The notes under the pieces: generated by a model | Told to the model about the DNA's origin: nothing | The model's database searches: none | The model's input: only the letters and a program-made list of their open reading frames with translations | Shown: piece by piece, positions 1 through 21,344 of the stretch | Numbering within the stretch: position 1 is the first letter of the stretch | Layout: each line of letters begins with the position of its first letter | Made by a program: the position numbers and the translations under genes | Assembly: GCA_014630515.1 (NCBI GenBank) | Contig: GCA_014630515.1_4091.1 | Strand: one strand, 5' to 3' | Length of the DNA stretch: 21,344 nucleotides | DNA from: a phage

Positions 1-136
1 ATCTACCCTGATAGTTTGTTCCCAATGTAATCAAAAGGTATAACTCCATTCGTTCTACGTGTGTGTCTGTATTATAAATCTTTGTGAAGTTTTTACGTAA
101 CAGTGATTGATATTCTTCTTTATTTAAAATACGCAT
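1..136 (-). CDS. hypothetical small protein, partial (3' part beyond left edge); paralog of 139..335
   Basis: ATG at 134-136 (alternative ATG 140-142 overlaps TGA of upstream gene as ATGA); N-terminus MRILNKEEYQSLL mirrors MRILTKEQHH of 139..335; both genes begin ATGCGTATTTTAA. Confidence 0.5.
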   Translation of the reverse strand, partial: MRILNKEEYQSLLRKNFTKIYNTDTHVERMELYLLITLGTNYQGR

Positions 137-138
137 TT

Positions 139-335
139 TCATAGTTTACTCGTTATATCTTCAATTAAATACCAAATCCAATCGTTGACATACCTTTCCT
201 GAAAGTTAGTTCCAATGAATAGTGCCATAATTAATTCACGCTTATAGGCAATACCACGGTCATGGGACTTATACATTATCATAGCCATGTTATTGATAAG
301 TCTTTCGTGGTGCTGTTCTTTAGTTAAAATACGCA
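139..335 (-). CDS. hypothetical small protein (65 aa), MRIL family
   Basis: ATG 333-335 with AAGGGAG SD 5 nt upstream; track start 366 lies at the transcription start; stop TGA 139-141. Confidence 0.65.
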
Positions 336-366
336 TAGGGACTCCCTTAAAATTATTATCGATCAT

Positions 367-394
367 ATTTTATACGATTCATATAAAAAGTCAA
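367..394 (-). promoter_or_regulatory. sigma70-type promoter for 139..335
   Basis: minus strand TTGACT, 16-bp spacer, TAAAAT. Confidence 0.45.
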
Positions 395-585
395 TAACAT
401 TTTATTCGTAATACCCCTTTATCGAAGTCGCTAAGGTTACCCGCCCTTTAGCCCCCTACGCATTTTGCCATAGTCCAATCCCTTTTATTTCAAAAAAGTC
501 AAGGGATTACCTATGCATTTTTTTAACGCATAATTTTAAAAACGCCTTGACTTTTTTCTGAATCAGTACTAAATCCTTTTACGCA

Positions 586-795
586 TTAATCCTTCGTTAC
601 GCTTACGATTATCTGTGTATCCCCATAGTCCTGCCATACTTCCACGCCAGCCGTCGCCCTGGTTAGTCGTGCTGTCATCTGCTTAATGGTCTTAGGCTTT
701 AGTGGAACCTGTTGCAGTACTGTACGCATAGCATCACTGACATTATCATGTACGCCAGCAATCGTACCTAGAACGCTGTATACTGTATAGAACAT
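586..795 (-). CDS. hypothetical protein (69 aa)
   Basis: ATG 793-795; AGGAGGG SD 8 nt upstream; no promoter between it and 864..1265, so probably co-transcribed. Confidence 0.7.
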   Translation of the reverse strand: MFYTVYSVLGTIAGVHDNVSDAMRTVLQQVPLKPKTIKQMTARLTRATAGVEVWQDYGDTQIIVSVTKD

Positions 796-819
796 ATGTA
801 TGCCCTCCTGATATAGTTA

Positions 820-839
820 AGGCCGCTAGAGAGCGGCCT
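820..839 (-). other. intergenic RNA stem-loop (8-bp stem, loop CTCT)
   Basis: perfect inverted repeat AGGCCGCT/AGCGGCCT between stop of 864..1265 and SD of 586..795; poor U tract, so attenuator or stability element rather than strong terminator. Confidence 0.45.
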
Positions 840-863
840 ATGATGTTTGGTGATGTGTAATGC

Positions 864-1265
864 TTATAGTCCTAAGATAGTGCGTGCTTCGTTACGTTCC
901 GTCCATAGCTGCATGATGTGAGCAAGTAAGTCCTTACTAATGTATCCGGTGTTCATAGCTTCACGGATAGATACATCATAAGCACCGAACCCCGTGCGAA
1001 CGATACGCACATCATTTAGGTTAGTGTTATAGATACCGCCAAGATCAACGGCTTCGAATACTGCATCAACTGAATACTCATTGTTACCATCGTTGAAGTT
1101 TTCTAGTGCAATAGTATTGGATACCGCCCAACGTTTGCAGTTTCCAATGATGCGGCATTGTTCCGGTTGGAGAGTACCATTACTTACAGCGTACTCCAGT
1201 GCATCTTTACCAAAAGTCCGAGCCAGTACTAAAACGTCAGCGAAGGAAGTGATTGAGAAGGTCAT
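864..1265 (-). CDS. hypothetical protein (133 aa)
   Basis: ATG 1263-1265; AAGGAG SD 7 nt upstream; track start 1298 lies inside the 5' stem-loop. Confidence 0.7.
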   Translation of the reverse strand: MTFSITSFADVLVLARTFGKDALEYAVSNGTLQPEQCRIIGNCKRWAVSNTIALENFNDGNNEYSVDAVFEAVDLGGIYNTNLNDVRIVRTGFGAYDVSIREAMNTGYISKDLLAHIMQLWTERNEARTILGL

Positions 1266-1319
1266 GATAAAACTCCTTAATTTAGGAGGGAGAACCATTT
1301 CCCCCTCTCTATGTAAAAC

Positions 1320-1347
1320 ATTATACTTGATTCTAAGTACAATGCAA
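1320..1347 (-). promoter_or_regulatory. early sigma70-type promoter with 5' stem-loop cassette
   Basis: minus strand TTGCAT, 16 bp, TATAAT; GC stem-loop ~1283-1308 then SD. Confidence 0.6.
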
Positions 1348-1354
1348 GTACTTT

Positions 1355-1681
1355 TTACATTTTAATTCCTGGATTCAGGTAACGATGTGATCCGTATTCT
1401 GGATCGGTTTCGGTCCAGTACTGTAAATCGATAGTACCTTTAGCGTTAATCTTGTCTACCAGCTTATTCATCTTACTGTAGACTACTTCGCTAGGGATGT
1501 AGTGTAATCCTTTATTATAGAAGTAGTGGTTAGCTTCACTATCGTTTAAGATATAGCGTGCACCGTTTGCGGTTTGTGCAACAATGAAAGAGTATTCTAC
1601 TTCCCGATCATTACCATCAACAGTAATGCGGTCGAAATTGGTACGGATGAAAGCTTTAACGATAGCGATTGAAGTACTCAT
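1355..1681 (-). CDS. hypothetical protein (108 aa)
   Basis: ATG 1679-1681; AGGAG SD 8 nt upstream; stop abuts -35 of next promoter. Confidence 0.7.
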   Translation of the reverse strand: MSTSIAIVKAFIRTNFDRITVDGNDREVEYSFIVAQTANGARYILNDSEANHYFYNKGLHYIPSEVVYSKMNKLVDKINAKGTIDLQYWTETDPEYGSHRYLNPGIKM

Positions 1682-1734
1682 GGTGAATCTCCTAACTTTG
1701 TGGGCCGTCGCACCATTGCCGCCCTACGAGATAC

Positions 1735-1763
1735 ATTATTGCAGTACTGATATACTTTGTCAA
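1735..1763 (-). promoter_or_regulatory. early sigma70-type promoter
   Basis: minus strand TTGACA, 17 bp, AATAAT (weaker -10); GC stem-loop in leader. Confidence 0.5.
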
Positions 1764-1781
1764 TACTTTTTCTATTAAAAT

Positions 1782-1997
1782 TTATTTACAGAACTGTAGC
1801 CCGACTGTGTTCGGATAGTACACACATCTTTCACGCTTACCGCTAAACGCAGATATCCAGGATAATTTGTATGCCACTGGTTCCGGTGCAAGAGGATTAT
1901 TTGAATAATCGAGAACTTTAACAATTAAACGGTCCCCAACATACCAGCCAGTTGACTCTTTGATACGGTCGATAATTTCTTGTTTGGTTAACGCCAT
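1782..1997 (-). CDS. hypothetical protein (71 aa)
   Basis: ATG 1995-1997 (MALTKQ); track start is a GTG at 2030 inside the leader stem-loop; SD weak. Confidence 0.55.
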   Translation of the reverse strand: MALTKQEIIDRIKESTGWYVGDRLIVKVLDYSNNPLAPEPVAYKLSWISAFSGKRERCVYYPNTVGLQFCK

Positions 1998-2052
1998 TTT
2001 ATATCTCGCTCTTTTGGAGGTGGGCTGCACTATTGCCGCCCTACGAGATACA

Positions 2053-2080
2053 TTATCTCAGTACTGATATACTTTGTCAA
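2053..2080 (-). promoter_or_regulatory. early sigma70-type promoter
   Basis: minus strand TTGACA, 16 bp, GATAAT. Confidence 0.55.
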
Positions 2081-2155
2081 TACTTTTTTGAAATAGTTTT
2101 GAGTACTGGCATTACATCCACCAGCAGATAGTTACTCACCGTTATTAACTATCTT

Positions 2156-2243
2156 ATAGATACTTCTCTGCACCCTGTGGGCTAGTTTTTGTCTATGCGT
2201 ATATAATAGCAAAGGGACTGACCGGAGTCAATCCCTTTTTTTT
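2156..2243 (-). repeat. repeat element A: conserved leader motif, embedded promoter, GC hairpin with T-run
   Basis: core GCACCCTGTGGGCT; TATATAATAGCAAAGGGACTGACCGGAGTCAATCCC hairpin followed by T8 on plus strand; minus-strand TTGACT, 17 bp, TATTAT overlaps the hairpin; near-identical copies at ~4075, ~7076, ~11806. Confidence 0.6.
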
Positions 2244-2254
2244 ATTCTTTTTTG

Positions 2255-2455
2255 TTAGATGATTCTCCAATCTTCTACCAGGATTTTAATATACCGTACC
2301 AGTGATTCGAGTGATTCCACTTCCCGATAATCGGTAGCCGTTTGCACTGTACAAGTACAGCCGATCAAGCCATTGCCAAGCTCTTTGATCTGTACATCGA
2401 TGCAGTTGGCTTTTGCTTCATTCAGTACTGCAACCAATTCGTTAGCGATTGACAT
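2255..2455 (-). CDS. hypothetical protein (66 aa)
   Basis: ATG 2453-2455; AGGAG SD 9 nt upstream; stop TAA 2255-2257. Confidence 0.7.
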   Translation of the reverse strand: MSIANELVAVLNEAKANCIDVQIKELGNGLIGCTCTVQTATDYREVESLESLVRYIKILVEDWRII

Positions 2456-2508
2456 AATGTTTTACTCCTAAAGGTGCGGGAGAACTATTCCCCCGCTCTA
2501 TGTAAAAC

Positions 2509-2536
2509 ATTATACATTATCTTGTAGTACTGTCAA
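2509..2536 (-). promoter_or_regulatory. early sigma70-type promoter with 5' stem-loop
   Basis: minus strand TTGACA, 16 bp, TATAAT; leader hairpin GCGGG..CCCGC. Confidence 0.6.
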
Positions 2537-2543
2537 ATAGTTT

Positions 2544-2801
2544 TTATGAAATATCTTCGATATAGTCGGCCCATGTCATTTGTTCAGTACTATCGAGTGC
2601 ACCAGGATTATTTGGATCAAACCATTCGCCATCCCCTAAGTACATTGCAGCCGCTACCGCTTTATAGCCATTATAGGCGTTATTCCACTGCATAGCACGA
2701 TAGATACGGCCTTTGATTGGTGTCTGTACTGGTAATGTTTTATGGTCTTCTACGTAGGCCATAGCTTGAGGATTTACCCGATATTGTGTGAACTGTTCCA
2801 T
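2544..2801 (-). CDS. hypothetical protein (85 aa)
   Basis: ATG 2799-2801 with GGGGA SD; track start 2858 lies inside the promoter. Confidence 0.65.
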   Translation of the reverse strand: MEQFTQYRVNPQAMAYVEDHKTLPVQTPIKGRIYRAMQWNNAYNGYKAVAAAMYLGDGEWFDPNNPGALDSTEQMTWADYIEDIS

Positions 2802-2826
2802 TATGTTTCCCCTTGTAGTTAGTAAA

Positions 2827-2858
2827 GTTATTACATCAGTACTATCACGCATTGTCAA
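2827..2858 (-). promoter_or_regulatory. early sigma70-type promoter
   Basis: minus strand TTGACA with TGTAAT/TAATAA -10 candidates 17-20 bp downstream. Confidence 0.45.
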
Positions 2859-2876
2859 TAGTACTGAAATAAAACT

Positions 2877-3101
2877 TTAGATTAGATTATTGATGCCGTT
2901 GATGGTAGACTCGCTTTCTTCTTTCTCCCATTGGCGGTAATACTTCCATGCTTCATGATAGGTGGCGATCAGTTCATCTTTTTGATCCTGAGTACATGCC
3001 AGTACTGAATCACTGTAAGCGGTGTTATAGATAGAATCAAATGATTTCTTCTCTTCTGCCAGGGTAGCTACTTCCCGCATCAGTTCATCAAAGTTAGCCA
3101 T
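2877..3101 (-). CDS. hypothetical protein (74 aa)
   Basis: ATG 3099-3101; AAGGAG SD 8 nt upstream. Confidence 0.7.
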   Translation of the reverse strand: MANFDELMREVATLAEEKKSFDSIYNTAYSDSVLACTQDQKDELIATYHEAWKYYRQWEKEESESTINGINNLI

Positions 3102-3149
3102 TTTAGTACTCCTTATTAGTGGGGGAGGATATCTCCCCCTATGTAAAAC

Positions 3150-3177
3150 ATTATACTTTGTTTTACTTACAATGCAA
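3150..3177 (-). promoter_or_regulatory. early sigma70-type promoter with 5' stem-loop
   Basis: minus strand TTGCAT, 16 bp, TATAAT; leader hairpin GGGGGAG-gatat-CTCCCCC. Confidence 0.6.
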
Positions 3178-3184
3178 GTACTTT

Positions 3185-3376
3185 TTAAATTTTATTTCCG
3201 ATATAGTCCGGCCTGTTCTTTTCGGTCATACGCTTAAGCATTTTTTGCATATGGCTTATTGCTTGTAGTGTATCCTCTTCCAGCGATGAATCAAGATAAT
3301 CAGGATCATTCTTCACCTTACAATGATTATGATAGCGTAGTACTGCCAGTACTTTTTTAACTTCTTCTACTGTCAT
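3185..3376 (-). CDS. hypothetical protein (63 aa)
   Basis: ATG 3374-3376 overlaps TGA of 3373..3645 (ATGA), consistent with translational coupling. Confidence 0.6.
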   Translation of the reverse strand: MTVEEVKKVLAVLRYHNHCKVKNDPDYLDSSLEEDTLQAISHMQKMLKRMTEKNRPDYIGNKI

Positions 3377-3645
3377 AATAAGTATTCCACTTCGTTTGCT
3401 TTCAGGTTAGTATCAATCATCAGTGGTTTTTTGTAGTCCACAAAACGATTAGTTTTCTCGATAGCGAAGCCCATATAATCCAGTTTGCTTACAGTACATT
3501 CATTCTTAAAAACTTCTTTCGCTGCATTGATGGCTGATTCAATTGATAACCGCCCATCTAAATTAATGTTACCAAATGATCCACCAGCAGAAGTAGGATT
3601 ACCGTTCATATCTTTAATAATCATAGTAGCGGAGTAGCTGGACAT
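3373..3645 (-). CDS. hypothetical protein (90 aa)
   Basis: ATG 3643-3645; AAGGA SD. Confidence 0.7.
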   Translation of the reverse strand: MSSYSATMIIKDMNGNPTSAGGSFGNINLDGRLSIESAINAAKEVFKNECTVSKLDYMGFAIEKTNRFVDYKKPLMIDTNLKANEVEYLL

Positions 3646-3698
3646 AATTTTGTTTCCTTTTATTGGTGGGGAGAGCTATTCTCCCCTTGATGTAAACT

Positions 3699-3726
3699 AT
3701 TATACAGTACTGATATACTTTGTCAA
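3699..3726 (-). promoter_or_regulatory. early sigma70-type promoter with 5' stem-loop
   Basis: minus strand TTGACA, 16 bp, TATAAT; leader hairpin GGGGAGA-gctat-TCTCCCC. Confidence 0.6.
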
Positions 3727-3729
3727 TAC

Positions 3730-3951
3730 TTAATTACGTTTAAAATGATATGTACCTTTATCATCCTGTACGCCCCATACTGATTTACCATCAACGCCAG
3801 TGATGCCGGATTGCAATTCAATATGGAAACCATTATTATCAACTACAAAAACTTTTTTATTTTCATCCCGATAACATTGATATTCTGAATCAACATTAAA
3901 GGCCGCATCATTCAGAAGATTGGAAGCGTAAATGCAAGTCATTGTAGTCAT
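3730..3951 (-). CDS. hypothetical protein (73 aa)
   Basis: ATG 3949-3951; AAGGA SD 8 nt upstream. Confidence 0.7.
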   Translation of the reverse strand: MTTMTCIYASNLLNDAAFNVDSEYQCYRDENKKVFVVDNNGFHIELQSGITGVDGKSVWGVQDDKGTYHFKRN

Positions 3952-4002
3952 GATTTTATTCCTTATTACCAGGGAGAACCATTTCCCCTCTCGATATAAA
4001 AC

Positions 4003-4030
4003 ATTATACTTGATTCTAAGTACAATGCAA
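4003..4030 (-). promoter_or_regulatory. early sigma70-type promoter
   Basis: minus strand TTGCAT, 16 bp, TATAAT. Confidence 0.6.
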
Positions 4031-4074
4031 GTACTTTTTTAAAATAGTTTTCAGTACTGAATACTTATATAATA

Positions 4075-4166
4075 GATACACTTCCGCACCCTATGGGTCA
4101 GTGAGTTATCTCTCAATGGATATATAATAGCAAAGGGACTGACCGGAGTCAATCCCTTTTTTAATC
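4075..4166 (-). repeat. repeat element B: conserved leader motif, embedded promoter, GC hairpin with T-run
   Basis: core GCACCCTATGGGTCAGTGAG; hairpin AAAGGGACTGACCGGAGTCAATCCC plus T6; minus-strand TTGACT, 17 bp, TATTAT (4124-4152). Confidence 0.6.
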
Positions 4167-4170
4167 TTTT

Positions 4171-4755
4171 TTATCGTGTTACCTTACTTGCTGCCACATC
4201 ACGCTTTTTATAGTACTGATTCCAGATATTGCTGGTTAAACCGTAATCAAGTACTTTAATAAGTCCATTACGATCCTGGCCGATATTCTGTTTTCTGATA
4301 TCTCTTATCGTTAGTGTTGATAATGTATCATCGACGTGTTGTAGTGCATCAGCAAAGCGGTGCTGGCGTTCAATGGCATTACGTTTAATATTGTACTTTA
4401 ATTCGTTGCACGCGTTAACGTGCTTCACACTGCCTTTGCTTGCAGTACTCAACCGATCCATAACGATAAACATATTATCAGGATCGCATAAATGCATATG
4501 CACCTTTGCAAAGTACTGTTTCAACTGAGGGCGGTCATAGTCTAAAAAATTCCATACCTTACATTCAGTTTCATTTTGTTCTACACCCGCATCACAATTC
4601 GCGACCTTAATCACTAACCGATCATTTAAAGCGAATACTATACGGGAAGAACCAGCACCGATGATCTCCAGGCCAGCTAACCGACAAGCTGAAAGGATCT
4701 CTTTGTTGGTTTCCATTTCTGACAGTGTACGGATGAATTTAGTATAATTACGCAT
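4171..4755 (-). CDS. protein-kinase-like protein (194 aa)
   Basis: ATG 4753-4755; AAGGAG SD 8 nt upstream; translation has glycine-rich IGAGSSR, lysine in VIKV, catalytic-loop-like IRDIRKQN and DFG-like VLDYG in the expected order. Confidence 0.6.
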   Translation of the reverse strand: MRNYTKFIRTLSEMETNKEILSACRLAGLEIIGAGSSRIVFALNDRLVIKVANCDAGVEQNETECKVWNFLDYDRPQLKQYFAKVHMHLCDPDNMFIVMDRLSTASKGSVKHVNACNELKYNIKRNAIERQHRFADALQHVDDTLSTLTIRDIRKQNIGQDRNGLIKVLDYGLTSNIWNQYYKKRDVAASKVTR

Positions 4756-4786
4756 TGCATGTTCTCCTTGAGTTAATGAAACTATA

Positions 4787-5029
4787 TTACAGTACTTTAC
4801 TATCAATGGCAACTACTTTTTTAACATTAACGGCGTGGATCACTTCCTTAGTGTTTTTAGTACTGAATACTTTCGCCGCTCCTTGTTCGACCGTGATGCG
4901 ATAGCGACCATTAACATCAACCATATTAATAAAGTCCGGCGTGCTGAATGGTGTTGTTTTACATTTCAGTACTGTTAACAGTTCCACCAGCGATGTAGTT
5001 TCTTTGATACGTTTTTCTAAAGTAATCAT
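4787..5029 (-). CDS. hypothetical protein (80 aa)
   Basis: ATG 5027-5029; GGGGGA SD; 31-nt gap to 4171..4755 without promoter, so co-transcribed; track start lies in leader. Confidence 0.65.
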   Translation of the reverse strand: MITLEKRIKETTSLVELLTVLKCKTTPFSTPDFINMVDVNGRYRITVEQGAAKVFSTKNTKEVIHAVNVKKVVAIDSKVL

Positions 5030-5057
5030 TTTGTTTCCCCCGTGTTGGTATATGTAC

Positions 5058-5086
5058 ATAGTACTAAAACATTTGAGTACTGTCAA
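5058..5086 (-). promoter_or_regulatory. sigma70-type promoter (TACTAT subtype)
   Basis: minus strand TTGACA, 17 bp, TACTAT; upstream stop codon abuts the -35. Confidence 0.5.
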
Positions 5087-5305
5087 TTAGATAATATTAT
5101 ATTTCTTAAAATAAAATGCGTCCTGTGTTGGTTGATACTCAATGCCATTGCCGTTATTGACTTCAACTAATAAACCTTTGTCAATAAGTTTTTTAATAGT
5201 ACGATACCCTTGTTGAAAATTGGTAAAATGTGAATCATTACGAAAGGTATAACCGTGCTTAACTGCTTCATCAATAGTTTTCTTTTCGATTTTAGATAAT
5301 TTCAT
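5087..5305 (-). CDS. hypothetical protein (72 aa)
   Basis: ATG 5303-5305; same promoter and leader as 4787..5029, which produces the identical artefactual N-termini in the track. Confidence 0.65.
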   Translation of the reverse strand: MKLSKIEKKTIDEAVKHGYTFRNDSHFTNFQQGYRTIKKLIDKGLLVEVNNGNGIEYQPTQDAFYFKKYNII

Positions 5306-5333
5306 TTTGTTTCTCCCGTGTTGGTATATGTAC

Positions 5334-5362
5334 ATAGTACTAAAACATTTGAGTACTGTCAA
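5334..5362 (-). promoter_or_regulatory. sigma70-type promoter (TACTAT subtype)
   Basis: minus strand TTGACA, 17 bp, TACTAT; duplicate of 5058-5086. Confidence 0.5.
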
Positions 5363-5613
5363 CGTGATATTAGTTTTATTTTCTTATTATATTGTTGGTG
5401 TTCATATAGGTTTATCTTTCCTGTGTTCTCTATTACTATTCTGTTGTTAGTGTCTACATCGATTACACGCAGTTTCCCGTTGCTTAACTTCCTTGGTAAT
5501 AGGTTACCATTAATAAACTCATTAGCAAGCTGTACGGCCTTTGTGATGATTCTCTGTGGTGCTTTATAGTGTACCCGTAAGATATTATCTTTATATAGTT
5601 GAACCTTAATCAT
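5359..5613 (-). CDS. hypothetical protein (84 aa)
   Basis: ATG 5611-5613; AGGAC SD; lies just downstream of the 5626-5652 terminator. Confidence 0.6.
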   Translation of the reverse strand: MIKVQLYKDNILRVHYKAPQRIITKAVQLANEFINGNLLPRKLSNGKLRVIDVDTNNRIVIENTGKINLYEHQQYNKKIKLISR

Positions 5614-5625
5614 TTTGTTTGTCCT

Positions 5626-5652
5626 ATAAAAAATGCGGGAACTGATCCCGCC
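5626..5652 (-). terminator. rho-independent terminator (minus strand)
   Basis: minus strand GCGGGA-tcagt-TCCCGC followed by ATTTTTTAT. Confidence 0.6.
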
Positions 5653-5674
5653 GTGTTGTTAGTACTGCAAGTTA

Positions 5675-6070
5675 TTAGATAACCTGGCGGCGTTTACTGA
5701 ATACTGTTACACGATTACCCTTACGGTCGTGTCGGATCTCTTTCTGGTTGCGAATCAGTTCACTTGGACGCTTAAGGTTTGCCAGGTGATCCGCGTGAGT
5801 CCATGCGGTGTGGTTTACCTGTACTTTGATATCAGAATCAGCGATAAATTCATCTTGTGCGTCAAGTATTGCCGCCAGCATATCCGCTCGTTTTAGTTCT
5901 GCTGCTGTCAGTACTGGCTCAGGTGAATTCACAATATCAGAGATTTCTTTGAACTGTACGGCCCAGCGTTGACCTTTCGGTGCATCTTTGCCCATGTCTT
6001 TAAATGCTGCTCCTTCCTCGCGTGCAACAATACGGGCAGCTTCACGGGTAGCGTAGAATTTAGTAATCAT
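5675..6070 (-). CDS. hypothetical protein (131 aa), paralog of 18533..18799
   Basis: ATG 6068-6070 with AGGA SD (ATG 6077-6079 also possible); shares ATRE.AR..AR..GA.FKDMG and HDRKGNRVTV blocks with 18533..18799. Confidence 0.65.
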   Translation of the reverse strand: MITKFYATREAARIVAREEGAAFKDMGKDAPKGQRWAVQFKEISDIVNSPEPVLTAAELKRADMLAAILDAQDEFIADSDIKVQVNHTAWTHADHLANLKRPSELIRNQKEIRHDRKGNRVTVFSKRRQVI

Positions 6071-6114
6071 GGTATACATCCTATTAGTTGAGTTAGTACT
6101 ACAAGTTAGAGTCT

Positions 6115-6143
6115 ATTATAAAGTACTATCTGGGCAATGTCAA
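6115..6143 (-). promoter_or_regulatory. early sigma70-type promoter
   Basis: minus strand TTGACA, 17 bp, TATAAT. Confidence 0.6.
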
Positions 6144-6165
6144 ATAGTACTTTAAATGGATTCTA

Positions 6166-6489
6166 TTACATGTCTTTCTTACGTTTTACATCGTGGTAGC
6201 GAACTGTTATTTCTTTGTTGATCTCTTCCTCGATGCGGTGAATAACTTTTTCTTTCGGGTTGAAACCTATAACGGTTTCTTTAATGATCTCCAAGCCCGT
6301 GTATTCGCCTTGTGTACCGTAACCGTATGTAAAGGTTTCGTGTCCCAGGTCTTCCCAGCGGTCGCCAATTAACGCAGACACGTAGCAAGAGTGGTAAGTA
6401 TTGCCGTTCCGATCAGTCCAGCGATTAACTTTAATGTCAAAGGAGGTTACAATTTTCAGTTCTACTTTCTGGGTAAGGATCATAGCCAT
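6166..6489 (-). CDS. hypothetical protein (107 aa), paralog of 13677..14021
   Basis: ATG 6487-6489; shares NTYHS/NTYFS, YGYG and C-terminal DVKRKKD with 13677..14021. Confidence 0.65.
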   Translation of the reverse strand: MAMILTQKVELKIVTSFDIKVNRWTDRNGNTYHSCYVSALIGDRWEDLGHETFTYGYGTQGEYTGLEIIKETVIGFNPKEKVIHRIEEEINKEITVRYHDVKRKKDM

Positions 6490-6545
6490 TTTTATTTCTC
6501 TCTCTTTGTTAGGAGGGGAACCATTCCCCTCGCTTGATGTAAACT

Positions 6546-6573
6546 ATTATACAGTACTAAGATACTTTGTCAA
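6546..6573 (-). promoter_or_regulatory. early sigma70-type promoter with 5' stem-loop
   Basis: minus strand TTGACA, 16 bp, TATAAT; leader hairpin GGGGAA-tgg-TTCCCC. Confidence 0.6.
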
Positions 6574-6576
6574 TAC

Positions 6577-6852
6577 TTAAGTATTGTAAATGTCGTGAAT
6601 AGTGATAAAGTTTTTACGACCGTAAACCTGCAAATCTGTATCAATAAAGTGCTTATCTAGTACATCCTCGACGCTTAACGCGGTGTCGTGGATATCTTCG
6701 TAGAATTGAGGATCTACAATCTTGCTTAAGTCATCCGGCGTTAACTTATCGTTAAGCCATTGTACCGCCTGGATATCTGCATCACGTTTCCATTGTTCCA
6801 GGTTAGTAGTCAGTACTTGTTCGATTTCGTTAGCTGTCAGTAGAATCCGCAT
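6577..6852 (-). CDS. hypothetical protein (91 aa)
   Basis: ATG 6850-6852; AAGGA SD. Confidence 0.7.
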   Translation of the reverse strand: MRILLTANEIEQVLTTNLEQWKRDADIQAVQWLNDKLTPDDLSKIVDPQFYEDIHDTALSVEDVLDKHFIDTDLQVYGRKNFITIHDIYNT

Positions 6853-6885
6853 TTTAATGTTTCCTTATCAGTGGTTGATGTAAGT

Positions 6886-6913
6886 ATTATACTCGTTTAC
6901 TTTCTATTGTCAA
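6886..6913 (-). promoter_or_regulatory. early sigma70-type promoter
   Basis: minus strand TTGACA, 16 bp, TATAAT. Confidence 0.6.
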
Positions 6914-7010
6914 ACTATTTTATCAGGGGAGTTTTTCGTGTGCCTTACTCCTGGGCTACTTAACGGGAAGTTACTTATTTCGTTCCCCGTCCTGATGTAA
7001 AACATTATAC
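6908..7010 (-). repeat. 103-bp duplicated block, copy 1 (non-coding leader between two promoters)
   Basis: identical to 18288-18390; no SD-preceded ORF; contains imperfect GGGAA/TTCCC and GGAG/CTCC inverted repeats. Confidence 0.6.
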
Positions 7011-7031
7011 TTGATTCTAAGTACAATGCAA
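7004..7031 (-). promoter_or_regulatory. early sigma70-type promoter
   Basis: minus strand TTGCAT, 16 bp, TATAAT; transcribes the duplicated block. Confidence 0.55.
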
Positions 7032-7075
7032 GTACTTTTTAAAAATAGTTTTCAGTACTAGCCACCAGCTAACAA

Positions 7076-7160
7076 TAGATACATTTATGCACCCGGTGGG
7101 CTGATTTGTTTCTATGCGTATATAATAGCAAAGGGACTGACCGGAGTCAATCCCTTTTTC
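7076..7160 (-). repeat. repeat element C: conserved leader motif, embedded promoter, GC hairpin with T-run
   Basis: core GCACCCGGTGGGCT; hairpin AAAGGGACTGACCGGAGTCAATCCC plus T5; minus-strand TTGACT, 17 bp, TATTAT (7122-7150). Confidence 0.6.
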
Positions 7161-7168
7161 AATTATTT

Positions 7169-7318
7169 TTAAACTTCTTTCGGGTTGCGATAGGTGATAG
7201 CGTTCGGGTACATTTGTTTAATGTTATTCCATGCCTGGTTAACATTGTAACCACTTGAGCGAATCAGTTGGTTACTACCGACACCTTGAAACACTACTTC
7301 GAATAAGAATTCTTTCAT
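7169..7318 (-). CDS. hypothetical small protein (49 aa), not in ORF track
   Basis: ATG 7316-7318 overlaps TGA of 7315..7488 (ATGA); AGGTGA SD 5 nt upstream; stop TAA 7169-7171. Confidence 0.5.
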   Translation of the reverse strand: MKEFLFEVVFQGVGSNQLIRSSGYNVNQAWNNIKQMYPNAITYRNPKEV

Positions 7319-7488
7319 GCTTTCACCTCGCGATCTGCTTTACCTTTACGCCAGGACATTACTAATTGTTCGCGTTGCCATAAGTCGAGTGATACAAAAA
7401 GTTTTGCGGTATCACTTTTAGGATACTCGCCATTAGTACCTAACCGATAAAACAGATCTTTCAGTACTGATAATTCTACTTGGATCAT
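7315..7488 (-). CDS. hypothetical protein (57 aa)
   Basis: ATG 7486-7488; AGGAA SD 6 nt upstream; track start 7590 lies in promoter. Confidence 0.6.
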   Translation of the reverse strand: MIQVELSVLKDLFYRLGTNGEYPKSDTAKLFVSLDLWQREQLVMSWRKGKADREVKA

Positions 7489-7539
7489 TATACTTTCCTC
7501 TTTGTTGGGAGGGGAACTATTCCCCTTCCGATATAAAAC

Positions 7540-7567
7540 ATTATACACTTTATTCAGTACTGTGCAA
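7540..7567 (-). promoter_or_regulatory. early sigma70-type promoter with 5' stem-loop
   Basis: minus strand TTGCAC, 16 bp, TATAAT. Confidence 0.55.
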
Positions 7568-7574
7568 GTACTTT

Positions 7575-7787
7575 TTAATCTTTCAGCCAATGATCCTGAA
7601 TGAATTTTTCACCGAAGCCTTGCTGCATGGATTGTAACAGTCGTTCACGGTGAGCGGCGGCAAATTGCTCAGTACTATGCGTTACACCTGGTTGATATCT
7701 GGATTCACCATTGGGGGCGATGTATTGTACATCCCACGGTTTAGCGTTAGTATCAGACCATTTACGAACGATTAGTTGACCTTGCAT
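7575..7787 (-). CDS. hypothetical protein (70 aa)
   Basis: ATG 7785-7787; AGGAA SD; track start lies in leader. Confidence 0.65.
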   Translation of the reverse strand: MQGQLIVRKWSDTNAKPWDVQYIAPNGESRYQPGVTHSTEQFAAAHRERLLQSMQQGFGEKFIQDHWLKD

Positions 7788-7837
7788 TTTTCTTTCCTCA
7801 GTACTGGGGAGAATCATTTCTCCCCTTCATGTAACTT

Positions 7838-7865
7838 ATTATACAGTACTGGATTGCATTGTCAA
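7838..7865 (-). promoter_or_regulatory. early sigma70-type promoter with 5' stem-loop
   Basis: minus strand TTGACA, 16 bp, TATAAT; leader hairpin GGGGAGAA-atgatt-CTCCCC. Confidence 0.6.
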
Positions 7866-7871
7866 TAGTTT

Positions 7872-8195
7872 TTATTCACCTTGTTTGAATTTAGTTTTCT
7901 GCATTGATTCCATGATTGCAACTAGTACCGCATGAATCTCGCTTAACGCGGAATCACTGAAAGCATTAATGAATAGTCGATCATTCTCGCGAATATTTTT
8001 AATGTACTTTTCAGCAGTAGTTGCGAATTCATTCAACGGTAGATCAAATGCTTTATCCCATGATGGATGGCGTAATTGTAACAGTACTGGATTATCACGG
8101 TCACCAGGTGAGAAAGTGCCTGTAATGAAACATACACCTGGGATACTTTCGAATTGACAACGGACTTCTTTTGTGATAGTAGTGTGAATATACAT
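7872..8195 (-). CDS. hypothetical protein (107 aa)
   Basis: ATG 8193-8195; AGGAA SD 8 nt upstream; 25-nt gap to 8221..8409, so co-transcribed. Confidence 0.7.
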   Translation of the reverse strand: MYIHTTITKEVRCQFESIPGVCFITGTFSPGDRDNPVLLQLRHPSWDKAFDLPLNEFATTAEKYIKNIRENDRLFINAFSDSALSEIHAVLVAIMESMQKTKFKQGE

Positions 8196-8220
8196 TTATC
8201 GTTTTCCTATTGAGTTAATA

Positions 8221-8409
8221 TTACATATTTTTAATTAATTCTTTATCTAAGCGATAGCGTACATTATTAATGGTAACAGCATTATTTTTAATGCTACGCT
8301 GTACTGGCCCACCAGCAAGAACAAACGTTGCTTTATTGCCCCGAACTATGATAGCACTTCCAGGATTACCGAAATCATCTTGTACTAAAATACTTGATAA
8401 GTTTTCCAT
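8221..8409 (-). CDS. hypothetical protein (62 aa)
   Basis: ATG 8407-8409 lies 8 nt after GAGGA; the ATG at 8413-8415 is too close to the SD. Confidence 0.6.
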   Translation of the reverse strand: MENLSSILVQDDFGNPGSAIIVRGNKATFVLAGGPVQRSIKNNAVTINNVRYRLDKELIKNM

Positions 8410-8455
8410 TTTCATTTCCTCTTAGTAGGGGAAGACGTTTCCTCTTGATGTAAGT

Positions 8456-8484
8456 ACTATAACAGTACTGAAAACTAAATGCAA
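8456..8484 (-). promoter_or_regulatory. early sigma70-type promoter
   Basis: minus strand TTGCAT, 17 bp, TATAGT. Confidence 0.5.
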
Positions 8485-8487
8485 GTA

Positions 8488-8844
8488 CTATGATAAAATC
8501 ATGATAGGATATTCACTATCGATCAGTACCTCGAATCCAAAACCTTCGTACCATTCTTTAAGATTAAAGGCGTTATCTTCTCCCGTATCGCATTCTAAGA
8601 TGATACAATCTGAATCATCGGCGGCATCGATAAAGGCATTCATTAATTCGTTACCTTCACCATTGCCCCGACTATCAGGATCAACATAAAGAGAATCAAT
8701 AAACGCTACACGGTCATAATCAAGATCCGGTGCAATGATTCCACGTTTAACAAACCAGTACTGCAATTGTGCTACTTTGCCCTGTACTTGATAACCAGTG
8801 ATCTCGCCATTGTCAGTAGTACGCGTGATATGATGTATTCCCAT
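8488..8844 (-). CDS. GNAT-family N-acetyltransferase-like protein (118 aa)
   Basis: ATG 8842-8844; AGGAT SD; translation has GNAT motif-A-like YVDPDSRGNGEGNELM and C-terminal WYEGFGFE. Confidence 0.6.
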   Translation of the reverse strand: MGIHHITRTTDNGEITGYQVQGKVAQLQYWFVKRGIIAPDLDYDRVAFIDSLYVDPDSRGNGEGNELMNAFIDAADDSDCIILECDTGEDNAFNLKEWYEGFGFEVLIDSEYPIMILS

Positions 8845-8873
8845 GATTTCTATCCTCAGTTAAGATATAAAAC

Positions 8874-8901
8874 ATTATACACTATCTTTCAGTACTGTCA
8901 A
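8874..8901 (-). promoter_or_regulatory. early sigma70-type promoter
   Basis: minus strand TTGACA, 16 bp, TATAAT. Confidence 0.6.
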
Positions 8902-8908
8902 TTACTTT

Positions 8909-9166
8909 TTATCTCATAGATCTATGCCAACAATTACGCGGATCTCTTTTAAAAGTACTATCATGATCCTCCTGGCAAGTGATACAGTACTTACACCCCT
9001 TAACGGCCTGGCGGCGATTCTCAGGGATTTTATCGCCGCAGTCGAGGCAATGTATCAGTGATTCTATTTGTGCGTTAATTTGCGTTCTAGCGTGGTTAAC
9101 AGCGGCCTGAATCACTGCGTTAATCTCGTCTTGCTCGGCCCCATCTTTTGTGAATCCTACAGCCAT
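8909..9166 (-). CDS. TraR/DksA-family C4 zinc-finger protein (85 aa)
   Basis: ATG 9164-9166; translation has CLDCGDKIPENRRQAVKGCKYCITCQ (CxxC, 17 residues, CxxC with conserved Arg). Confidence 0.65.
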   Translation of the reverse strand: MAVGFTKDGAEQDEINAVIQAAVNHARTQINAQIESLIHCLDCGDKIPENRRQAVKGCKYCITCQEDHDSTFKRDPRNCWHRSMR

Positions 9167-9464
9167 TATTTTAACCTCATTATAAAAATACTATAGTACT
9201 GTAACGCGACAAGTATATTACTTGTTCTTACTTTTTCCAATCCATACGACACGACATATTCATCCCCATATGTGCGGATCACCACACCATGAAAATTTTT
9301 ATACACTTCCACTACTAATCATAACCTTTCGTCTAACCAACTGCATAGAATTATACTACTTTACGCAAATTGATCAAGTATTGATCAGATCATTTTTTGA
9401 TCAATATTAGACAGCTACATTTGTGCACCCTATGGGTTAGTGACGTTCTCGTCTTGATGTAAGT

Positions 9465-9493
9465 ATTATGCCAGTACTGGCATAATTTGTCAA
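9465..9493 (-). promoter_or_regulatory. sigma70-type promoter followed by conserved leader motif (element E)
   Basis: minus strand TTGACA, 17 bp, CATAAT; leader 9421-9460 carries the GCACCCTATGGGTTAGTGAC core; the nearest downstream gene is ~290 nt away. Confidence 0.5.
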
Positions 9494-9497
9494 TAGA

Positions 9498-9695
9498 TTA
9501 TTTTAACTTTTTTCTGTCATTGATTAATGCTTTCAGTACTATACTAATAACTTGCAATGATTCATCAATGACTATGAAATTATTCTCTTTCATTAGATGA
9601 TAGTTACCATTGATTGTATATTCTAATGAGTATTGTTTACGTTTAATTTTTGATAATGTATCAATTTGTTTTTGTACTGATTTCATGCTAATCAT
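9498..9695 (-). CDS. hypothetical protein (65 aa)
   Basis: ATG 9693-9695; AGGA SD 9 nt upstream; no clear own promoter. Confidence 0.55.
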   Translation of the reverse strand: MISMKSVQKQIDTLSKIKRKQYSLEYTINGNYHLMKENNFIVIDESLQVISIVLKALINDRKKLK

Positions 9696-9758
9696 TGTTA
9701 AACGTCCTGTAATGCATTCTAACGAGTTAAACGGTTTAGTACTGGCATTGTATAGGGT

Positions 9759-9794
9759 AAATGATTAAAGCCCACCAGCGTTAACCAGTGGGCT
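9759..9794 (-). terminator. rho-independent terminator (minus strand)
   Basis: minus strand AGCCCAC-loop-GTGGGCT (7-bp stem) followed by TTTAATCATTT; 3 nt after stop of 9801..9944. Confidence 0.55.
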
Positions 9795-9800
9795 ATATTC

Positions 9801-9944
9801 TTACATCTTGCGGATAATCTTAACAGTATCTTTCACCGATTTACCGTTTTGCTGGCATTGCTCGATCATCGCGTATTGTTCTGCGGTCAGATCCTCGCCA
9901 GTTTTTGCCAGTACTGCGTCGATGAATGAATCCAGTGCGATCAT
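9801..9944 (-). CDS. hypothetical small protein (47 aa), not in ORF track
   Basis: ATG 9942-9944; AAGAGAG SD; own promoter 9989-10016; stop TAA 9801-9803. Confidence 0.55.
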   Translation of the reverse strand: MIALDSFIDAVLAKTGEDLTAEQYAMIEQCQQNGKSVKDTVKIIRKM

Positions 9945-9988
9945 TTTGTTTCTCTCTTAGGTTAAGTTAACTACTGTTTATAAAACTT

Positions 9989-10016
9989 ATTATACAGTAC
10001 TATCAATCATTGTCAA
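9989..10016 (-). promoter_or_regulatory. early sigma70-type promoter
   Basis: minus strand TTGACA, 16 bp, TATAAT. Confidence 0.6.
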
Positions 10017-10043
10017 TAGATTTAATAGTACTGGTAATATATT

Positions 10044-10223
10044 TTAGCGGTAGTCGTCGTATGCTTTATTCACCTGGCGAATGTAACTTTCAAAGGCTTC
10101 GTCTACCGTTTCATACTCCCGAACATAATCACCATAGGAAACTACATACATCCCTTTTTGATCTTCAAACGTCATGATGATAGAATCCAGGCCGATGATT
10201 TCAGTTTTTGCGATAATAGCCAT
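10044..10223 (-). CDS. hypothetical protein (59 aa), paralog of 14113..14325
   Basis: ATG 10221-10223; AAGGA SD; track start 10295 lies in promoter; shares MAII start and Y.VS...Y....VD.A..Y block with 14113..14325. Confidence 0.6.
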   Translation of the reverse strand: MAIIAKTEIIGLDSIIMTFEDQKGMYVVSYGDYVREYETVDEAFESYIRQVNKAYDDYR

Positions 10224-10266
10224 TTTAGTATTCCTTAAATTAATATGCGTTGTCTTGATAAAAGTT

Positions 10267-10295
10267 ATTATGCCAGTACTATCAAACGTTGTCAA
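10267..10295 (-). promoter_or_regulatory. sigma70-type promoter (CATAAT subtype)
   Basis: minus strand TTGACA, 17 bp, CATAAT; same cassette as 14065-14093 and 14361-14389. Confidence 0.55.
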
Positions 10296-10314
10296 TAGTA
10301 CTGTGATAATATTT

Positions 10315-10527
10315 TTAGTTAATGATAGTCAGTGTAAAATTGTAATCCCCTGCCTGGTATAGTACTTTATCGCCGAACGTGCCAACACGTTTCATATTGC
10401 AATAGATACCCATAACACTTTTTACATCTTTGATATTCCGAACACCTGTGATATCCTTGTTGAAATTTTCATGATCAGAAAATAAAACTTGTTTTGCATT
10501 TTTCAGTACAGTGCGGATATTAGCCAT
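10315..10527 (-). CDS. hypothetical protein (70 aa)
   Basis: ATG 10525-10527; GAGGA SD; track start lies in leader. Confidence 0.65.
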   Translation of the reverse strand: MANIRTVLKNAKQVLFSDHENFNKDITGVRNIKDVKSVMGIYCNMKRVGTFGDKVLYQAGDYNFTLTIIN

Positions 10528-10577
10528 TTTGTTTTTCCTCTTAGTGGGGAGAATCATCTCTCCCCTTGATGTAAACT

Positions 10578-10605
10578 ATTATACAGTACTATAATCTATT
10601 GTCAA
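10578..10605 (-). promoter_or_regulatory. early sigma70-type promoter with 5' stem-loop
   Basis: minus strand TTGACA, 16 bp, TATAAT; leader hairpin GGGGAGAG-atgatt-CTCCCC. Confidence 0.6.
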
Positions 10606-10618
10606 ACTATTTTTTATA

Positions 10619-10957
10619 TTATTCGAAATCTTCTGGACCGGACTGATAATCATCTTCACCGTATGCACTTTCTAACTTCTCACCAGTGCAATCATCAGTT
10701 AGTGAGTCATCCTCATAGTTCACGTCTACGCCAGTGATGTAAAACTGGCTATCGTCTGGATCATTGAAATTAATTTTTTGGATGTTTACAATAACTGTAT
10801 TGATACCCAGGACACCGCCATCAGCCGTTACAAAGTACTGATAGTTTTCGCAACCGCCTGAATTGAAACCGTAATTAATTTCGGCCCGACCATCATTTAA
10901 ACGCAGTGCCTGGGCGATGAATTCGTTTTCAAAGTTAGATTGAGCGATTGAGATCAT
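10619..10957 (-). CDS. acidic protein (112 aa)
   Basis: ATG 10955-10957; AAGGAA SD; C-terminal third is Asp/Glu-rich. Confidence 0.7.
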   Translation of the reverse strand: MISIAQSNFENEFIAQALRLNDGRAEINYGFNSGGCENYQYFVTADGGVLGINTVIVNIQKINFNDPDDSQFYITGVDVNYEDDSLTDDCTGEKLESAYGEDDYQSGPEDFE

Positions 10958-11021
10958 TTTGTAGTTCCTTGTTTGCTTAAGATGGGACTATTATATAATA
11001 GCCCCGTTGTGTTGTCTAGTA

Positions 11022-11489
11022 CTATTTTACGTTAATTTCTAAGTACTGCTCTTTGATGTTTTCCTGTTGGTAAATCTCGTTTAATGCTTTAAGATCTAAC
11101 ACCTGTTTACCTGCGGCCCGAATATACTTGTTAAGAGTCGCTAACAGCTTCTCAGGCGTGTTTGTAGTCTTACGGGTAGGGATTTTGTCATGTCCCATCG
11201 CGTAGTACTGTTTACGTGGAATAGTACTGATAACGCTGCGGTACGGTTCCATGATCAGCTTGTCTGTGTATTCGTCGCTATCCCCGAACTTCATACCGTG
11301 GATCGCAAAGGTCATCATCATGCGGTCGTTATCGCGGATATTGTGGGGGCAGTCGGCAAGCTCGCGAGTCAGTGACATAGTGATCCCCACGTCGCCACCC
11401 AGCGGTAAAGGTCGGGCGATAAAGAAACCGTTAGGGAATACTTTCAGGAAGTTTTCTTGTACTGCTGCGACGAATTCGATGCTATTCAT
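11022..11489 (-). CDS. hypothetical protein (155 aa)
   Basis: ATG 11487-11489; AGGAA SD 7 nt upstream; leader hairpin GGGGAAA-cgg-TTTCCCC. Confidence 0.7.
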   Translation of the reverse strand: MNSIEFVAAVQENFLKVFPNGFFIARPLPLGGDVGITMSLTRELADCPHNIRDNDRMMMTFAIHGMKFGDSDEYTDKLIMEPYRSVISTIPRKQYYAMGHDKIPTRKTTNTPEKLLATLNKYIRAAGKQVLDLKALNEIYQQENIKEQYLEINVK

Positions 11490-11541
11490 AATTCATTTCC
11501 TTAGTTACCAGGGGAAACCGTTTCCCCTTGCTATGTAAAAC

Positions 11542-11569
11542 ATTATACTTGATTCTAAGTACAATGCAA
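11542..11569 (-). promoter_or_regulatory. early sigma70-type promoter with 5' stem-loop
   Basis: minus strand TTGCAT, 16 bp, TATAAT. Confidence 0.6.
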
Positions 11570-11589
11570 GTACTTTTTGCAAAATACTT

Positions 11590-11772
11590 TTAATCTCTTT
11601 GATACTCACATAACGCCATATCATACGCAATTGACGCTGATTTGAAATCATCGTGACGCTCAATCTCTTTCATGTCTACATAGATGATCCATAGGTTTAC
11701 GTCTTCCTGGCGTATGATAACGGCAGGTTTACCGATGATATGTGATGCCGCTAGTTCGATTGGTTTAAACAT
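11590..11772 (-). CDS. hypothetical protein (60 aa)
   Basis: ATG 11770-11772; AAGGAG SD 8 nt upstream; transcribed from the promoter inside repeat element D. Confidence 0.65.
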   Translation of the reverse strand: MFKPIELAASHIIGKPAVIIRQEDVNLWIIYVDMKEIERHDDFKSASIAYDMALCEYQRD

Positions 11773-11805
11773 TGTAGTACTCCTTATTAGATTGATATAT
11801 TTTAT

Positions 11806-11892
11806 TTACACTTCCGCACCCGGTGGGCTAGTGAGCTATCTCTCAATGAATATATAATAGCAAAATGGCTGACCGAAGTCAACCACTTTTTT
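11806..11892 (-). repeat. repeat element D: conserved leader motif, embedded promoter, variant hairpin
   Basis: core GCACCCGGTGGGCTAGTGAG; hairpin TGGCTGACCGAAGTCAACCA with compensatory changes relative to A-C; T6 on plus strand; minus-strand TTGACT, 17 bp, TATTAT (11854-11882). Confidence 0.6.
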
Positions 11893-12029
11893 CATTTATT
11901 TTTAGCTTTCAGAATCGCCGCCTTTCGCGTCATGCCTTGCTTGATGTACTCCTTTACTTTCGCTTTACGTGCTTTCGCTTTATCTGCTTTCGTTTTAGGA
12001 GTACTGTAAATTAAACCGTTAGGATTCAT
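11892..12029 (-). CDS. lysine-rich small protein (45 aa), not in ORF track
   Basis: ATG 12027-12029 directly follows TAA of 12030..12119 (TAAATG); about one third Lys/Arg; stop TGA 11892-11894. Confidence 0.45.
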   Translation of the reverse strand: MNPNGLIYSTPKTKADKAKARKAKVKEYIKQGMTRKAAILKAKNK

Positions 12030-12119
12030 TTAAATCACCATAAAGAATAGATAGGTTACTAACAATGCCGCGATCAATGCACCGACCAGGGCCGAACTGT
12101 AATAAGCTAATGATTTCAT
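12030..12119 (-). CDS. small hydrophobic membrane peptide (29 aa), not in ORF track
   Basis: ATG 12117-12119 overlaps TGA of 12116..12268 (ATGA); translation MKSLAYYSSALVGALIAALLVTYLFFMVI has one predicted transmembrane helix. Confidence 0.45.
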   Translation of the reverse strand: MKSLAYYSSALVGALIAALLVTYLFFMVI

Positions 12120-12268
12120 TTTTTAGCCTGAAAGTAATGTTTAATTTGTGCGGCTGTCAGTGCACAATTACGCAGGAAGTTTTCTGTATAACTCCTACGA
12201 GTACTGAAAGAAAATTGACCTTTGCCGTTGCCGATAGTAACATCAAACCGAGCGTTGTATTGTTTCAT
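12116..12268 (-). CDS. hypothetical protein (50 aa)
   Basis: ATG 12266-12268; AGGAG SD 7 nt upstream; track start 12298 lies in leader. Confidence 0.6.
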   Translation of the reverse strand: MKQYNARFDVTIGNGKGQFSFSTRRSYTENFLRNCALTAAQIKHYFQAKK

Positions 12269-12318
12269 TTTGATTCTCCTAGTATCGGGGAGAATCATTC
12301 CCCCCCTCTATGTAAACA

Positions 12319-12346
12319 ATTATACAGTACTGAAAACTAATTGCAA
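12319..12346 (-). promoter_or_regulatory. early sigma70-type promoter with 5' stem-loop
   Basis: minus strand TTGCAA, 16 bp, TATAAT. Confidence 0.6.
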
Positions 12347-12349
12347 GTA

Positions 12350-12496
12350 CTATTTTTTAGATTTACGCAAACTTTCTACCATCTCAGGAGTAAGGTCCGG
12401 CGGGTAGGAAACCACTTCATCAACGAAACGTAAAGGGAATACCCCAGCGAAAGGTGAACATGCTTTCTTAGTATTACTCTTTTTTGATGCTTTCAT
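12350..12496 (-). CDS. hypothetical small protein (48 aa), not in ORF track
   Basis: ATG 12494-12496; AAGGA SD 7 nt upstream; stop TAG 12350-12352. Confidence 0.55.
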   Translation of the reverse strand: MKASKKSNTKKACSPFAGVFPLRFVDEVVSYPPDLTPEMVESLRKSKK

Positions 12497-12547
12497 TTCA
12501 TATTCCTTAATTAGTGGGGAGTACTATTTCTCCCCTTCATGTAAAAC

Positions 12548-12575
12548 ATTATACAGTACTGAAAACTAATTGCAA
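12548..12575 (-). promoter_or_regulatory. early sigma70-type promoter with 5' stem-loop
   Basis: minus strand TTGCAA, 16 bp, TATAAT. Confidence 0.6.
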
Positions 12576-12578
12576 GTA

Positions 12579-12821
12579 TTATTTTAAACTTTGTGCGACT
12601 AATTTCGCACGGTCAATCATATACTGCCATTTTTGGATCTCTTCTGGTAGAAAACGATATTCACCAATAACAATAGTGATACACTTTTCAGCCTGGTCAA
12701 TGTATGTAGTATCAATCTCGACTTGAACGGGTACACGTTCGCCGTAATCAGTGCCAGGGATAATGCAATCATTATCATAAGTAACAGTAGTTGCAGTGTC
12801 TTTGATTAAAATTGTTTCCAT
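12579..12821 (-). CDS. hypothetical protein (80 aa)
   Basis: ATG 12819-12821; weak GAGAG-type SD. Confidence 0.6.
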   Translation of the reverse strand: METILIKDTATTVTYDNDCIIPGTDYGERVPVQVEIDTTYIDQAEKCITIVIGEYRFLPEEIQKWQYMIDRAKLVAQSLK

Positions 12822-12875
12822 TATACTTTCTCTCTTTGAGTGAGGCGGGAACTATTCCCGCTCTCGATGTAAACA

Positions 12876-12903
12876 ATTATACAGTACTGAAAACTAATTG
12901 CAA
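12876..12903 (-). promoter_or_regulatory. early sigma70-type promoter with 5' stem-loop
   Basis: minus strand TTGCAA, 16 bp, TATAAT; leader hairpin GCGGGAA-ctatt-CCCGC. Confidence 0.6.
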
Positions 12904-13103
12904 GTATTATTTTCTAAAAAATGATTGTATGCTGCATCAACCACTCTTTCGATAACATACGCCAACGGCACGTATCCAACTACATGACTACAATAGAAAG
13001 GACTACGATTAGAATCATCGTATGCAAATACTTTACCAGGTACGGCATCAATCACATACATATTAACCTTTAAGATGTCAATCTTATCCTGTACAGTAAG
13101 CAT
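12894..13103 (-). CDS. hypothetical protein (69 aa)
   Basis: ATG 13101-13103 lies 1 nt after TAA of 13105..13275; track start is a TTG inside the upstream gene. Confidence 0.55.
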   Translation of the reverse strand: MLTVQDKIDILKVNMYVIDAVPGKVFAYDDSNRSPFYCSHVVGYVPLAYVIERVVDAAYNHFLENNTCN

Positions 13104-13104
13104 A

Positions 13105-13275
13105 TTACGCCGCCTTATCAGTACTGGCAACCGGACGGATACGGGCCATCGCCTGGGCTTGTTCTACGCTGTATTGTTCGTATAGTCTGCATTCTTCCGG
13201 TGTAGGAATAGCATCAATACGTTTCATTGGTTTAATGATGCTTTCAACTTCATTCAGTACTTGATTAACGTTCAT
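13105..13275 (-). CDS. hypothetical small protein (56 aa), not in ORF track
   Basis: ATG 13273-13275; GAGGA SD 7 nt upstream; stop TAA 13105-13107; the overlapping track ORF 13272..13502 is in another frame. Confidence 0.55.
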   Translation of the reverse strand: MNVNQVLNEVESIIKPMKRIDAIPTPEECRLYEQYSVEQAQAMARIRPVASTDKAA

Positions 13276-13326
13276 GGTATAATCCTCAATATAAGCGGCC
13301 TAAATCGACCGCTAACGATGTTTTGA

Positions 13327-13596
13327 TTAATAGGTGTATGGTTGACGCTCAAACAATGATTGCACGTTGTACGCCCCGCTAATGGGCTTTGCTGGTAAAT
13401 CAATTTTATATTGTTCACGCTTAAAAATAATAAAACGGCAATTGTTTTTAACATCAAAATTGATTGAACGTTCCAATAGCTTTCCTTCGTGTACAAATAC
13501 AAGATAACCGCTTGCTACTTGTTTTGTAGTACTGGTTGCAACCATAGACCGACGAACATGAGTACCTGCATCGATTAAAGTACTGATATTTTTCAT
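13327..13596 (-). CDS. hypothetical protein (89 aa)
   Basis: ATG 13594-13596; AGAGGA SD 7 nt upstream. Confidence 0.7.
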   Translation of the reverse strand: MKNISTLIDAGTHVRRSMVATSTTKQVASGYLVFVHEGKLLERSINFDVKNNCRFIIFKREQYKIDLPAKPISGAYNVQSLFERQPYTY

Positions 13597-13634
13597 TATA
13601 CTATCCTCTTAAGTTAATTTAATTTCTTTCCCCT

Positions 13635-13671
13635 ATGCAGACACTATATCAAAGTATCTGCATAAAGTAAA
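13635..13671 (-). promoter_or_regulatory. atypical promoter overlapped by operator-like inverted repeat
   Basis: minus strand TTTACT, 17 bp, TATAGT; inverted repeat ATGCAGACAC / GTATCTGCAT (one mismatch) 13635-13662 spans the spacer and -10. Confidence 0.45.
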
Positions 13672-13676
13672 GCTAA

Positions 13677-14021
13677 TTAAAGATCTTTTTTGCGTTTAAC
13701 ATCAGTTACCGAACTGTAAACAGTGATATTATTGTCACGGCAAAAACGGGAAAGATAAGAACCGCGTAAAAACTCTTTACCTTCCATATTAATAACCTTG
13801 CTAAATTCTTCCATTGCTACAGTGTCAAAGTGATCCCCGTATCCATATTGGAACGGCACGTTTACTACTTCAATAAAATTACCATCAATTTCTACGTCTA
13901 CACTTAAAGAGAAATAAGTGTTACCATATGAAGCCTGGAACCAACGCCGAGCGGCAATATGTACAACTTCAACAGAAGACAGGTTGATATTTTGTGATGC
14001 GATAGTGTTGATGTTAGCCAT
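13677..14021 (-). CDS. hypothetical protein (114 aa), paralog of 6166..6489
   Basis: ATG 14019-14021; AAGGA SD; C-terminal DVKRKKDL. Confidence 0.7.
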   Translation of the reverse strand: MANINTIASQNINLSSVEVVHIAARRWFQASYGNTYFSLSVDVEIDGNFIEVVNVPFQYGYGDHFDTVAMEEFSKVINMEGKEFLRGSYLSRFCRDNNITVYSSVTDVKRKKDL

Positions 14022-14064
14022 TTTAGTATTCCTTAACTTAATATGTGTTGTCTTGATAAAATCT

Positions 14065-14093
14065 ATTATGCCAGTACTATCAAACTATGTCAA
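14065..14093 (-). promoter_or_regulatory. sigma70-type promoter (CATAAT subtype)
   Basis: minus strand TTGACA, 17 bp, CATAAT. Confidence 0.55.
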
Positions 14094-14112
14094 TAGTACT
14101 GTGATAATAATT

Positions 14113-14325
14113 TTACTTACTTTCTTTCGCTGCTTTATGTGTTGCCACTGCCATAACCACATCAGCACGAACAAAGTTAGCAACCGTATCAGTGTAATAT
14201 TTGATTGCATCGTCAACTTCTGCGAACGTCCGATACATACCACACCAAGATACTTTATAACCTGCTTTCACTTGTTCCAGCTTAACCAGTGTTTTGTTTA
14301 CTTTGATTTTAGTAATGATAGCCAT
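14113..14325 (-). CDS. hypothetical protein (70 aa), paralog of 10044..10223
   Basis: ATG 14323-14325; GAGGA SD 9 nt upstream. Confidence 0.65.
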   Translation of the reverse strand: MAIITKIKVNKTLVKLEQVKAGYKVSWCGMYRTFAEVDDAIKYYTDTVANFVRADVVMAVATHKAAKESK

Positions 14326-14360
14326 TTTTTTGTTTCCTCTTAGTTGTCTTGATAAAATCT

Positions 14361-14389
14361 ATTATGCCAGTACTATCAATCTATGTCAA
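14361..14389 (-). promoter_or_regulatory. sigma70-type promoter (CATAAT subtype)
   Basis: minus strand TTGACA, 17 bp, CATAAT; ~70-bp block repeated from 14040-14110. Confidence 0.55.
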
Positions 14390-14408
14390 TAGTACTGTGA
14401 TAATAATT

Positions 14409-14552
14409 TTACTTACTTTTTGCTTTCTTTGATGCTTCAACCTGGTCGGCCCACTCTTTACCCCATACTTGAGCATTATAATGATACTGGCAAAGAGCAA
14501 CGCCCCGCTTTAAACCAGTAATAGATTTTTTACCACATTGACAAGTTTTCAT
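14409..14552 (-). CDS. small Cys-containing protein (47 aa), not in ORF track
   Basis: ATG 14550-14552; GAGGA SD; CQCG ... CQYH spacing suggests a small metal-binding knuckle; stop TAA 14409-14411. Confidence 0.5.
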   Translation of the reverse strand: MKTCQCGKKSITGLKRGVALCQYHYNAQVWGKEWADQVEASKKAKSK

Positions 14553-14601
14553 TTTAGTTTCCTCTTAGTGGGGAGAACCATTTCTCCCCTTGATGTAATG
14601 T

Positions 14602-14629
14602 ATTATACTTTATCTGATTTACTTTGCAA
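14602..14629 (-). promoter_or_regulatory. early sigma70-type promoter with 5' stem-loop
   Basis: minus strand TTGCAA, 16 bp, TATAAT. Confidence 0.6.
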
Positions 14630-14637
14630 GTACTTTT

Positions 14638-14865
14638 TTAATTTAATTCATCCAGGCAAAGGATACGTTCTACACCTAAATCAGTTAAGCTAATAGACGG
14701 CACTTGATAGGTTTCAATGTATTCTACACTAGCGTACTGACCAAACTCATCAACTGACCAGTTATACATTGCAAAATGTAGTTCCGCACCTTTCTTGTTA
14801 GTGATAACCGCTACTACTGCCGCATTGCCAACTGTACCAGATACGCGAGTGATTACGATAGCCAT
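14638..14865 (-). CDS. hypothetical protein (75 aa)
   Basis: ATG 14863-14865; AGGAA SD; track start 14922 lies in leader. Confidence 0.6.
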   Translation of the reverse strand: MAIVITRVSGTVGNAAVVAVITNKKGAELHFAMYNWSVDEFGQYASVEYIETYQVPSISLTDLGVERILCLDELN

Positions 14866-14920
14866 TGTTTTGATTCCTTTGATTTGGAAGGAGAACCGTT
14901 TCCCCCTCTCGATGTAAAAC

Positions 14921-14948
14921 ATTATACGCTAATCTCTTAATCGTGCAA
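14921..14948 (-). promoter_or_regulatory. early sigma70-type promoter with 5' stem-loop
   Basis: minus strand TTGCAC, 16 bp, TATAAT. Confidence 0.55.
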
Positions 14949-15102
14949 GTACTTTTTATTACTTTTTGCAAAATACTTTAAACGCCCTCAATCGCATTCT
15001 AACGACCTTAACGCCACCAGCTAGGGCGACGCATCAGATAATCAGTTTAATGCGTTAGAATCGATTCTAGGCGGTGCTAGTGGACTGGAATACTATAGAC
15101 AC

Positions 15103-15129
15103 AAAAAAGCCCACTGTTTAAGGTGGGCT
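15103..15129 (-). terminator. rho-independent terminator (minus strand)
   Basis: minus strand AGCCCAC-cttaaaca-GTGGGCT followed by TTTTTTGTGTC; downstream of 15151..15633. Confidence 0.7.
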
Positions 15130-15150
15130 AGTGATTCAGTACTTTAATTG

Positions 15151-15633
15151 TTATGCTTCAACTTTGCGATGAGCTTCGATCCATTCCTCGCGAGTCATAC
15201 CGCTTTCTTTGATAGCGTCCAGTACTACCGCAATGCAGTTACCGCGTACAGGAATCATATGTTCTTCCCCGTTATCAAGTACTACAGTAACACGTTCTTG
15301 AATCCATTTTTTAGGTTTAGATTCTGGCTTATCTTCACCATACTTAACCGCCAGGGCTTTATGTGCCATTTCTACAACTACTTCCAGATCCAATCCAGAC
15401 ACCGCCGCCTGGATACTTTCAATTGTTGCTTGCAGTTCGGCTTCACGGGCTTTTTTCTGTTCTTCCAGTTCTGCTACCTTTTTGGCTTGCAGTTCTTTAG
15501 CTTCACTGTACGCAATGTTAAAATTGTTGCGTACTGCTTTCATGGTATCGTTATCCAGGTCAGCCAGCAATTCAGCAGCAATAACAGTATCGTTTGAAAT
15601 CAGTGCTTTCAGGAATGATTTTACATTAGCCAT
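15151..15633 (-). CDS. hypothetical protein (160 aa), Ala/Glu/Lys-rich central region
   Basis: ATG 15631-15633; GAGGA SD 8 nt upstream; long ~120-nt leader. Confidence 0.7.
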   Translation of the reverse strand: MANVKSFLKALISNDTVIAAELLADLDNDTMKAVRNNFNIAYSEAKELQAKKVAELEEQKKAREAELQATIESIQAAVSGLDLEVVVEMAHKALAVKYGEDKPESKPKKWIQERVTVVLDNGEEHMIPVRGNCIAVVLDAIKESGMTREEWIEAHRKVEA

Positions 15634-15756
15634 TTTATAAATCCTCAATTAAAGTTTAGTTTACGTTTATTAGTGTATCAAAGTTTTATCGACGTGTCCA
15701 GTTTTTCGTTCGACTTACTGGCGGTCTACTTAGTGCTCCCCGTCTTGATGTAATAC

Positions 15757-15784
15757 ATTCTACGCCTTTTTGTGGTAATGTCAA
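15757..15784 (-). promoter_or_regulatory. sigma70-type promoter
   Basis: minus strand TTGACA, 16 bp, TAGAAT; followed by a diverged copy of the duplicated leader block (15665-15750). Confidence 0.5.
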
Positions 15785-15832
15785 CTACTTTTTTAAAACT
15801 ATTTTTAAAGTATGCAGTACTACGATAATACA

Positions 15833-15863
15833 AAAACAAAAAAGCCCACTGTATAAGTGGGCT
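15833..15863 (-). terminator. rho-independent terminator (minus strand)
   Basis: minus strand AGCCCAC-ttataca-GTGGGCT followed by TTTTTTGTTTTTG; same module as 15103-15129. Confidence 0.7.
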
Positions 15864-15880
15864 AGTGATTCAGTACTATA

Positions 15881-16180
15881 TTATAAACAATTAATTACGC
15901 CAGTGAATGTAACTTTCTCTGTATCCATTACAGTGACAGAACCGCGTTTACTTTTTGCATCGTAATAGATGGTCGTGCTACCCTGATCATCTTCTTCATG
16001 GTACGGGCCATTAGCAAACATTGCAGGGGCCAGTTCCAGGGATTTGGTAACGATCTCAGCCGTTTCCTCGTTAGTCATTGCAACAGTGCACTGAATGAAT
16101 TTTTCTTTCGGTACATCAACGGAAGCGTTAACAGCGAAAGAGGAAACAGATAAAGCCAGGGCGATGATTGCAGTTTTCAT
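15881..16180 (-). CDS. small secreted or periplasmic protein with N-terminal signal peptide (99 aa)
   Basis: ATG 16178-16180; N-terminus MKTAIIALALSVSSFAVNA has Lys then hydrophobic core then AxA-like site. Confidence 0.7.
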   Translation of the reverse strand: MKTAIIALALSVSSFAVNASVDVPKEKFIQCTVAMTNEETAEIVTKSLELAPAMFANGPYHEEDDQGSTTIYYDAKSKRGSVTVMDTEKVTFTGVINCL

Positions 16181-16230
16181 TTGTATATCCTTTGTTAGTA
16201 CTAGGGAGTATTCCCGATTAGATGTAAAAC

Positions 16231-16258
16231 ATTATACGCATTTAAAAACTATTATCAA
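16231..16258 (-). promoter_or_regulatory. early sigma70-type promoter
   Basis: minus strand TTGATA, 16 bp, TATAAT. Confidence 0.5.
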
Positions 16259-16293
16259 GTACTTTAATATAAAAGTATTTGAAAAAAAAAGTC

Positions 16294-16322
16294 TTGACAA
16301 CTGCATCCAGTACTGGCATAAT
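16294..16322 (+). promoter_or_regulatory. plus-strand sigma70-type promoter
   Basis: plus strand TTGACA, 17 bp, CATAAT; only clear plus-strand promoter inside the gene array. Confidence 0.5.
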
Positions 16323-16328
16323 ACTTAC

Positions 16329-16425
16329 ATAAAGACGAGATAGTCACTAACCCACAGGGTGCATAGATCCGTCTATTAAATGATTCAGTACTGCAAAATA
16401 AAGGGGATCGTTTGATCCCCTCTGT
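16329..16425 (+). ncRNA. candidate small RNA (plus strand) carrying the conserved leader motif
   Basis: starts ~7 nt after the 16294-16322 promoter, contains GAGATAGTCACTAACCCACAGGGTGC, ends at hairpin 16402-16421; no SD-preceded ORF. Confidence 0.3.
16393..16421 (-). terminator. rho-independent terminator (minus strand)
   Basis: minus strand AGGGGATC-aaac-GATCCCCT followed by TTTATTTTG; 5 nt after stop of 16427..16648. Confidence 0.65.
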
Positions 16426-16426
16426 A

Positions 16427-16648
16427 TTACTTAGTAAGATATAAACAAAAATCACCTTTCTTTGCTACGCCGCCAGTGTAACGCGATGAATAGTTAGAAA
16501 CGTCTTGCACTTCTGCAATGACGAGCGTATCATCATTTATTTCGTCGCAAAAACATACTGCGGGATCTTCTACGCCAATATTGTCAGCATGTGCCCGCAT
16601 AGATTTAACCAGTGCTTCAAGCTGGGAAAGAGTAGTGATATTAGCCAT
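16427..16648 (-). CDS. hypothetical protein (73 aa)
   Basis: ATG 16646-16648; AAGGAG SD 8 nt upstream. Confidence 0.7.
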   Translation of the reverse strand: MANITTLSQLEALVKSMRAHADNIGVEDPAVCFCDEINDDTLVIAEVQDVSNYSSRYTGGVAKKGDFCLYLTK

Positions 16649-16699
16649 TGTAAAACTCCTTATTAGTGGGGAGAACCATTTCTCCCCTTGATGTAAACT

Positions 16700-16727
16700 A
16701 TTATACAGTACTGGAAACTAATTGCAA
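16700..16727 (-). promoter_or_regulatory. early sigma70-type promoter with 5' stem-loop
   Basis: minus strand TTGCAA, 16 bp, TATAAT. Confidence 0.6.
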
Positions 16728-16735
16728 GTACTTTT

Positions 16736-16939
16736 TTAATTTAATTGCTTTAAAACATAATCAAAGACACCACGCACATCATTGATCATCGCCTGGCGGT
16801 TAGCAGGTAACGCATCAGGATCGCCACTATCCCAGGCATTAATGAAGCCACCTAAATCATGGAATACTTTATTCCGTAACCCGATCAACTGCAATTCTTT
16901 TTCTTCAAGCTCTTTGATACGTTTAATTAAATCACTCAT
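16736..16939 (-). CDS. hypothetical protein (67 aa)
   Basis: ATG 16937-16939; GAGGA SD overlaps stop of 16957..17241; start region GAGGATTATCTAATGAGT is duplicated at 17241. Confidence 0.6.
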   Translation of the reverse strand: MSDLIKRIKELEEKELQLIGLRNKVFHDLGGFINAWDSGDPDALPANRQAMINDVRGVFDYVLKQLN

Positions 16940-16956
16940 TAGATAATCCTCAGTAC

Positions 16957-17241
16957 TCAATTGTAAGATCCGCAACGGTCGCAGTAGTGCCCGTCCTCGT
17001 CATCTTCTACCACTTGCCCGATGAAATGATCTACTTTCGCTTTCAGGTTATTATAATCGTTTTCTACTTCCTTTAAACGCTTCTGGTAGTATTCCAGTGC
17101 TTTAAGATATGCCGCATCAGTAGTTTTCTCCTGCATAGCTAAATTCATGCCACGCGTTTCATCGTACAGCCAAAAACCATCGGTGCACTCACTTATAGAC
17201 AATGACTTGCTTAACACATTGTACTTTATTACTTTACTCAT
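16957..17241 (-). CDS. hypothetical protein (94 aa)
   Basis: ATG 17239-17241; GAGGA SD; C-terminal CDRCG. Confidence 0.7.
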   Translation of the reverse strand: MSKVIKYNVLSKSLSISECTDGFWLYDETRGMNLAMQEKTTDAAYLKALEYYQKRLKEVENDYNNLKAKVDHFIGQVVEDDEDGHYCDRCGSYN

Positions 17242-17291
17242 TAGATAATCCTCATTAAAGGCGGGAACTATTCCCGCTCTCGATATAAAGT

Positions 17292-17319
17292 ATTATACGT
17301 TAATCTAATTACTTTGCAA
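17292..17319 (-). promoter_or_regulatory. early sigma70-type promoter with 5' stem-loop
   Basis: minus strand TTGCAA, 16 bp, TATAAT. Confidence 0.6.
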
Positions 17320-17326
17320 GTACTTT

Positions 17327-17563
17327 TTAGTGCTTTTTATAAAACATCTCAGCGGTGATATTTTTACCCGTTGGTTGTACTTTATCCAGGATCTTTTGGT
17401 GTGCACTACGCCCGAAAGAATAAGAACCGTAAACCGTTAGCCAGTAGTCGCCATTTTGGTTTACATGTACCGCACAATAAGGAACGCCCCGCGAATCGTC
17501 ACCAATGAAGTGTGATACTGTACCCGTTACGTTTGGCGTTGTAGTTTTGATTTGTTCGATCAT
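17327..17563 (-). CDS. hypothetical protein (78 aa)
   Basis: ATG 17561-17563; AGGAG SD 8 nt upstream; track start lies in leader. Confidence 0.6.
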   Translation of the reverse strand: MIEQIKTTTPNVTGTVSHFIGDDSRGVPYCAVHVNQNGDYWLTVYGSYSFGRSAHQKILDKVQPTGKNITAEMFYKKH

Positions 17564-17621
17564 TTCTCTTACTCCTGGGATATAGGCGGGAACCATTCCC
17601 CGCCATTGATTCAGTACTGAA

Positions 17622-18233
17622 TTAATATTCGATAGATTCTACTACATCGTCGATAACGTTAAATTGATATTCGTTACCCTCAATCAGTCCTACAATGTTT
17701 TCAGTAGTAAACTGGTCTTCATAAGCATTTTCTAAATCACGGTACAGCTTACAAGATAATTCTCGGATAGTATCAGTCAGTAAGTTTTCCAGATCCTCAG
17801 CCAATGCAGCCTGTTTTACAGTTAAATCAGTGTAGCGAGTATCAACGCAACCGCCTACCGTGTTTTCGTGAGCGTAGCGTGATTGGGAACGTTCTACACT
17901 CATTTCCAAATCATCTTCGTTCAATAGGTGACGGATGGAACGATATTTCGTTAACGCCTTAACCTTGCGTAAAAACTTCTCAGCGTCAACGTGGTCAGTA
18001 CTGATTGATGCACCGTCACCTTGCGACCAAAAACCACTGTATTGCAATTCAGCTTCATCTATGCCGTATTCTGGCAGTACTGTTTCTTTATAGTATTCCA
18101 GTACTGATTCAGCAAAGAAATTATCCTCACTTGCACGTTCCCGATCCCGAACCAGTTCGATAGCCGCCGCTTGTTGTTCTGCGTTCAGTTCAGAAAAATC
18201 CATAACGAAAGTAGTAGTAGTGATAGTTTTCAT
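17622..18233 (-). CDS. acidic protein (203 aa)
   Basis: ATG 18231-18233; GAGGG SD; strongly Asp/Glu-rich; largest gene in the window. Confidence 0.7.
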   Translation of the reverse strand: MKTITTTTFVMDFSELNAEQQAAAIELVRDRERASEDNFFAESVLEYYKETVLPEYGIDEAELQYSGFWSQGDGASISTDHVDAEKFLRKVKALTKYRSIRHLLNEDDLEMSVERSQSRYAHENTVGGCVDTRYTDLTVKQAALAEDLENLLTDTIRELSCKLYRDLENAYEDQFTTENIVGLIEGNEYQFNVIDDVVESIEY

Positions 18234-18265
18234 TTTGTAACCCTCATTCAGTAGTTGATGTAAGT

Positions 18266-18293
18266 ATTATACGCTTTTAAAAACAATTGTCAA
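18266..18293 (-). promoter_or_regulatory. early sigma70-type promoter
   Basis: minus strand TTGACA, 16 bp, TATAAT. Confidence 0.6.
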
Positions 18294-18390
18294 ACTATTT
18301 TATCAGGGGAGTTTTTCGTGTGCCTTACTCCTGGGCTACTTAACGGGAAGTTACTTATTTCGTTCCCCGTCCTGATGTAAAACATTATAC
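18288..18390 (-). repeat. 103-bp duplicated block, copy 2
   Basis: identical to 6908-7010; lies between two tandem promoters upstream of 17622..18233. Confidence 0.6.
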
Positions 18391-18411
18391 GCCTTTAAAC
18401 ATAGTTTGCAA
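18384..18411 (-). promoter_or_regulatory. early sigma70-type promoter
   Basis: minus strand TTGCAA, 16 bp, TATAAT. Confidence 0.55.
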
Positions 18412-18444
18412 GTACTTTTTGAAAATAGTTTTTATCTCTTTCAT

Positions 18445-18526
18445 ATAGATACATTCCCGCACCCTATGGGCTATCGCCTTGTGTCCGGCTTGTAAGTATT
18501 ATCTCACTAAGCCGGATAACGGTCAA
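18445..18526 (-). repeat. repeat element G: promoter with conserved leader motif and flanking inverted repeat
   Basis: minus strand TTGACC, 17 bp, GATAAT (18498-18526); inverted repeat CCGGCTT/AAGCCGG brackets the -10; leader has CCCATAGGGTGCGGGAATG. Confidence 0.5.
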
Positions 18527-18532
18527 GTACTT

Positions 18533-18799
18533 TTATTCAAGTACTGCAATCTTTTTAGTACTGTACACAGTAACGCGGTTGCCCTTGCGGTCGTGCTTTA
18601 TTTCTACCACGCGACGCGATACACTATCAGGACGCTTTAAAGCAGATAGCCAGTACTGAATTGATCGGGCTGTACTTTGCTTTACTACGGCCCAACGTTT
18701 ACCACGTTCAGATTGTACGCCCATATCTTTAAACGTTGCCCCGTCCTGGCGTGCTGCAATCCGAGCTAGTTCACGCGTCGCAAAATATGTAATAGTCAT
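18533..18799 (-). CDS. hypothetical protein (88 aa), paralog of 5675..6070
   Basis: ATG 18797-18799; track start is a TTG in the promoter. Confidence 0.6.
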   Translation of the reverse strand: MTITYFATRELARIAARQDGATFKDMGVQSERGKRWAVVKQSTARSIQYWLSALKRPDSVSRRVVEIKHDRKGNRVTVYSTKKIAVLE

Positions 18800-18836
18800 G
18801 CTGTTACCCCTATCGTTGATGTACAAAAAGAACTTT

Positions 18837-18865
18837 ATTATAAAGTACTATCATTTTTTGCGATA
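18837..18865 (-). promoter_or_regulatory. sigma70-type promoter (weak -35)
   Basis: minus strand TATAAT with poor -35; context resembles the 6115-6143 promoter of the paralog. Confidence 0.4.
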
Positions 18866-18884
18866 GTACTTTAAATAAATTCTA

Positions 18885-19124
18885 TTACATTCCAACCATC
18901 GCCGCACGGATCGCAGTAGTGCTATACTTAAAGCCGTCTGGAGTTTTATCTTGTCCAGTCTGTTCTAAAAATAGCATCATATGACGGGCCGCATCATTGC
19001 GATTAGTATTGGCGGCAATAAAGTCCTGGGCCAACCGGTACAATGACTCATCGTTATTAATCCAAAGGCTTACATTCCAATGAGTTTTGTTTTTGTGACC
19101 TAAGAACATTTTTGATTTAGCCAT
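18885..19124 (-). CDS. hypothetical protein (79 aa)
   Basis: ATG 19122-19124; GAGGA SD. Confidence 0.7.
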   Translation of the reverse strand: MAKSKMFLGHKNKTHWNVSLWINNDESLYRLAQDFIAANTNRNDAARHMMLFLEQTGQDKTPDGFKYSTTAIRAAMVGM

Positions 19125-19174
19125 TTTTTAATCCTCTTATATAGTGGGGAACTATTCCCCACCTGATGTAAAAC

Positions 19175-19202
19175 ATTATACGCTTTTAAACTTAGTTTGC
19201 AA
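19175..19202 (-). promoter_or_regulatory. early sigma70-type promoter with 5' stem-loop
   Basis: minus strand TTGCAA, 16 bp, TATAAT; leader hairpin GGGGAA-ctatt-CCCC. Confidence 0.6.
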
Positions 19203-19216
19203 GTACTTTATTAAAC

Positions 19217-19579
19217 TTATTCGTAAATTTTGCCACTGTCAGCCCATACCAGGAAACGAGGCATATTATCCCATGCATCTTGTTTTAAATTTAAACCGTG
19301 TAATACTTCTGTACTTTCCATTCCTGGTACTGGTTTACTATACACCGCGAAATTTTCGCCCATATACTGATAAACCATCGTTAAATCACTGGCGATCATC
19401 TTATGGATCATCGCATCAAGCATCACGGTAGCGGCGTATTGTTCACGCTTAAGCGGCAACATTGTAATAAGTTCCCGATAAGCTGAAATGTGAATTTTTA
19501 CCGTTTCAGCCGGAAGACCTTTCATCTCTTCACGGAAGTTGACCAGGTTAGCAATAATTTTATTGATTTGGGTCGCCAT
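19217..19579 (-). CDS. hypothetical protein (120 aa)
   Basis: ATG 19577-19579; track start 19636 lies in promoter and leader; first gene downstream of the ORF-poor region. Confidence 0.6.
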   Translation of the reverse strand: MATQINKIIANLVNFREEMKGLPAETVKIHISAYRELITMLPLKREQYAATVMLDAMIHKMIASDLTMVYQYMGENFAVYSKPVPGMESTEVLHGLNLKQDAWDNMPRFLVWADSGKIYE

Positions 19580-19635
19580 CGTATTAATCTCTTTTAAAGT
19601 GTAGCGGGAAGTGTTCCCGCTCTCGATGTAAAACA

Positions 19636-19663
19636 TTATACGCCTTTAAACATAGTTTGCAAG
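19636..19663 (-). promoter_or_regulatory. early sigma70-type promoter with 5' stem-loop
   Basis: minus strand TTGCAA, 16 bp, TATAAT. Confidence 0.6.
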
Positions 19664-19898
19664 TACTTTCTACATGTACTTTTAAAATAGTTTTCTTTCT
19701 ATATAGGGGAACTATTATTCAGTACTATCATTCAGTACTGAATCAACCAAATCACTACTACACCCCATAAAACGGCCTCAGACGCATTCTAACGCATTAA
19801 TACACCTAAGCTATACATTTGCACCATTCCAATCATTCCAGGGCTTTACGGGCCGTTTAAACGCGTTAAATTATTTTCAATTATTTTGTTTTTAGGTA

Positions 19899-19926
19899 TT
19901 GACTTGATCCTGAAAAAGCGTATAAT
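19899..19926 (+). promoter_or_regulatory. plus-strand sigma70-type promoter
   Basis: plus strand TTGACT, 16 bp, TATAAT; followed by conserved leader motif GACGCGAGAAAGCGGATACCCCAGGGGGTGGGAAG. Confidence 0.55.
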
Positions 19927-20113
19927 TACTACATAGACGCGAGAAAGCGGATACCCCAGGGGGTGGGAAGATCCGTCCAAAATTCAAGATATAAAAAAAG
20001 GATAGACTCCCGCACCCTAGCAGGTTAACGCACTTTCTCAGTACTGAATTATAGTACCATAGTCCGGCCCAGGATGGCAAGCAAATTAATTAAAACTTTT
20101 TTCATCCAGGGTA

Positions 20114-20141
20114 TTGCTTTATTTTTCCAGTACTGTATAAT
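20114..20141 (+). promoter_or_regulatory. plus-strand sigma70-type promoter
   Basis: plus strand TTGCTT, 16 bp, TATAAT; followed by leader motif GTCGAGAAAGACTCAAGCCCACCGGGTGCATAG. Confidence 0.5.
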
Positions 20142-20239
20142 AGTTCCATCAAGTCGAGAAAGACTCAAGCCCACCGGGTGCATAGTTACGCCCAAAATTC
20201 AGTACTGAAAAAAATTTTTAAAAATATCCGTCCAGGCCG

Positions 20240-20268
20240 TTGACATTGCCCCCAGTTTATAAGATAAT
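20240..20268 (+). promoter_or_regulatory. plus-strand sigma70-type promoter
   Basis: plus strand TTGACA, 17 bp, GATAAT; points into the iteron-like region. Confidence 0.5.
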
Positions 20269-20359
20269 GATTCCAGATTCAGAAAAATCTAACTCCAGAT
20301 ACTGCGGGGAAACTATCCCCACGCGGTAGGGGAACTATTGGAAAAAACAAAATAAAATT

Positions 20360-20480
20360 TTGATTTAGCCGTCTATACTTCCAGACGTGTAACCATCTAG
20401 CCGTTTAGCCGTCCAAACGTCTAGCCATCCAGCCATCCAGAAATCTAGACGTTTAGCCGTCTAGATGGATAGCCATCTTT
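20360..20480. repeat. iteron-like direct-repeat array
   Basis: 7 copies of YAGCCRTY within ~115 bp (TTTAGCCGTC at 20364, 20404, 20452); also CTAGACGT/CTAGATGG and ACTTCCAGAC repeats; preceded by A-rich tract 20341-20360. Confidence 0.5.
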
Positions 20481-20879
20481 ACTTCCAGACTTCTGGAGGG
20501 CTAGACATATCTACGTCCAAAATCCATCCAGGGTAACTACGCCCAAAATCCGTCAGTACTATACCATAGATCTATCTTTTGAAAGGGAGTATTCAGTACT
20601 GCCATCATAGCCCTCACTATGTTACCCTAGGAGGATGAAGACTATCATGTAGTACTGAATACTGTTAGAGGGAATCCACCAGCACAAGCTGGTGGCATAA
20701 TGCTTTAGATTAAAATCAGTACTGACACCATTCTGTTAATATCAGTACTGTTATTACGATTTTCATATGAGGTTCAAAAAGATGTACCACCACAGGAGGA
20801 ACTATCTTTTCTGTACTGTCTCACGACAGGAGGTAGAGTAAATGAATTGTTCGCAGCAACTCATCTCTCTATGTAGAAC

Positions 20880-20907
20880 ATTATACAGTACTGAATCATA
20901 ATGTCAA
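20880..20907 (-). promoter_or_regulatory. minus-strand sigma70-type promoter in ORF-poor region
   Basis: minus strand TTGACA, 16 bp, TATAAT; no ORF over 60 aa downstream. Confidence 0.5.
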
Positions 20908-21242
20908 TAACTTTCTTTCATTATTCAGTACTGATATTCTTGAGAACTACCCGTCTACAAACATCATTATATCCCACAAATCATAAACGTCCCAACGTAA
21001 ATTTCAACTTTCGAAGATCCAACTTTTATTTCATAGGTACTCCAAAATTTTTAGGATCGAGATTTAGGATGGAGTACTAACCAACTTTTTGCTGGAGCCT
21101 CAAGGGGTAATGGAATTTTACCCCGACGGGTAAAAGGGTAATTGTAATTAAGGTGAAAGTAATAATTCAGTACTAATCATTGCGTGATTACTTTTGATTA
21201 CATTTGATGTAATTTGAAAAATGGAAAAGGAGCTTGGAAACT

Positions 21243-21268
21243 AAAAAGTACGGCAGACTTCCTCTGCC
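21243..21268 (-). terminator. possible rho-independent terminator (minus strand)
   Basis: minus strand GGCAG-aggaagt-CTGCC followed by GTACTTTTTAG. Confidence 0.4.
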
Positions 21269-21271
21269 TAC

Positions 21272-21344
21272 TTAGTGACATATCAGTACTGCTACGTTCT
21301 TGATTAAACGTGAACATTCCTGTACTCTAGTACTCACTACTGAT
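21272..21344 (-). CDS. possible 3' end of a minus-strand gene entering from the right edge (partial)
   Basis: open frame from window edge to TAA 21272-21274, followed 4 nt later by the 21243-21268 hairpin; too short to assess. Confidence 0.3.
   Translation of the reverse strand, partial: SVVSTRVQECSRLIKNVAVLICH

Follow-up and report, generated by a model that had tools for sequence, protein, structure and literature searches.

The highly iterated palindrome HIP1 of cyanobacteria, GCGATCGC (PMC4390886), is a short exact palindrome among the commonest words of its genomes, in coding and non-coding DNA, and is written into codon choice and evolutionarily maintained while its function is still debated. 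The phage word AGTACT resembles it in these respects. HIP1, however, is a word of cellular genomes, and two orphan methyltransferases have their targets within it, whereas AGTACT is carried by phages, is depleted in the host, has no evident cognate methyltransferase and lies systematically on promoter cores. A second relative, the SlmA-binding site (SBS, GTGAGTACTCAC) of E. coli nucleoid occlusion, has AGTACT at its centre (PMC3020112). The SBS is likewise a palindrome, read by a dimeric helix-turn-helix protein of the TetR family, and acts as a chromosome-wide positional mark, but SlmA depends on G1, T2 and, at position 3, a purine. The phage word prefers C and avoids G at the equivalent of position 3 and has no GT preference further out, and SlmA sites were rejected as its identity because these flanks do not satisfy the requirement; in the 21,344-bp stretch of DNA analysed here (the window), GTRAGYRCTYAC had no exact match and one single-mismatch match. 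To our knowledge, the SBS is the sole enterobacterial site with an AGTACT centre.

Chi (GCTGGTGG), KOPS and DUS/USS are also short exact words, dense by selection and read by a DNA-processing machine. These are asymmetric and orientation-dependent, whereas AGTACT is palindromic and its flanks are symmetric too; it is a mark of the phage and not of the host, and its reader is putative. Dispersed phage operators, such as the "stoperators" of mycobacteriophage L5, the C1 operators of P1 and the TF1 sites of SPO1 over the early promoters of its terminal redundancy, place many copies of one short site over a genome, including early promoters clustered in a terminal repeat, so that one protein can silence a whole temporal class. 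They comprise tens of often asymmetric sites that lie mostly between genes and are bound by a known phage-encoded protein, in contrast to about 900 AGTACT per genome, two thirds of them within genes, with a reader protein that is putative.

Enrichment, position and flanks of AGTACT

The window contains 133 AGTACT, one per 160 bp, against 6.55 ± 2.89 expected from dinucleotide-preserving shuffles (largest shuffle, 14) and 6.9 or 6.4 under order-0 or order-1 Markov models. This roughly 20-fold excess makes it the commonest 6-mer, and the initial annotation, which had estimated about 130 sites, one per 160 bp and a 20-30-fold enrichment, was close. Other hexamer palindromes are none of them enriched more than about 3-fold, and one-mismatch variants of AGTACT reach 2.4-fold at most, which gives the word a sharp core. 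GTAC outside AGTACT shows no excess (85 against about 73 expected), so the hexamer is the unit. A literature search found no earlier report of AGTACT over-representation. E. coli Chi is about 30-fold enriched and strand-biased in the same DNA.

The window is probably the early-gene direct terminal repeat (DTR) of an Asteriusvirus jumbo phage. By alignment, position 1 of the ELP-22 record corresponds to 21272 in the window, and the right DTR of fEgEco12 has its left edge at 21284; relatives have DTRs of 20,993, 21,525 and 20,668 bp (PMC13070987, PMC11895373). The window genes are on the minus strand, and its right end lies close to the physical left end of the genome. Sigma70-like promoters account for about 50 sites and coding sequence for 44; the remaining 39 are in other intergenic DNA, 17 of them in the ORF-poor right end. 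This agrees with the spread claimed at first over promoters, genes and right end; the coding examples then placed at 704, 1398 and 2421 were wrong by 3-19 bp and are corrected below. Density within genes is uniform, at 2-3 sites per kb deep inside them, and the spacing between sites peaks at 20-24 bp. The features concerned are as follows.

1..21344, no strand: whole window with 133 AGTACT, probable direct terminal repeat (about 21 kb) of an Asteriusvirus jumbo coliphage
716..721, no strand: AGTACT in coding sequence, within minus-strand ORF 586-795 (formerly 704)
1417..1422, no strand: CAGTACTG in coding sequence, ORF 1355-1681, reading Q-Y-W (formerly 1398)
2424..2429, no strand: AGTACT in coding sequence, ORF 2255-2455, A-V-L frame (formerly 2421)
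4050..4061, no strand: perfect 12-bp palindrome TTCAGTACTGAA
17610..17621, no strand: perfect 12-bp palindrome TTCAGTACTGAA
19731..19742, no strand: perfect 12-bp palindrome TTCAGTACTGAA, with a second AGTACT 7 bp further on
20198..20209, no strand: perfect 12-bp palindrome TTCAGTACTGAA
19637..21344, no strand: ORF-poor non-coding terminal region, 17 AGTACT, 10 per kb

The flanks of the hexamer are symmetric. Of the 133 window sites, 69 have C at -1 and 69 have G at +6, with at least one of the two present at 96, while G at -1 (7 sites) and C at +6 (5 sites) are disfavoured and GAGTACTC is absent from the window. The 8-bp palindrome CAGTACTG, initially thought to hold most sites, accounts for 42 of 133 (32%). 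C(-1) and G(+6) thus co-occur at a frequency of 0.32, against 0.52 x 0.52 = 0.27 if independent, and CAGTACT not followed by G and AGTACTG not preceded by C number 27 each in the window. The +1 G, anti-C and +3 A flank preference is identical in four genera. Within 19637-21344 the symmetric consensus widens to ATTCAGTACTGAAT, with symmetrised frequencies of 0.71 for +1 G, 0.62 for +2 A, 0.53 for +3 A and 0.50 for +4 T. The 12-bp palindrome TTCAGTACTGAA occurs 4 times in the window against 0.002 expected, and 13 times in phage 121Q against 0.04. Among the functions first suggested (binding site for a phage or host protein, modification target, recombination or packaging signal), such symmetric flanks, which widen to a palindrome of 12-14 bp where the DNA is unconstrained, speak for binding by a dimeric reader.

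Selection on the word and its spread among phages

The initial annotation had named as its null a by-product of duplicated promoter cassettes and codon usage, to which base composition may be added. The repeated 21% of the window is indeed its densest part (13.6 sites per kb), and AGT, ACT and GTA are favoured codons. The excess nevertheless persisted after both corrections. With stretches having a paralogous in-window copy removed, 73 sites remained in 16.9 kb against 5.4 expected (13.6-fold), and window coding sequence held 52 sites against 15.6 ± 3.1 after synonymous-codon shuffles that retained each gene's own codon usage (z = 11.7; z = 33 in 121Q), an excess of 3.3-3.4-fold. All three reading frames are occupied. 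In 121Q, AGT-ACT encodes 353 of 676 Ser-Thr dipeptides (52%) against 102 expected, NAG-TAC-TNN occurs 131 times against 13.5, and NNA precedes 73% of GTA-CTN. In relatives at about 94% identity, 107 of 116 sites (92%) and 113 of 125 (90%) are intact, compared with 73-74% for control hexamers (p = 2e-7 and 3e-6), which indicates that AGTACT sites are under purifying selection. The word is moreover genome-wide and clade-wide, and is missing from an rV5-like phage whose early promoters are comparable. The null is refuted, and the original proposal of a selected genome-wide site gains support.

In 121Q, AGTACT is the top 6-mer of the whole genome (903 against 118 expected). The comparison with related phages that the initial annotation had proposed showed the enrichment in five RaK2-like genera, with 119 sites against 17 expected in RaK2, 181 against 10 in GAP32, 145 against 10 in Munch and 215 against 17 in Yen9-04. 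No excess was found in samples of T4 (8 against 10) and of PA5oct of Pseudomonas (2 against 10), nor in that of the rV5-like A73 (7 against 7.4), despite early genes in common at about 90% identity. Density is about 2.6 per kb genome-wide, 6 per kb in the terminal repeat and about 0.06 per kb in the host DNA sample; the E. coli sample is depleted (3 against 11.6), the depletion being based on one 50-kb E. coli sample and 12 kb of Leclercia flanks. Not foreseen at first was the occurrence of the word in unrelated phages of the same host family, namely lambda-like or siphovirus-like contigs (about 31-34 kb) and prophages of Leclercia and Escherichia (140 against 9.6, 123 against 7.7 and 58 against 6.8), so that a host factor has to be considered seriously. 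These Enterobacteriaceae (pro)phages have the same word and flank rule as the jumbo phages, and the small AGTACT-rich phages share with the RaK2-like ones only lysozyme and a tail fibre (both with 121Q) and an HNH gene (with Munch).

A putative dimeric reader and its rivals

The best explanation, a tentative one, is that AGTACT is a positively selected, strand-symmetric recognition word in dsDNA for a putative dimeric, sequence-specific DNA-binding factor, possibly encoded by the host; both the protein dimer as reader and the effect of its occupancy are what we infer. Its optimum site would be TTCAGTACTGAA, with G never favoured at -1 and C never at +6. Where its sequence is unconstrained, the phage chromosome is full of the word, which occupies every second Ser-Thr, many x-Val-Leu and x-Tyr-x contexts and nearly all intergenic DNA, and from the densities in phage and host DNA the reader would be concentrated 40-100-fold on the former. 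A factor from, or common to, the enterobacterial host is slightly favoured over a clade-specific phage protein, because the word and flank rule recur unchanged in lambda-like (pro)phages that are unrelated to the jumbo phages and share no detectable DNA-binding gene with them. We know of and found no enterobacterial factor that binds AGTACT except SlmA, whose essential flanks are absent here. With a host-encoded reader, the lack of an excess in T4 and rV5-like coliphages is left unexplained. The sharp core with its barely enriched near-cognates, furthermore, looks more like the site of a restriction/modification enzyme than a typical degenerate operator, and the conserved gene block adjoining the DTR uses an oriented, non-palindromic and sense-strand-specific AGTACA in place of AGTACT, which a simple symmetric dimer does not predict.

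Somewhat unlikely, though the nearest competitor, is a reader specific to the RaK2-like clade, such as a global early-promoter repressor or a nucleoid protein like TF1 of SPO1, with the small phages having gained the word independently or carrying an undetectably diverged homologue. The trait does follow the clade through five genera, whose hosts span four to five genera, and is missing from other coliphages, even those that exchange early genes with it; early promoter cores are covered in fixed registers, and motif usage differing block by block within one genome suggests a tie to the phage programme. Against it stand the unrelated lambda-like (pro)phages, in which tblastn and phmmer against the whole 121Q genome found no common DNA-binding gene, and a Pfam search of the 52 window ORFs, which detected no DNA-binding domain of the HTH or RHH type. 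Less probable again is a target for a sequence-specific modifier, a methyltransferase or other post-replicative enzyme, as a phage counterpart of HIP1, with density selected because each modified site adds protection, strand/self discrimination or regulation. A sharp-edged, exact palindrome of 6 bp whose one-mismatch variants are barely enriched is typical of type II specificity, HIP1 ties a hyper-abundant palindrome to orphan methyltransferases (PMC4390886), and 121Q and its relatives encode methyltransferases, most of their genes being without annotation. The identifiable enzymes, however, are of the Dam type (PF05869) and the C5 class (PF00145), which do not fit and were rejected as readers; Dam- and CpG-type methylation was reported for RaK2 DNA (PMC3622015), while AGTACT holds neither GATC nor CpG. 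The DNA of fEgEco12 was cut as predicted by ten restriction enzymes, ScaI not among them, which speaks against global hypermodification (PMC13070987). The small AGTACT-rich phages showed no methyltransferase, and the flank preference, to ±4 bp in free DNA, exceeds a hexamer enzyme site. AGTATT/AATACT is not depleted, so a Vsr-like signature is lacking and a Vsr-type drive was likewise rejected.

The polar AGTACA of the co-oriented block next to the DTR is what would be expected of a one-strand signal for a translocating or replication enzyme, such as a primase site, or a Chi-like element that regulates a helicase-nuclease, made palindromic to serve both directions. The near-independence of C(-1) and G(+6) and the uniform density along genes fit such a signal, and the strand-biased, about 30-fold enrichment of authentic E. 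coli Chi shows short words being used to manage host enzymes. It is nonetheless improbable, since asymmetry is the rule among the known Chi, KOPS and primase sites, the logo of the flanks stays symmetric out to 12-14 bp in free DNA, and the strong concentration over promoter cores is left unexplained. The jumbo phages encode a T4-like primase and helicase of their own; lambda-like phages generally rely on host replication functions, and no replication gene common to the two was detected in these comparisons. Hardly credible is an RNA-level motif, AGUACU, as an endoribonuclease target or a protein-binding site on phage transcripts. Nearly all genes are co-oriented, so that most mRNAs contain the word, and the AGTACA block is sense-strand specific; outside that block, however, flanks and near-cognates are strand-symmetric (in 121Q, AGTACV and BGTACT are each about 1.8-fold), the one-sided forms are equal in the window, many sites lie inside promoters, 5' of transcription starts, and a palindrome with symmetric flanks is not expected of an RNA signal.

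Early promoters of the terminal repeat

In the window, 33 of 36 gene-strand sigma70-type early promoters carry AGTACT between -47 and -7 and place it in two fixed registers; of the control promoter-like matches, taken from both strands, 0 of 14 in T4 and 2 of 9 in an rV5-like phage contained it. The following examples were chosen.

1320..1359, minus strand: register 1; A-tract, AGTAC-TTGCAT, 16-bp spacer, TATAAT
3699..3726, minus strand: register 2; TTGACA, spacer with CAGTACTG at its end, TATAAT
10267..10302, minus strand: two-site promoter; AGTACTA-TTGACA-N11-AGTACTGG-CATAAT

In register 1 (17 sites), AGTACT ends with the T that opens the -35 hexamer, the example having the word at 1347-1352, at about -41 to -36. 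In register 2 (22-24 sites), the word lies immediately 5' of the -10 hexamer, at 3706-3711 or about -19 to -14 in the example. A dimeric reader would thereby cover the -35 hexamer or the spacer/-10 edge in nearly every early promoter of the terminal repeat, and its occupancy may gate early transcription, presumably by occlusion, i.e. shut-off. Promoter control leaves the uniform intragenic density unaccounted for; in other places, sites may add up to a mark along the whole genome, one that would recruit, titrate or protect. Two AGTACT are present in each of seven promoter-like matches of the window, as in the example at 10267..10302, where they lie at 10297-10302 and 10275-10280, 22 bp apart.

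Abundance of AGTACT and evidence for its selection

AGTACT occurs 133 times in the window against 6.55 +/- 2.89 in dinucleotide-preserving shuffles (largest 14), which bears out the excess claimed in the initial annotation; the example coordinates given there were off by 3-19 bp. Phages are textbook avoiders of short palindromes. AGTACT is the top 6-mer of the window, and all other hexamer palindromes reach about 3-fold enrichment at most. It had also been claimed that most copies lie in the 8-mer CAGTACTG; this is wrong, as the 8-mer (42 copies vs 0.27 expected) accounts for 32% of the AGTACT sites. In fact, the hexamer is the unit: 133 of the 218 GTAC tetramers fall within AGTACT and the other 85 are as expected, while one-mismatch variants are enriched about 2-fold at most, a mild near-cognate enrichment as expected for decayed sites. 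Next to the core, C(-1) is found at 69 sites and G(+6) at 69, either or both at 96 (n = 133); there is avoidance of G(-1) and C(+6), and the window lacks GAGTACTC altogether, of which there are 3 copies in 121Q, the Asteriusvirus jumbo coliphage used as main reference genome. As with HIP-type words, an exact short palindrome is over-represented genome-wide, within and between genes, at 11.8 per kb in intergenic vs 3.5 per kb in coding DNA of the window.

The excess is not a by-product of repeats, codon usage or composition, on four counts. After every stretch with a paralogous copy in the window was dropped (21% of the window), 73 sites remained in 16.9 kb vs 5.4 expected (13.6-fold). The excess also survives the shuffling of synonymous codons within each gene, with 52 coding sites in the window vs 15.6 +/- 3.1 (z = 11.7) and 427 in 200 kb of 121Q coding sequence vs 125 +/- 9 (z = 33). 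In the window, coding sites fall in each of the three frames (Ser-Thr, x-Val-Leu, x-Tyr-x). For 121Q as a whole, AGT-ACT spells 353 of the 676 Ser-Thr dipeptides (102 expected), NAG-TAC-TNN is found 131 times vs 13.5 expected, and the codon before GTA-CTN ends in A in 73% of cases, vs 33% overall. Duplicated cassettes, codon usage and composition are thus ruled out as the cause by the unique-sequence, synonymous-shuffle and codon-pair results. Furthermore, the sites are better preserved than control hexamers: two relatives of about 94% identity retain 107 of 116 and 113 of 125 of them, vs 73-74% of the controls (p = 2e-7 and 3e-6). A by-product of the sigma70 promoter or UP-element consensus is rejected because 83 of the 133 sites lie outside promoter contexts, and it is also contradicted by T4 and the rV5-like coliphage A73, in which 0 of 14 and 2 of 9 promoter-like matches carry the word. 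A Vsr-like repair drive is not indicated, since the C-to-T product AGTATT is not depleted (AGTATT+AATACT observed/expected 2.1 in the window, 1.2-1.3 in 121Q).

Occurrence in jumbo phages and in unrelated small phages

Megablast assigns the window to the genus Asteriusvirus of jumbo coliphages (121Q, PBECO4, phAPEC6, G17 and fEgEco12 among them), the best match being BAU.Micro_ELP-22 at 92% identity. In the alignments, position 1 of the ELP-22 record falls at window position 21272, and the right terminal repeat of fEgEco12 has its left edge at 21284; the direct terminal repeats (DTRs) published for Asteriusvirus measure 20,993, 21,525 and 20,668 bp (PMC13070987, PMC11895373). From these termini and sizes we infer that the 21,344-bp window is essentially one DTR. 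Its genes lie on the minus strand, and it would represent an early region for host takeover, with about 50 small genes and an ORF-poor right end at the physical genome terminus. Pfam and PHROGs searches of 52 window ORFs returned a DksA/TraR zinc finger, a GNAT acetyltransferase, a ParE-like toxin domain in one ORF (PF24732, E = 6e-11), a weak protein kinase match (E = 0.004) and DUFs. Short direct repeats (ggctaaac, ctagacg, tggatgg, tggacg) cluster at about 20300-20560, in the ORF-poor region near the physical end, and are a candidate terminase-recognition or replication element. Repeated cassettes were also seen:

Window ~2150-2250, 4080-4170, 7060-7165, 9400-9470, 11790-11900, 18400-18500 and 19900-20300: repeated cassettes of ~100 nt

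Each cassette consists of a G+C-rich hairpin (gggattgactccggtcagtccc) followed by TTT, with the -35 element TTGACT within the hairpin stem and TATTAT after it; past TATTAT comes a conserved box, agcccaYMgggtgc...gtatct. The cassettes may be combined terminator-promoters for short leader or non-coding RNAs; an Rfam search of the window, cassettes included, gave no match at gathering score.

The enrichment is genome-wide, as initially suggested: 121Q, with 34% GC, holds 903 copies vs 118 expected, and AGTACT is its commonest 6-mer. The region homologous to the window is especially dense, at 6.5 per kb, the remainder of the genome carrying 1-4 per kb. Samples of the genomes of RaK2, GAP32, Munch and fHe-Yen9-04 have the excess too.

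Table. AGTACT counts beyond 121Q, from samples of the genomes (source; observed; expected)
Klebsiella phage RaK2; 119; 17
Cronobacter phage GAP32; 181; 10
Salmonella phage Munch; 145; 10
Yersinia phage fHe-Yen9-04; 215; 17
T4; 8; 10
Pseudomonas phage PA5oct (more distant relative); 2; 10
rV5-like coliphage A73; 7; 7.4
E. coli K-12, 50-kb sample; 3; 11.6

Early genes of A73 common to the window are 80-92% identical in nucleotides, and in the aligned genes AGTACT of the window often corresponds to one- or two-base variants in A73. At the same 80-92% identity, Asteriusvirus DTR genes are common to Vequintavirinae and Stephanstirmvirinae-type myoviruses. Nine records labeled 'Campylobacter phage' also match the window, e.g. 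MG065689.1 'Campylobacter phage A110a' of 146 kb; they resemble phAPEC8/rV5-like coliphages in size and matched genes, so that the host labels are probably wrong.

IMG/VR was scanned for paired CAGTACTG, and the carriers, among the matches listed, were the known jumbo phages and a set of 25-34-kb contigs of about 41% GC, in which AGTACT is the top 6-mer as well. Two example contigs hold 140 vs 9.6 and 123 vs 7.7 copies, spread evenly. The structural genes are those of a lambda-like siphovirus, and megablast against cultured phages gave no match. The carriers and their prophage relatives are:

L102-L104 and L091-L094 (IMG/VR contigs), L138 (Leclercia sp. 29361) and L139 (Escherichia sp. ESNIH1): lambda-like siphovirus contigs or prophages, ~31-34 kb, top 6-mer AGTACT

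The terminase of the Escherichia prophage is 41% identical, yet the prophage carries 58 AGTACT vs 6.8 expected. The flanks in the small phages obey the same rule as in the jumbo phages (+1 G about 0.6, C 0.06; at +3, A up and G down). Searches by tblastn and phmmer, which covered 121Q in full and four other genera in part, showed only lysozyme, tail-fibre (gp508/gp509, E = 0) and HNH endonuclease genes to be common to the jumbo and small phages; they detected no DNA-binding protein or methyltransferase in both, and the small AGTACT-rich phages themselves yielded no methyltransferase. Common tail fibres are a sign of common hosts. In some of this set (L121, L139) the tail-fibre genes are nearly identical in score (E = 0) to 121Q gp508/gp509, which would imply tail-fibre exchange between temperate-looking and jumbo phages.

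Promoter registers, flanks and oriented words

Promoters were defined by a simple pattern scan (TTGACA or TTGCAn, a 15-19-bp spacer, nATAAT), and 33 of the 36 gene-strand sigma70-type promoters of the window have AGTACT between -47 and -7. Two fixed registers were observed. In one, A-tract-AGTAC-TTGCA, the site spans about -41 to -36 and its last T is common to the site and the -35 hexamer; in the other, AGTACT-G-TATAAT, it spans about -19 to -14. The palindrome overlaps the -35 hexamer or the spacer and -10 edge, as expected of the operator of a global early-promoter repressor, and seven promoter-like matches of the window hold two sites about 22 bp apart. Overall, about 50 sites of the window are promoter-embedded, 44 coding and 39 otherwise intergenic. 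In 121Q the sites number 2-3 per kb whatever the distance from start codons, with a modest peak at -40 to -80. Gaps between sites are essentially random (CV 0.87-1.18), except for promoter pairs at 20-24 bp.

The flanks are strand-symmetric. In terminal non-coding DNA the symmetric logo reads +1 G 0.71, +2 A 0.62, +3 A 0.53 and +4 T 0.50, and TTCAGTACTGAA, the perfect 12-mer, has 4 copies in the window and 13 in 121Q, vs 0.002 and 0.04 expected. The same preferences, in weaker form (+1 G, anti-C; +3 A not G), hold in 121Q, RaK2, GAP32 and Munch.

A block at 161.8-169.4 kb of 121Q, conserved and just downstream of the DTR, contains 1 AGTACT and 41 AGTACA. There AGTACA is enriched about 14-fold on the coding strand only, in three frames and varied contexts, with AGTACT at chance, and the excess fades toward 190 kb. 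The pattern recurs at 28-38 kb of fEgEco12, 7-17 kb past its DTR, and at 22.5-30 kb of Munch. A 4-kb array of paralogues of about 70 aa directly before the block is without AGTACT, and the proteins of the block had no Pfam match. Between 121Q and fEgEco12 the AGTACA sites are weakly conserved (51% vs 41% for controls; AGTACT 68%). The block, predicted by none of the proposed models, suggests a second related reader, or half-site recognition on one strand.

The Chi sequence of E. coli was found to be co-enriched, with 9 copies in the window vs 0.28 expected, eight of them on the gene-sense strand:

Window 2118, 3581, 4984, 7062, 8309, 9772, 15014 and 20676, minus strand: Chi GCTGGTGG
Window 20688, plus strand: Chi GCTGGTGG

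Two copies form an inverted pair, some 650 bp short of the window's terminal end. In a genome bounded by DTRs, RecBCD would encounter Chi in these orientations whichever physical end it entered by. 121Q shows Chi enrichment with strand bias too (29 vs about 2.3), as do ELP-22, GAP32, Munch and Yen9-04; Chi is absent from the A73, PA5oct and T4 samples.

Candidate readers and possible roles

Several known systems were considered as readers of AGTACT and rejected. The SlmA binding site (SBS) is a 12-bp palindrome, GTGAGTACTCAC, that strongly needs G1, T2, A4, G5 and a purine at position 3 (PMC3020112). AGTACT stands at its center, but the essential G1, T2 and purine-3 are missing at the phage sites: the pattern GTRAGYRCTYAC has 0 exact matches in the window and 1 with one mismatch vs 0.44 expected, and the position-3 equivalent is C in 52% and G in 5%. 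A mimic of the LexA SOS box needs two sites 18 bp apart; no 18-bp gap occurs in the window, which offers only half-sites, and site-to-site distances cluster at 20-24 bp, where the 121Q peak also lies. A 'TrpR' consensus from a motif finder (PMC2811016) contains TTCAGTACTGAA; we take it to be a mis-registered alignment and not a real operator, and the TrpR half-site GTACTAG is unlike GTACTGA. As to a reader encoded in the window itself, its 52 ORFs are without a DNA-binding fold, HTH and RHH included, by Pfam and PHROGs. 121Q gp167 (39267-40232 of the 121Q piece L002) is a sigma70-family factor complete with regions 2, 3 and 4, separate from the gp55-like late sigma.

We infer that the data require a sequence-specific reader of dsDNA with an additive benefit per site. 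A dimeric DNA-binding protein is favored since the symmetric flanks extend to 12-14 bp. Based on the overlap with promoter cores, a bound reader would keep RNA polymerase off nearly all early promoters, and given the 40-100-fold density contrast with host DNA it would concentrate on phage DNA. Such a dimeric reader, combining promoter gating with genome marking, is the favored model, which we put at slightly under an even chance. Whether it would be of host or phage origin is about evenly balanced: a host-encoded or host-common reader is suggested by unrelated phages of one host family having this word in common without a shared reader gene, and a phage reader by the fact that, among lytic coliphages, the word is strictly confined to the RaK2-like clade. 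A bolder model, tentative and less likely than not in our estimate, is that AGTACT (optimum TTCAGTACTGAA) is a previously unrecognised phage 'DNA password' for a conserved enterobacterial host factor; to recruit, titrate or evade this factor, unrelated phages would have filled their genomes with the word by convergence. Such phages would range from 350-kb RaK2-like myoviruses to lambda-like (pro)phages of about 32 kb, making the password the mirror image of Chi; the word would be wired into the early promoters of jumbo phages, and the oriented AGTACA would mark one conserved gene block.

Two rivals of a protein reader deserve weighing. The sharp hexamer core would fit a DNA-modification target, like HIP1 (PMC4390886), but the methyltransferases identifiable in 121Q are a Dam-type (PF05869) and a C5 enzyme (PF00145), and methylation in RaK2 was reported at Dam- and CpG-type sites (PMC3622015), so that the annotated enzymes are unlikely readers, although an unannotated gene may encode one. 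HIP-type words co-occur with orphan methyltransferases whose target lies inside the palindrome. A polar single-strand signal, Chi-like or a primase site, would find support in the co-enriched true Chi and the oriented AGTACA block; against it stand the symmetric extended flanks and the promoter registers. The asymmetry and orientation bias typical of a Chi-like or polar translocase signal are not seen in AGTACT, which is palindromic; orientation is confined to the separate AGTACA block. An RNA motif or an artefact is disfavored or refuted.

Hyper-abundant genomic words are a known kind (HIP1, Chi, USS). To our knowledge there is no earlier description of a palindrome that is a mark of phages and not of cells, lies over promoter cores and is found again in unrelated phages from a single host family; genome papers on these phages, as far as searchable, do not mention AGTACT, and none of the papers searched links it to them. 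That a palindrome is the commonest 6-mer of 350-kb genomes, dictates half of the Ser-Thr codon pairs, is kept throughout five genera and turns up again in unrelated phages with the same hosts implies that some strong, unrecognised activity reads this sequence in infected Enterobacteriaceae. Its reader could show how jumbo phages that form no nucleus tell their DNA apart or organise it, how some 36 early promoters are shut off simultaneously, or a new host factor exploited by phages. AGTACT also provides a simple genomic signature for spotting these phages in metagenomes and a caveat for their codon optimisation or synthetic recoding. In 121Q, AGT makes up 33% of the Ser codons, a share inflated by AGTACT, and an annotated tRNA-Ser with anticodon ACT (L002 25464-25555) would read AGT.

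Follow-up and report, generated by a model that had tools for sequence, protein, structure and literature searches.

The window, that is, the whole stretch of 21,344 nucleotides analysed here, is the direct terminal repeat (DTR, ~21 kb) of an Asteriusvirus (121Q/PBECO4-type) jumbo coliphage, as revealed by alignment to the Asteriusvirus fEgEco12. The 20,993 bp DTR of fEgEco12 was defined experimentally and verified with PhageTerm and restriction digests (PMC13070987). Position 1 of fEgEco12 corresponds to position 21272 of the window and the end of its DTR to position ~434. Some 55 small genes, nearly all without a known function, lie in the repeat and are read inward from the physical end of the genome; the gene starting at 8844 encodes a GNAT acetyltransferase and is preceded by a hairpin-free (class B) cassette. 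That the array constitutes the direct terminal repeat had been missed in the first-pass annotation. The genome being that of an Asteriusvirus jumbo phage, a T4-like host genome of the Straboviridae was ruled out.

Intergenic DNA between positions 1347 and 19662 harbours 46 sigma70-type promoter-like sites on the minus strand, of the form TTGACA/TTGCAA/TTGCAT, 16-17 nt, TATAAT, close to the "about 45" cassettes counted earlier. Counting those that match the consensus at 10 or more of 12 positions, there were 40 on the minus strand as against 6 on the plus strand, while 100 dinucleotide shuffles yielded 5.8 ± 2.3 (maximum 11). The cassettes had been taken to make up nearly all intergenic DNA; they are real, but their share is 3947 of 5097 intergenic bases (77%). 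In 37 of 53 genes the ATG has a -10 element at most 70 nt away, and the upstream stop codon, correctly described as often abutting the next -35, is at most 15 nt away from it in 23 of 45 cases. Most genes are equipped with a cassette of their own, running from an A-rich UP-like tract containing the previous stop codon, through a near-consensus host sigma70 promoter, the conserved initial transcribed sequence ACATCRAG and, in half of the cassettes, a hairpin, to a linker rich in A/U, a strong SD and the start codon ATG. Conservation extends beyond the hexamers to AAAAAGTAC upstream, an invariant G at -13 and TTTACAT 3' of the -10. Among orthologous cassettes the -35 and -10 changed at 1.3% and 0.6% of positions, as compared to 10.6% for spacers and 4.8% for coding sequence. 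Searchable literature on Asteriusvirus, this phage included, yielded no transcription start-site or expression data. The relative PA5oct relies on the RNA polymerase of its host, and promoters of the TTGAC/TATAATA type are present at its transcription start sites; in another relative, phage CBB, RpoD-like promoters are concentrated among short ORFs and on the terminal repeat.

Cassette classes and the 5' hairpin

The 46 promoters comprise 23 followed by a GC hairpin (class A; 21 hairpins strong, 2-3 weak), 14 free of any hairpin (class B), three in which an 84-nt structured leader is followed by a second promoter (class A') and six belonging to a separate small unit (class C), with a conserved CCCAYMGGGTGC core in 6/6 and the -35 inside a terminator hairpin in 4/6 (Table 1). 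The original observation was thus real but over-generalised, since a hairpin had been assigned to almost every gap.

Table 1. Promoter cassettes of the terminal repeat, from the highest coordinate down (free energies in kcal/mol)
Unit	Coordinates	Strand	Promoter	Hairpin or other feature	Start
DTR extent	434..21272	.		aligned to fEgEco12 20,993..1 (PMC13070987); encloses entire cassette array	
Class A	19580..19676	-	TTGCAA-16-TATAAT	19621..19603 (8 bp, -11.4), SD	ATG 19579
Class A	19125..19216	-	TTGCAA-16-TATAAT	19163..19143 (9 bp, -13.2)	ATG 19124
Class B	18800..18878	-	ATCGCA-16-TATAAT	degenerate -35	ATG 18799
Class C	18438..18540	-	TTGACC-17-GATAAT	then core CCCATAGGGTG at 18470	
Class A'	18295..18425	-	TTGCAA-16-TATAAT	84-nt three-helix leader 18378..18295	
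Class B	18234..18307	-	TTGACA-16-TATAAT	12/12	ATG 18233
Half cassette	17564..17621	-	none	GGCGGGGAAtggTTCCCGCC, SD	ATG 17563
Class A	17242..17333	-	TTGCAA-16-TATAAT	17277..17261 (-9.8)	ATG 17241
Class A	16649..16741	-	TTGCAA-16-TATAAT	16687..16668 GGGGAGAAatggTTCTCCCC; top model match, 74.7 bits	ATG 16648
Class A	16181..16272	-	TTGATA-16-TATAAT	weak (-3.9)	ATG 16180
Class A'	15634..15798	-	TTGACA-16-TAGAAT	diverged structured-leader copy	ATG 15633
Class A	14866..14962	-	TTGCAC-16-TATAAT	14908..14887 (-10.0)	ATG 14865
Class A	14553..14643	-	TTGCAA-16-TATAAT	14589..14570 (-12.4)	ATG 14552
Class B	14326..14403	-	TTGACA-17-CATAAT	2 AGTACT sites	ATG 14325
Class B	14022..14107	-	TTGACA-17-CATAAT		ATG 14021
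Class A	12822..12917	-	TTGCAA-16-TATAAT	12861..12845; -35 overlaps end of upstream gene	
Class A	12497..12589	-	TTGCAA-16-TATAAT	12535..12516	ATG 12496
Class A	12269..12360	-	TTGCAA-16-TATAAT	12305..12287	ATG 12268
Class C	11773..11896	-	TTGACT, TATTAT	terminator hairpin 11889..11862 contains -35; core 11827	ATG 11772
Class A	11490..11583	-	TTGCAT-16-TATAAT	11527..11511	ATG 11489
Class B	10958..11032	-	TAGACA-17-TATAAT		ATG 10957
Class A	10528..10619	-	TTGACA-16-TATAAT	10565..10546; promoter 12/12	ATG 10527
Class B	10224..10309	-	TTGACA-17-CATAAT		ATG 10223
Class B	9945..10030	-	TTGACA-16-TATAAT		ATG 9944
Class C	9405..9507	-	TTGACA-17-CATAAT	core 9436	
Class B	9313..9391	-	TTGATC-16-TATAAT		GTG 9312
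Class B	8845..8915	-	TTGACA-16-TATAAT	GNAT acetyltransferase gene	ATG 8844
Class A, decayed	8410..8498	-	TTGCAT-17-TATAGT	weak	ATG 8409
Class A	7788..7879	-	TTGACA-16-TATAAT	7825..7806	ATG 7787
Class A	7489..7581	-	TTGCAC-16-TATAAT	7526..7510	ATG 7488
Class C	7062..7164	-	TATTAT (-10)	terminator hairpin 7157..7130 contains -35; core 7100	
Class A'	6917..7045	-	TTGCAT-16-TATAAT	84-nt leader, identical to 18378..18295 copy	
Class B	6853..6927	-	TTGACA-16-TATAAT		ATG 6852
Class A	6490..6587	-	TTGACA-16-TATAAT	6531..6513	ATG 6489
Class B	6071..6157	-	TTGACA-17-TATAAT		ATG 6070
Half cassette	5614..5674	-	TTGCAG remnant	5651..5635 with T-run (terminator-like)	ATG 5613
Class B	5306..5376	-	TTGACA-17-TACTAT		ATG 5305
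Class B	5030..5100	-	TTGACA-17-TACTAT	near-duplicate of cassette at 5362	ATG 5029
Class C	4064..4166	-		terminator hairpin 4159..4132 contains -35; core 4097	
Class A	3952..4044	-	TTGCAT-16-TATAAT	3988..3973	ATG 3951
Class A	3646..3740	-	TTGACA-16-TATAAT	3686..3668	ATG 3645
Class A	3102..3191	-	TTGCAT-16-TATAAT	3139..3121; extra gene flanked by same cassette in relatives	ATG 3101
Class B	2802..2872	-	TTGACA-17-TGTAAT		ATG 2801
Class A	2456..2550	-	TTGACA-16-TATAAT	2496..2476	ATG 2455
Class C	2143..2245	-		terminator hairpin 2238..2211 contains -35; core 2181	
Class A variant	1998..2094	-	TTGACA-17-GATAAT	GGGCGGCAatagTGCAGCCC ~2041..2022; leader MFE -19.5	ATG 1997
Class A variant	1682..1777	-	TTGACA-17-AATAAT	~1724..1702 (-13.1)	ATG 1681
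Class A	1266..1361	-	TTGCAT-16-TATAAT	1307..1286	ATG 1265

The hairpin starts 9-14 nt 3' of the -10 (mode 13) rather than at the "~7 nt" given earlier, and therefore lies inside the 5' UTR. In 73 distinct cassettes from the window and its relatives, the start was 13 nt after the -10 in 36 and mostly within the same 9-14 nt, with an 8-bp stem and a loop of 3-4 nt. Folding bore out the stability of the leaders, 23 of 46 reaching -10 kcal/mol or lower, as compared to 8% for windows in coding sequence and 14% for dinucleotide shuffles. Between orthologues the stems changed at 3.9% and the loops at 15%. On the model alignment, double changes occupied 41 cells versus 18.9 in shuffles, and the covariation score was 0.299 versus 0.235, a value attained by none of 500 shuffles. 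Purines, however, make up 90% of the 5' arm and pyrimidines 90% of the 3' arm, and slid stem registers also pair (87-91%); a part of the pairing signal is therefore composition. Twelve single stem changes between orthologues disrupt a pair.

Stem-loops of the same G-run/C-run type occur in the promoter-early stem-loops (PeSLs) of the T4-like phages RB49/phi1, PST/T4 and nt-1/KVP40 (Arbiol 2010, PMC2839356; Comeau 2014, PMC4122927), and one from RB49, in which no U-run is obvious, was reported to terminate transcription effectively when assayed with lacZ. The hairpins could by analogy be attenuators or terminators that damp upstream read-through as well as their own output and so set the level of each gene, and insulation would be useful among 46 tandem promoters. 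We consider this unlikely, since a hairpin kept at a constant spacing 3' of its own promoter obeys a constraint unneeded for terminating incoming transcription, and the 8 nt 3' of the stem hold only 1.45 T and no T-run, while the same DNA has canonical T-run terminators at 16420, 15863, 15129, 9793 and 5651 and in the four class C hairpins holding a -35.

Equally doubtful is a role of the GGGGA..TCCCC hairpin and/or the palindrome AGTACT as transcriptional or translational operators, through which a protein encoded by the phage or delivered with the virion would turn the entire early array on or off. The biased arms are conserved beyond structural need, and AGTACT, which is 11-19-fold enriched across the clade, occupies one of two fixed positions (the -35 edge or just 5' of the -10) in 34 of 46 promoters. 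Even within genes it is selected at the DNA level, with 46 sites versus 9.3 ± 2.8 in synonymous-codon shuffles. In the repeat of Klebsiella phage Muenster, where the same anatomy is seen throughout, AGTACT is enriched too and lies at the apex of several hairpins; yet the Muenster hairpins keep their position with quite different stems, which argues for structure and not sequence recognition. AGTACT is also common far outside promoters (~3.3 per kb) and is therefore not a promoter-specific operator, and no candidate binding protein was identified.

Repeat family and rearrangements

Alignment of the cassettes established their family relationship: 28 pairs of 16-nt spacers were at least 75% identical, as compared to 0.06 expected. 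The spacers form nine clusters in all, within which the three subtypes noted at first are present. Because shared spacers precede unrelated genes, the cassettes are true repeats; there are only two paralogue families among the array genes. One cassette used as query found 815 places in 74 phage records, and phages from other subfamilies gave whole-cassette alignments at 80-92%. Five genes of the window recur in the Vequintavirinae phage A73 at 75-92% identity, in changed order and each with cassettes. A covariance model of the cassette gave 119 matches in Asteriusvirus loci and A73, and none in the 100-135 kb region of 121Q.

Comparison with three relatives revealed 27 distinct rearrangements. 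Cassettes account for 22% of the region and for 35 of the 54 endpoints (p = 2e-11). When only non-coding breakpoints are counted, cassettes hold 24 of 28, near the 76% expected, so the enrichment mainly reflects intergenic versus coding sequence. In 13 indels, 9-97 bp of identical cassette sequence was repeated on both flanks. That the cassettes are not mobile at all, but arose by convergent selection for promoter strength plus local gene duplication, with illegitimate indels filtered to fall between genes, is highly improbable: strong phage early promoters do have an extended consensus in common (UP/-35/TGn/-10 in T4; Hinton 2010, PMC2988021), cassettes are not significantly over-represented among non-coding breakpoints and a few neighbouring genes are duplicated (starts 5305 and 5029), but spacers are not read base by base by sigma70 and are nevertheless shared before unrelated genes, and neither the repeat-flanked indels nor the entire cassettes common to different subfamilies fit such an origin.

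Proposed role of the cassettes

Taken as a whole, the array is probably a set of early-expression cassettes in a takeover region, with the hairpin as 5' stabiliser or insulator and with gene swapping driven by recombination; the half of the promoters devoid of a hairpin counts against this explanation. Host RNA polymerase would fire all the promoters immediately once the DNA enters, and an immediate-early host-takeover programme would result, comparable to those of the SPO1 and T5 terminal repeats. The hairpin, with its 8-bp purine-arm/pyrimidine-arm stem, would begin ~5 nt into the predicted transcript and, along with a ribosome bound just downstream, could cap the 5' end of each short mRNA, protecting it from 5'-end-dependent decay and insulating translation from any upstream sequence. 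Unrelated genes are separated by the same cassette of 50-100 bp, so that homologous recombination among the copies may delete, insert or swap gene-plus-cassette units, as the PeSL model holds, both inside the clade and in exchange with unrelated coliphages. The repeated modules thus look like crossover points for gene swapping between phages.

Comparison with known systems

In phage SPO1 a module of 26 genes (37-60) belongs to a terminal region of 12.4 kb, which is likewise full of small early genes with strong host-type promoters for each group and strong ribosome sites. The analogy is one of layout only, without sequence relationship: SPO1 genes are arranged in operons, whereas nearly every gene here has its own promoter, and repeat-mediated shuffling and 5' hairpins are absent from the SPO1 description.

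The 5' UTR of ompA and the T7 phi10 leader (GGGAGACC..GGUUUCCC) are 5' stem-loop stabilisers of mRNA, and resemble the cassettes in having a GC hairpin near the 5' end, with an A/U-rich linker and then a strong SD behind it. Here the unpaired 5' tail is predicted to be longer (~4-7 nt), which is at or beyond the limit for ompA-type protection, and a stabilising effect is a prediction.

T4 early promoters and those of the array alike serve host RNA polymerase, are very strong and show conservation outside the two hexamers, but in the array TG lies at -14/-13, next to the hexamer, and not at -15/-14, and the -35 is TTGACA, TTGCAA or TTGCAT.

The first-pass annotation had likened the cassettes to PeSL-type mobile modules of T4-type phages, which holds for architecture and cassette-bounded indels and fails for stem-loop position, homology with RB49 and type of host genome. 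In both systems an A-rich tract enclosing the stop codon of the preceding gene is combined with a near-consensus sigma70 promoter, a stem-loop of the G-run/C-run type and an SD with its ATG; copies are densely packed in a hyperplastic region where the genes are small and their functions unknown, and close relatives differ by repeat-bounded single-gene indels; and the upstream context AAAAAGTnnTTGACA as well as the initial transcribed CATCAAGACGAGATA and AGGAGAATCAAAATG are common to the two. Class C hairpins holding a -35, four in number, match the PeSL sub-class with a stem over the -35. The genome of RB49, however, read directly, has its stem-loops between the -35 and -10 or over them, whereas here the hairpin spans ~+6 to +25 of the predicted transcript; AGTACT occurs within promoters here and not once in 40 kb of RB49; and here an Asteriusvirus jumbo phage is the host genome, with the array filling its direct terminal repeat. 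BLAST against RB49 found no significant sequence similarity (best E-value 0.039) and the covariance model had no match in 40 kb of its PeSL-rich region, so membership in the RB49 PeSL sequence family was rejected. The cassettes are best read as PeSL-like early-gene expression modules, a variant of those known from T4-like phages.

Cassette array and terminal repeat

Our own scan and a consensus tool agreed on 46 sigma70-type promoters, all intergenic and on the minus strand, between 1347 and 19662. At 10 or more of 12 consensus matches, the minus strand had 40 sites and the plus strand 6, as compared to 5.8 ± 2.3 (maximum 11) in dinucleotide shuffles. Cassettes held 77% of the intergenic bases. 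The -10 element was at most 70 nt from the ATG in 37 of 53 genes, an upstream stop codon was at most 15 nt from the -35 element in 23 of 45 cases, the tract upstream of the -35 was AT-rich (consensus AAAAAGTAC), and the Shine-Dalgarno (SD) sequence and start codon formed the 3' end of the cassette. The first-pass annotation had proposed a near-ubiquitous promoter/hairpin/SD module; the promoters and their share of the intergenic DNA bear this out, but the G-run/C-run stem-loop is carried by only 23 of the 46 cassettes and is missing in 14, the array being a mixture of classes A, A', B and C. The three sequence subtypes quoted there are real and had been read on the plus strand.

The G directly before TATAAT is invariant. 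The initial transcribed sequence (+1 to about +10) is conserved over all classes and phages: classes A and C have ACATCAAG(G/A), class B has TTATCAAGAC, and the promoter-early stem-loops (PeSLs) of the T4-like phage RB49 have CATCAAGACGAGATA or CATCGAAACGA. Both may reflect promoter-escape or 5'-end requirements.

Cassette classes, non-coding units and terminators in the window, with class C promoters of phage Muenster
Feature	Position or number	Strand	Description
Class A cassettes	23 copies	minus	promoter, GC hairpin, SD; 21 hairpins strong
Class A' cassettes	3 copies	minus	strong promoter directly followed by 84-nt structured leader, then second promoter
Class B cassettes	14 copies	minus	promoter and SD, without hairpin
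Class C cassettes	6 copies	minus	distinct small unit; 12-bp terminator-like hairpin holding the -35 in four
Half cassettes	17621..17564 and 5674..5614	minus	hairpin without promoter
84-nt leader	18378..18295 and 7000..6917	minus	identical copies
84-nt leader	15752..15668	minus	diverged copy
Class C cores	18470, 11827, 9436, 7100, 4097, 2181	minus	
Class C cores	16351 and 20170	plus	
Class C promoters, Muenster terminal repeat (L014)	4731, 6178, 9840, 12997, 14557		
Canonical T-run terminators	16420, 15863, 15129, 9793, 5651, 845		class C hairpins in addition
Near-identical terminator modules	15880..15840 and 15150..15105	minus	AGTACTGAATCACTAGCCCAC..GTGGGCTTTTTTG; 3' of genes 16180 and 15633

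By megablast the window matched Asteriusvirus jumbo coliphages, with BAU.Micro_ELP-22 as the top record (87% coverage, 92% identity). Coverage by 121Q, PBECO4, WPEC5, BF17 and fEgEco12 was 33-74%, split into 7-20 pieces each; thus, the region is strongly mosaic. A direct terminal repeat (DTR) of 20,993 bp has been determined for fEgEco12 by PhageTerm and restriction digests (PMC13070987), and the predicted DTR of Sharanji is 20,668 bp. Window 434-21272 aligned with fEgEco12 DTR positions 20,993-1, which equates the cassette array with the DTR: window 21272 is fEgEco12 position 1, the physical genome end, and window ~434, within the 249-nt gap 585..337, is its inner boundary. The same region is annotated as terminal repeat in two database records (H51, H72). 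On these alignments, the window is in essence a single copy of the ~21-kb DTR. Starting at the physical genome end, cassette genes transcribed inward follow ~1.6 kb of non-coding DNA, and past the DTR lie tightly packed, overlapping genes without cassettes; a search of 121Q 100-135 kb with R1, our covariance model of the class A leader, gave no matches.

Just outside the left end of the window, in three loci that extend past it (L001 1-3330, L003 1-4330, L013 21091-23000), successive genes of ~70 aa, whose stop and start codons overlap, have no cassettes and almost no AGTACT, an organisation sharply unlike that of the repeat. At the other end, the non-coding stretch 19700..21272 contains an array with a period of 8 bp at 20370-20521, made of units such as CGTCTAGC, CATCCAGC and CGTTTAGC. 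Promoters on the plus strand lie there at 19899 and 20240, along with ~15 extended AGTACT palindromes and, on the minus strand, a strong promoter at 20907 that precedes a long hairpin. Signals for packaging, end recognition or an origin may be located in this stretch.

Plausible genes were confined to the minus strand (55 curated, 29 to 203 aa, from 19579 to 139). Pfam and PHROGs searches recognised a GNAT acetyltransferase, a DksA/TraR zinc finger and a weak kinase-like match; the other genes mostly belonged to PHROGs or families without known function. Small paralogous genes were 14021/6489 (both matching phrog_6246) and 18799/6070. Genes 10223 and 9312 have a common YVVSYG motif, with 14325 possibly in the same group, and genes 5305 and 5029 are a tandem pair with near-identical cassettes.

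We consider it rather probable that host RNA polymerase would drive these promoters immediate-early, that the repeated cassette sequence would mediate shuffling of genes, and that the hairpin at the 5' end of the transcript would act as a cap, stabilising the mRNA and insulating its translation; early timing, start sites and hairpin function are what we infer from the sequence. Infection by the related phage PA5oct depends on host RNA polymerase, with TTGAC/TATAATA promoters at transcription start sites, and phage CBB has RpoD-like promoters among short ORFs and on its terminal repeat. Our literature search found nothing on promoter cassettes of Asteriusvirus or Vequintavirinae, on transcriptomes of these phages or by way of functional data, and the genome papers found gave no description of regulatory DNA in 121Q/RaK2-group jumbo phages.

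Non-coding units and the AGTACT palindrome

Conservation of the 84-nt leader of class A' is 88-100% over 45 phage records; among them are Vequintavirinae (A73, W70, A7_1) and Justusliebigvirus (muut, outra), in which it is unannotated. The leader has a three-helix fold, independently predicted by RNAalifold, in which one pair covaries as U-A/C-G/A-U, and it had no match in Rfam. Candidate roles for the RNA are leader, small RNA and cis-acting antitermination element. The DTR of PA5oct is reported to contain two non-coding RNAs with high expression (PMC7318152). Class C is a family of short promoter-driven non-coding units, eight in the window and five in Klebsiella phage Muenster, and is thus conserved between Asteriusvirus and Alcyoneusvirus. 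An invariant core, CCCAYMGGGTGC, lies ~28 nt past the -10 and is followed by GTATCTATAG, and in several copies the -35 lies within the 12-bp terminator-like hairpin (AAAGGGATTGACTCCGGTCAGTCCCTTT). An upstream mini-hairpin with varied stems (GACG/CGTC, TGAG/CTCA, ACCAC/GTGGT and others) was present in 11 of 13 copies, a count equalled by the best shuffles, so that it is suggestive only. The literature search found no publication on the 84-nt leader or the class C unit, or on the enrichment of AGTACT.

The window has 133 AGTACT sites where 6.9 were expected, a 19-fold over-representation, usually in the context CAGTACTG, and as ATTCAGTACTGAAT in non-coding DNA. Within genes there were 46 sites, in all three frames, as compared to 9.3 ± 2.8 in shuffles that preserve the protein sequence and the codon usage. 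Outside the DTR of 121Q, the density of AGTACT was 3.3 per kb (11-fold; the next most enriched palindrome was 2.6-fold), and the Muenster DTR had 124 sites in 18 kb, several at hairpin apexes. It was nearly absent from the packed genes just past the DTR (L003 1-4 kb), and 40 kb of RB49 had zero sites. AGTACT took a fixed position in 34 of 46 promoters: it directly adjoined the -35 or ended one base short of the -10 hexamer.

A tentative and rather doubtful reading is that the cassettes go beyond recombining promoters and would be what can be seen of a system, for regulation or recombination, that is specific to the RaK2/121Q clade of jumbo phages and keyed to AGTACT (extended form ATTCAGTACTGAAT). 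The hexamer would be kept at ~3-6 per kb genome-wide by DNA-level selection as the site of a putative phage protein (a global DNA-binding regulator, or a nicking/recombination or modification enzyme) coordinating early-promoter firing/shut-off or driving shuffling, with the 84-nt leader and the CCCAYMGGGTGC unit as further components. A rival reading, in which the hairpin or AGTACT is a protein operator, seems improbable to us; the fixed promoter position fits it, and AGTACT also occurs far outside promoters. The AGTACT signal and the two conserved non-coding RNAs are brought to light here as testable questions.

Anatomy and conservation of the class A hairpin

The cap function in the reading that we favour concerns class A, whose consensus is AAAAAGTAC-TTGCAA/TTGACA-N16-G-TATAAT-gtTTTACATcgaG-GGGGAGAA-loop-TTCTCCCC-(A/U-rich)-AGGAG-N-ATG. 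Hairpins were counted in 73 distinct copies from the window and its relatives. Since the MAFFT leader alignment set hairpins with 3-nt and 4-nt loops in differing registers, RNAfold-anchored counts and a covariance model were used. A stem of 8 pairs encloses a loop of 3-4 nt; purines make up 90% of the 5' arm and pyrimidines 90% of the 3' arm. In 36 of the 73 copies the stem begins 13 nt past the -10, the range being mostly 9-14 nt. Sigma70 transcripts start ~7 nt past the -10, which would place the hairpin at about positions +6 to +25 of the transcript made from the same cassette, with ~4-7 unpaired 5' nt counted from the predicted start site (stem 13 nt past the -10).

The 8 nt 3' of the stem contained a mean of 1.45 T, and for want of a T-run an intrinsic (Rho-independent) terminator was ruled out. 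Attenuation, described together with transcription termination for the PeSL stem-loop (Arbiol 2010), is a role we hold unlikely for this hairpin; canonical T-run terminators are located elsewhere in the window. Whole-window Rfam (permissive thresholds) and tRNA scans gave nothing relevant; the sole Rfam matches were chance-level Trp_leader hits, accounted for by the two near-identical terminator modules.

Mean folding energy over all 46 leaders was modestly lower than in controls (-8.2 vs -5.6 to -6.0 kcal/mol), the small gap being due to the half without hairpin, so that the fraction at -10 or lower is the useful contrast. Evidence of selection came from substitution and covariation. In orthologous cassettes of three relatives, substitution rates were 0.6% in the -10, 1.3% in the -35, 3.9% in the stem, 4.8% in coding sequence, 6.2% in the discriminator, 10.6% in both the spacer and the rest of the leader, and 15% in the loop; the promoter hexamers were thus 8-17x more conserved than spacers. 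Stem changes between orthologues comprised 5 compensated doubles, 6 pair-keeping singles and 12 pair-breaking changes. R1, built from 21 window leaders, retrieved 119 copies. In its alignment 88% of cells were pairing, double-change cells numbered 41 vs 18.9 in shuffles, and the covariation score was 0.299 vs 0.235 in shuffles (0/500 as high); since one arm is a homopurine and the other a homopyrimidine run, slid registers pair too. A strand test on the stems gave 101 G.T vs 47 A.C cells; the skew has the expected sign, but it is weak, and the model alignment biases it. The DTR of Muenster (Alcyoneusvirus) has the same layout with other stem sequences at the same position (GGGGATAC/GTATCCCC, GGGAATGAAT/ATTCATTCCC, AGAGATTCCAG/CTGGAATCTCT, GGGGCAA/TTGCCCC), none followed by a T-run. 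These differing stems are the strongest argument that the hairpin may have a structural role.

Cassette exchange and comparison with known systems

Promoter spacers fell into nine clusters, and 28 pairs of 16-nt spacers were at least 75% identical vs 0.06 expected, so the family relationship suspected at first reading was borne out; members of a cluster stand before unrelated genes. To judge by their spacers, the cassettes are therefore a repeat family and go beyond a consensus. Pure convergence or duplication is very improbable, and gene duplication as the source of the repeats was rejected because BLASTP found only two paralogue pairs or families among the window genes. One 95-nt cassette used as query matched 815 places in 74 phage records, with 10-34 per Asteriusvirus genome (the higher counts arise because those records include both DTR copies). 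Matches extended to RaK2, K64-1, Munch, 7t3 and Eneladusvirus and, at 80-84% identity, to 140-150-kb Vequintavirinae and Justusliebigvirus phages.

Recombination between repeats, the second element of our preferred reading, was surveyed in chained BLAST alignments vs ELP-22, WPEC5 and 121Q, in which 27 distinct events were counted (insertions, deletions or replacements), most of them affecting one gene. Rearrangement endpoints lay inside cassettes in 35 of 54 cases, cassettes being 22% of the region (p = 2e-11), although the excess within non-coding DNA alone was not significant (24/28 vs 76% expected). In 13 indels the flanking alignments overlapped by 9-97 bp, i.e. the same cassette sequence lay on both sides of the unit, as would be expected if repeats had recombined homologously; for example, window 3141-3186 matches both 5815-5860 and 6151-6196 of L001, around one extra 264-bp gene. 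In the 142-kb Vequintavirinae phage A73 (L004, 72.4-77.5 kb), homologues of genes 14865, 14552, 10527, 19124 and 10957 are adjacent and reordered, at 75-92% DNA identity and with a cassette before each. This indicates that gene-plus-cassette modules have probably been exchanged between unrelated coliphage groups.

Jumbo phages of the 121Q/RaK2 group are under development for therapy, and >80% of their genes are without known function. The ~55 terminal-repeat genes are a probable immediate-early host-takeover set and are therefore prime candidates in a search for anti-defence proteins and for products that inhibit host processes. The cassette itself, with a strong promoter, 5' hairpin and SD, would be a compact, natural and portable expression module. 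By its terminal-repeat location and by the strong host-type promoters and ribosome sites of its many small genes, the window resembles SPO1's host-takeover module, and the layout of the T5 pre-early region is parallel to its array.

A likeness to the mobile cassettes of some T4-type phages had been proposed at first reading. RB49 PeSLs and the window cassettes have in common an A-rich tract with an upstream stop codon, a sigma70 promoter, a G-run/C-run stem (in 23 of the 46 window cassettes), and SD and ATG, besides the short strings AAAAAGTnnTTGACA, CATCAAGACGAGATA and AGGAGAATCAAAATG; both occupy plastic (hyperplastic) regions with indels or replacements between close relatives at the elements. 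Recombination between PeSL copies yields mini-circles (Arbiol 2010). However, no significant sequence relation to RB49/phi1 PeSLs was found (best BLAST E-value 0.039; R1 had 0 matches in 40 kb of RB49). PeSLs belong to T4-like (Straboviridae) genomes, whereas the closest records of the window are Asteriusvirus. A stem-loop upstream of, in or over the promoter, before the transcription start, is a PeSL feature (Arbiol 2010), and in RB49 the stems are placed over the promoter hexamers or between them (e.g. TTGACAGGGGATCaccGATCCCCTATACT); in contrast, class A stems lie in the 5' UTR, 9-14 nt past the -10, and PeSL-like placement in the window was limited to four class C hairpins over the -35. Thus, the layout and the indels at the elements agree with the T4-type proposal, and membership in that family does not hold. 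As modules for recombination and expression the cassettes would function like PeSLs, yet they are a family of their own, in which the stem-loop has another position. The PeSL concept, recombination at repeated regulatory cassettes, would thereby extend from T4-like to jumbo phages, and also to exchange between phage subfamilies (Asteriusvirus, Vequintavirinae).

Follow-up and report, generated by a model that had tools for sequence, protein, structure and literature searches.

A predicted folded RNA module at the start of early transcripts, conserved in the terminal-repeat region of an E. coli jumbo phage and its relatives

Introduction

Several kinds of short elements have been described in early transcripts of phages or in multi-copy bacterial RNA families. 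The put antiterminator RNAs of phage HK022 (putL and putR) lie directly downstream of early promoters, occur twice per genome ahead of long operons and are 73 nt in length, with two long stem-loops and a triplex in stem I; putL begins at the transcript start (PMC9378689). They confer protein-independent anti-pausing and terminator read-through in cis. The lambda nut site combines a linear boxA segment with a boxB hairpin of 5 bp and a GNRA-like pentaloop. PeSL cassettes of T4-like phages are defined by a stem-loop, an early sigma70 promoter, a Shine-Dalgarno sequence and a start codon, and are located between small early genes in plastic regions (PMC4122927). Multi-copy bacterial sRNA families, such as Qrr1-5, LhrC1-5 and OmrA/B, are chromosomal base-pairing RNAs with accessible seeds, in which several paralogs share one invariant segment and each has its own promoter and terminator. 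RNA anti-CRISPRs (Racrs, solitary repeat units) are short, promoter-driven phage RNAs that mimic the host CRISPR repeat.

Here, we examined a repeated motif in a 21,344-nt stretch of phage DNA (GenBank assembly GCA_014630515.1, contig GCA_014630515.1_4091.1; hereafter the window), which is the early, terminal-repeat region of an Asteriusvirus (121Q/PBECO4 group). A sequence-only reading had listed ten copies of a block with a CCC-N3-GGG repeat downstream of sigma70-type promoters. We found that nine strong copies and one degenerate copy belong to a family of ∼55-nt RNA modules, which is conserved across related jumbo phages of six bacterial genera and matches no family in Rfam 15.

Results and discussion

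Occurrence of the module in the window

All ten listed copies exist, and the observation was confirmed. The 20-mer given in the sequence-only reading, with up to 3 mismatches, gave 5 matches against 0.01 expected. The core CCCNNNGGGTGC with up to 1 mismatch gave 9 matches against 0.97 expected, a number reached by 0 of 100 shuffles. A covariance model built from 14 copies of five phages and run with filters off gave nine window hits with E from 1.5e-19 to 6.5e-6, and a marginal tenth hit (E 0.28). It should be noted that the next hit (14772-14827, minus strand; 9.5 bits, E 0.47) is at noise level and scores almost the same as the tenth (10.1 bits), so the tenth copy is accepted on reading its sequence and not on the model score. 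The copies and their promoters are as follows:

2156-2197, minus: copy without the P1 stem, with the A-rich stretch ACAAAAAC in its place; core at 2170-2181; 36.8 bits. Another promoter (2052-2080) follows.
2203-2231, minus: its promoter, TTGACT-17-TATTAT, with the -35 inside hairpin 2211-2238.
4072-4118, minus: copy with P1 (TGAG-agataa-CTCA); core at 4086-4097; 59.2 bits, E 1.5e-19. A further promoter and a gene start (3951) follow.
4124-4152, minus: its promoter, TTGACT-17-TATTAT, with the -35 inside the terminator-like hairpin 4132-4159.
7075-7116, minus: copy without the P1 stem (AGAAACAAAT in its place); core at 7089-7100; 31.6 bits. Two further promoters follow before the gene.
7122-7150, minus: its promoter, TTGACT-17-TATTAT, with the -35 inside hairpin 7130-7157.
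9411-9457, minus: copy with P1 (GAC-gagaac-GTC); core at 9425-9436; 38.2 bits. Another promoter (9350-9377) follows.
9465-9493, minus: its promoter, TTGACA-17-CATAAT, with CCAGTACTGG in the spacer.
11802-11848, minus: copy with P1 (TGAG-agatag-CTCA); core at 11816-11827; 51.2 bits. The only window copy placed as a direct 5' UTR, with AAGGAG and then ATG at 11772.
11854-11882, minus: its promoter, TTGACT-17-TATTAT, with the -35 inside hairpin 11862-11889.
16294-16322, plus: promoter TTGACA-17-CATAAT of the stand-alone copy, pointing against the direction of the genes and back-to-back with the minus-strand promoter 16231-16258.
16330-16376, plus: stand-alone copy with P1 (GAC-gagata-GTC); core at 16351-16362; 54.3 bits. 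No ORF lies downstream; it forms the 5' domain of a predicted ∼100-nt RNA.
16403-16420, plus: hairpin GGGGATC-GTTT-GATCCCC, the bidirectional terminator shared with the converging gene 16427-16648 (minus), marking the predicted 3' end of the stand-alone RNA.
18445-18492, minus: copy with P1 (GCC-ggacacaa-GGC); core at 18459-18470; 30.2 bits. Promoters at 18384-18411 and 18266-18293 follow.
18498-18526, minus: its promoter, TTGACC-17-GATAAT.
19934-19980, plus: copy with P1 (CGC-gagaaa-GCG) and the variant core CCCCAGGGGGTGG; 22.5 bits, E 6.5e-6; promoter TTGACT-16-TATAAT at 19899-19926. It is convergent with the tenth copy and has no ORF downstream.
19998-20051, minus: degenerate tenth copy, GTACT-gagaa-AGTGC, then CCTGCTAGGGTGC, then GGGAGT CTATCC and a run of seven T; a promoter-like TTGCCA-18-TACTAT lies at about 20051-20080.
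20149-20195, plus: copy with P1 (AGTC-gagaaa-GACT); core at 20170-20181; 47.8 bits; promoter TTGCTT-16-TATAAT at 20114-20141. It points towards the window end and has no ORF downstream.

Every strong copy follows a sigma70-type promoter, and the end of the -10 lies 27-34 nt before GGGTGC. Two points of the sequence-only reading needed correction. First, the flank CTCACTRR / GTGAG..TATCTC is not a family feature; it is the 3' arm and loop of the variable hairpin P1 as it happens to read in four window copies, and copies 2156-2197 and 7075-7116 lack that hairpin. Second, the CCC-N3-GGG repeat, said to be retained in every copy, is modified in the tenth copy (CCT GCT AGG, or CCU pairing with GGG through a wobble) and is CCCC..GGGG in 19934-19980.

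Structure and covariation

Each module begins at the predicted +1 of its promoter and reads: hairpin P1 (3-5 bp of any sequence, with a 6-8 nt purine-rich loop ending in AA), a 3-nt linker, the invariant RCCC-AYA-GGGUGC, a 6-nt spacer and a GYRYCY hexamer. The CCC and GGG can form a 4-bp hairpin (P2); alternatively, GGGUG can pair with the hexamer (P3). All four P1 pairs change on both sides and are 92% paired, with a covariation score of 0.434 against 0.140 in shuffles (0 of 500 reach it) and at most 0.056 in slid registers. The result was repeated on 121 hits, and the top four mutual-information pairs were exactly the P1 pairs. Although these alignments were fitted to the model, an alignment-free control, which does not depend on them, gave 54 of 63 copies with a hairpin in the right place, against 20.4 +/- 3.6 in shuffles. 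P2 is short and weak, but its mean predicted pairing probability is 0.61, against 0.18 for P3, and rare C-G to U-A double changes keep it paired.

These data bear on the possibility that the motif acts at the DNA level, either as an operator or roadblock for a repressor of early transcription, or as a promoter cassette spread by recombination (PeSL-like) whose transcribed part has no function of its own. The core is a near-palindrome at a fixed place in the DNA, copies occur in both orientations, and the four promoters whose -35 lies inside a hairpin (class-1 promoters) have the stem-loop-plus-promoter layout of PeSL cassettes (PMC4122927). However, covariation in P1 indicates selection on a folded single strand, and compensatory changes in a stem are not expected for a duplex-DNA regulator site, which is thus not supported as the main reading. 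In addition, copies within one genome differ widely outside the core, so they are not recent duplicates, and the core is invariant across genera. We consider a DNA-level feature very unlikely.

Distribution in related phages

Conservation in related genomes had been named beforehand as a test of the motif, and it was found. The family occurs in about 9-12 copies per genome, on both strands of the terminal repeat, in Rak2-like phages of Escherichia, Klebsiella, Salmonella, Pectobacterium, Serratia, Erwinia and Cronobacter. The model gave 65 hits in six phages of five genera or groups, and strong hits in IMG/VR occurred only in Rak2-like contigs. All copies lie in the ∼20-kb terminal early region: in a 350-kb genome all 9 hits lie within 19 kb, with none in the other 330 kb, and the BLAST matches in fENko-Kae01, Muenster, vB_Ec-M-J and CBB fall inside annotated terminal repeats. 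No hits could be identified in Pseudomonas phage PA5oct, and BLAST found no match in E. coli genomes, although BLAST cannot detect a 12-nt site. A scan of the whole window against Rfam 15 at E<=1 gave only terminator-driven Trp_leader and bglG noise away from the elements, and two stand-alone units scanned alone gave only terminator-driven hits at 8-25 bits, against gathering scores of 38-100.

Promoters, genes and stand-alone units

The position relative to predicted transcription starts is fixed: 110 of 115 family copies have a promoter matching at least 9 of 12 positions at a fixed distance. Two thirds of the copies point in the gene direction. However, of 63 copies, 21 have no ORF within 400 nt downstream, and nine of those are followed within 25-35 nt by a terminator-type hairpin, which predicts ∼100-nt stand-alone RNAs. 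At least 17 of the other 42 have another strong promoter between the element and the gene. A simple gene leader is therefore also not supported. As there is no expression data for any of these phages, all transcript ends are predictions.

The window unit 16294-16420 is a conserved island shared with Klebsiella phage RaK2. The whole unit from the -35 to the hairpin aligns with RaK2 (about 14650-14790, minus strand), whereas the flanks cannot be aligned and the P1 stem has been swapped from GCC/GGC to GAC/GTC. The fold of 16329-16430 has -27.1 kcal/mol (z-score -3.0). The copy is 90-100% identical in 40 Asteriusvirus and related Salmonella phage records and 88.3% identical in fEgEco12, and it is unannotated in all but five Salmonella phage records, which annotate a hypothetical protein over the match. 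Its terminator has a poor U-tract on the plus strand, whereas RaK2 14709 (minus) and 21777 (minus), Munch 12001 (minus) and Hallingskeid 17432 (plus) clearly have their own promoter and an intrinsic terminator with a U-tail.

Possible roles of the module

The sequence-only reading had suggested a cis-acting RNA or DNA signal, such as a regulator binding site or processing site, and this interpretation was partly supported: the fixed position, the conservation across phage genera and the RNA-level nature of the signal held, and processing or protein binding remains possible. What the analysis establishes is a family of structured RNA modules, predicted to be transcribed, coupled to strong sigma70 promoters and confined to the early host-takeover region. 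That the RNA itself is the product is our inference, as are the reading of a third of the copies as stand-alone genes for ∼100-nt RNAs (promoter, module, AU-rich linker, intrinsic terminator) and the view that most of the others sit upstream of complete promoter-gene cassettes.

Our best guess, which is tentative, is that host RNA polymerase makes many copies of the module immediately after injection, and that the invariant P2 core, presented next to the A-rich P1 loop, is the binding site of one conserved partner. That partner is more likely a protein (from the enterobacterial host, or a conserved phage early protein) than a complementary RNA. In this view, the module would act as a multi-copy decoy or sponge, or as a tag that marks early transcripts for that factor. 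The core is a small hairpin with a conserved loop (A-Y-A), which is the usual form of a protein site rather than a single-stranded seed, and no complementary site exists elsewhere in the phage genome. On the other hand, no partner could be identified, as the 20 largest window ORFs have no RNA-binding domain, and the gene-directed copies, including the true 5' UTR 11802-11848, also fit a cis-acting role.

The main alternative, which we consider possible but less likely, is a cis-acting element that modifies the transcribing RNA polymerase, being either a small put-like RNA that confers resistance to pausing and termination, or a hairpin-stabilised promoter-proximal pause at about +45 that lets a factor load. 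The module starts at +1 of early promoters, like putL (PMC9378689), and class-1 copies sit right after terminator hairpins, at the start of new transcription units. All hosts are Enterobacterales, whose RNA polymerases are expected to be nearly identical, which could explain an invariant core. Alignment columns 48-49 are GG, followed by 8 nt, then U at column 58 (56 of 63) and G at column 59 (37 of 63). This matches the elemental pause consensus G-11 G-10 ... Y-1 G+1, with P2 ending at -9/-10, where a his-type signal has a nascent hairpin ending about 10-11 nt upstream of the RNA 3' end; however, the consensus carries little information and a chance match is plausible. Against this reading, a third of the copies have nothing to express downstream, read-through of the nine terminator-type hairpins would give antisense RNA across the neighbouring gene, convergent pairs would collide, and the stems are 3-5 bp, whereas put RNA has two long stems and a triplex.

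A determinant of 5'-end stability or processing, that is, a protective 5' structure or a recognition site for a host or phage endoribonuclease (comparable to the RNase III sites of T7 or RegB of T4) that sets the lifetime of early RNAs, appears unlikely. P1 lies 3-6 nt from the predicted 5' end, the other early promoters in the window also start with a 5' hairpin, an AU-rich stretch follows the module, and convergent pairs would form 15-17 bp duplexes if read through. However, a stabiliser needs no invariant 13-nt core, about ten copies have lost the P1 stem yet keep the core, and stand-alone copies have no message to stabilise.

A base-pairing, Hfq-dependent small RNA family, with the core or the linker-plus-CCC as seed and a conserved host mRNA as target, is similarly unlikely. 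Stand-alone copies look like an sRNA gene (promoter, conserved 5' region, AU-rich stretch and terminator with a U-tail), although this layout does not apply to the leader copies, and multi-copy sRNA families with a shared seed, such as Qrr and LhrC, exist. Against this reading, in predictions the core is mostly paired in P2, and no complementary site exists in the phage genome, a negative that does not extend to host targets.

Comparison with known systems

Like HK022 put RNA, the module is a folded phage early element transcribed from the very start of a sigma70 transcript, and a conserved host RNA polymerase could be the partner. In contrast with put (PMC9378689), it is about 55 nt with a 3-5 bp P1 and a 4-bp P2, occurs in about 10 copies on both strands, and many copies face a terminator with no gene behind it. 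The lambda nut site shares a small promoter-proximal hairpin with a purine-rich, GNRA-like loop next to a conserved linear segment. However, the only invariant segment in 65-121 aligned copies is RCCCAYAGGGUGC and no boxA-like sequence is conserved, P1 loops are 6-8 nt rather than a pentaloop, the hairpin comes first and the conserved segment second, and no N-like protein was identified among the window ORFs examined.

With regard to PeSL cassettes, the four class-1 promoters carry a terminator-like stem-loop enclosing the -35 of an early sigma70 promoter, between small early genes in a plastic region, but this describes the promoter and not the RNA module. PeSLs contain no conserved transcribed RNA module (PMC4122927), and only copy 11802-11848 is followed directly by a gene, whereas the others are 61-317 nt from an ORF or have none. 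Racrs are also short, promoter-driven, hairpin-containing phage RNAs in several copies, but the model scores at most 6.7 bits on the E. coli K-12 type I-E array, and the apparent resemblance to the I-F repeat rests on TCACT, the variable P1 arm of only four window copies. Finally, as in Qrr1-5, LhrC1-5 and OmrA/B, several short RNAs per genome share one invariant segment, but here that segment is a predicted hairpin, most copies sit in leader position, and the family is confined to a phage terminal repeat.

Genomic context of the window

A megablast search placed the window in the Asteriusvirus jumbo phages of E. coli (121Q/PBECO4 group), and the best match was 92% identical over positions 1-21835 of record OR699282.2. 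The window carries dozens of small minus-strand ORFs and many near-consensus sigma70 promoters. In total, 94 promoter-like sites were counted against 68 expected, ten of which were perfect TTGACA-N16/17-TATAAT. Because the matching region is annotated in relatives as the direct terminal repeat, this is the early, terminal-repeat region. A Pfam search of the 20 largest ORFs of the window revealed no RNA-binding candidate. The ORF at 8488-8844(-) is a GNAT acetyltransferase (E 4e-9), whereas 4171-4812(-) has a weak, sub-threshold protein-kinase match (E 0.005).

Several other sequence features surround the modules and promoters of this region:
2536, 3726, 6573, 7865, 10605, 12346, 12575, 12903, 14629, 16727, 17319, 19202 and 19662, minus strand: promoters followed by a second, commoner leader type, which consists of CAUCAA, then a GC-rich hairpin such as GGGGAGAAAUGGUUCUCCCC, then ACUAAGAGGA and AUG, that is, a 5' hairpin directly ahead of the Shine-Dalgarno sequence.
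2211-2238, 4132-4159, 7130-7157 and 11862-11889, minus strand: the terminator-like hairpin AAAGGGATTGACTCCGGTCAGTCCCTTT, which contains the -35 TTGACT of the next promoter. Terminator and promoter are thus fused, much as in the PeSL cassettes of T4-like phages.
6950-6997 and 18330-18377, minus strand: an identical 48-nt unit (CATCAGGACGGGGAACGAAATAAGTAACTTCCCGTTAAGTAGCCCAGG) behind a TTGCA(A/T)-N16-TATAAT promoter, lying between the RNA module and a third promoter. Three tandem promoters therefore occur within about 250 bp, with no ORF in the first two units.
5058-5086 with 5334-5362, and 14065-14093 with 14361-14389, minus strand: near-identical promoter-leader duplicates ahead of neighbouring small ORFs, which suggests tandem duplication of early gene cassettes.
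Whole window (for example, 16308-16315, 16386-16393 and 20039-20046): the 8-bp palindrome CAGTACTG, found 42 times against 0.27 expected.

The palindrome lies in promoter spacers, just upstream of -35 boxes (AAAGTACTTGCAA), after the RNA modules and inside ORFs. AGTACT runs at about 60 per 10 kb in the early region and about 20 per 10 kb across the rest of a 350-kb relative, against roughly 3 expected from composition, and the same density is seen in all five other phages. It may be the site of a phage DNA-binding or modification factor.

Identification and anatomy of the module

The sequence-only reading had reported a conserved leader motif in at least ten copies on both strands, each a few nucleotides downstream of a sigma70-type -10, and this observation was confirmed. 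The 20-mer proposed in that reading gave 5 matches against 0.01 expected, and the core CCCNNNGGGTGC gave 9 matches against 0.97 expected. A covariance model run with filters off found nine hits with E of 6.5e-6 or better and a tenth, degenerate hit at 19998-20051(-), which are exactly the ten places originally listed. It should be noted that a noise hit scored almost the same as the tenth, so that this copy rests on reading its sequence. Each strong copy follows a promoter, with the end of the -10 lying 27-34 nt before GGGTGC. However, the CTCACT... flank is not a family feature but one version of a variable hairpin.

To define the family, we collected 63 copies by pattern from the window and from the terminal regions of CBB, RaK2, Serratia BF, Salmonella Munch and Erwinia Hallingskeid. 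The model then found 65, and later 121, hits. In the direction of transcription, the parts are as follows:
Predicted start, at the A of CAT.
P1, a 3-5 bp stem of more than 25 different sequences, with a 6-8 nt purine-rich loop ending in AA (GCGAAA, GAGAAA, AGAUAA, AGAACAA, GGACACAA).
Linker, usually YUA.
Invariant segment, RCCC-AYA-GGGUGC.
Spacer of 6 nt (NNARNU).
Hexamer, GYRYCY, usually followed by AU.

About ten copies have lost the P1 stem but keep an A-rich stretch in its place. We also looked for a mini-ORF (GGAG AUG UAU CUA UAG), which was rejected because it is present in only some copies and its SD spacing is zero.

Evidence for RNA structure

All four P1 pairs show changes on both sides. 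They are 92% paired, with a covariation score of 0.434 against 0.140 in shuffles (0 of 500) and at most 0.056 in slid registers, and the larger set gave the same result. A mutual-information scan put exactly the four P1 pairs on top and showed no other long-range pair. Considering that those alignments were fitted to the model, an alignment-free control was added, in which a hairpin at the right place occurred in 54 of 63 copies, against 20.4 +/- 3.6 in shuffled sequences. Additional long-range pairings were considered, namely the P1 loop with the 3' hexamer, the P2 loop ACA with UGU, and a closing stem between the 5' CAUAG and the 3' CUAU. None was retained, as the mutual-information scan showed nothing beyond P1 and reading the copies showed that these pairings are inconsistent.

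In contrast, P2 (RCCC/GGGU) hardly varies. Its outer pair alternates between A-U and G-U, and the rare ACCU...AGGU variants keep the pairing. An alternative helix, P3 (GGGUGC with the hexamer), excludes P2. It is 90% pairable in register against 33-64% when slid, but almost all of its variation is one-sided. Partition-function folding favoured P2, with a mean probability of 0.61 against 0.18 for P3, and RNAalifold returned P1 plus P2.

Distribution of the module

A BLAST search with one copy found the family only in Rak2-like jumbo phages of Escherichia, Salmonella, Klebsiella, Pectobacterium, Serratia and Erwinia. A scan of IMG/VR followed by the model added Cronobacter GAP32 and three metagenomic jumbo contigs, whereas everything else was at chance level. 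In a complete 350-kb Asteriusvirus genome, all nine hits fell within 19 kb. In the other five phages, all hits lay in the first ~20 kb of the early region, and none was found in the adjoining 5-20 kb that was examined. The Pseudomonas relative PA5oct, whose DTR ncRNAs are known from RNA-seq, gave no hit with the model and so offers no borrowed expression evidence. BLAST of a consensus element against 5,426 E. coli genomes gave no match. No site complementary to the core could be identified in a whole 350-kb genome; a base-pairing sRNA ranks among the less likely readings of the module.

Rfam scans of the window and of two stand-alone units gave nothing relevant. The weak Trp_leader hits at 15836-15908 and 15101-15166 (minus strand) are only two copies of one intrinsic terminator (AGCCCAC...GTGGGCT followed by TTTTTTG). 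The possibility that the module mimics a CRISPR repeat was rejected for type I-E by test, and the resemblance to type I-F rests on a variable arm. Literature searches for the core sequence, Asteriusvirus or Rak2 promoters, DTR ncRNAs and Asteriusvirus transcriptomes found no description of the element; the RaK2 paper does not mention promoters at all, and the CBB paper lists RpoD-like promoters only.

Stand-alone and gene-proximal copies

Of 63 copies, 21 have no ORF within 400 nt downstream, and most of these point against the direction of the genes. Nine of them run into a terminator-type hairpin, most with a U-tract, 25-35 nt after the module, which predicts RNAs of about 100 nt. The example in the window is 16294-16420. 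The predicted RNA 16329-16430 folds at -27.1 kcal/mol with a z-score of -3.0. The whole unit, from the -35 to the terminator, aligns with a RaK2 unit, whereas the flanks cannot be aligned and P1 has changed from GCC/GGC to GAC/GTC.

Other copies form convergent pairs about 1 kb from the genome end in every genus. Fur-box-like palindromes (for example, AATGAGAATGATAATGATTCTCATT) sit between convergent module pairs near the genome end in RaK2, BF, Munch and Hallingskeid, and downstream of a single copy in RaK2 (~11100). Their positions in the terminal-region sequences are L002 (RaK2) ~11950 and ~11090-11120, L003 ~1040, L004 ~1045 and ~7440, and L005 ~19390 and ~19930. No Fur-box consensus match (up to 3 mismatches) occurs in the window, and none is seen in its convergent pair. 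Among the gene-proximal copies, at least 17 of 42 have another strong promoter before the gene. Only 11802-11848 is a plain 5' UTR.

Possible roles of the module

The conservation, covariation, promoter position and distribution of the module are established by the present analysis and point to an RNA-level element that is often the whole product of its transcription unit, whereas the transcript ends, the existence of a binding partner and any action on the host are inferred. The sequence-only interpretation, a cis-acting RNA or DNA signal such as a regulator binding or processing site, was supported only in part. We tentatively favor a multi-copy early small RNA or tag whose invariant hairpin would be recognized by one conserved partner. 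The main rival, which we regard as less likely, is a cis-acting element on RNA polymerase, either put-like or a hairpin-stabilized pause. The column statistics do fit the G-10/Y-1/G+1 pause consensus, although this consensus is weak. However, put has a very different anatomy from that of the module, and the terminator-facing copies argue against antitermination. A role in stability or processing, and DNA-level readings, rank lower, as does the base-pairing sRNA.

A more far-reaching possibility, which appears unlikely on present evidence but could not be excluded, is that the module represents a new class of phage host-takeover RNA. In this view, about 20 gene copies per packaged genome (two terminal repeats) would flood the cell within minutes with one invariant hairpin, which would either sequester a conserved enterobacterial RNA-binding or defence protein, or ride on host RNA polymerase as a miniature put-like modifier that needs no protein.

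Rak2-like jumbo phages are common candidates for therapy against E. coli, Klebsiella, Salmonella, Erwinia and Pectobacterium, and their roughly 20-kb terminal early region is almost entirely unannotated small genes. Our data add a defined RNA family with strong covariation support, precise predicted starts and about 120 examples, and provide a direct handle, accessible to standard methods, on how these phages begin host takeover. If the partner is a host protein or RNA polymerase itself, the module would be a compact natural tool, that is, an RNA decoy or a transcription modifier. It should also be annotated so that these intergenic regions stop being treated as empty or as spurious small ORFs, as some records call hypothetical proteins over it.

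The general kind, a promoter-coupled structured phage RNA, is already known, whereas this family, its copy number, its dual use as stand-alone RNA (as predicted) and as leader, and its confinement to the terminal repeat are new.

Follow-up and report, generated by a model that had tools for sequence, protein, structure and literature searches.

How do families of small genes, and the promoters in front of them, come to be repeated within one stretch of a phage genome? The question is raised by 21,344 nucleotides of phage DNA (GenBank assembly GCA_014630515.1, contig GCA_014630515.1_4091.1), referred to below as the window. A first-pass annotation, made from the sequence alone, had listed five sets of paralogous genes (families A to E in Table 1), and had proposed that promoters and leaders were often duplicated with the genes and that modules recombine through repeated cassettes. 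The listed pairs were evaluated by protein alignment in the window ORF set, shuffle z-scores and PHROG assignment.

Setting of the window and its gene families

Read in reverse complement, the window corresponds approximately to the direct terminal repeat (DTR, ~21 kb) of a jumbo E. coli phage, an Asteriusvirus (121Q/PBECO4-like). The annotated DTR of phage vB_Ec-M-J (1-21525) aligns, on the opposite strand, to window positions ~434-21272, and reported DTR sizes range from 20.7 to 21.5 kb (PMC13070987, PMC11895373). The minus strand carries every gene. Nearly all window proteins scanned against Pfam lack a family, and Rfam and tRNA scans of the window returned nothing above threshold. As part of an explanation that we consider probable as a whole, we describe the region as the terminal repeat in which a RaK2-like jumbo coliphage carries its hyperplastic set of early genes, about fifty tiny, mostly monocistronic modules.

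Families A and B are true paralogs. The A proteins are 34% identical over 128 columns (E 4e-19, z 30.7), and the middle segment of the longer one, described in the first-pass annotation, corresponds to a 45-residue internal gap. Homology exceeds the shared start, as z is still 27 once the first residues are trimmed, and both proteins belong to phrog_8127. The B proteins, both in phrog_6246, are 30% identical (z 15.6; 14.6 trimmed). Family C is homologous at the profile level only (hhalign probability 95.7%, E 1e-8, 48 columns); the pairwise signal is marginal (z 6.9, and 5.0 without the first 6 residues) and the PHROGs differ. Distant matches of C2 in long proteins, namely fn3 and TPR repeat proteins, were discarded as compositional noise, and an AP2-like reading of the Y.VS...Y....VD.A..Y block found no support here. 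The paralogs were present twice in each of the five Asteriusvirus regions compared, which, together with their 30-34% amino acid identity, indicates that they are old.

The remaining two sets are of a different kind. The D genes are homologous (z 8.2; 4.4 without the MRIL start) and both cluster with 23 tandem paralogs of 121Q. Located outside the DTR, they stand first in this tandem family (23 members in 121Q) and have no individual promoters. The listed coordinates were correct overall, except that the gene given as 139..335 ends at 336 and that 1..136 is part of a gene cut by the window edge. Family E (16736-16939 and 16957-17241) was rejected as a protein pair: the products show no similarity (z 3.5), their PHROGs differ, and the resemblance is limited to the RBS and first codons, where 18 nt, GAGGATTATCTAATGAGT, recur without mismatch at 16934-16951 and 17236-17253 (none expected by chance). 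For this pair, the outcome is the one that the first-pass annotation had itself named as refuting its proposal.

Table 1. Coordinates of the features discussed in the text
Feature	Position	Strand	Evidence or remarks
DTR-equivalent extent, early-gene region	434..21272	(-), leftward transcription	alignment to vB_Ec-M-J DTR
D: two tandem MRIL genes, 2-142 (cut by window edge) and 139-336	2..336	(-)	alignment, 121Q clustering
Module 5087-5305 between near-identical direct-repeat cassettes (5030-5086, 5306-5362)	5030..5362	(-)	comparison with ELP-22
A1: long member, 131 aa	5675..6070	(-)	own promoter (-10 ends 6115), own terminator 5635-5651
B1: 107 aa, hairpin-class cassette upstream	6166..6489	(-)	phrog_6246
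Single chimeric cassette at "empty site"	6490..6576	(-)	alignment to WPEC5
Double-promoter repeat, copy 1, upstream of unrelated gene	6868..7052	(-)	89% overall to 18248-18432
C1: 59 aa	10044..10223	(-)	hhalign
Hairpin-less (S) cassette upstream of C1, TTGACA..GATAGTACTGGCATAAT..TTTTATCAAGACAAC subtype	10224..10321	(-)	repeat search, upstream comparison
Two-module insertion, 11022-11489 and 11590-11772	11022..11772	(-)	tblastn, relatives' alignments
B2: 114 aa, hairpin-less cassette upstream	13677..14021	(-)	phrog_6246
C2: 70 aa	14113..14325	(-)	hhalign
Representative hairpin-class (H) cassette	16649..16745	(-)	TTGCAA-N16-TATAAT, then AGTTTACATCAAG, hairpin, A-rich stretch, AGGAG, ATG
E: two adjacent unrelated genes	16736..17253	(-)	RBS/start repeat alone in common
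Double-promoter repeat, copy 2	18248..18432	(-)	repeat comparison
A2: short member, 88 aa, without the ~45-aa middle segment	18533..18799	(-)	alignment, phrog_8127

Promoter and leader cassettes

The most abundant repeats of the window are regulatory. About 45 promoter/leader cassettes of 60-110 nt, each with a near-consensus sigma-70 promoter, make up one repeat family, and direct-repeat families reach up to 23 copies. A scan for the sigma-70 consensus found 44 sites matching at 10 or more of 12 positions; of these, 38 are on the coding strand, among them every perfect (12/12) site, of which there are ten. The best conserved cassette positions are the -35, the -10, ACATCAAG, the hairpin and the Shine-Dalgarno (SD) sequence, which is found with the start codon at the cassette 3' end. 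Roughly half of the cassettes feature a hairpin, and half have none.

Hairpin-class leaders (n = 21 in the window) all fold (mean shuffle z -3.9), with GC stems of 6-9 bp beginning 12-14 nt past the -10; in the representative cassette the hairpin reads GGGGAGAA-ATGG-TTCTCCCC. Stem pairs were tabulated from individual folds, because the MAFFT alignment of the leaders is out of structural register; they comprise 18 distinct stem sequences with compensatory pair changes. In all 21 leaders the stem lacks a U-tract, and the A-rich stretch that follows it argues against a classical intrinsic terminator, as judged from the sequence. Separate terminators with 12-bp stems exist. Some such leader hairpins were labelled terminators (ARNOLD) by the annotators of phage G17, a label that should not be assigned to them automatically.

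Four promoter-like TTGACTCCGGTCAG...TATTAT sites were rejected as promoters, being loops or arms of the 12-bp terminator hairpins. Similarly, ORFs starting MTVLKCFSTMYIYQHG (4787-5086, 5087-5362) and MFYIE ORFs (14638-14922, 19217-19636) are not paralogs, as they are translations of shared promoter/leader DNA. In annotation, TTG-start ORFs reading through promoters are to be regarded as artefacts.

Cassette similarity is decoupled from gene homology. The top-scoring upstream pairs nearly all precede non-homologous genes, and the closest cassettes, found upstream of unrelated genes, are 89-100% identical over 105-185 nt, spacers and flanks included. For instance, the two copies of the double-promoter repeat, with unrelated genes downstream, have a ~105-nt core that is 100% identical. 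Could the resemblance be due to functional convergence only, each leader having been selected independently for a sigma-70 consensus, a stabilising hairpin and a strong RBS, with no role of the repeats in recombination? Conservation does peak on the functional elements, and stem sequences do vary with compensatory changes. Convergence is nevertheless highly improbable, as identity runs through non-consensus spacers and flanks, a 77-nt cassette is 94.8% identical in different phage subfamilies, and chimeric junction cassettes and direct-repeat-flanked indels exist.

According to the first-pass annotation, intragenomic segmental duplications copied gene, promoter and leader together, upstream similarity being the remnant. 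Family A agrees with this weakly: each of the two upstream regions, of A1 and of A2, has the other as its best match, with a modest score (92nd percentile), and they have a specific 22-nt segment 5' of the -35 and the GATAGTACTTTATAAT block in common. Family C is ambiguous. The C1/C2 upstream score is at the 99th percentile, but the paralog ranks second, behind the promoter of the unrelated B2, to which the C1 and C2 promoters are each closer than to one another; the cassette upstream of C1 is 91% identical to that of B2 (14022-14119) and 70% identical to that of C2 (14326-14415). In family B, one promoter is of the hairpin class and the other is not, and the paralog ranks only 20th and 5th. 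The D genes do form a genuine array of tandem duplicates, but one without individual promoters, and E is no gene pair. The paralog is the closest upstream relative in family A only, and the rule does not hold overall. Moreover, with paralogs 30-34% identical and many cassettes 90-100% identical, the cassettes cannot go back to the duplications of the genes. We consider joint duplication unlikely as the general origin of the repeats. Promoter and gene sometimes do move together, as evidenced by the upstream regions of family A and by the C2 module, which is shared with both flanking cassettes (86.5% identity) by the Vequintavirinae phage A7_1. Within the explanation favoured here, which is probable when taken as a whole, upstream sharing reflects membership of a cassette family and not co-duplication, except possibly in family A, and cassette recombination rather than copying of gene plus promoter accounts for most of the repeats first noticed.

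Whole-gene exchange between relatives

Comparison with five relatives revealed whole-gene insertions, deletions, transpositions (order swaps) and one allelic replacement. Breakpoints fall at gene boundaries in 49 of 51 distinct cases, of which 27 are intergenic and 22 are at most 40 nt from a gene end, a distribution that purifying selection alone would also leave. C2, for instance, is found in 121Q and is absent from three other close relatives. The two modules of the 11022..11772 insertion are absent by tblastn from all four close relatives, and a fifth has the same alignment gap; a gene start/promoter forms one edge of this insertion and a repeated terminator element the other.

In at least 11 indels, 45-108 nt of cassette align on both sides. 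Since alignments necessarily run into any similar cassette, such overlaps alone do not prove a mechanism. Chimeric junctions are the stronger evidence; both of the junctions examined in detail by alignment are chimeric and have their crossover within the promoter core. In the first, WPEC5 has an extra gene between two cassettes, and the single cassette at the corresponding site of the window matches the distal one in its 5' flank and the proximal one in its 3' flank. In the second, ELP-22 lacks module 5087-5305 and has one chimeric cassette instead. The proposal that recombination between repeated cassettes shuffles modules is thus strongly supported by comparative genomics and chimeric junctions.

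The single allelic replacement concerns B2, which is 33% identical to the syntenic gene of four relatives and, at the DNA level, 76-80% identical to genes of phi92-like and phAPEC8-like phages (~150 kb). It is a replacement of the gene body under the retained resident promoter, an arrangement at odds with the copying of gene and promoter as a unit. The breakpoints coincide with the conserved ends of the gene itself and not with a full cassette. This is what would be expected if genes were acquired from co-infecting phages by non-homologous joining, independently of cassettes, selection retaining those events that fall at gene boundaries. An 841-nt window-specific insertion fits the same reading, as on one side it is bordered by a terminator repeat and not by a promoter cassette. 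Most indels, however, have 45-108 nt of homologous cassette on either side, and the donor phages carry the same cassettes, so that homology was available. Illegitimate acquisition is consequently quite improbable as the main route.

The cassettes are shared across genera. They are multi-copy in 74 phage records, which comprise RaK2-like genera and a few Vequintavirinae; in the latter group, the 145-kb phage A7_1 has nine genes in common with the window, in a different order, and both cassette classes.

Taken together, the data lead us to favour cassette shuffling with reasonable confidence. Each module would begin with a near-consensus sigma-70 promoter and a conserved initial transcribed sequence, followed in about half of the modules by a GC-rich hairpin in the 5' leader, and would end with an RBS and a small ORF. 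The regulatory cassettes would provide portable homology, by which recombination may delete, insert, transpose or replace whole-gene modules, in some cases by exchange with coliphages of unrelated genera. In this view, the D array and families A, B and C would be old gene families that have diverged and that sit in modules of their own. The promoters presumably fire early with host RNA polymerase, the hairpin probably belongs to the mRNA, which it may stabilise or regulate, and recombination is likely to be homologous, perhaps via circular intermediates. Cassette shuffling would explain why no part of Asteriusvirus genomes is as variable as the DTR early region, and offers a specific and testable way in which ORFans for host takeover and anti-defence may spread among coliphages.

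A further, speculative possibility is that the cassettes are the common docking sequence of an early-gene exchange network between lineages, linking RaK2-like jumbo phages to unrelated ~145-150-kb coliphages (Vequintavirinae, phi92-like, phAPEC8-like). Single-gene modules would move by cassette-to-cassette recombination in co-infection, and the conserved leader hairpin might be both an mRNA element and a preferred crossover or structure-forming site. Such a network would resemble an integron, but without an integrase.

Comparison with known phage systems

In phage T5, small host-takeover genes are packed in a long direct terminal repeat behind strong host-type promoters. The present region resembles the T5 pre-early/early repeat in being a long direct terminal repeat full of small genes with predicted host-type promoters. 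The likeness concerns location and predicted promoters alone, and the present repeat is about twice as long and has far more promoters.

Eighteen RpoD-like promoters with an UP-like element have been reported in the RaK2-like phage CBB (PMC5259590). In the accessible part of that report, sigma-70-type promoters are likewise clustered upstream of short hypothetical early genes, some inside the terminal repeat, but that part describes no repeated promoter-hairpin cassette family, cassette recombination or cross-genus sharing. Our literature search found no description of cassette shuffling with a 5'-leader hairpin for the RaK2-like/Asteriusvirus group, and beyond the two founding papers on PeSL (promoter-early stem-loop) elements it matched only unrelated acronyms.

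By analogy, the system may be described as PeSL-like modular shuffling, known from T4-type phages, in which PeSLs are mobile regulatory cassettes (Arbiol et al. 2010, PMC2839356; Comeau et al. 2014, PMC4122927). As in those phages, ~60-100-nt composites are repeated, in which a strong, near-consensus sigma-70-like early promoter, a GC-rich stem-loop and a 3' SD with start codon are combined. They cluster in a hyperplastic region rich in small ORFans, where close relatives differ by single-gene insertions, deletions and replacements at cassettes, and chimeric cassettes mark the junctions, including an empty site (two junctions). In contrast, the cassettes described here belong to a RaK2-like jumbo phage, in which they occupy a ~21-kb DTR. 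PeSL stem-loops precede the promoter, lie within it or overlap it, and were shown to terminate transcription (PMC2839356, PMC4122927), whereas the present stem-loop follows the -10, in what is predicted to be the transcribed 5' leader, and lacks a U-tract; hairpins are missing from about half of the cassettes, and separate terminators have 12-bp stems. So far, regulatory cassettes that also serve as recombination sites, the idea behind PeSLs, have been documented only in T4-type phages. The window would extend this idea to the early region of a RaK2-like terminal repeat, in which the cassettes are built differently; the same cassettes and genes are also found in another subfamily.

Terminal repeat and its regulatory cassettes

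By megablast, the genomes nearest to the window are those of Escherichia jumbo phages of the 121Q/PBECO4 group (genus Asteriusvirus; 87-94% identity), whose matches form a mosaic covering only 33-78% of it. The best local match is to phage A4 (98.4% over 13560-14420). The direct terminal repeat (DTR) annotated at 1-21525 in phage vB_Ec-M-J aligns to approximately 434-21272 of the window, on the opposite strand. Asteriusvirus DTRs measure 20.7-21.5 kb, and the genome papers reporting these sizes do not mention promoters (PMC13070987, PMC11895373). All credible genes are on the minus strand, and most of the proteins scanned lack a Pfam family; the matches obtained are listed in the table.

The outer ~1.6 kb of the repeat (19700-21344), which is the physical genome end in vB_Ec-M-J, has no credible genes; 8-bp tandem units (CGTCTAGC/CATCCAGC-like) are arrayed at 20370-20521. 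Because of its terminal position, this region may be linked to packaging or to recognition of the ends. On both sides, the DTR is bordered by long head-to-tail arrays of ~60-70-aa genes devoid of individual promoters (1-7400 and 27800-31800 in 121Q; 2-336 in the window). The array on the window's left side has 23 family members in 121Q, and the array on the other side consists of a different family, with 10-14 members per genome.

Small genes are preceded by repeated units of promoter, leader and ribosome-binding site (cassettes; a cassette and its gene form a module). Of 44 sites with a score of 10/12 or higher, 38 are on the coding strand, including ten perfect TTGACA-N16/17-TATAAT promoters, and direct-repeat families reach 23 copies. 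In class-H cassettes, 49-56 nt separate the -10 hexamer from the ATG and include a conserved (A/G)TTTACATC(A/G)AG, a GC hairpin, an A-rich stretch and the SD. The hairpin, a 7-9-bp GC stem, begins 12-14 nt past the -10 and is followed by A-rich sequence, with no U-tract. Class-S leaders (28-44 nt) have no hairpin. Each of the 21 class-H leaders folds (-5 to -16 kcal/mol; z against shuffled sequence -3.9 on average), with 18 distinct stems and compensatory pair types at several positions; the structure itself is therefore conserved. In the G17 record, several leader hairpins between promoter and RBS are marked as rho-independent terminators (ARNOLD), a label made doubtful by their position and the missing U-tract.

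Seven good intrinsic terminators were identified on the coding strand, away from the leader hairpins, four of them within a repeated element. This terminator module consists of a 12-bp-stem hairpin, AAAGGGATTGAC-TCCG-GTCAGTCCCTTT, immediately 3' of a gene, followed by a gene-free gap containing a conserved GCACCCnnTGGG / ATAGATAC motif, of which there are six copies (9405-9432, 18439-18466 and 19992-20019 among them). The modules appear to mark off transcription units. The palindrome AGTACT occurs 133 times in the window (~6.4 expected; 20-fold), with 88 sites in the non-coding third, and is located at -7/-8 and -27/-30 relative to -10 hexamers; the TG of an extended -10 comes from this palindrome in many promoters (AGTACTG|TATAAT). 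Enrichment extends to the small-gene arrays bordering the DTR (2-8 per kb) and to a structural-gene region of 121Q (5-fold), but the early region of phage A7_1 shows hardly any.

Features of the window (positions in window coordinates)
Feature	Position	Strand	Remarks
Pair A	5675-6070 (A1, long); 18533-18799 (A2, short)
Pair B	6166-6489 (B1); 13677-14021 (B2)
Pair C	10044-10223 (C1); 14113-14325 (C2)
Pair D, tandem MRIL genes	1-136; 139-336
Pair E	16736-16939; 16957-17241
GNAT acetyltransferase	8488-8844	minus	Pfam scan
DksA/TraR C4 zinc finger	8909-9166	minus	Pfam scan
DUF7247	7872-8195	minus	Pfam scan
Weak protein-kinase-like match	4171-4755	minus	Pfam scan; sub-threshold, E 0.004
Read-through ORF calls	4787-5086; 5087-5362; 14638-14922; 19217-19636; 7315-7590		TTG or upstream ATG starts
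Repeated terminator module	2156-2240; 4077-4161; 7075-7159; 11775-11902	minus	12-bp-stem hairpin
~105-nt inter-promoter element	6905-7012; 18286-18390	minus	100% identical to each other
Diverged copy of this element	15660-15765

Paralogous genes and their upstream regions

The first-pass annotation had proposed five paralogous pairs, often duplicated along with their promoters. Minus-strand ORFs were compared by all-against-all BLASTP, with shuffle controls and PHROG assignments, and four pairs (A-D) proved real. Pair A proteins are 34% identical (E 4e-19; z 30.7, or 27 without the first residues) and share phrog_8127; the long member has a 45-aa internal segment missing from the short one. 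Pair B proteins (30% identity, z 15.6, both phrog_6246) have a conserved core, RW..GNTY.S...F.YGYG, and a C-terminal DVKRKKDL. Families A and B have exactly two copies each in all five Asteriusvirus regions compared; both duplications are therefore old. Pairwise similarity is marginal in pair C (z 6.9; 5.0 trimmed), the members of which are assigned to different PHROGs, C1 matching that of C2 at only E 0.04. Profiles built from database homologs align by hhalign over 48 columns (probability 95.7%, E 1e-8), and at this profile level the pair is accepted as remotely homologous. The pair D genes, which lie outside the DTR, are weakly similar (z 8.2; 4.4 without the MRIL start), and both group with a tandem series of 23 paralogs in 121Q; the second ends at 336 rather than 335. 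No protein similarity was detected in pair E (z 3.5; no shared PHROG). The two genes have in common only 18 nt around the RBS and start, repeated exactly (16934-16951 and 17236-17253; none expected by chance), and the pair is only a repeated translation-initiation region.

Apparent shared N-termini (MTVLKCFSTMYIYQHG..., MFYIE...) were rejected as false, being produced by mechanically called ORFs that translate promoter/leader cassettes; the genuine start codon in each case is an ATG further downstream, preceded by the SD.

Local similarity was scored among the 110 nt 5' of all 53 genes. Duplication of promoter and gene together finds some backing in pair A, in which the upstream regions are mutual best partners, albeit with a modest score (92nd percentile), and share a specific segment 5' of the -35. 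It fails for pair B, in which the partners rank 20th and 5th and the cassettes belong to different classes (B1, H; B2, S). The C1 and C2 upstream regions are similar (99th percentile), but B2, an unrelated gene, has a cassette nearer to each of them (91% identity over 110 nt). Overall, nearly all top-scoring upstream pairs precede non-homologous genes. For instance, 6868-7052 and 18248-18432 are 100% identical over ~105 nt, and the genes behind them are unrelated. On these comparisons, cassette similarity is largely decoupled from gene homology. Cassettes that are 90-100% identical cannot stem from the duplication of genes now 30-34% identical, and gene-plus-promoter duplication is not the main explanation.

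The ~105-nt element lies between two tandem promoters. Its copy at 18.3 kb matches four other Asteriusvirus genomes at 100% identity, the adjoining gene being only ~80% identical; the Vequintavirinae phage A7_1 has the element at 88.6% identity. Its predicted RNA fold (-19.4 kcal/mol, z -2.4) has a closing stem apparently kept in the diverged copy by different bases. It has no Rfam match; a small RNA, a leader element and a decayed module are candidate identities.

Module differences among relatives

The window was compared with WPEC5, 121Q, ELP-22, G17 (tblastn on these four) and vB_Ec-M-J. Modules 1782-1997, 5087-5305, 7872-8195, 12350-12496, 12579-12821, C2 and 16736-16939 are lacking in some relatives, and neither 11022-11489 nor 11590-11772 is present in any of the four genomes searched by tblastn. 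Neighbours 12350 and 12579 are swapped in WPEC5 and ELP-22, and the homolog of 17327-17596 occupies another site in three genomes. Chaining of nucleotide alignments revealed 51 distinct breakpoints: 27 are intergenic, 22 are no more than 40 nt from the end of a gene, and the other two fall within 17622-18233. In at least 11 indels, 45-108 nt of cassette can be aligned on either side of the module.

Two junctions were inspected base by base. In WPEC5, two cassettes border an extra gene; the single cassette at 6490-6576 of the window has its 5' flank in common with the distal one and its 3' flank in common with the proximal one. The single cassette of ELP-22 is likewise a chimera, combining window 5306-5362 with 5030-5086. 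The crossover falls in the identical promoter core at both junctions. Such chimeras match the product expected from recombination between direct repeats. Presence/absence, order swaps, boundary breakpoints and these junctions make modular shuffling by cassette recombination, also proposed in the first-pass annotation, a well-supported reading.

The replacement at the B2 locus is of another kind. In all four tblastn relatives, the family member at this site shares only 33% identity with the window gene. Since the breakpoints (13702 and ~14005-14014) fall within the conserved ends of the gene, its body was evidently exchanged and the resident promoter kept. The B2 allele is 76-80% identical in DNA to genes of phi92-like and phAPEC8-like phages (~150 kb), and its protein is 74-84% identical to those of phi92-like, phAPEC8-like and A7_1-like phages (~145-150 kb). 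It appears to have been acquired horizontally, with retention of the resident promoter.

Distribution beyond the genus and related systems

C1 homologs (71-86%) are found in phi92-like/phAPEC8-like phages of ~150 kb. Nine window genes have homologs in phage A7_1 (145 kb), with 42-89% amino-acid identity and another gene order, and both cassette classes occur there. One of its cassettes (77 nt), located before an unrelated gene, is 94.8% identical to 12831-12906, and the C2 module is present with both flanks (86.5% identity). Class-H cassettes match at 839 places in 74 phage records, from RaK2-like jumbo genera (Escherichia, Klebsiella, Salmonella, Yersinia, Erwinia and Serratia phages) and a few Vequintavirinae. 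In the RaK2-like genera, matches sit within the annotated terminal repeats where these are marked.

RpoD-like promoters have been reported in the early region and terminal repeat of the related phage CBB; the passages retrieved from that paper describe neither a cassette family nor a recombination role (PMC5259590). Our literature search on Asteriusvirus found no account of either. The closest described system is the PeSL of T4-type phages, a cassette of sigma-70-like early promoter, stem-loop and SD/start that is enriched in hyperplastic regions, mediates ORFan indels and forms mini-circles (PMC2839356, PMC4122927). The window cassettes agree with PeSLs in sequence-level and comparative features. 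However, their hairpin lies in the presumably transcribed leader, whereas that of PeSLs is upstream of or within the promoter. Unlike PeSLs, they feature a stem without a U-tract and an additional hairpin-less class, and they reside in the terminal repeat of a jumbo phage.

Follow-up and report, generated by a model that had tools for sequence, protein, structure and literature searches.

The 105 bp block that occurs twice in the stretch of phage DNA analyzed here (21,344 nucleotides; the window) is, as far as its sequence allows this to be judged, one copy of a small folded RNA made from the first host-read promoters of many unrelated phages of enteric bacteria. On the minus strand, directly after a strong sigma-70 early promoter, each block encodes a single non-coding RNA domain of 60-85 nt. 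We propose the motif within this domain as a candidate for a new family of structured RNAs, located in the early leaders of T7 and of other phages of enterobacteria, and its predicted structure is well supported. As the best explanation of the whole we favor a stand-alone early pseudoknot RNA, most likely one that binds a host factor; our confidence in this reading falls a little short of even.

The original prediction had described an exact duplication of 103 bp (6908-7010 and 18288-18390), a diverged third copy and a position of the blocks between two tandem promoters, and all three descriptions held. In a sequence comparison, copy A (6906-7010) and copy B (18286-18390), both on the minus strand, were identical over 105 bp (100%), slightly more than had been claimed; exact repeats in 20 shuffles of the window reached 16 bp at most. 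The flanks of the two copies share 71-79% identity over ~40 bp on either side and ~25% beyond that. The diverged copy C (~15688-15749) lies on the minus strand like copies A and B. A covariance model of the motif scored 56.5 bits at copies A and B and 56.2 bits at copy C (E about 1e-16), the next-best site of the window reaching 8.9 bits, and a pattern with 26 specified bases matched the window at the three copies only (0 matches expected; in copy C at 15700-15732). On the minus strand, the block begins at the -10 hexamer of a consensus sigma-70 promoter and ends at the -35 hexamer of the promoter that follows. In copy C the second promoter is degenerate and aligns with promoter P2 of copies A and B. 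The transcription start of copy A is unmeasured and was inferred from its register with T7 A1 (annotated start nt 498, the A of ATCGAGAGGG). Promoters and domains of the three copies are as follows.

7004..7031, minus strand: upstream promoter P1 of copy A, TTGCAT-16-TATAAT (regex promoter scan and sequence)
6996, minus strand: inferred transcription start of copy A, the A of AUCAGG, 7 nt past the -10 hexamer
6922..6996, minus strand: RNA domain of copy A (model match 6924-6992, 56.5 bits)
6886..6913, minus strand: downstream promoter P2 of copy A, TTGACA-16-TATAAT (12/12 consensus), which drives ORF 6577-6852
18384..18411, minus strand: upstream promoter P1 of copy B, TTGCAA-16-TATAAT (promoter scan)
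18302..18376, minus strand: RNA domain of copy B, identical to copy A (sub-parts at copy A coordinates + 11380)
18304-18372, minus strand: covariance model match of copy B (56.5 bits)
18266..18293, minus strand: downstream promoter P2 of copy B, TTGACA-16-TATAAT (promoter scan), which drives ORF 17622-18233
15757..15784, minus strand: promoter of copy C, TTGACA-16-TAGAAT (promoter scan; inferred start A15749)
15688..15749, minus strand: RNA domain of copy C, short form without P0 (model match 15694-15763, 56.2 bits; fold)
15653..15681, minus strand: degenerate second promoter of copy C, TTGATA-17-TAAACT (9/12 consensus), followed by a Shine-Dalgarno (SD) sequence and ORF 15151-15633

The motif core comprises ~45 nt and reads UAAGUAG-GNC-(1-2 nt)-S2 5'-(A)UAA-GN'C-N-NAY-GAAAA(N)-S2 3'. 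Its elements follow in the order of an H-type pseudoknot, S1a-L1-S2a-L2-S1b-L3-S2b, with an A-rich L3: S1 pairs GUAGNC with GN'C-(bulge)-NAY, S2 is a helix of 4-5 bp whose sequence is free, and L3 is GAAAAA. The knot is preceded on its 5' side by the conserved UAAGUAG. Not all copies have the variable hairpin P0, which is found upstream of UAAGUAG in copies A and B and in most T7-like copies; copy C has none. The stem of P0 varies freely and covaries in T7-like phages (CCGG/CCGG, UCCAG/CUGGA, CCAC/GUGG, CGGG/CCCG). In every non-T7 form the first nucleotides of the transcript are predicted to pair with the sequence just 3' of S2, forming helix P1, the sequence of which is different in each non-T7 lineage. 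The AGGAG found in copies A and B forms the 5' strand of a helix that covaries. The parts were assigned as follows.

6991-6996 with 6922-6927, minus strand: closing helix P1 of copy A, AUCAGG with CCUGAU (present in the minimum-free-energy fold)
6963..6990, minus strand: optional hairpin P0 of copy A, ACGGGGAA ... UUCCCGU (fold)
6954..6962, minus strand: conserved UAAGUAG and S1 5' strand of copy A (GUAGCC 6954-6959; AAGUAG invariant in the alignment)
6948..6951, minus strand: S2 5' strand of copy A, GGAG (covariation and RNAalifold)
6938..6944, minus strand: S1 3' strand of copy A, GGC, bulged A, CAC (middle pair C6955-G6943)
6932..6937, minus strand: A-rich loop L3 of copy A, GAAAAA (GAAAA invariant in the alignment)
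6928..6931, minus strand: S2 3' strand of copy A, CUCC (covariation and RNAalifold)
15741-15744 with 15691-15694, minus strand: helix P1 of copy C, GACG with CGUC (fold)
15724-15729 with 15708-15714, minus strand: S1 of copy C
15718-15721 with 15698-15701, minus strand: S2 of copy C, CCAG with CUGG
15702-15707, minus strand: L3 of copy C

Covariation was analyzed in a set of 45 distinct sequences, many of them from closely related T7-like phages. S1 was paired in 95.2% and S2 in 96.4%, with changes on both sides in four of the five S2 pairs. The middle pair of S1 was never found unpaired (AU in 33 sequences, UA in 6, CG in 5, GC in 1). Because many of the T7-like sequences are close kin, such counts overstate the number of independent events; the non-A-U middle pairs occur in separate lineages, namely the window type together with muut, L024/L028, 121Q, L008, LIMEzero, L115 and L109. 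When the 3' partners were slid by 1-3 columns, pairing fell from 89% to 20-37%, and none of the shuffles attained the observed covariation score. S2 was predicted independently by RNAalifold. Thus the covariance analysis across related phages that had been suggested as a check showed both pseudoknot helices to covary, and the internal imperfect inverted repeats first noticed in the block correspond to real helices (P1, P0 and S2) that covary across the 45 distinct homologues. Folding of single sequences, suggested as a further check, was of little help. Helix P1 of copy A was present in the minimum-free-energy fold; the folding energy was unexceptional (z = -1.5 for copies A and B in the sense direction, -0.26 antisense, 0.04 for copy C), so that RNAfold alone is insufficient to settle the structure. 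With covarying helices in 45 homologues, the proposal of a structured leader or small RNA is supported, and we consider it very probable that the block is a conserved structured RNA.

G-U pairs were found 15 times at the outer S2 pair and 7 times in S1. On the opposite strand these would be C-A mismatches, and the structure therefore belongs to the transcribed strand. This bears on the idea that the block acts at the DNA level, as the upstream region of the second promoter (a UP-element-like A-tract or factor site), the RNA structure being incidental. Such a role would account for the A-tract that T7-like phages carry at about -46 to -42 of A2, for the end of their S2 lying 2 nt before the -35 hexamer (constant d=7 in about 30 contigs) and for the promoter that follows most copies. 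A palindrome read by a protein, however, would not swap the sequence of its helices and keep them paired, nor would its pairs be assigned to one strand. The next -35 hexamer is anywhere between 6 and 41 nt away, a downstream promoter is missing altogether in LIMEzero, L024 and L028, and the motif is intact upstream of the degenerate promoters of copy C and EJP2. A purely DNA-level role does not fit covarying, stranded helices with such a range of distances and with copies that lack a promoter, and we regard it as very improbable.

A lack of conservation beyond this genome would have spoken against the original prediction; instead, T7 and at least five further phage lineages proved to have the motif. 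By BLAST, every Asteriusvirus record contained the A/B block. Phages of ~145 kb have it at 89-92% identity; they comprise four records assigned or close to the Stephanstirmvirinae (muut with its duplicate RefSeq record, outra and EmilieFrey) and four unclassified ones (A73, W70, A7_1 and A5-4). The short C form was found in the Erwinia jumbo phage Hallingskeid, two Vequintavirinae and EJP2. Within the Vequintavirinae and Stephanstirmvirinae the motif is sporadic. An earlier pattern built from the window copies alone was too strict and gave 0 matches in IMG/VR, whereas the pattern of the shared core matched about 35 T7-like contigs of 37-45 kb, T7 itself among them. Scores of pattern hits in metagenomes and bacterial genomes were bimodal, true copies (≥50 bits) all lying on phage-like contigs and chance hits reaching at most 32.5 bits. 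A scan of bacterial genome contigs returned 17 hits in unrelated taxa. One of these, L052, is a mis-binned T7-like contig (85 bits); the others were rejected as chance hits, those reaching E 0.001 scoring ≤29 bits. A second weak model hit in L041 (16.4 bits) was dismissed, as its sequence has no UAAGUAG. No match to the motif was found in E. coli genomes, plasmids and prophages.

In T7 the motif occupies nt ~521-595, corresponding to +24 to +98 of the A1 transcript, between the starts of A1 (498) and A2 (626), and ends two bases short of the -35 hexamer of A2. The covariance model scored 80.8 bits at T7 nt 521-590, where the reference record has nothing annotated. With the A1-A2 spacer as query, 471 phage records were matched by BLAST, spanning phages of Escherichia, Klebsiella, Salmonella, Yersinia, Enterobacter, Shigella, Citrobacter, Serratia, Pantoea and others; Pantoea phage LIMEzero, which was not part of the model seed, scored 49 bits. 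The T7 spacer and its counterparts in T3 and in the T7-like phages of Yersinia, Klebsiella, Serratia and Pantoea are the same RNA motif as the block: they share UAAGUAG, S1, S2 and GAAAAA and are placed after a strong promoter of the host polymerase and before the next one. The T7-type form differs in having a P0 with an RGUCAA loop, no helix P1, one extra L2 nucleotide and a knot at about +54. T7 A1 and several window promoters have the initial transcribed sequence AUCGAGAGGG in common. On inspection by eye, the spacer between A2 and A3 of T7 resembles a decayed half-copy (UAAGCGCAC...AUAAGGUGAAACAAAACGG); it was not detected by the covariance model and no claim is made for it. No description of the motif, or of the T7 A1-A2 spacer as an RNA element, was found in the literature, and an older mention is not excluded. 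In one publication that contains the spacer sequence, it occurs merely as part of a cloned promoter fragment.

The window corresponds to the direct terminal repeat (~21.5 kb) of an Asteriusvirus (PBECO4/121Q/G17 group, ~350-kb jumbo phages of E. coli), which is annotated as nt 1-21525 in phage vB_Ec-M-J, and all three motif copies lie within this repeat. Every gene and promoter of the array is read from the minus strand. About 37 near-identical early promoters were identified (37 minus-strand matches in the promoter scan), most of them followed by a 7-bp hairpin with a 4-nt loop, an SD sequence and a small ORF of unknown function. Only three of the ~37 are followed by the motif. No tRNA or tmRNA genes were found in the window. 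Similar arrays have been described in T4-type phages as PeSL (promoter-early stem-loop) cassettes, in which the stem-loop is a terminator (PMC2839356) and recombination between the repeated promoters shuffles the cassettes (PMC2839356; context also in PMC4122927). The window meets the criterion for an array of this type, with many near-identical strong sigma-70 early promoters and a stem-loop flanking small, variable genes of unknown function in recombining repeats. It fails the terminator criterion, because its hairpins, situated 3' of the -10 hexamer and downstream of the start, belong to the 5' UTR and lack a U-run. The PeSLs do not contain the pseudoknot motif, and the block is cargo of the window array rather than its repeat. 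In such a setting, recombination between repeated promoters can explain why the block is exactly duplicated though its flanks differ.

The relationship between the copies points in the same direction. Identity between copies A and B is 100% in the window and 96.2% in 121Q, and the same locus compared between the window and 121Q is 92.4% identical; four core differences, including a compensatory S1 pair, are common to both 121Q copies. Paralogues that are closer within a genome than the same locus is between genomes indicate concerted evolution by gene conversion or cassette replacement, in support of the recent duplication or gene conversion that the exact identity had been taken to imply. Genomes that agree at only 93-96% over the surrounding 1 kb still carry a 100% identical block. 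Homogenization is not universal, as one metagenomic Asteriusvirus carries A-type and B-type copies of unequal sequence (GUC/GAC vs GCC/GGC). We infer that the exact identity of copies A and B arose by gene conversion or cassette exchange between repeated promoters. The same array might favor the formation of a functionless by-product, a remnant leader left after deletion of the gene between two repeated promoters and then copied by recombination, and the promoter spacers beside the identical block do differ. Against this, sequence and covarying structure have been kept in T7-like podoviruses, jumbo phages and rV5-like myoviruses, and the block is more conserved than the adjacent coding sequence. 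A remnant without function is hardly credible.

The transcribed part of the block had been said to contain no ORF preceded by an SD, and this is correct. The only ORFs on the sense strand (38 and 32 aa) begin at a TTG within the upstream promoter, 5' of the transcription start, and where public records annotate 37-aa ORFs at the motif, their start is the TTG of the -35 hexamer. A protein-coding micro-gene was rejected, there being no start codon after the transcription start and no conserved frame; one-nucleotide differences in L1 and L2 length among family members would break any reading frame. The proteins encoded downstream of the three copies are mutually unrelated, and searches of Pfam and PHROGs with them returned unknown function only: ORF 6577-6852 (copy A) belongs to phrog_14947, ORF 17622-18233 (copy B), unrelated to the copy A gene, to phrog_5162, and ORF 15151-15633 (copy C) to phrog_27871. 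In Justusliebigvirus muut the motif is linked to the same 91-aa gene as in the window (96% amino-acid identity). In T7 the first gene lies 330 nt beyond the motif, with two more promoters between them. With unrelated genes behind it, the motif behaves as a stand-alone early RNA cassette.

The interval from the motif to the next gene contains no terminator-like site; 6500-7400 has a single such site, upstream of the motif (7157-7130). A small RNA ended by an intrinsic terminator was rejected for this reason, and unless it is processed the motif is physically the 5' part of longer mRNAs. A riboswitch was likewise rejected. The wider notion of a small-ligand aptamer, either a riboswitch or a sponge for a metabolite or an immune signaling nucleotide, draws on the compact H-type pseudoknot with its A-rich L3 and invariant junction nucleotides, an architecture that we take to resemble the small pseudoknot riboswitches preQ1-I and SAM-II. 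It finds no support in the surroundings of the motif, which offer no expression platform (neither a terminator nor a sequestered SD after the motif) and mutually unrelated downstream genes, and no Rfam riboswitch model matched even at E up to 10. We consider an aptamer scarcely tenable.

The Rfam search that had been proposed as a check gave no assignment. With Rfam 15, the whole window had 0 hits at gathering thresholds, as had T7 nt 400-1000. For window positions 6850-7060 at E up to 10, only CRISPR-DR65 (18.4 bits vs a threshold of 43) and the PutA thermometer (13.9 vs 51) were reported, both off the motif. CsrA, Hfq, CRISPR-repeat mimicry and known ribozymes were dropped, the respective motifs or Rfam hits being absent. 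Resemblances to 16S rRNA (AAGUCGAACG) and to the rrn leader (GUCGCAAGACGAAAAA) were rejected, as the bases that match lie at positions that vary within the family (NN).

The put RNA of HK022 has a comparable placement. It is a promoter-proximal structured RNA of ~70 nt, made by the host polymerase at the onset of phage early transcription, and its production requires no protein; it forms two stem-loops and acts in cis as an antiterminator transcript. The motif shares the place at the start of phage early transcription but neither sequence nor structure, being a pseudoknot. Homology was rejected, as the best score of the covariance model with filters off was 7.4 bits (E 0.37) in HK022 nt 24000-32000, an interval (IS903 to O, including nun-cI-cro) that was assumed to contain the put sites. 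In rrn leaders, boxB, a 5-bp stem with a pentaloop, is located just upstream of boxA. The motif resembles nut and rrn leader elements in having an A-rich GAAAA in a hairpin loop and, in LIMEzero, L024 and L028 only, a consensus boxA just downstream. It differs in that its loop of 16-17 nt is part of a pseudoknot, and no N-like protein is implied. A nut-type boxB was rejected, since the S2 loop pairs upstream and is no GNRA-like pentaloop and the window is without boxA (one hit with two mismatches vs 2.8 expected by chance).

The main rival to our reading is a cis-acting elongation element. Here the nascent pseudoknot, like put or boxB, would stay with the host polymerase transcribing it, or load factors onto it, and make it resistant to pausing, to Rho or to collisions with polymerases at the next promoters. 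Several observations agree with this: the motif is always found within about 10-100 nt of a strong early start, and without a terminator 3' of it, it stays part of the transcript that is being elongated. A consensus boxA (CGCUCUUUA) follows it after 22-37 nt in LIMEzero, L024 and L028, with no promoter after the motif, so that it has the place that boxB takes in rrn leaders; in many T7-like phages, among them T7, a boxA is found 120-380 nt further downstream. The A1 leader of T7 comprises over 400 nt that are not translated, and long untranslated RNA of this kind is an expected target of Rho. The rival is weakened by the absence of the motif from most early transcripts, which is odd for a put-like antiterminator. 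In T7-like phages the A1 transcript alone carries it, not those of A2 and A3, although boxA is downstream of all three. In the window, 34 of the ~37 early promoters are without it and the gene behind it has its own promoter. The missing boxA of the window, the lack of a GNRA-like pentaloop and the negligible score in the HK022 PL/PR region add to this. We hold a cis-acting element to be unlikely, yet it remains a serious possibility; end protection, an aptamer, a DNA site and a remnant are less likely.

End protection would mean that helix P1 buries the 5' triphosphate and the knot blocks RNase E, stabilizing a long mRNA, or that the domain marks a processing site. In every form from jumbo phages and myoviruses, helix P1 does begin close to the inferred start (1-3 nt), and an A-rich single-stranded tract comes after it; the ordinary early promoters of the window also have a 7-bp hairpin just past the start. 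But a simple hairpin, as at these 30-odd other promoters, would suffice for protection. It leaves unexplained why the invariant loop nucleotides and the S1 pseudoknot were kept across phage families, and the T7-type forms have no helix P1 and a knot only from about +54. Protection or processing of the 5' end thus seems improbable to us.

The stand-alone RNA that we prefer rests on two sets of observations. A strong early promoter is always found upstream of the motif, at the early-gene end of the genome, with no tie to a downstream gene. Moreover, the motif follows only 3 of the ~37 window promoters and one of the three T7 early promoters, is present in several copies in the jumbo phage and has moved between unrelated families of Enterobacterales phages. 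According to this explanation, transcription of the RNA would take place within seconds of the start of infection. Its invariant single-stranded nucleotides and those of S1 and L3 would bind a conserved host component, the identity of which is unidentified, and the RNA may serve as an abundant decoy or modulator. The motif, which in the window takes the place of a gene in an array of promoter-flanked cassettes, would not regulate the gene behind it. That it acts in trans on a host factor, independently of the downstream gene, is a tentative proposal to which we give somewhat less than an even chance, as there are no data on a transcript, a partner or a phenotype. A narrower version appears rather unlikely at present, namely that the motif is an immediate-early RNA effector of a new class, an RNA-only counter-measure or take-over device that is transcribed within seconds from the DNA entering the cell first and is directed at a conserved enterobacterial protein. 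Such an effector might inactivate or redirect a defense enzyme that handles nucleic acids (e.g. a reverse transcriptase) or a core RNA-binding or transcription factor, and it would have spread horizontally among T7-like podoviruses, rV5-like myoviruses and jumbo phages. The combination of a conserved S1, an A-rich L3 and an S2 of free sequence is reminiscent of the pseudoknots selected as inhibitors of HIV reverse transcriptase.

Few viruses have been studied as thoroughly as T7, and the DNA that separates its A1 and A2 promoters is part of countless laboratory constructs. Its A1-A2 spacer holds a covariation-supported pseudoknot that is shared with jumbo and rV5-like phages and is missing from Rfam. 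For annotation, this means that spurious small 'hypothetical proteins' over the motif can be removed and that the motif can serve as a marker for the leading, first-expressed end of a genome. If the structure is confirmed, there would be an unrecognized function in the first RNA made by these phages, which may lie in control of the host polymerase, in protection from Rho or RNase, or in an RNA-only answer to host defense.

In most cases an early promoter of the window precedes a hairpin (GGGAGAA-AUGG-UUCUCCC and variants) with a stem of 7 bp and a loop of 4 nt, which begins about 8 nt past the start and is succeeded by ACUAA, an SD and AUG. About 30 minus-strand promoters of this hairpin type are present in the window, for example:

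19635-19662, minus strand, promoter of the hairpin type
16700-16727, minus strand, promoter of the hairpin type
12876-12903, minus strand, promoter of the hairpin type
4003-4030, minus strand, promoter of the hairpin type

Several early promoters of the window share the initial transcribed sequence of the T7 A1 promoter, AUCGAGAGGG. The promoter array looks PeSL-like, but differs in that its hairpin lies in the 5' UTR.

The whole window (21.3 kb) contains 133 occurrences of the palindrome AGTACT, compared with 6.7 expected and a maximum of 14 in 200 shuffles. TTTAAA, the second-commonest 6-bp palindrome, was found 35 times, and CAGTACTG has 42 occurrences in the whole window. Many AGTACT sites form part of early promoters, as AAAAAGTACTTGCAA at the -35 position or as CAGTACTG immediately 5' of TATAAT, and others lie within ORFs. 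Examples are:

7033-7038, AGTACT site
12324-12331, AGTACT site
16705-16712, AGTACT site

One possible role of AGTACT is as the operator of an early shut-off protein; another is as a site linked to DNA modification or restriction.

Repeat families D14, D15 and D19 were seen to make up one three-part unit, in which a terminator-like hairpin (AAAGGGATTGACTCCGGTCAGTCCCTTT) has a TTGACT-17-TATTAT promoter inside it and a conserved AGCCCA-NN-GGGTGC motif lies about 20 nt 3' of the -10 hexamer. One copy is located immediately upstream of pseudoknot cassette copy A. The copies are:

2156-2240, longer copy
4077-4161, longer copy
7075-7159, longer copy
11786-11900, longer copy
9395-9439, shorter copy
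18429-18473, shorter copy
16346-16381, inverted copy
19992-20019, inverted copy
20157-20184, inverted copy

A further repeat family, D9, is a run of units with a period of about 8 bp (CCGTCTAG, CCATCCAG, CCGTTTAG and others) at 20370-20521, near that end of the window which matches the terminal repeat's inner boundary. This run may have to do with packaging, with the boundary of the repeat or with protein binding.

In public records, 37-aa 'hypothetical proteins' are annotated over the pseudoknot in Hallingskeid, UPEC06 and several Asteriusvirus genomes:

Hallingskeid (L003) 1169-1282, 37-aa ORF, public annotation
UPEC06 (L004) 1193-1306, 37-aa ORF, public annotation

When traced, the Hallingskeid ORF was found to use as its start codon the TTG within the -35 hexamer of the upstream promoter. 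The ORF of UPEC06 spans the same stretch, though its start was not traced. These annotations are very likely artefacts.

In LIMEzero and two contigs (L028, L024), which are podoviruses of Pantoea type or related to it, a host promoter is followed by the P1-closed pseudoknot, a consensus boxA (CGCUCUUUA) 22-37 nt 3' of it and the first gene, without a second promoter between pseudoknot and gene:

LIMEzero (L066) 690-800, promoter-pseudoknot-boxA region
L028 4083-4180, promoter-pseudoknot-boxA region
L024 5358-5460, promoter-pseudoknot-boxA region

A boxA past A3 is also present in T7 and many relatives. By eye only, the T7 A2-A3 spacer (nt ~690-745, CUUAAGCGCAC...AUAAGGUGAAACAAAACGG-UUGACA) has the look of a decayed motif, with a possible CAC/GUG S1 stem and no S2; the covariance model did not detect the motif in this spacer. 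A2 and A3 may stem from a duplicated motif-plus-promoter unit.

What the first reader, a model, noticed from the sequence alone, without database searches (positions are those of the whole stretch)
8488..9166. Adjacent GNAT-like acetyltransferase and TraR/DksA-type zinc-finger genes
8488..8844 has GNAT motif-A-like YVDPDSRGNGEGNELM and a WYEGFGFE tail; 8909..9166 has the CxxC-x17-CxxC signature of TraR/DksA-family proteins, which bind the RNA polymerase secondary channel. Both are plausible host-manipulation functions, and the acetyltransferase target is unknown.
Basis: partly seen in the sequence, partly recalled or inferred. Interest (0 to 1): 0.45.

Follow-up and report, generated by a model that had tools for sequence, protein, structure and literature searches.

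The report
Phage early acetyltransferase and TraR-like genes
Two neighbouring small early genes of a giant E. coli phage really do encode a stripped-down GNAT acetyltransferase and a TraR/DksA-type zinc-finger protein, but both are already annotated this way in near-identical phages and they are independent gene cassettes, not a functional pair.

Summary
ORF 8488..8844 (-) passes the curated cut-offs of three Pfam GNAT models. It has an intact acetyl-CoA motif A and a confident GNAT-fold model. ORF 8909..9166 (-) passes zf-dskA_traR and matches phrog_54, E. coli YbiI and F-plasmid TraR.

The window is about 92% identical to Asteriusvirus jumbo coliphages such as 121Q and fEgEco12. In those records the same genes are already named "GNAT family N-acetyltransferase" and "DksA-like zinc-finger protein". 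Both lie in the roughly 21-kb direct terminal repeat, which is packed with small genes behind near-consensus sigma-70 promoters.

What the tools added:
- The GNAT is a 118-aa, very acidic, minimal form that lacks the usual N-terminal helices. Its family also occurs as a domain in phage multidomain proteins next to ADP-ribosyltransferase domains. One of its closest solved folds is the anti-CRISPR acetyltransferase AcrVA5.
- The zinc-finger protein is YbiI-like. It keeps the zinc site and the RR pair but has FxxDxA instead of DxxDxA.
- The adjacency is not a module. The GNAT has its own promoter, is absent from phage slurp01, and does not accompany the homolog in a T4-like phage.

The targets and activities of both proteins remain inferred. 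Novelty is low.

The parts
8488..8844 (-). CDS of a 118-aa minimal GNAT N-acetyltransferase. Motif A is R59-G-N-G62-E-G64 and motif B is F93..L95..W98-Y99-E..G-F104. Net charge is -16 and pI about 4.05.
8874..8901 (-). The GNAT gene's own sigma-70 promoter-like site, TTGACA-16-TATAAT (12 of 12 matches), lying between the zinc-finger stop codon and the GNAT start.
   Evidence: Promoter scan; sequence read; member of repeat family D3 (88% to the reference copy).
8853..8857 (-). Shine-Dalgarno-like GAGGA, 8 nt upstream of the GNAT ATG.
   Evidence: Read directly from the sequence.
8909..9166 (-). CDS of an 85-aa TraR/DksA-family C4 zinc-finger protein of the YbiI type. Zinc ligands are C40, C43, C61 and C64. 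R51-R52 match TraR R48-R49. The N-terminal tip is F5-x-x-D8-x-A10, and the conserved tail is P76-RNCWHRSMR-85.
   Evidence: PRK11019, 8.7e-23; YbiI 2kgo 9e-12, TraR 1.5e-5; alignments; model; Foldseek.
9166..9312 (-). 48-aa ORF of unknown function (GTG start). Its stop codon overlaps the zinc-finger ATG by one base (TAATG), so the two are probably co-transcribed and translationally coupled.
   Evidence: phrog_38664 at 6e-33; annotated as g029 in fEgEco12; overlap read.
9350..9377 (-). Promoter-like site TTGATC-16-TATAAT (10 of 12 matches) upstream of the pair formed by the 48-aa ORF and the zinc-finger gene.
8440..8497 (-). Promoter and leader repeat downstream of the GNAT stop (TTGCAT-17-TATAGT followed by a stem-loop). 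It is the right-hand boundary of the GNAT cassette and drives the next gene, 8221..8415.
   Evidence: Repeat family D8; the slurp01 deletion junction falls within these promoter repeats.

Best explanation
These are two independent early genes in the roughly 21-kb direct terminal repeat of an Asteriusvirus-type jumbo coliphage. Host sigma-70 RNA polymerase transcribes them from near-consensus promoters.

(1) The 85-aa protein is a TraR/DksA-family zinc-finger protein of the YbiI type. By inference, it inserts its N-terminal helix into the RNA polymerase secondary channel and docks on the channel rim through its conserved RR pair. Without ppGpp, this would turn down rRNA and ribosomal-protein promoters and redirect host polymerase, as shown for TraR and lambda Orf73.

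(2) The 118-aa protein is a minimal but catalytically competent-looking GNAT. By inference, it uses acetyl-CoA to acetylate an amino group on a basic host target. The most likely target is a lysine or N-terminus of a host protein in the transcription or translation machinery, or in a defence system.

Shown here: family membership, fold, intact cofactor and zinc motifs, promoter architecture, distribution, and the cassette nature of the GNAT. Inferred: RNA polymerase binding, acetyl transfer, the substrate, and the timing of expression.

For: A whole-library HMMER search found 289 relatives. Most are 117-150-aa solo proteins that match over the full length. G64, W98 and Y99 are invariant, and G17, Y18, R59, G62, L83, D86, E89, F93, L95, F104, P113 and M115 are nearly invariant.

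The same signature occurs in GNAT domains of multidomain proteins that also carry ART-PolyVal with NUDIX, PARP with ParB_N, Amidoligase_2, or DUF5661. This fits the GNAT family that Iyer et al. 2017 described in phage 'polyvalent proteins' next to ART domains and placed in the RimI-like, protein-modifying clade (PMC5512222). The family is strongly acidic, with median net charge -13, which argues for a basic substrate and against nucleic acids.

For the zinc-finger protein, M1, A2, G4, R27, C40, C43, I47, R51, R52, C61, C64 and Q65 are invariant across 43 homologs. The model has an N-terminal helix (7-29), a zinc knuckle and a C-terminal helix (62-71). It superposes on RNAP-bound TraR (6n57, 5w1s) at 2.4-2.6 A over 65 columns.

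All five phage or prophage TraR homologs tested bound RNAP and inhibited rRNA promoters, and R48/R49 and DxxDxA are required in TraR (PMC9239242). YbiI is reported to rescue a dksA deletion strain when over-expressed, as data not shown (PMC2613031).

For context, the window is about 92% identical to Asteriusvirus phages. The genes sit at record positions 11.5-12.2 kb of fEgEco12, inside its 20,993-bp terminal repeat. The GNAT promoter matches consensus at 12 of 12 positions.
Against: There are no experimental data for either protein or for any close homolog. The zinc-finger protein lacks the canonical DxxDxA motif. Its best match is F5-x-x-D8-x-A10, with the first Asp replaced by a conserved aromatic residue, as in YbiI. 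Its score against the YbiI equivalog model is below the curated cut-off (80.5 vs 96 bits). Its model is only moderately confident (pLDDT 70.2). The authors who tested YbiI thought it more likely to be involved in iron metabolism.

The GNAT lacks the alpha1-alpha2 arm that shapes the acceptor site in canonical GNATs, so the substrate cannot be read from homology. The nearest sequence hits are spread over antibiotic, phosphinothricin and N-terminal acetyltransferases. Gene neighbourhoods of distant solo homologs are not informative.
Confidence: 0.7

Rival explanations
1. The two genes form a functional module. The GNAT would acetylate RNA polymerase or a partner, and the TraR-like protein would target or assist it, resembling phiKMV Rac (a GNAT acting on the RNAP alpha subunit) combined with a secondary-channel binder.
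For: They are adjacent, on the same strand, and both are early genes. A phage GNAT that inactivates host RNAP exists (Rac, PMC7552054; discussed for jumbo phages in PMC7824862).
Against: The GNAT has its own 12-of-12 promoter, separate from the TraR-like transcription unit. By tblastn, the GNAT occurs in 25 phage records and the TraR-like gene in 976. About 34 records have a TraR-like gene at 80% identity or more, against 24 with the GNAT. Phage slurp01 keeps the TraR-like gene but lacks the GNAT cassette precisely. The T4-like phage examined (UPEC01) carries a 65%-identical TraR-like gene between tk, vs and regB-type genes with no GNAT. The two metagenomic loci with distant GNAT homologs show no zf-dskA_traR hit among their called genes, and no DksA/TraR-type gene is annotated near the GNAT homolog of phage 05F01.
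Confidence: 0.07
2. The GNAT acetylates a small molecule rather than a protein. Candidates are a polyamine, an aminoglycoside-like or peptide antibiotic, a toxic amino-acid analogue, or a nucleotide-derived defence signal.
For: The best single-sequence PDB hit is a phosphinothricin acetyltransferase (7.2e-4). Weak NCBIfam hits go to ArsN1, AAC(6') and Sat enzymes, all far below cut-off. Strong acidity is also typical of enzymes that act on polycationic small molecules.
Against: All those hits cover only the generic acetyl-CoA-binding half. The family-specific relatives are domains of phage multidomain effector proteins next to ART domains, which Iyer et al. placed in the RimI-like, protein-modifying clade. 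A profile of the family hits N-terminal acetyltransferases such as Naa50, Naa30 and RimI as often as antibiotic enzymes.
Confidence: 0.2
3. The zinc-finger protein is not an RNAP secondary-channel regulator. Like some C4 zinc-finger 'DksA/TraR homologs' that lack DxxDxA, it would do something else, for example a metal-related role as suggested for YbiI, or binding another partner through its conserved PRNCWHRSMR tail.
For: The canonical DxxDxA motif is absent. The literature notes that C4 zinc-finger homologs lacking DxxDxA and the C-terminal helix do not function like DksA (PMC9239242). The conserved C-terminal tail is not found in TraR and matches a separate PHROG of unknown function (phrog_25948).
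Against: The second Asp and the Ala of the motif, the RR pair, the zinc site, an N-terminal helix of TraR-like length and a C-terminal helix are all present. Homologs with an incomplete motif (P2 Orf82, Gp34) were still active. YbiI is reported to rescue a dksA deletion strain at high expression.
Confidence: 0.25
4. The 118-aa GNAT is a truncated, inactive remnant.
For: It is 30-50 residues shorter than typical GNATs, and Pfam profiles match only their C-terminal half.
Confidence: 0.05

Closest known systems
E. coli YbiI (PDB 2kgo; NCBIfam PRK11019) and F-plasmid TraR / lambda Orf73 (PDB 5w1s, 6n57)
   Same: Small size (85 vs 88 and 73 aa), a CxxC-x17-CxxC zinc site, the IPExRR segment (R51/R52 matching TraR R48/R49), an N-terminal helix and a short C-terminal helix. 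The N-terminus MAVGF.KDGA resembles YbiI MASGWANDDA.
   Different: FxxDxA replaces DxxDxA. A phage-specific conserved tail, FKRxPRNCWHRSMR, replaces the YbiI tail NRRGSKDSQLR and the TraR C-terminus. The score is below the YbiI equivalog cut-off. The protein is encoded by a virulent jumbo phage rather than a plasmid, a temperate phage or the chromosome. No activity data exist.
GNAT domain of phage/prophage 'polyvalent proteins' (Iyer et al. 2017, PMC5512222)
   Same: Full-length matches (E about 1e-9 to 1e-13) with the shared signature G[SD]..GY, QL.N[WY], R[GN].G.G, [AS]D[TS].E..N.F.L..WYE.[FY]GFE and P.M. The partner domains ART-PolyVal, PARP, ParB_N, NUDIX and Amidoligase_2 are typical of polyvalent proteins.
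   Different: Here the GNAT is a solo 118-aa protein expressed from an early promoter, not part of a giant protein thought to be packaged in the virion. I could not compare it directly with the accession named in the paper (BAR32501.1).
AcrVA5 (PDB 6iuf), an anti-CRISPR minimal GNAT that acetylates Cas12a
   Different: Only 22% identity, and it is not among the best 60 sequence-profile hits in the PDB. The phage protein has about 25 extra N-terminal residues forming a beta-hairpin and a helix. The resemblance is in fold and possibly in mode of action, not in family membership.
phiKMV-like phage Rac (a GNAT that leads to cleavage of the RNAP alpha subunit; PMC7552054)
   Same: A phage-encoded GNAT deployed against host transcription. 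It has been proposed as the paradigm for the many jumbo-phage GNATs (PMC7824862).
   Different: Host and phage type differ. This is an analogy only.

Membership tests
GNAT superfamily (Pfam Acetyltransf_1, _7, _10) | Profile match above the curated gathering score | tested here: met
   37.2 vs 20.7 bits, 33.5 vs 27 bits and 26.3 vs 23.6 bits.
GNAT superfamily (Pfam Acetyltransf_1, _7, _10) | Acetyl-CoA pyrophosphate-binding motif A, (Q/R)-x-x-G-x-(G/A), between beta4 and alpha3 | tested here: met
   R59-G-N-G62-E-G64. G64 is invariant and R59 and G62 are nearly invariant in 35 family members.
GNAT superfamily (Pfam Acetyltransf_1, _7, _10) | GNAT core fold (beta4-alpha3-beta5-alpha4-beta6-beta7) | tested here: met
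GNAT superfamily (Pfam Acetyltransf_1, _7, _10) | Canonical N-terminal arm (beta1-alpha1-alpha2) forming the acceptor site | tested here: not met
   Only a beta-hairpin (residues 3-21) and one helix (25-33) precede beta4. Profiles match from position 53 of 116 onwards. This is a minimal GNAT, like AcrVA5.
GNAT superfamily (Pfam Acetyltransf_1, _7, _10) | Acetyl transfer from acetyl-CoA to an amine | not testable with these tools
   Needs an enzyme assay.
Polyvalent-protein GNAT family (Iyer et al. 2017) | Homology to GNAT domains that sit beside ART domains in phage multidomain proteins | tested here: met
   P0104 (2284 aa; GNAT, ART-PolyVal, NUDIX), P0061 (GNAT, PARP, ParB_N) and P0114 (Amidoligase_2, GNAT) match query residues 9-117, 10-117 and 3-109 with E from 1e-9 to 1e-12 and share the family signature.
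Polyvalent-protein GNAT family (Iyer et al. 2017) | Identity with the specific family exemplified by BAR32501.1 | not tested
TraR/DksA family (Pfam zf-dskA_traR; functional TraR group) | C4 zinc finger, CxxC-x17-CxxC | tested here: met
   C40, C43, C61 and C64 are invariant in 43 homologs. Pfam gives 45 bits against a 24.9 cut-off.
TraR/DksA family (Pfam zf-dskA_traR; functional TraR group) | Arg pair equivalent to TraR R48/R49 (contacts to the rim helices and beta' Si3) | tested here: met
   IPENRR aligns with TraR IPEARR. R51 and R52 are invariant. Their role comes from PMC9239242.
TraR/DksA family (Pfam zf-dskA_traR; functional TraR group) | N-terminal helix carrying the DxxDxA motif | tested here: not met
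   The helix is predicted at residues 7-29, but the tip reads F5-T-K-D8-G-A10. The first Asp is replaced by a conserved Phe (Trp in YbiI), while the second Asp (Glu in one homolog) and the Ala are conserved. The register relative to TraR is uncertain because HMMER aligns only from residue 18.
TraR/DksA family (Pfam zf-dskA_traR; functional TraR group) | C-terminal helix (contacts beta Si1 in TraR) | tested here: inconclusive
   A short helix is predicted at 62-71, followed by a low-confidence conserved tail. The sequence is unlike the TraR C-terminus.
TraR/DksA family (Pfam zf-dskA_traR; functional TraR group) | Binds the RNAP secondary channel and regulates initiation without ppGpp | not testable with these tools
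   Needs RNAP binding and in vitro transcription assays.
YbiI equivalog (NCBIfam PRK11019) | Score above the curated equivalog cut-off | tested here: not met
   80.5 bits against a cut-off of 96. It is the closest family but not an equivalog. Identity to YbiI is 37%.
AcrVA5 anti-CRISPR | Sequence homology to AcrVA5 and presence of a Cas12a target | tested here: not met

The most novel reading that the evidence does not exclude
The acidic mini-GNAT could be an enzymatic anti-defence or host-takeover effector that works like AcrVA5. Made within the first minutes from the terminal-repeat DNA, it would acetylate a critical lysine of a DNA- or RNA-binding host protein and so neutralise it. That target could be an E. 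coli immune protein, or a nucleoid, RNAP or ribosomal protein. The same domain would do this job inside phage polyvalent proteins. This would define a widespread phage family of about 120-140-aa acetyltransferase effectors.
Probability: 0.2. Interest if true: 0.6.

Novelty: already known. Interest (0 to 1): 0.2.

Why it matters
As an annotation it adds nothing. GenBank records of 121Q, fEgEco12, JP4 and others already call these genes a GNAT acetyltransferase and a DksA-like zinc-finger protein.

The modest value lies in three refinements.
- The jumbo-phage TraR-like protein belongs to an untested YbiI-like branch with an altered tip motif. That branch is shared at 65-72% identity with many T4-like phages, which makes it a good candidate for extending the TraR/Orf73 paradigm to virulent phages.
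- The mini-GNAT ties a solo early gene to the GNAT domain of phage multidomain effector proteins and, by fold, to AcrVA5. This points to enzymatic modification of a host protein.
- The region illustrates gain and loss of promoter-bounded gene cassettes in a jumbo-phage terminal repeat.

Tried and rejected
- Word-indexed homolog search with the GNAT found only Asteriusvirus copies. The exhaustive HMMER search was needed to find the family.
- Gene neighbourhoods of two distant solo GNAT homologs (L003 and L005) showed phage contexts (prohead protease and endonuclease VII; RtcB and a CCA-adding enzyme). There was no conserved partner and no TraR-like gene, so they gave no clue to the substrate.
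- The nearest non-Asteriusvirus phage homolog, Klebsiella phage 05F01 (47% identity), sits among hypothetical genes.
- The BFVD fold search returned many small viral GNATs but none characterised.
- A literature search for ybiI was swamped by ytterbium(II) chemistry papers.
- Pfam and PHROGs on ten neighbouring ORFs gave only unknown-function families.
- Rfam and tRNA scans of the window were empty.
- I considered a TacT/AtaT-type aminoacyl-tRNA-acetylating toxin and rejected it. No toxin family appeared among the NCBIfam or PDB hits, and a net charge of -16 is unfavourable for tRNA binding.
- I considered an extended -10 (TGn) element in the promoters. The scan marks it absent for the 12-of-12 promoters.

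Full report
**What is there.** ORF 8488..8844 encodes 118 aa, and 8909..9166 encodes 85 aa. The quoted motifs are present: YVDPDSRGNGEGNELM at residues 53-68, WYEGFGFE at 98-105, and C40-x-x-C43-x17-C61-x-x-C64.

The profile hits are significant and exceed curated thresholds.
- The 118-aa protein matches Pfam Acetyltransf_1 (E 3.9e-9, 37.2 bits vs 20.7), Acetyltransf_7 (33.5 vs 27) and Acetyltransf_10 (26.3 vs 23.6).
- The 85-aa protein matches zf-dskA_traR (E 1.1e-11, 45 bits vs 24.9).
- PHROGs assigns them to acetyltransferase phrog_1249 and DksA-like zinc-finger phrog_54.
- NCBIfam places the zinc-finger protein nearest PRK11019, the YbiI family (8.7e-23). The score of 80.5 bits is below the equivalog cut-off of 96.

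**Where the window comes from.** The region is 91-95% identical at the DNA level to Asteriusvirus jumbo coliphages such as 121Q, fEgEco12, JP4 and SP27. In several of those records the same two genes are already annotated as "GNAT family N-acetyltransferase"/"acetyltransferase" and "DksA-like zinc-finger protein"/"TraR/DksA C4-type zinc finger protein".

In fEgEco12 the genes lie at record positions 11,479-12,156. That is inside the 20,993-bp direct terminal repeat, whose size came from PhageTerm and whose presence was confirmed by restriction digests (PMC13070987). Records that include both repeats carry the GNAT twice. The 21.3-kb window is essentially this terminal repeat.

**Transcription architecture.** Nearly all ORFs are small and lie on the minus strand. 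Twenty-one sites on that strand match TTGACA-N16-18-TATAAT with at most one mismatch, and seven of those in 6000-12000 are perfect 12-of-12 matches.
- The GNAT has its own perfect promoter (8901..8874) in the 64-nt gap after the zinc-finger stop codon, plus a GAGGA ribosome-binding site.
- The zinc-finger gene starts one base inside the stop codon of a 48-aa ORF (9166..9312; phrog_38664, unknown function). It is probably co-transcribed from a 10-of-12 promoter at 9377..9350.

Early expression by host RNA polymerase is inferred from this architecture. It has not been shown.

**The acetyltransferase.** Pfam profiles match only with their C-terminal half, so I tested whether the protein is a fragment.
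- An exhaustive HMMER scan found 289 relatives at E of 1e-3 or better. Most are 117-150-aa proteins aligned over the whole length.
- Across 35 of them, G64, W98 and Y99 are invariant. G17, Y18, R59, G62, L83, D86, E89, F93, L95, F104, P113 and M115 are nearly invariant.
- R59-G-N-G62-E-G64 fits the GNAT acetyl-CoA motif A, (Q/R)xxGx(G/A). From my own knowledge, the WYE..GF segment is motif B, and Y99 aligns with the catalytic Tyr of RimI-type enzymes.
- AlphaFold2 on this alignment gives pLDDT 93.8 and pTM 0.87. The model has a beta-hairpin (3-21), one helix (25-33), and then the canonical beta4-alpha3-beta5-alpha4-beta6-beta7. The usual beta1-alpha1-alpha2 arm is missing.
- AcrVA5 acetylates and inactivates Cas12a (bioRxiv 10.1101/2021.11.16.468554). 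It shows that a GNAT core of this size can be a working enzyme. Its similarity to the phage protein is structural only, because it is not among the best 60 sequence-profile hits in the PDB.
- The phage protein is conserved at 99.2% identity across 18 phage records, although the surrounding DNA is about 92% identical.

A decayed remnant is therefore unlikely.

**Clues to what the GNAT does.** Three lines of evidence bear on this.
- The family is strongly acidic. The window protein has net charge -16 and pI about 4.05, and the family median charge is -13. This favours a basic acceptor and argues against tRNA or DNA substrates.
- The same family, with its specific signature (G[SD]..GY, QL.N[WY], R[GN].G.G, [AS]D[TS].E..N.F.L..WYE.[FY]GFE, P.M), occurs as a domain of long multidomain proteins. 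These carry ART-PolyVal with NUDIX (P0104, 2284 aa), PARP with ParB_N (P0061), Amidoligase_2 (P0114) or DUF5661 (P0074, P0168).
- This is the domain repertoire of the 'polyvalent proteins' of phages and conjugative elements. [quoted passage not shown] The same group proposed that the many jumbo-phage GNATs act like phiKMV Rac on host proteins (PMC7824862; Rac in PMC7552054).

On this basis I favour acetylation of a host protein, with probability about 0.5-0.6, over a small-molecule substrate, at about 0.2. The actual target is unknown. Neighbourhoods of distant solo homologs are phage-like but not informative.

**The zinc-finger protein.**
- Its closest solved relatives are E. coli YbiI (2kgo, E 9e-12) and F-plasmid TraR (5w1s and 6n57, E about 1.5e-5).
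- Among 43 homologs, C40, C43, C61, C64, R27, I47, R51, R52 and Q65 are invariant.
- The segment IPENRR aligns with TraR IPEARR. R51 and R52 therefore correspond to TraR R48 and R49, which contact the secondary-channel rim helices and beta' Si3 (PMC9239242).
- The AlphaFold2 model is moderately confident (pLDDT 70.2). It shows an N-terminal helix (7-29), a zinc knuckle and a C-terminal helix (62-71). It superposes on RNAP-bound TraR at 2.4-2.6 A with TM 0.57-0.71.
- All five phage or prophage TraR homologs tested experimentally bound RNAP, inhibited rRNA and ribosomal-protein promoters, and complemented a dksA deletion strain. [quoted passage not shown]

One defining feature is not met. The N-terminal tip reads M-A-V-G-F5-T-K-D8-G-A10 rather than DxxDxA. 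The first Asp is replaced by a conserved aromatic residue (Phe here, Trp in YbiI), while the second Asp (Glu in one homolog) and the Ala are kept. The register relative to TraR is uncertain, because HMMER aligns only from residue 18. TraR D6N abolishes function (PMC2613031). Homologs with incomplete motifs were weaker but still active. YbiI rescued a dksA deletion strain only at high expression, reported as data not shown. The phage clade also has a conserved C-terminal tail, FKRxPRNCWHRSMR, that is absent from TraR and YbiI. I put TraR-like regulation through the secondary channel at about 0.6-0.65, and a different role at about 0.25.

**Is the adjacency meaningful?** No.
- By tblastn the GNAT occurs in 25 phage records: 24 at 88-99% identity, plus Klebsiella phage 05F01 at 47%.
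- The zinc-finger protein has homologs in 976 phage records, including many T4-like phages at 65-72% identity.
- In the Gaprivervirus UPEC01 the homolog lies among tk, vs and regB-type genes with no GNAT.
- Asteriusvirus phage slurp01 has the zinc-finger gene immediately followed by the 189-bp gene that lies downstream of the GNAT in fEgEco12.
- The three-way alignment shows a clean absence of the GNAT cassette. The junction lies inside the repeated promoter sequences, so the -35 side of the 'GNAT promoter' is fused to the -10 side of the next gene's promoter.

The GNAT is thus an accessory cassette bounded by promoters. It was gained or lost by recombination between repeated promoter elements. 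The same process is described for the PeSL (promoter-early stem-loop) elements of T4-type phages (PMC2839356 and PMC4122927).

**Verdict.** The refinements have modest specialist interest: a minimal acidic GNAT related to polyvalent-protein GNAT domains and AcrVA5-like in fold, a YbiI-type TraR homolog with an altered tip motif, and independent cassettes in the terminal repeat. The substrate and activity of both proteins remain to be tested.

Noticed in passing
whole window, e.g. 8874-8901, 7838-7865, 10578-10605, 6546-6573 (all minus strand): AGTACT occurs 133 times in 21.3 kb (about 5 expected) and CAGTACTG occurs 42 times (about 0.3 expected). The motif sits in the promoter spacer just upstream of the -10 hexamer (…CAGTACTGTATAAT) and often also just upstream of the -35. 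Twenty-one minus-strand and four plus-strand sites match TTGACA-N16-18-TATAAT with at most one mismatch. It may be a phage-specific promoter element or a protein-binding site.
   Followed up: partly
17-18 copies, e.g. 2460-2520, 3646-3739, 6493-6586, 7785-7878, 10525-10618, 12266-12359, 16647-16740: A repeated 60-110-nt unit precedes many of the small genes. It consists of an early promoter, a GC-rich 5' stem-loop (GGGGAGAA…TTCTCCCC) and a ribosome-binding site. It resembles the PeSL 'promoter-early stem-loop' shuffling cassettes of T4-type phages. The GNAT presence/absence junction in slurp01 lies within such repeats.
   Followed up: partly
9395-9439 and 9465-9493 (minus strand); similar copies at 2140, 4056, 11786, 18429; plus-strand relative at about 16294: The near-consensus promoter at 9493 (-) is followed by about 110 nt with no ORF. 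That stretch contains a conserved small hairpin (GCACCC-TAT-GGGTGC type, 5 copies in the window) before the next promoter. It could be a short non-coding RNA or a leader. Rfam has no match.
   Followed up: no
7130-7157 and 11862-11889 (minus strand); repeat copies at about 2211-2240 and 4132-4161: A conserved 12-bp-stem hairpin, AAAGGGATTGACTCCGGTCAGTCCCTTT, is followed by GCTATTATAT. This is a terminator-like stem whose arm contains a TTGACT -35 with a TATTAT -10 downstream, making a composite terminator-promoter element.
   Followed up: no
20370-20521: An array of degenerate 8-nt periodic repeats (CGTCTAGC, CATCCAGC, CGTTTAGC and similar) lies near the end of the window. In fEgEco12 orientation that end is close to the physical left terminus of the genome. 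It could be a terminus, packaging or replication-related element.
   Followed up: no
4171-4812 (minus strand): A 213-aa ORF has a weak, sub-threshold protein-kinase match (Pfam Pkinase, E 0.0049, 16.7 vs 31.7 bits; phrog_4301, unknown function). Its counterpart in fEgEco12 is annotated as a 'serine/threonine-protein kinase'. It may be a second host-protein-modifying early enzyme in the same terminal repeat.
   Followed up: no
10212-10321, 14010-14119, 14306-14415 (and 2813-2878): A promoter and leader of about 110 nt is repeated three or four times at 70-91% identity, in front of ORFs at about 10044-10295 and about 14113-14325. This points to paralogous early gene cassettes.
   Followed up: no
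whole window vs fEgEco12 (L001): The window length (21,344 bp) and content correspond to the roughly 21-kb direct terminal repeat reported for Asteriusvirus phages (fEgEco12 20,993 bp; vB_Ec-M-J 21,525 bp). From my own knowledge, this recalls the terminal-repeat pre-early (first-step-transfer) region of phage T5.
   Followed up: partly

Follow-up and report, generated by a model that had tools for sequence, protein, structure and literature searches.

A tight cluster of four GATC sites in the DNA of a jumbo coliphage appears to belong to a promoter. The sites lie over the UP-element position and the -35 hexamer of a conserved putative promoter, here termed P2, in a register that is fixed across genera. 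The reading we prefer, which we hold with about even confidence, is that the cluster is an operator-like, Dam-methylatable control region of this secondary sigma70 early promoter. P2 would drive a two-gene unit that lies inside a dispensable cassette and encodes a 48-aa protein with a predicted AP2-like fold and a DksA-like zinc-finger protein. The original prediction had offered origins or regulated promoters as the usual settings of such dense Dam-site clusters, and as to the promoter it stands. The locus is most likely a new example of a Dam-site-containing operator/promoter control region; the Asteriusvirus, CBB, Sharanji, JP4 and fEgEco12 papers make no mention of the locus, of GATC clusters or of early-promoter mapping.

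The terminal repeat and its GATC cluster

The DNA analysed (21,344 nucleotides, here the window) shows 91–95% identity, in the 2-kb region around the GATC cluster, to the Asteriusvirus phages SHEFM2K, JP4, UB, PBECO4 and 121Q. In phage vB_Ec-M-J, the stretch that matches the window sits within an annotated direct terminal repeat of 21,525 bp. Because the coordinates of the window map end to end onto this repeat, in reverse orientation, the window appears to be essentially the whole direct terminal repeat, of about 21 kb, of an Asteriusvirus jumbo coliphage of the 121Q/PBECO4 group. Terminal repeats of about 21 kb are also described for fEgEco12, where the ends were confirmed via restriction mapping (PMC13070987).

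All annotated genes in the stretch examined are on the minus strand, and most of them are equipped with a stereotyped sigma70 promoter of their own, which is present in at least 23 copies in the window. In order, the elements of this early promoter are an A-tract, GTAC, TTGCAA or TTGACA, a spacer and GTATAAT, followed by a 5′ hairpin, and AGTACT is often found inside the spacer. The timing of the dozens of tiny early genes carried in the 21-kb repeats of Rak2/121Q-type jumbo phages is almost unstudied, and the GATC-box locus provides a compact, testable handle on it.

The GATC sites begin at positions 9372, 9383, 9388 and 9399 and span 31 bp (9372–9402). Three of the four are within TTGATCA(A), with TTGATCAA at 9370–9377 and 9397–9404 and TTGATCA at 9381–9387, so that the arrangement first noted is confirmed by the coordinates; the fourth site reads AGATCA. 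The layout is that of two abutting GATC-N7-GATC units, 11 bp from start to start, which form a proximal and a distal box pair (Table 1).

The cluster is real and beyond chance. The window has 87 GATC sites in total, or one per 245 bp, and the second-densest set of four takes up 115 bp. A run of four sites in 31 bp or less was found in only 2 of 2000 dinucleotide-preserving shuffles of the window (P ~0.001), and uniform placement of 87 sites in the window gives P = 0.014 for the cluster. The genome-wide count was made with TH47, a related genome of 352,450 bp that is assembled whole and unannotated. GATC is depleted in TH47 (581 sites in the whole 352-kb genome, observed/expected 0.47), and the homologous locus, with five GATCs in 70 bp (94619–94688), is the densest cluster of that genome. 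Local GATC density, the comparison with background on which the original prediction had staked itself, thus exceeds the background both in the shuffled window and in TH47.

In the window as a whole the observed/expected ratio for GATC is 0.84, and the repeat-equivalent region of TH47 has about 4 GATCs per kb vs about 1.4 per kb elsewhere. As an observation in its own right, the early (terminal-repeat) region is exempt from the GATC avoidance seen across the rest of TH47.

The sequences that surround the GATC cores are also distinctive. On a given strand, about 11% of GATCs genome-wide are followed by AA, whereas TGATCAA flanks are kept in about 14 of the 17 boxes that were read from aligned lineages. 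This difference suggests that recognition of the boxes extends beyond the GATC core, with the proviso that A-rich box flanks are also expected from an UP element alone.

Promoters, genes and the dispensable cassette

A promoter had been claimed at 9465–9493, and this claim is borne out. The promoter, P1, is conserved in all aligned Asteriusvirus relatives. Its 54-nt leader corresponds to columns 49–103 of alignment A1 and shows no difference in the five relatives that span it, whereas the next ~200 nt are only ~77% identical. The leader contains a small hairpin, GACGAGAACGTC, at 9442–9453 and a repeat-specific element, CCCATAGGGTGC, at 9425–9436. RNA folding of the P1 transcript (9458..9300) gave a non-significant z-score of -1.5, and a terminator scan of 8400–10400 gave no match. 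The scan for tRNA and tmRNA also had no match, and no Rfam RNA family was found, either in the whole window at the gathering threshold or in 9150–9520 at E<=1.

P2 is a putative secondary sigma70-type early promoter, known from its match to the consensus. It lies 115 bp downstream of P1, with a start inferred near 9343, and its -10 is invariant across alignment A1. A weight matrix made from 23 standard early promoters of the window puts P2 in register with the family (ATACTTGATCAAT...GTATAAT against GTACTTGCAAT...GTATAAT). The total weight-matrix score is low because P2 is without the family's leader hairpin, but P2 has the -35 and -10 hexamers, the 16–17 nt spacer and the register by which family members are recognized. 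A second promoter would in fact be expected at this position, because three other places in the window show the same succession, in which an upstream promoter and its CCCAYNGGGTGC leader are followed, ~45 nt further on, by a standard promoter. At the GATC locus, the second promoter of this layout is the GATC-box promoter P2.

Table 1. Features of the GATC-box locus, copies of the leader element in the window, and GATC positions in five sequences, counted relative to the start inferred from the -10
Feature	Position	Strand	Remarks
Dispensable cassette between 11-bp direct repeats GTTAAAATAAT	9165..9507		Deleted in phAPEC6
DksA/TraR-type zinc-finger gene	8909..9166	-	Pfam PF01258, E 1e-11; PHROG 54
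48-aa protein gene	9166..9312	-	GTG start; PHROG 38664; 121Q gp293 homolog
Putative promoter P2	9350..9377	-	TTGATC (9377..9372), 16 nt, TATAAT (9355..9350); promoter scan 10/12 vs sigma70 consensus
Proximal box pair, inverted repeat GATCAATACTTGATC	9372..9386	-	GATCs at about -43/-32 from inferred P2 start; overlaps P2 -35 hexamer
Distal box pair GATCAAAAAATGATC	9388..9402	-	GATCs at about -59/-48 from inferred P2 start, bracketing the distal UP-element position
P1 leader, 54 nt	9411..9464	-	Identical in all aligned relatives covering it
Promoter P1	9465..9493	-	TTGACA (9493..9488), 17 nt, CATAAT (9470..9465), preceded by TG; promoter scan 11/12
CCCAYNGGGTGC copies	2170-2181, 4086-4097, 7089-7100, 9425-9436, 11816-11827, 18459-18470	-	
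CCCAYNGGGTGC copies	16351-16362, 20170-20181	+	
GATC positions, window	-59, -48, -43, -32		
GATC positions, 121Q	-59, -48, -32, -3, +9		
GATC positions, recombinant L025	-59, -48, -32		
GATC positions, Hallingskeid	-59, -48, -16, -5		
GATC positions, metagenomic sequence L014	-58, -47, -16, -5		

The region had been described as untranslated, with no open reading frame preceded by a Shine-Dalgarno sequence. This fails for 9166–9312, where a conserved minus-strand gene encodes a 48-aa protein; the start codon of the gene has GAAAGG 12 nt ahead of it. The start is GTG (TTG in 121Q), and the combination of this start codon with GAAAGG at that distance is probably the reason why the gene was overlooked. 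The reading frame is annotated in 121Q (gp293) and PBECO4, and the protein matches its PHROG family with an E of 4e-32. Relative to the 121Q clade, the gene has 10, 7 and 24 differences at codon positions 1, 2 and 3, respectively, and 13 codons with synonymous differences only. Homologs of 47–62 aa are found in Erwinia phage Hallingskeid, Pectobacterium phage CBB and metagenomic contigs, and tblastn with the Hallingskeid-type protein revealed no further genera. The plus-strand frame 9222..9410 had been dismissed as a gene, and rightly so: about four in-frame stops are present in each 121Q-clade sequence, which rules it out.

Structural modelling of the 48-aa protein gives a high-confidence model made up of a beta-sheet plus a helix. 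In the model the antiparallel beta-sheet packs on a C-terminal helix, as in the AP2/ERF-type fold, and the best PDB match is an AP2 DNA-binding domain. Foldseek matches to the PDB were uninformative, at E>0.8. The protein has no Pfam match at E<=1, a PDB sequence-profile search returned spurious matches only, and BFVD yielded uncharacterised small phage proteins only. The TAA stop of the 48-aa gene overlaps the ATG of the DksA-like gene (TAATG), and because of this overlap the two genes are probably co-transcribed as one unit.

The cassette is dispensable, since phAPEC6, a viable isolated phage, does not have it. The flanking repeats (plus strand, attattttaac) are at 9165–9175 and 9497–9507, and phAPEC6 is without the ~332 bp exactly between them. 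The deletion takes out P1, the leader, the boxes, P2 and the 48-aa gene, and in phAPEC6 the DksA-like gene is fused directly behind the upstream gene. Several other Asteriusvirus isolates have only a short promoter-element match elsewhere in the genome. The dispensability of the cassette therefore makes it unlikely that the region is a sole origin or packaging site, and phAPEC6 provides a natural deletion mutant for comparison with cassette-carrying phages. It can also be observed that each of the two 11-bp repeats is the end of one gene's ribosome-binding region; the phAPEC6 junction shows how the stereotyped gene junctions of the terminal repeat permit the loss or gain of a cassette.

Box conservation and the proposed control of P2

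The intergenic stretch is ~77% identical between two Asteriusvirus clades, vs 91–92% for the flanking genes, and three GATCs and the P2 -10 are invariant between these clades. Two additional GATCAA boxes follow closely after the -10 in the 121Q clade, and the number of boxes ranges from three to five across lineages. The distal pair is held at the UP-element position (-59/-48 or -58/-47) in all five tabulated sequences, and the remaining boxes shift in position yet always overlap the core promoter. These other boxes often form a 15-bp inverted repeat, GATCAA-N3-TTGATC, which covers the -35 hexamer in the window, the putative start in the 121Q clade and the -10 in the Hallingskeid lineage.

Hallingskeid and six related metagenomic sequences encode a small protein that is ~35% identical to the 48-aa protein. 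In this lineage the leader element and three to four GATC boxes (usually four) precede the small gene. The boxes, the -35 sequence TTGAC(T/A) and the -10 sequence AATAAT are invariant in the seven sequences, and the intervening spacers vary freely. A fixed register together with conserved flanks is the mark expected of boxes that bind a protein and belong to a promoter.

The link between protein and boxes is not universal, because in the CBB/GAP32 lineage the 48-aa gene is behind a plain promoter without boxes. Nor is the full four-site grammar obligatory. A metagenomic Asteriusvirus recombinant (L025/L027; OERM01000014.1, OERD01000139.1) keeps three GATCs without the inverted-repeat pair, and two other sequences (L032/L033) have lost one GATC core. 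The crossover in the recombinant is inside the box region, with 121Q-like sequence upstream of the P2 -35 and PBECO4-like sequence downstream. Apart from the locus itself, the 352-kb TH47 genome has a single GATCAA-N3-TTGATC, at ~26415–26431 and intergenic between two minus-strand ORFs; no convincing promoter was recognised at this repeat, nor any evidence for a regulon.

In the operator-like reading of the cluster, a protein that occupies the TGATCAA boxes would gate the access of RNA polymerase to P2, and it may also block read-through from P1. One candidate for the binder is a sequence-specific phage factor, with the adjacent 48-aa protein as the obvious choice, and a second is host SeqA on hemimethylated DNA. 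Because there is a Dam site at the centre of each box, occupancy would be expected to follow the methylation state, and hence whether the genome has replicated. Methylation sensitivity of the boxes is plausible. As in Dam-sensitive promoter switches, at least two GATCs are in or near the core promoter. The E. coli hosts are Dam+, and TH47 encodes a Dam-family methyltransferase (PF05869, E 3.5e-33); tblastn with an approximate E. coli Dam query found no match in TH47. Between the two candidates, the conserved flanks and the operator-like placement tilt the balance towards a sequence-specific binder rather than SeqA/Dam, with methylation perhaps as a modulating layer.

Consensus sites of known DNA-binding proteins were also looked for in the box region. 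The best OxyR half-site match is 7/10, a score reached in 40% of 81-bp background windows; Fur reaches 11/19 (51% of 81-bp windows) and IHF 7/9 (70% of background windows), CRP is at the background level, and the best DnaA match, 6/9, equals the background. An FNR score of 8/10 is matched or exceeded by 4% of 81-bp windows, but the FNR site was rejected, as the score arises only through half-sites within TTGATCAA and the second half-site is poor.

Operators of the lambda OR/OL style have palindromic boxes over a promoter plus an upstream auxiliary site. The putative operators described here resemble them in having boxes over the -35, -10 or +1, in an upstream pair set off by an integral number of helical turns and in the presence of an adjacent small gene as a candidate regulator. 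They differ in that the candidate has a predicted AP2-like beta-sheet and not a helix-turn-helix or ribbon-helix-helix, and in that a Dam site is at the centre of every box.

By analogy, the closest described architecture is that of the phage P22 gtr promoter, where two GATC pairs are found inside OxyR half-sites, and methylation and protein binding are mutually exclusive (PMC2909390). Four GATCs present as two pairs in a promoter region are shared with gtr, and also with the agn43/opvAB OxyR-Dam switches, and the most proximal GATC is in the -35 region, as it is in gtr (~-33). However, the pairs here are 11 bp and abutting, whereas those of gtr are 13 bp with ~50 bp between pairs, and there is no OxyR half-site here. 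In addition, the locus is part of an early cassette of a lytic jumbo phage, whereas gtr is a phase-variation locus of a lysogen.

A different explanation needs no phage binder. SeqA has a high affinity for clustered hemimethylated GATCs about one turn apart and silences after replication (PMC2691817, PMC13076061), and after the first round of replication it might bind to the hemimethylated pairs and shut P2. The two abutting GATC pairs, at 11 bp, suit the need of SeqA for sites one turn apart on the same face (PMC2691817), and in this they resemble the clustered GATCs of oriC and the dnaA promoter. As GATC is scarce elsewhere in the genome, the locus would be a prime SeqA site; the methyltransferase of TH47 also fits with such a switch, and in 121Q some GATC cores are kept where the flanks are altered to CGATCAA and GGATCAA. 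The locus nevertheless differs from oriC and the dnaA promoter in having no DnaA boxes or 13-mers, only four to five sites, and conserved TGATCAA flanks that SeqA does not need. The flanks are in fact far more conserved than either Dam or SeqA requires, and the proximal pair moves among the -35, -10 and +1 without ever leaving the core promoter, behaviour that would rather suit an operator. In addition, variants with three GATCs exist, and the terminal repeat as a whole has no GATC depletion. A switch that depends on the host alone is thus unlikely.

In a variant of the host-only explanation, methylation of the GATC in the -35 would directly alter RNA polymerase binding. Mu mom, IS10 and P1 cre have promoters whose activity depends on GATC methylation in or upstream of the core; mom uses OxyR, and the other Dam-sensitive promoters have a single GATC within the core promoter hexamers. 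The locus described here differs in that it has multiple boxes with a longer conserved motif.

A stricter form of the operator-like reading assigns the boxes to the 48-aa protein itself, as operators of a minimal stand-alone AP2-fold autoregulator whose binding is set by methylation. The protein would then distinguish incoming DNA, which is fully methylated, from replicated DNA that is hemimethylated. We regard this form as doubtful. If true, however, it would mean a replication-coupled early-gene switch on the sole GATC cluster kept in a GATC-avoiding genome. More generally, Dam/SeqA-type epigenetic control has been described chiefly for phase-variable genes of bacteria and prophages; if the boxes respond to methylation, a virulent jumbo phage would be seen to use it in its early programme as well. 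Boxes indifferent to methylation would simply make the region an accessory promoter under operator control.

The GATCs might also have no function of their own. P2 would then be an ordinary early promoter that happens to have GATC in its -35 (TTGATC) and in its A-rich UP region, with the sites multiplied by small local duplications of TTGATCAA. TTGATC comes close to the -35 consensus, UP subsites coincide with the A-tracts that separate the boxes, the cassette is dispensable, and the box number varies from three to five, all of which would be in keeping with this explanation. On the other hand, the register of the distal pair is kept across lineages whose small proteins are only ~35% identical, the boxes are invariant where the neighbouring spacers are variable, and the cluster persists in a GATC-avoiding genome, with the low shuffle probability (~0.001) given above. 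It is rather unlikely, then, that the GATCs are accidental.

The origin half of the original prediction did not stand up. A replication origin is improbable, whether it is modelled on oriC, with AT repeats rich in GATC, or on T4, where a promoter is combined with an unwinding element; the AT-rich box region would be the place where transcripts from P1 or P2 prime replication. A strong promoter is indeed followed by an AT-rich stretch with GATC repeats, and these phages have T4-like replication genes (PMC5259590). But the DnaA box TTWTNCACA is absent from both strands of the whole window, the skew shows no clear inflection at the cluster, the boxes are in register with a promoter immediately followed by a gene, and the region is deleted in the viable phAPEC6, with other Asteriusvirus records showing only the short promoter-element match elsewhere. 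Redundant T4-like origins would still be compatible with the deletion.

A P1-like pac or terminase site, with cleavage under the control of Dam methylation, is very improbable: P1 pac consists of seven TGATCA/G hexamers with Dam sites, arranged 4+3 around the cleavage site, and an IHF site, in ~160 bp (PMC10028697), and although repeated TGATCA hexamers, the methylation-dependent recognition units of P1 (PMC10028697), are present here as well, they form one cluster (three TGATCA and one AGATCA in 31 bp) that is not divided 4+3 about a cut site, the IHF match does not exceed the background, and the cluster is in a promoter in mid-repeat, ~9.4 and 12 kb from the fixed repeat ends (verified in fEgEco12, PMC13070987), and is absent from the viable phAPEC6.

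Other repeated elements of the terminal repeat

The leader element CCCAYNGGGTGC is present in eight copies in the window, and all ten copies in TH47 are inside the repeat-equivalent region at 88.8–104.9 kb. Each copy is found ~27–40 nt downstream of a strong sigma70 promoter and is followed by ..TGTATCTAT. The copies are often preceded by a hairpin of 3–4 bp, the sequence of which varies in a compensatory-looking way; RNAalifold analysis of the eight leaders gave a weak consensus with no compensatory pairs. The element could be a nut/put-like leader signal, the core of a small RNA or a protein site.

One plus-strand unit, at ~16290–16425, combines a TTGACA-17-CATAAT promoter with the CCCACAGGGTGC leader and, after it, a terminator-like hairpin, GGGGATCgtttGATCCCC, that has a T-rich tail. 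The genes opposite it are on the minus strand, and its product may be an antisense small RNA of ~95 nt. A similar promoter-element-terminator unit is present in a Hallingskeid-like contig (L024/L028).

The unit AAAAAGGGATTGACTCCGGTCAGTCCCTTTGCTATTATAT is repeated three times, in the minus-strand reading, at 2156–2240, 4077–4161 and 7075–7159. It has a GC-rich terminator-like hairpin and also contains a TTGACT-17-TATTAT promoter, and the same design is found in Erwinia phage Hallingskeid. Perhaps these units act as a combined terminator and promoter.

Two short words have unusual frequencies. AGTACT is present in 133 copies in the 21.3-kb window, mostly in promoter spacers and upstream regions, which is roughly 20 times a back-of-envelope composition estimate (~7); it could be a common operator for the global shut-off of early promoters. 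GCGC is wholly absent: neither the window (44.6 copies expected) nor the 352 kb of TH47 (172 expected) contains it. Strong counter-selection seems to be at work, of the sort that a restriction or modification system specific for GCGC would exert.

A run of imperfect 8-bp periodic repeats (CGTCTAGC/CATCCAGC...) occupies 20370–20521, close to an end of the terminal repeat, and may be linked to the repeat boundary or to terminase recognition.

Follow-up and report, generated by a model that had tools for sequence, protein, structure and literature searches.

A repeated element in the terminal repeat of an Asteriusvirus phage and its likeness to plasmid cer accessory DNA

What is the short DNA element that recurs at gene-block boundaries in this phage sequence, and does it act as DNA or as RNA? 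The window, that is the whole stretch of 21,344 nucleotides analysed, is in essence the direct terminal repeat (DTR, ~21 kb) of a jumbo coliphage, an Asteriusvirus; in vB_Ec-M-J the region matching the window is the annotated DTR (1-21,525). The best explanation is that the element is an orphan cer-like accessory arm and a putative docking site for a host DNA-architecture protein, with PepA as the candidate. The probability given to this reading is about 45%.

Copies of the element in the terminal repeat

The minus strand carries all genes here, so that the sense-strand form of the element is CGTTAGAATGC-N5-AGG-N-CGTTT. The repetition at three places described preliminarily is real, with end coordinates that had been drawn 1-2 nt too long: the plus-strand pattern AAACGNCCTNNNNNGCATTCTAACG has exact matches at 9700-9724, 14980-15004 and 19770-19794 (three copies, 0 expected by chance and 0 in 100 shuffles). 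A scan of the window with up to three mismatches finds nothing beyond these three and nothing in 100 shuffles, and within the window the 11-mer core CGTTAGAATGC occurs only there. The element is composed of direct repeats of 10 bp in helical phase, three or sometimes four in number (CGTYAGAAWG, CGWTNNAGGN and SGYTTWANNN). Its self-identity at lag 10 is 44% versus 17-33% at other lags. The features of the locus are as follows.

9695-9724, minus strand: copy 1, read as a solo arm; exact pattern match in 10-bp register, with units CGTTAGAATG (9724-9715), CATTACAGGA (9714-9705) and CGTTTAACAA (9704-9695)
9725-9734, minus strand: possible fourth unit of copy 1, upstream (CCGTTTAACT), from the register display
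9769-9794, minus strand: stem-loop upstream of copy 1, from sequence and fold, with a Chi site GCTGGTGG (9772-9779, minus)
13293-13317, minus strand: degenerate copy d (CGTTAGCGGTCGATTTAGGCCGCTT), of a T5 IRB'-like subtype, missed by the preliminary description
14975-15004, minus strand: copy 2 (CGTTAGAATG CGATTGAGGG CGTTTAAAGT), exact match, read as the 'right arm' of a cer-like accessory region
15053-15077, plus strand: inverted degenerate copy CGTTAGAATCGATTCTAGGCGGTGC, full-length, read as the 'left arm', with a 1-nt deletion versus the other copies
15088-15100, minus strand: degenerate ARG-box-like remnant (TATAGTATTCCAG), from a weak alignment with the ArgR box of plasmid cer-like sites
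15108-15129, minus strand: intrinsic terminator of the upstream 165-aa gene, from a terminator scan
19765-19794, minus strand: copy 3 (CGTTAGAATG CGTCTGAGGC CGTTTTATGG), exact match, read as a solo arm
19795-19825, minus strand: 31-nt block GGTGCAAATGTATAGCTTAGGTGTATTAATG upstream of copy 3, from an alignment of 11 orthologues

Sequences like the fourth unit are also found upstream of copy 2 (GCGTTAAGGT) and of the T5 repeat IRB' (GCGTTTGGCT). Copy d occupies the 9-nt/16-nt gap separating two minus-strand ORFs. The inverted partial copy AATGCGTTAGAATCGA, reported at 15049-15064, is present and really belongs to the full-length degenerate copy at 15053-15077, which is separated from copy 2 by 48 nt (15005-15052). 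This left arm contains the palindrome CTAGAATCGATTCTAG, and its 1-nt-deleted form, GAATCG, is that of plasmid left arms. Copy 2 and its inverted partner are predicted to pair, either as a cruciform or, in RNA that reads through, as a long hairpin (-38.6 kcal/mol, z -2.7). The position taken by the XerC/XerD core in plasmids is occupied after copy 2 by a standard early promoter of the phage. At least 23 cassettes combining a promoter with a stem-loop are present in the window.

The adjoining terminator or boundary that had been ascribed to each copy is found in part. A good intrinsic terminator (15129-15108) precedes copy 2 by 103 nt. The stem-loop 44 nt upstream of copy 1 is devoid of a U-run and does not score as a terminator. 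Copy 3 has no terminator; it is the first feature past the non-coding genome end (1.5 kb) and stands at the junction with the first gene. The genome-wide motif scan, proposed as a check in the preliminary description, gives a strongly non-random distribution confined to the terminal repeat: in Asteriusvirus ECO103 4-12-1 (351,992 bp) all copies with up to three mismatches and both degenerate ones fall within 21.7 kb collinear with the window, and shuffles give 0 matches at the same threshold.

Counterparts in other phages and in plasmid cer-type sites

The T5 genome contains an exact copy (AY587007, 9271-9295), which is unannotated and lies beside the injection-stop (iss) region. Two degenerate T5 copies, 5281-5305 and 6189-6213, are the annotated 'inverted repeat B' (IRB) and 'inverted repeat B'' (IRB'), repeats to which no function is ascribed in T5 (Davison, bioRxiv 10.1101/866236). 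All matches of the T5 scan are in the left and right terminal repeats. The window copies and IRB/IRB' conform to one family consensus, CGTYAGAAWGCG..AGG.SGYTT, and the unit CGTTTTAGGC is both unit C of the third T5 copy and unit B of IRB'. Further features common to the T5 copies and the window are the confinement to a long terminal repeat with first-expressed genes, the placement after a terminator (in T5, 58 nt past the terminator palC) and the divergent orientation of paired copies. The element is also found in Justusliebigvirus inny, 41 nt past a terminator at a convergent gene junction, and in Stx phages, where it precedes a DUF7301 gene.

Unlike the window, the T5-like phages have a LexA-box-like palindrome and paired DnaA boxes ~37 bp past each arm, and their arm pair flanks a 2-4 kb operon. 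This IRD-spacer-IRC module is absent from the window, which has no DnaA-box or CTGT-N8-ACAG match, the sole exception being one DnaA*-type 9-mer distant from the element. A search for a protein common to the T5 repeat and the Asteriusvirus, inny or Stx loci found none, and a host factor is therefore more likely than a phage factor.

The most informative relatives are in plasmids. In a BLAST search of 28 Gb of E. coli genomes, the element matched small plasmids (E = 0.02). ColE2-type plasmids and their relatives have CGTCAGAACGCGTCTGAGGGCGTTTTAA immediately 5' of GGTGCGTACAA-cgggag-TTATGGTAAAT, and an inverted copy lies 48 nt upstream, touching the ARG box. The block is positioned 4-5 nt upstream of the XerC arm of these cer-type multimer-resolution sites, between the ArgR box and the crossover core. 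It is present in six diverse cer-like sites, ColE1 cer included, and more than 2000 plasmids have the cer-like site with the block. Copies 1-3 match the right accessory arm that is conserved in the six sites immediately before the XerC arm. In an alignment with five plasmid cer-like sites, copy 2 coincides with this block, and the copy-2 pair aligns along it. Copy 3 is identical to the ColE2-type block at 24 of 28 positions, and a T5-like copy to plasmid L167 at 27 of 32. The inverted left arm ~48 bp from the right arm is a property of copy 2 only; the spacing is 48 nt in the plasmids and 37 nt in L145. The plasmid case is the informative one because its layout equals that of copy 2 with its inverted partner.

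The phage element and the cer-type sites (ColE1 cer; ColE2-type mrs) have in common the block CGTCAGAA..GCG..AGGGCGTTTTA, the inverted partner ~48 bp off, the ~10-bp phasing and an occurrence only in Enterobacteriaceae replicons. These alignments show a strong homology of the phage element to the plasmid cer accessory block. The phage copies differ from cer-type sites in what surrounds them. A scan for the Xer core (GGTGCGYAYAA-N6-8-TTATGKTAAAT, with up to four and up to two mismatches) finds cores in plasmids L167, L168 and ColE1, and no XerC/XerD core beside the phage copies in the window, the T5 repeat, inny, Stx phages and L145. A functional ARG box accompanies no phage copy: there is none at copies 1 and 3, and copy 2 has only the degenerate remnant TATAGTATTCCAG, which is off the ARG-box consensus and shifted by a 10-nt insertion relative to the plasmid ArgR box. 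The phage copies are mostly solo arms, and they reside in the terminal repeats of virulent phages, which have no need for dimer resolution.

The accessory region of cer is bound by ArgR and PepA, the latter requiring specific yet undefined sequences. The segment from the ARG box to the core is curved by A/T tracts phased at ~10.5 bp, and in ColE1 cer PepA together with ArgR wraps this intrinsically curved accessory region (PMC2831885, PMC2409434, PMC2655662, PMC5357621).

Two other resemblances were considered. One half-site of the E. coli DeoR operator (TGTTAGAAT(T/A)CTAACA; K-12 deo region), GTTAGAAT, is identical in the element. The operator is a 16-bp palindrome of two abutting half-sites; the element lacks the second half-site at the spacing required, and its other bases are unrelated, so that the likeness is a resemblance only. 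The PeSL-type mobile early-promoter cassettes reportedly described in T4-like phages by Arbiol et al. in 2010 are, like the element, short repeated regulatory DNA bordering small early genes in a plastic region. Unlike them, the element has no promoter hexamers and no stem-loop, and it occurs in plasmids too.

Relics and signals in RNA as alternatives

The rival that survives best holds that a plasmid cer-like accessory region was captured and that its pieces spread in the terminal repeat by duplication or gene conversion with neighbouring genes, the copies persisting solely at places of overlap with another feature, for instance a conserved block or a ribosome-binding site. Such an origin without function appears rather unlikely. 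It is a serious rival because copy 2 is decaying in related phages: 8 of its 20 fixed positions vary among orthologues, comparable to its flanks, which leaves no detectable constraint, and copy 2, its partner and the flanks decay at an equal rate. The gene downstream of copy d has a decayed paralogue in the DNA past copy 3, indicating a joint duplication of gene and element. Most Asteriusviruses contain a further copy inside a coding sequence, which suggests passive spread and counts against function, and the window has this copy deleted without consequence. Neither the Xer core nor the ARG box has been kept.

The remaining copies are conserved. No fixed position out of 20 varies in copy 1 (10 Asteriusvirus orthologues) or in copy d, which is kept in all orthologues, and one of 20 varies in copy 3 (11 orthologues); pooled, these copies vary at 1/60 fixed positions versus 5/15 N positions. 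Copies 1 and d could be conserved merely because they overlap ribosome-binding regions, and copy 3 is part of a larger conserved block, as the adjoining 31 nt (19795-19825) are nearly as conserved as the element, with two variable columns, both from phage EJP2. Against the relic explanation, the same 25 bp are found in four unrelated coliphage groups with unrelated flanks, and the T5 and Asteriusvirus copies are both confined to terminal repeats. Furthermore, the fixed and free positions are identical across lineages, whereas neutral decay would produce scattered changes. This includes a T5-like sample that was anchored on the flank, and hence unselected for the motif, in which 3/20 fixed positions vary versus 4/5 N positions.

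A translation-initiation or leader module acting in RNA, with AGG as the Shine-Dalgarno core and the upstream half travelling with small early genes, is improbable. The AGGA of copy 1 is the Shine-Dalgarno sequence of a 65-aa gene, the last base of the copy being the A of its ATG (9695-9693), and this gene (ORF 9498-9695) belongs over its full length to phrog_36844 (E 1e-45). In 6 of ~13 independent contexts AGG is followed 7-12 nt later by a start codon, two of these belonging to real genes, phrog_36844 at copy 1 and DUF7301 at the Stx-phage copy, and the element and the neighbouring genes have mostly the same orientation. Shine-Dalgarno spacing (AGG 5-13 nt before a real start) is found at copy 1 and in the Stx phages and not at copy 2 or in the T5-likes, and of 11 orthologues of copy 3 only 5 have the ATG behind it; copy 2, the T5-like copies and the inny copy are all without a downstream ORF. 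In T5, IRB' is within a region of divergent promoters and IRB has an antisense orientation to the local transcript. Complementarity to rRNA is not above that of shuffles, the inverted pairs and the 10-bp periodic repeat are DNA-type features, and the plasmid block precedes a recombination core and not a gene. The folds of single copies are inconsistent (z +1.1, -2.0, -1.2 and 0.07), and Rfam covariance models have no match in the window at gathering thresholds.

Little probability is also given to a weak or conditional promoter resembling Pcer of the same cer segment, with TAGAAT as the -10 hexamer and short leaders starting near AGG. TAGAAT is close to the consensus of a -10 hexamer and has a GC-rich discriminator after it, the element is placed past terminators and ahead of genes, and no other promoter is recognisable for the 65-aa gene that follows copy 1. 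Nevertheless, there is no -35 hexamer or TGn extension at 15-18 bp (copies 1-3; 12 contexts inspected), and the critical -12 T and -7 T vary in the family (CAGAAT, TAGAAA, CAGAAA, TAGCGG), while the third hexamer position, normally variable, is invariant. The Pcer hexamers were not located on the ColE1 sequence and their overlap with the block is only presumed. A search for sigma-70 promoters (hexamers 16-18 bp apart or an extended -10) found no promoter-like site overlapping any copy.

The placement at block boundaries noted in the preliminary description stands and recurs in T5 and inny, but nothing was found in support of the action on transcript 3' ends suggested there. Such a termination-associated signal is very improbable: in five or six contexts the element does follow a hairpin or terminator at 27-103 nt, a position that most transcripts would therefore never reach, but it has no intrinsic terminator features or conserved fold (copies 1-3 contain no intrinsic terminator, hairpin or U-tract), and copies 1 and d are within operon 5' leaders, immediately upstream of gene starts. 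In T5, two of the three copies are never sense-oriented in any known transcript. The element does not encode protein, is no structured RNA and is neither a sigma-70 promoter nor a terminator.

A possible role of the orphan arms

Both the 10-bp periodicity of the repeats and their homology to the accessory DNA of plasmid cer sites are indicative of a protein site at the DNA level. Copy 2, its inverted partner and the ARG-box-like remnant match the plasmid layout of ARG box, left arm, ~48 bp and right arm, and copies 1, 3 and the copy at 13293 are solo right arms. The binding of PepA, or of any protein, and an effect on the phage are suggested by analogy with cer. Against PepA it can be said that the block itself is a putative target only, that ColE1 cer, in which PepA binding is documented, has only a shortened two-unit version (gcgCTGAACGCGTTTTAGC) scoring poorly with the 25-nt matrix, and that in the carAB control region, the other known PepA target, the motif match is not above chance.

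In the proposed mechanism, a host architectural protein, possibly PepA, would dock on the element and bend or wrap the DNA at the junctions of early transcription units. Since directly repeated cer accessory regions synapse, it is conceivable that the element could pair copies within one repeat, or the left terminal repeat with the right one.

Copies of the element and their setting in the terminal repeat

The window is 90-94% identical to the Asteriusvirus jumbo coliphages (e.g. 121Q, PBECO4, SP27 and UB) and, in reverse orientation, is collinear with a direct terminal repeat annotated in vB_Ec-M-J (21,525 bp). A repeat of ~21 kb has been confirmed experimentally in fEgEco12 (PMC13070987). 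In genome orientation, the 1.5-kb non-coding genome end (window 21344 to ~19800) is followed by about 50 small early genes, and most early genes of the window have their own TTGACA/TTGCAA-16-TATAAT promoter and a downstream stem-loop. Nearly all genes lie on the minus strand, and the 25-bp element is therefore read on that strand as CGTTAGAATGC-N5-AGG-N-CGTTT. The three copies reported in the preliminary description were found at their places, and the inverted partial copy that it gave for 15049-15064 was confirmed and extends to a full-length degenerate copy. The copies are:

9700-9724 (-): copy 1
13293-13317 (-): copy d, an additional degenerate copy
14980-15004 (-): copy 2
15053-15077 (+): inverted degenerate copy, the partner of copy 2
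19770-19794 (-): copy 3

No extra match appeared in the window with up to three mismatches allowed, and none in 100 shuffles. The unannotated 351,992-bp genome of the relative ECO103 4-12-1 was assembled and scanned. All copies with three or fewer mismatches and both degenerate copies are confined to a 21.7-kb stretch that is collinear with the window. In shuffled ECO103 genomes no copy reached this threshold. The random genomic distribution by which the preliminary description would have been refuted was thus not found, the copies occurring in the terminal-repeat region only.

In most Asteriusviruses the gene that follows copy d has an extra copy of the element (CCTGAGAATGCGTTACAGGACGTTA) in its coding sequence (9339-9363 of L030, the vB_Ec-M-J locus). 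It is absent from the window (~13130), where a 106-nt deletion removes it and alters the C-terminus of the encoded protein. The endpoints of this deletion do not lie in an element copy and the collinearity breaks with ECO103 fall elsewhere, both of which speak against the copies as mosaic or recombination breakpoints.

The terminal repeat is rich in other signals. The palindrome CAGTACTG occurs 42 times in the window against 0.27 expected (e.g. 3705-3712, 7844-7851, 12325-12332, 16706-16713 and 20886-20893), often between the -35 and -10 hexamers of early promoters, and 204 times in ECO103, including 39 in the terminal-repeat region; it looks like the operator of a global early-gene regulator. 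Chi (GCTGGTGG) is found eight times on the minus strand (2118, 3581, 4984, 7062, 8309, 9772, 15014 and 20676) and once on the plus strand (20688), with ~0.3 expected per strand, and 11 of the 28 Chi sites of ECO103 are within the repeat. In the prevailing orientation the sites would attenuate RecBCD that comes in from the right end of the genome; the left end would be covered by the one site of opposite orientation, located ~650 bp from it.

A cassette of 50-110 nt accompanies almost all small genes (at least 23 copies in 1274-19673, repeat families D1-D9); in it, a TTGACA/TTGCAA-16-TATAAT promoter is followed by 'TTTTACATCGAG', a GC-rich stem-loop and a Shine-Dalgarno sequence. These cassettes resemble the mobile PeSL regulatory cassettes found in T4-type phages. 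A repeat of 85-128 nt (2156-2240, 4077-4161, 7075-7159 and also 11775-11902) holds the hairpin AAAGGGATTGACTCCGGTCAGTCCCTTT, in which a promoter-like TTGACT-17-TATTAT is embedded, followed by the motif GCACCC(T/G)(A/G)TGGG(C/T), recurring six times. The 213-aa ORF at 4171-4812 (-) has a weak, sub-threshold match to a protein kinase domain (PF00069, E 0.005). The non-coding genome end contains about 13 tandem 8-bp units (CTAGACGG / CTAAACGT / CTGGATGG) at 20370-20521, with ATTTTGGRCGKA four times nearby; the unit CTAGACGT is the MetJ box AGACGTCT circularly permuted. A strong promoter-like site, TTGACT-16-TATAAT at 19899-19926 (+), faces away from the genes and is directed to the physical genome end across this repeat-rich 1.5 kb.

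Carriers outside Asteriusvirus

An exact-pattern scan of IMG/VR matched T5-like phages and 121Q. The T5 copy (AY587007, 9271-9295) is located 58 nt past the terminator palC, and the LexA-box-like palindrome palD follows it at a distance of 37 nt. The copy lies within the untranslated 'Repeat Region 3' that holds the injection-stop signal. Two further T5 copies, both degenerate, correspond to the repeats annotated as 'inverted repeat B' (IRB) and 'inverted repeat B'' (IRB'), which were given without a function in Davison's analysis (10.1101/866236). In most T5-like phages IRB' and the third copy are divergent and flank the rightward pre-early operon.

The injection-stop region itself (L028, i.e. 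AY587007 7800-10800; locus 1531-1550 and 1669-1838) resembles a set of sites for host regulators, with palD a perfect LexA box (TACTGTATAAATATACAGTA) and strong Fur-box matches (GAGAATCATTATC) in the four copies of 'direct repeat C'. Its DnaA boxes were known already. A second short identity, TATCTCGTAGGGCGGCAATG on the sense strand, joins window 1714-1733 and 2032-2050 to AY587007 5019-5038 (20/20 and 19/19 nt); in the window it is part of the leader, shortly after two of the early promoters, and in T5, where it belongs to the terminal repeat, it is in the untranslated Repeat Region 1.

Relaxed scans gave three more carrier groups beyond the T5-likes and Asteriusvirus. Stx-converting lambdoid phages have one element locus, in the nin region; Justusliebigvirus phage inny has the element at a convergent gene junction, 41 nt past a terminator, and the same copy is found at two other loci (L062 and L105); two metagenomic phages also carry it. 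The strict pattern gave one match in 596 Gb of bacterial genomes, which is chance level and argues against a host chromosomal regulon. No phage protein common to all carriers was found by blastp, tblastn or phmmer.

BLAST of a T5-like element against 5,426 E. coli genomes matched Stx prophages and small plasmids. A colicin-E2 plasmid and its Mob/Rep relative both contain the block CGTCAGAA(C/A)GCG..TGAG(G/A)GCGTTTTA, which precedes by 4-5 nt a canonical core of the cer type for multimer resolution by XerC/XerD (GGTGCGTACAA-cgggag-TTATGGTAAAT). An inverted copy of the block, 48 nt upstream and abutting the ARG box, has the same 1-nt-deleted form, GAATCG, as window 15053-15077. The block stands just before the XerC arm in six diverse cer-like sites, ColE1 cer among them, and more than 2000 plasmids match this cer-like site. 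The copy-2 locus can be aligned with the plasmids over the entire accessory segment, including a degenerate ARG-box-like remnant; the plasmids then continue into the Xer core, whereas phage copy 2 has an early promoter in its place. No Xer core was found beside the phage copies, and T5-like copies still contain ...CGTTTTAGCGGT, the sequence that joins the block to the beginning of the XerC arm. IRB/IRB' and the cer accessory regions are each known already; among the papers searched, none ties them to each other, or either to jumbo-phage terminal repeats, and a text search of these papers for the element sequence returned unrelated primers only.

Anatomy, constraint and alternative readings

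The element is made up of three tandem 10-bp units, CGTYAGAAWG, CGWTNNAGGN and SGYTTWANNN, and its self-identity is 44% at lag 10 against 17-33% at other lags. The units are interchangeable, because the 10-mer CGTTTTAGGC serves as unit C of the third T5 copy and as unit B of IRB'. The helical-repeat periodicity, the inverted pairs and the location of T5 copies outside any sense transcript argue for a site acting at the level of DNA.

Among Asteriusvirus orthologues, none of the 20 fixed positions varies in copy 1 (flanks 9/70 and 5/70) or in copy d (flanks 5/70 and 7/70), and one varies in copy 3 (distal flanks 30/70 and 41/70), where the 31 nt upstream are almost as conserved (2 variable columns). 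The N positions of these three copies vary at 5 of 15. A T5-like sample anchored on flanking sequence, and hence independent of the motif, had rare variation at 3/20 fixed positions, variation at 4/5 N positions and ~27% variable flank positions; across the lineages it is always the same positions that are free. Maintenance does not extend to every copy. Copy 2 varies at 8/20 fixed positions (flanks 35/70 and 23/70), i.e. at the same pace as its own flanks; in most relatives AGG has become AGA or AGT, and TH47, CMSTMSU and EJP2 have further changes.

For individual copies a leader or promoter reading is possible. The Shine-Dalgarno sequence of a real 65-aa gene (phrog_36844) is provided by copy 1, and that of a DUF7301 gene by the Stx-phage copy. 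Downstream of copy 3 there is a decayed paralogue of the gene that follows copy d. A ribosome-binding role looks secondary, since no downstream ORF exists at copy 2, at any T5-like copy or at the inny copy. As to promoters, sigma-70 in several registers and, by eye, alternative sigma consensus sequences did not fit, and no sigma-70 promoter overlaps the element; nor was an overlapping terminator found in the window.

Other readings fared worse. Structured RNA is contradicted by the lack of an Rfam match, inconsistent folds, no covariation and unremarkable z-scores, and complementarity to 16S, 23S or 5S rRNA did not exceed shuffles. Sense-strand coding is blocked by TAG in frame 1 and closed upstream frames, and the mini-ORF M-R-x-R-x-F is lost (AAG for ATG) in IRB-type and some T5-like copies. 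Antisense coding of K-R-P-x-S/T-H-S-N has some synonymous-looking changes, yet among unrelated phages 5/8 third positions do not vary, and there is no consistent ORF. The known E. coli DNA sites of Tus/Ter, dif, IHF, Fis, ArcA, OmpR, PhoP, CpxR, TorR, RcsB, OxyR, CytR, CRP-S and MetJ gave no convincing fit, and real DeoR operators have one half-site in common only. The half-site CGTTAGAAT alone occurs at chance; RGGNCGTTT alone was found five times where 0.9 would be expected, but three of these matches are the element copies themselves.

A candidate docking site for a host protein

The cer accessory region is ~180 bp long; ArgR binds its ARG box and PepA both sides of it. With ~200 bp wrapped around it, PepA brings directly repeated cer sites into synapsis. 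The specific sequences that PepA requires were never defined. The segment between ARG box and core is curved by A/T tracts phased at ~10.5 bp and also holds the Pcer promoter and a FIS site (PMC2655662, PMC2409434, PMC2831885, PMC5357621, PMC4393325).

Since the carriers have no phage protein in common, a host factor is the economical candidate, and the reading ranked first is therefore that the element may be an orphan cer-type accessory arm, a candidate site at which an architectural protein of the host docks, probably PepA. Three caveats apply: the ColE1 cer block has two units only, the element matrix has no match on the carAB target of PepA, and copy 2 is decaying. The main rival is that the copies are relics, as the pace of change at copy 2 would suggest and the fixed positions of copies 1, 3 and d would not.

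In its full form the docking-site reading is a long shot, to which we give a probability of roughly 7%: the arm would be the long-sought sequence-specific recognition element of PepA or another host architectural factor, and orphan copies would anchor or synapse the first-entering DNA of phages with long terminal repeats. In T5 this would form part of the unexplained control of injection stop and second-step transfer. In Asteriusvirus the three copies, spaced ~5 kb apart, would mark blocks of staged delivery or expression, or would serve circularisation by pairing the left repeat with the right one.

One DNA module is common to three things that have been studied separately, namely T5 IRB/IRB' with the iss-proximal region, the terminal repeat of ~350-kb jumbo coliphages and the plasmid cer accessory region. 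Should the copies be relics, one and the same plasmid-type block of DNA is still documented in four unrelated groups of coliphages, in the regions that are expressed first. Should the arm be a host-factor site, it would provide a concrete candidate motif for PepA, and the 40-year-old question of which feature of T5 first-step-transfer DNA is recognised, and by what, would become directly testable.
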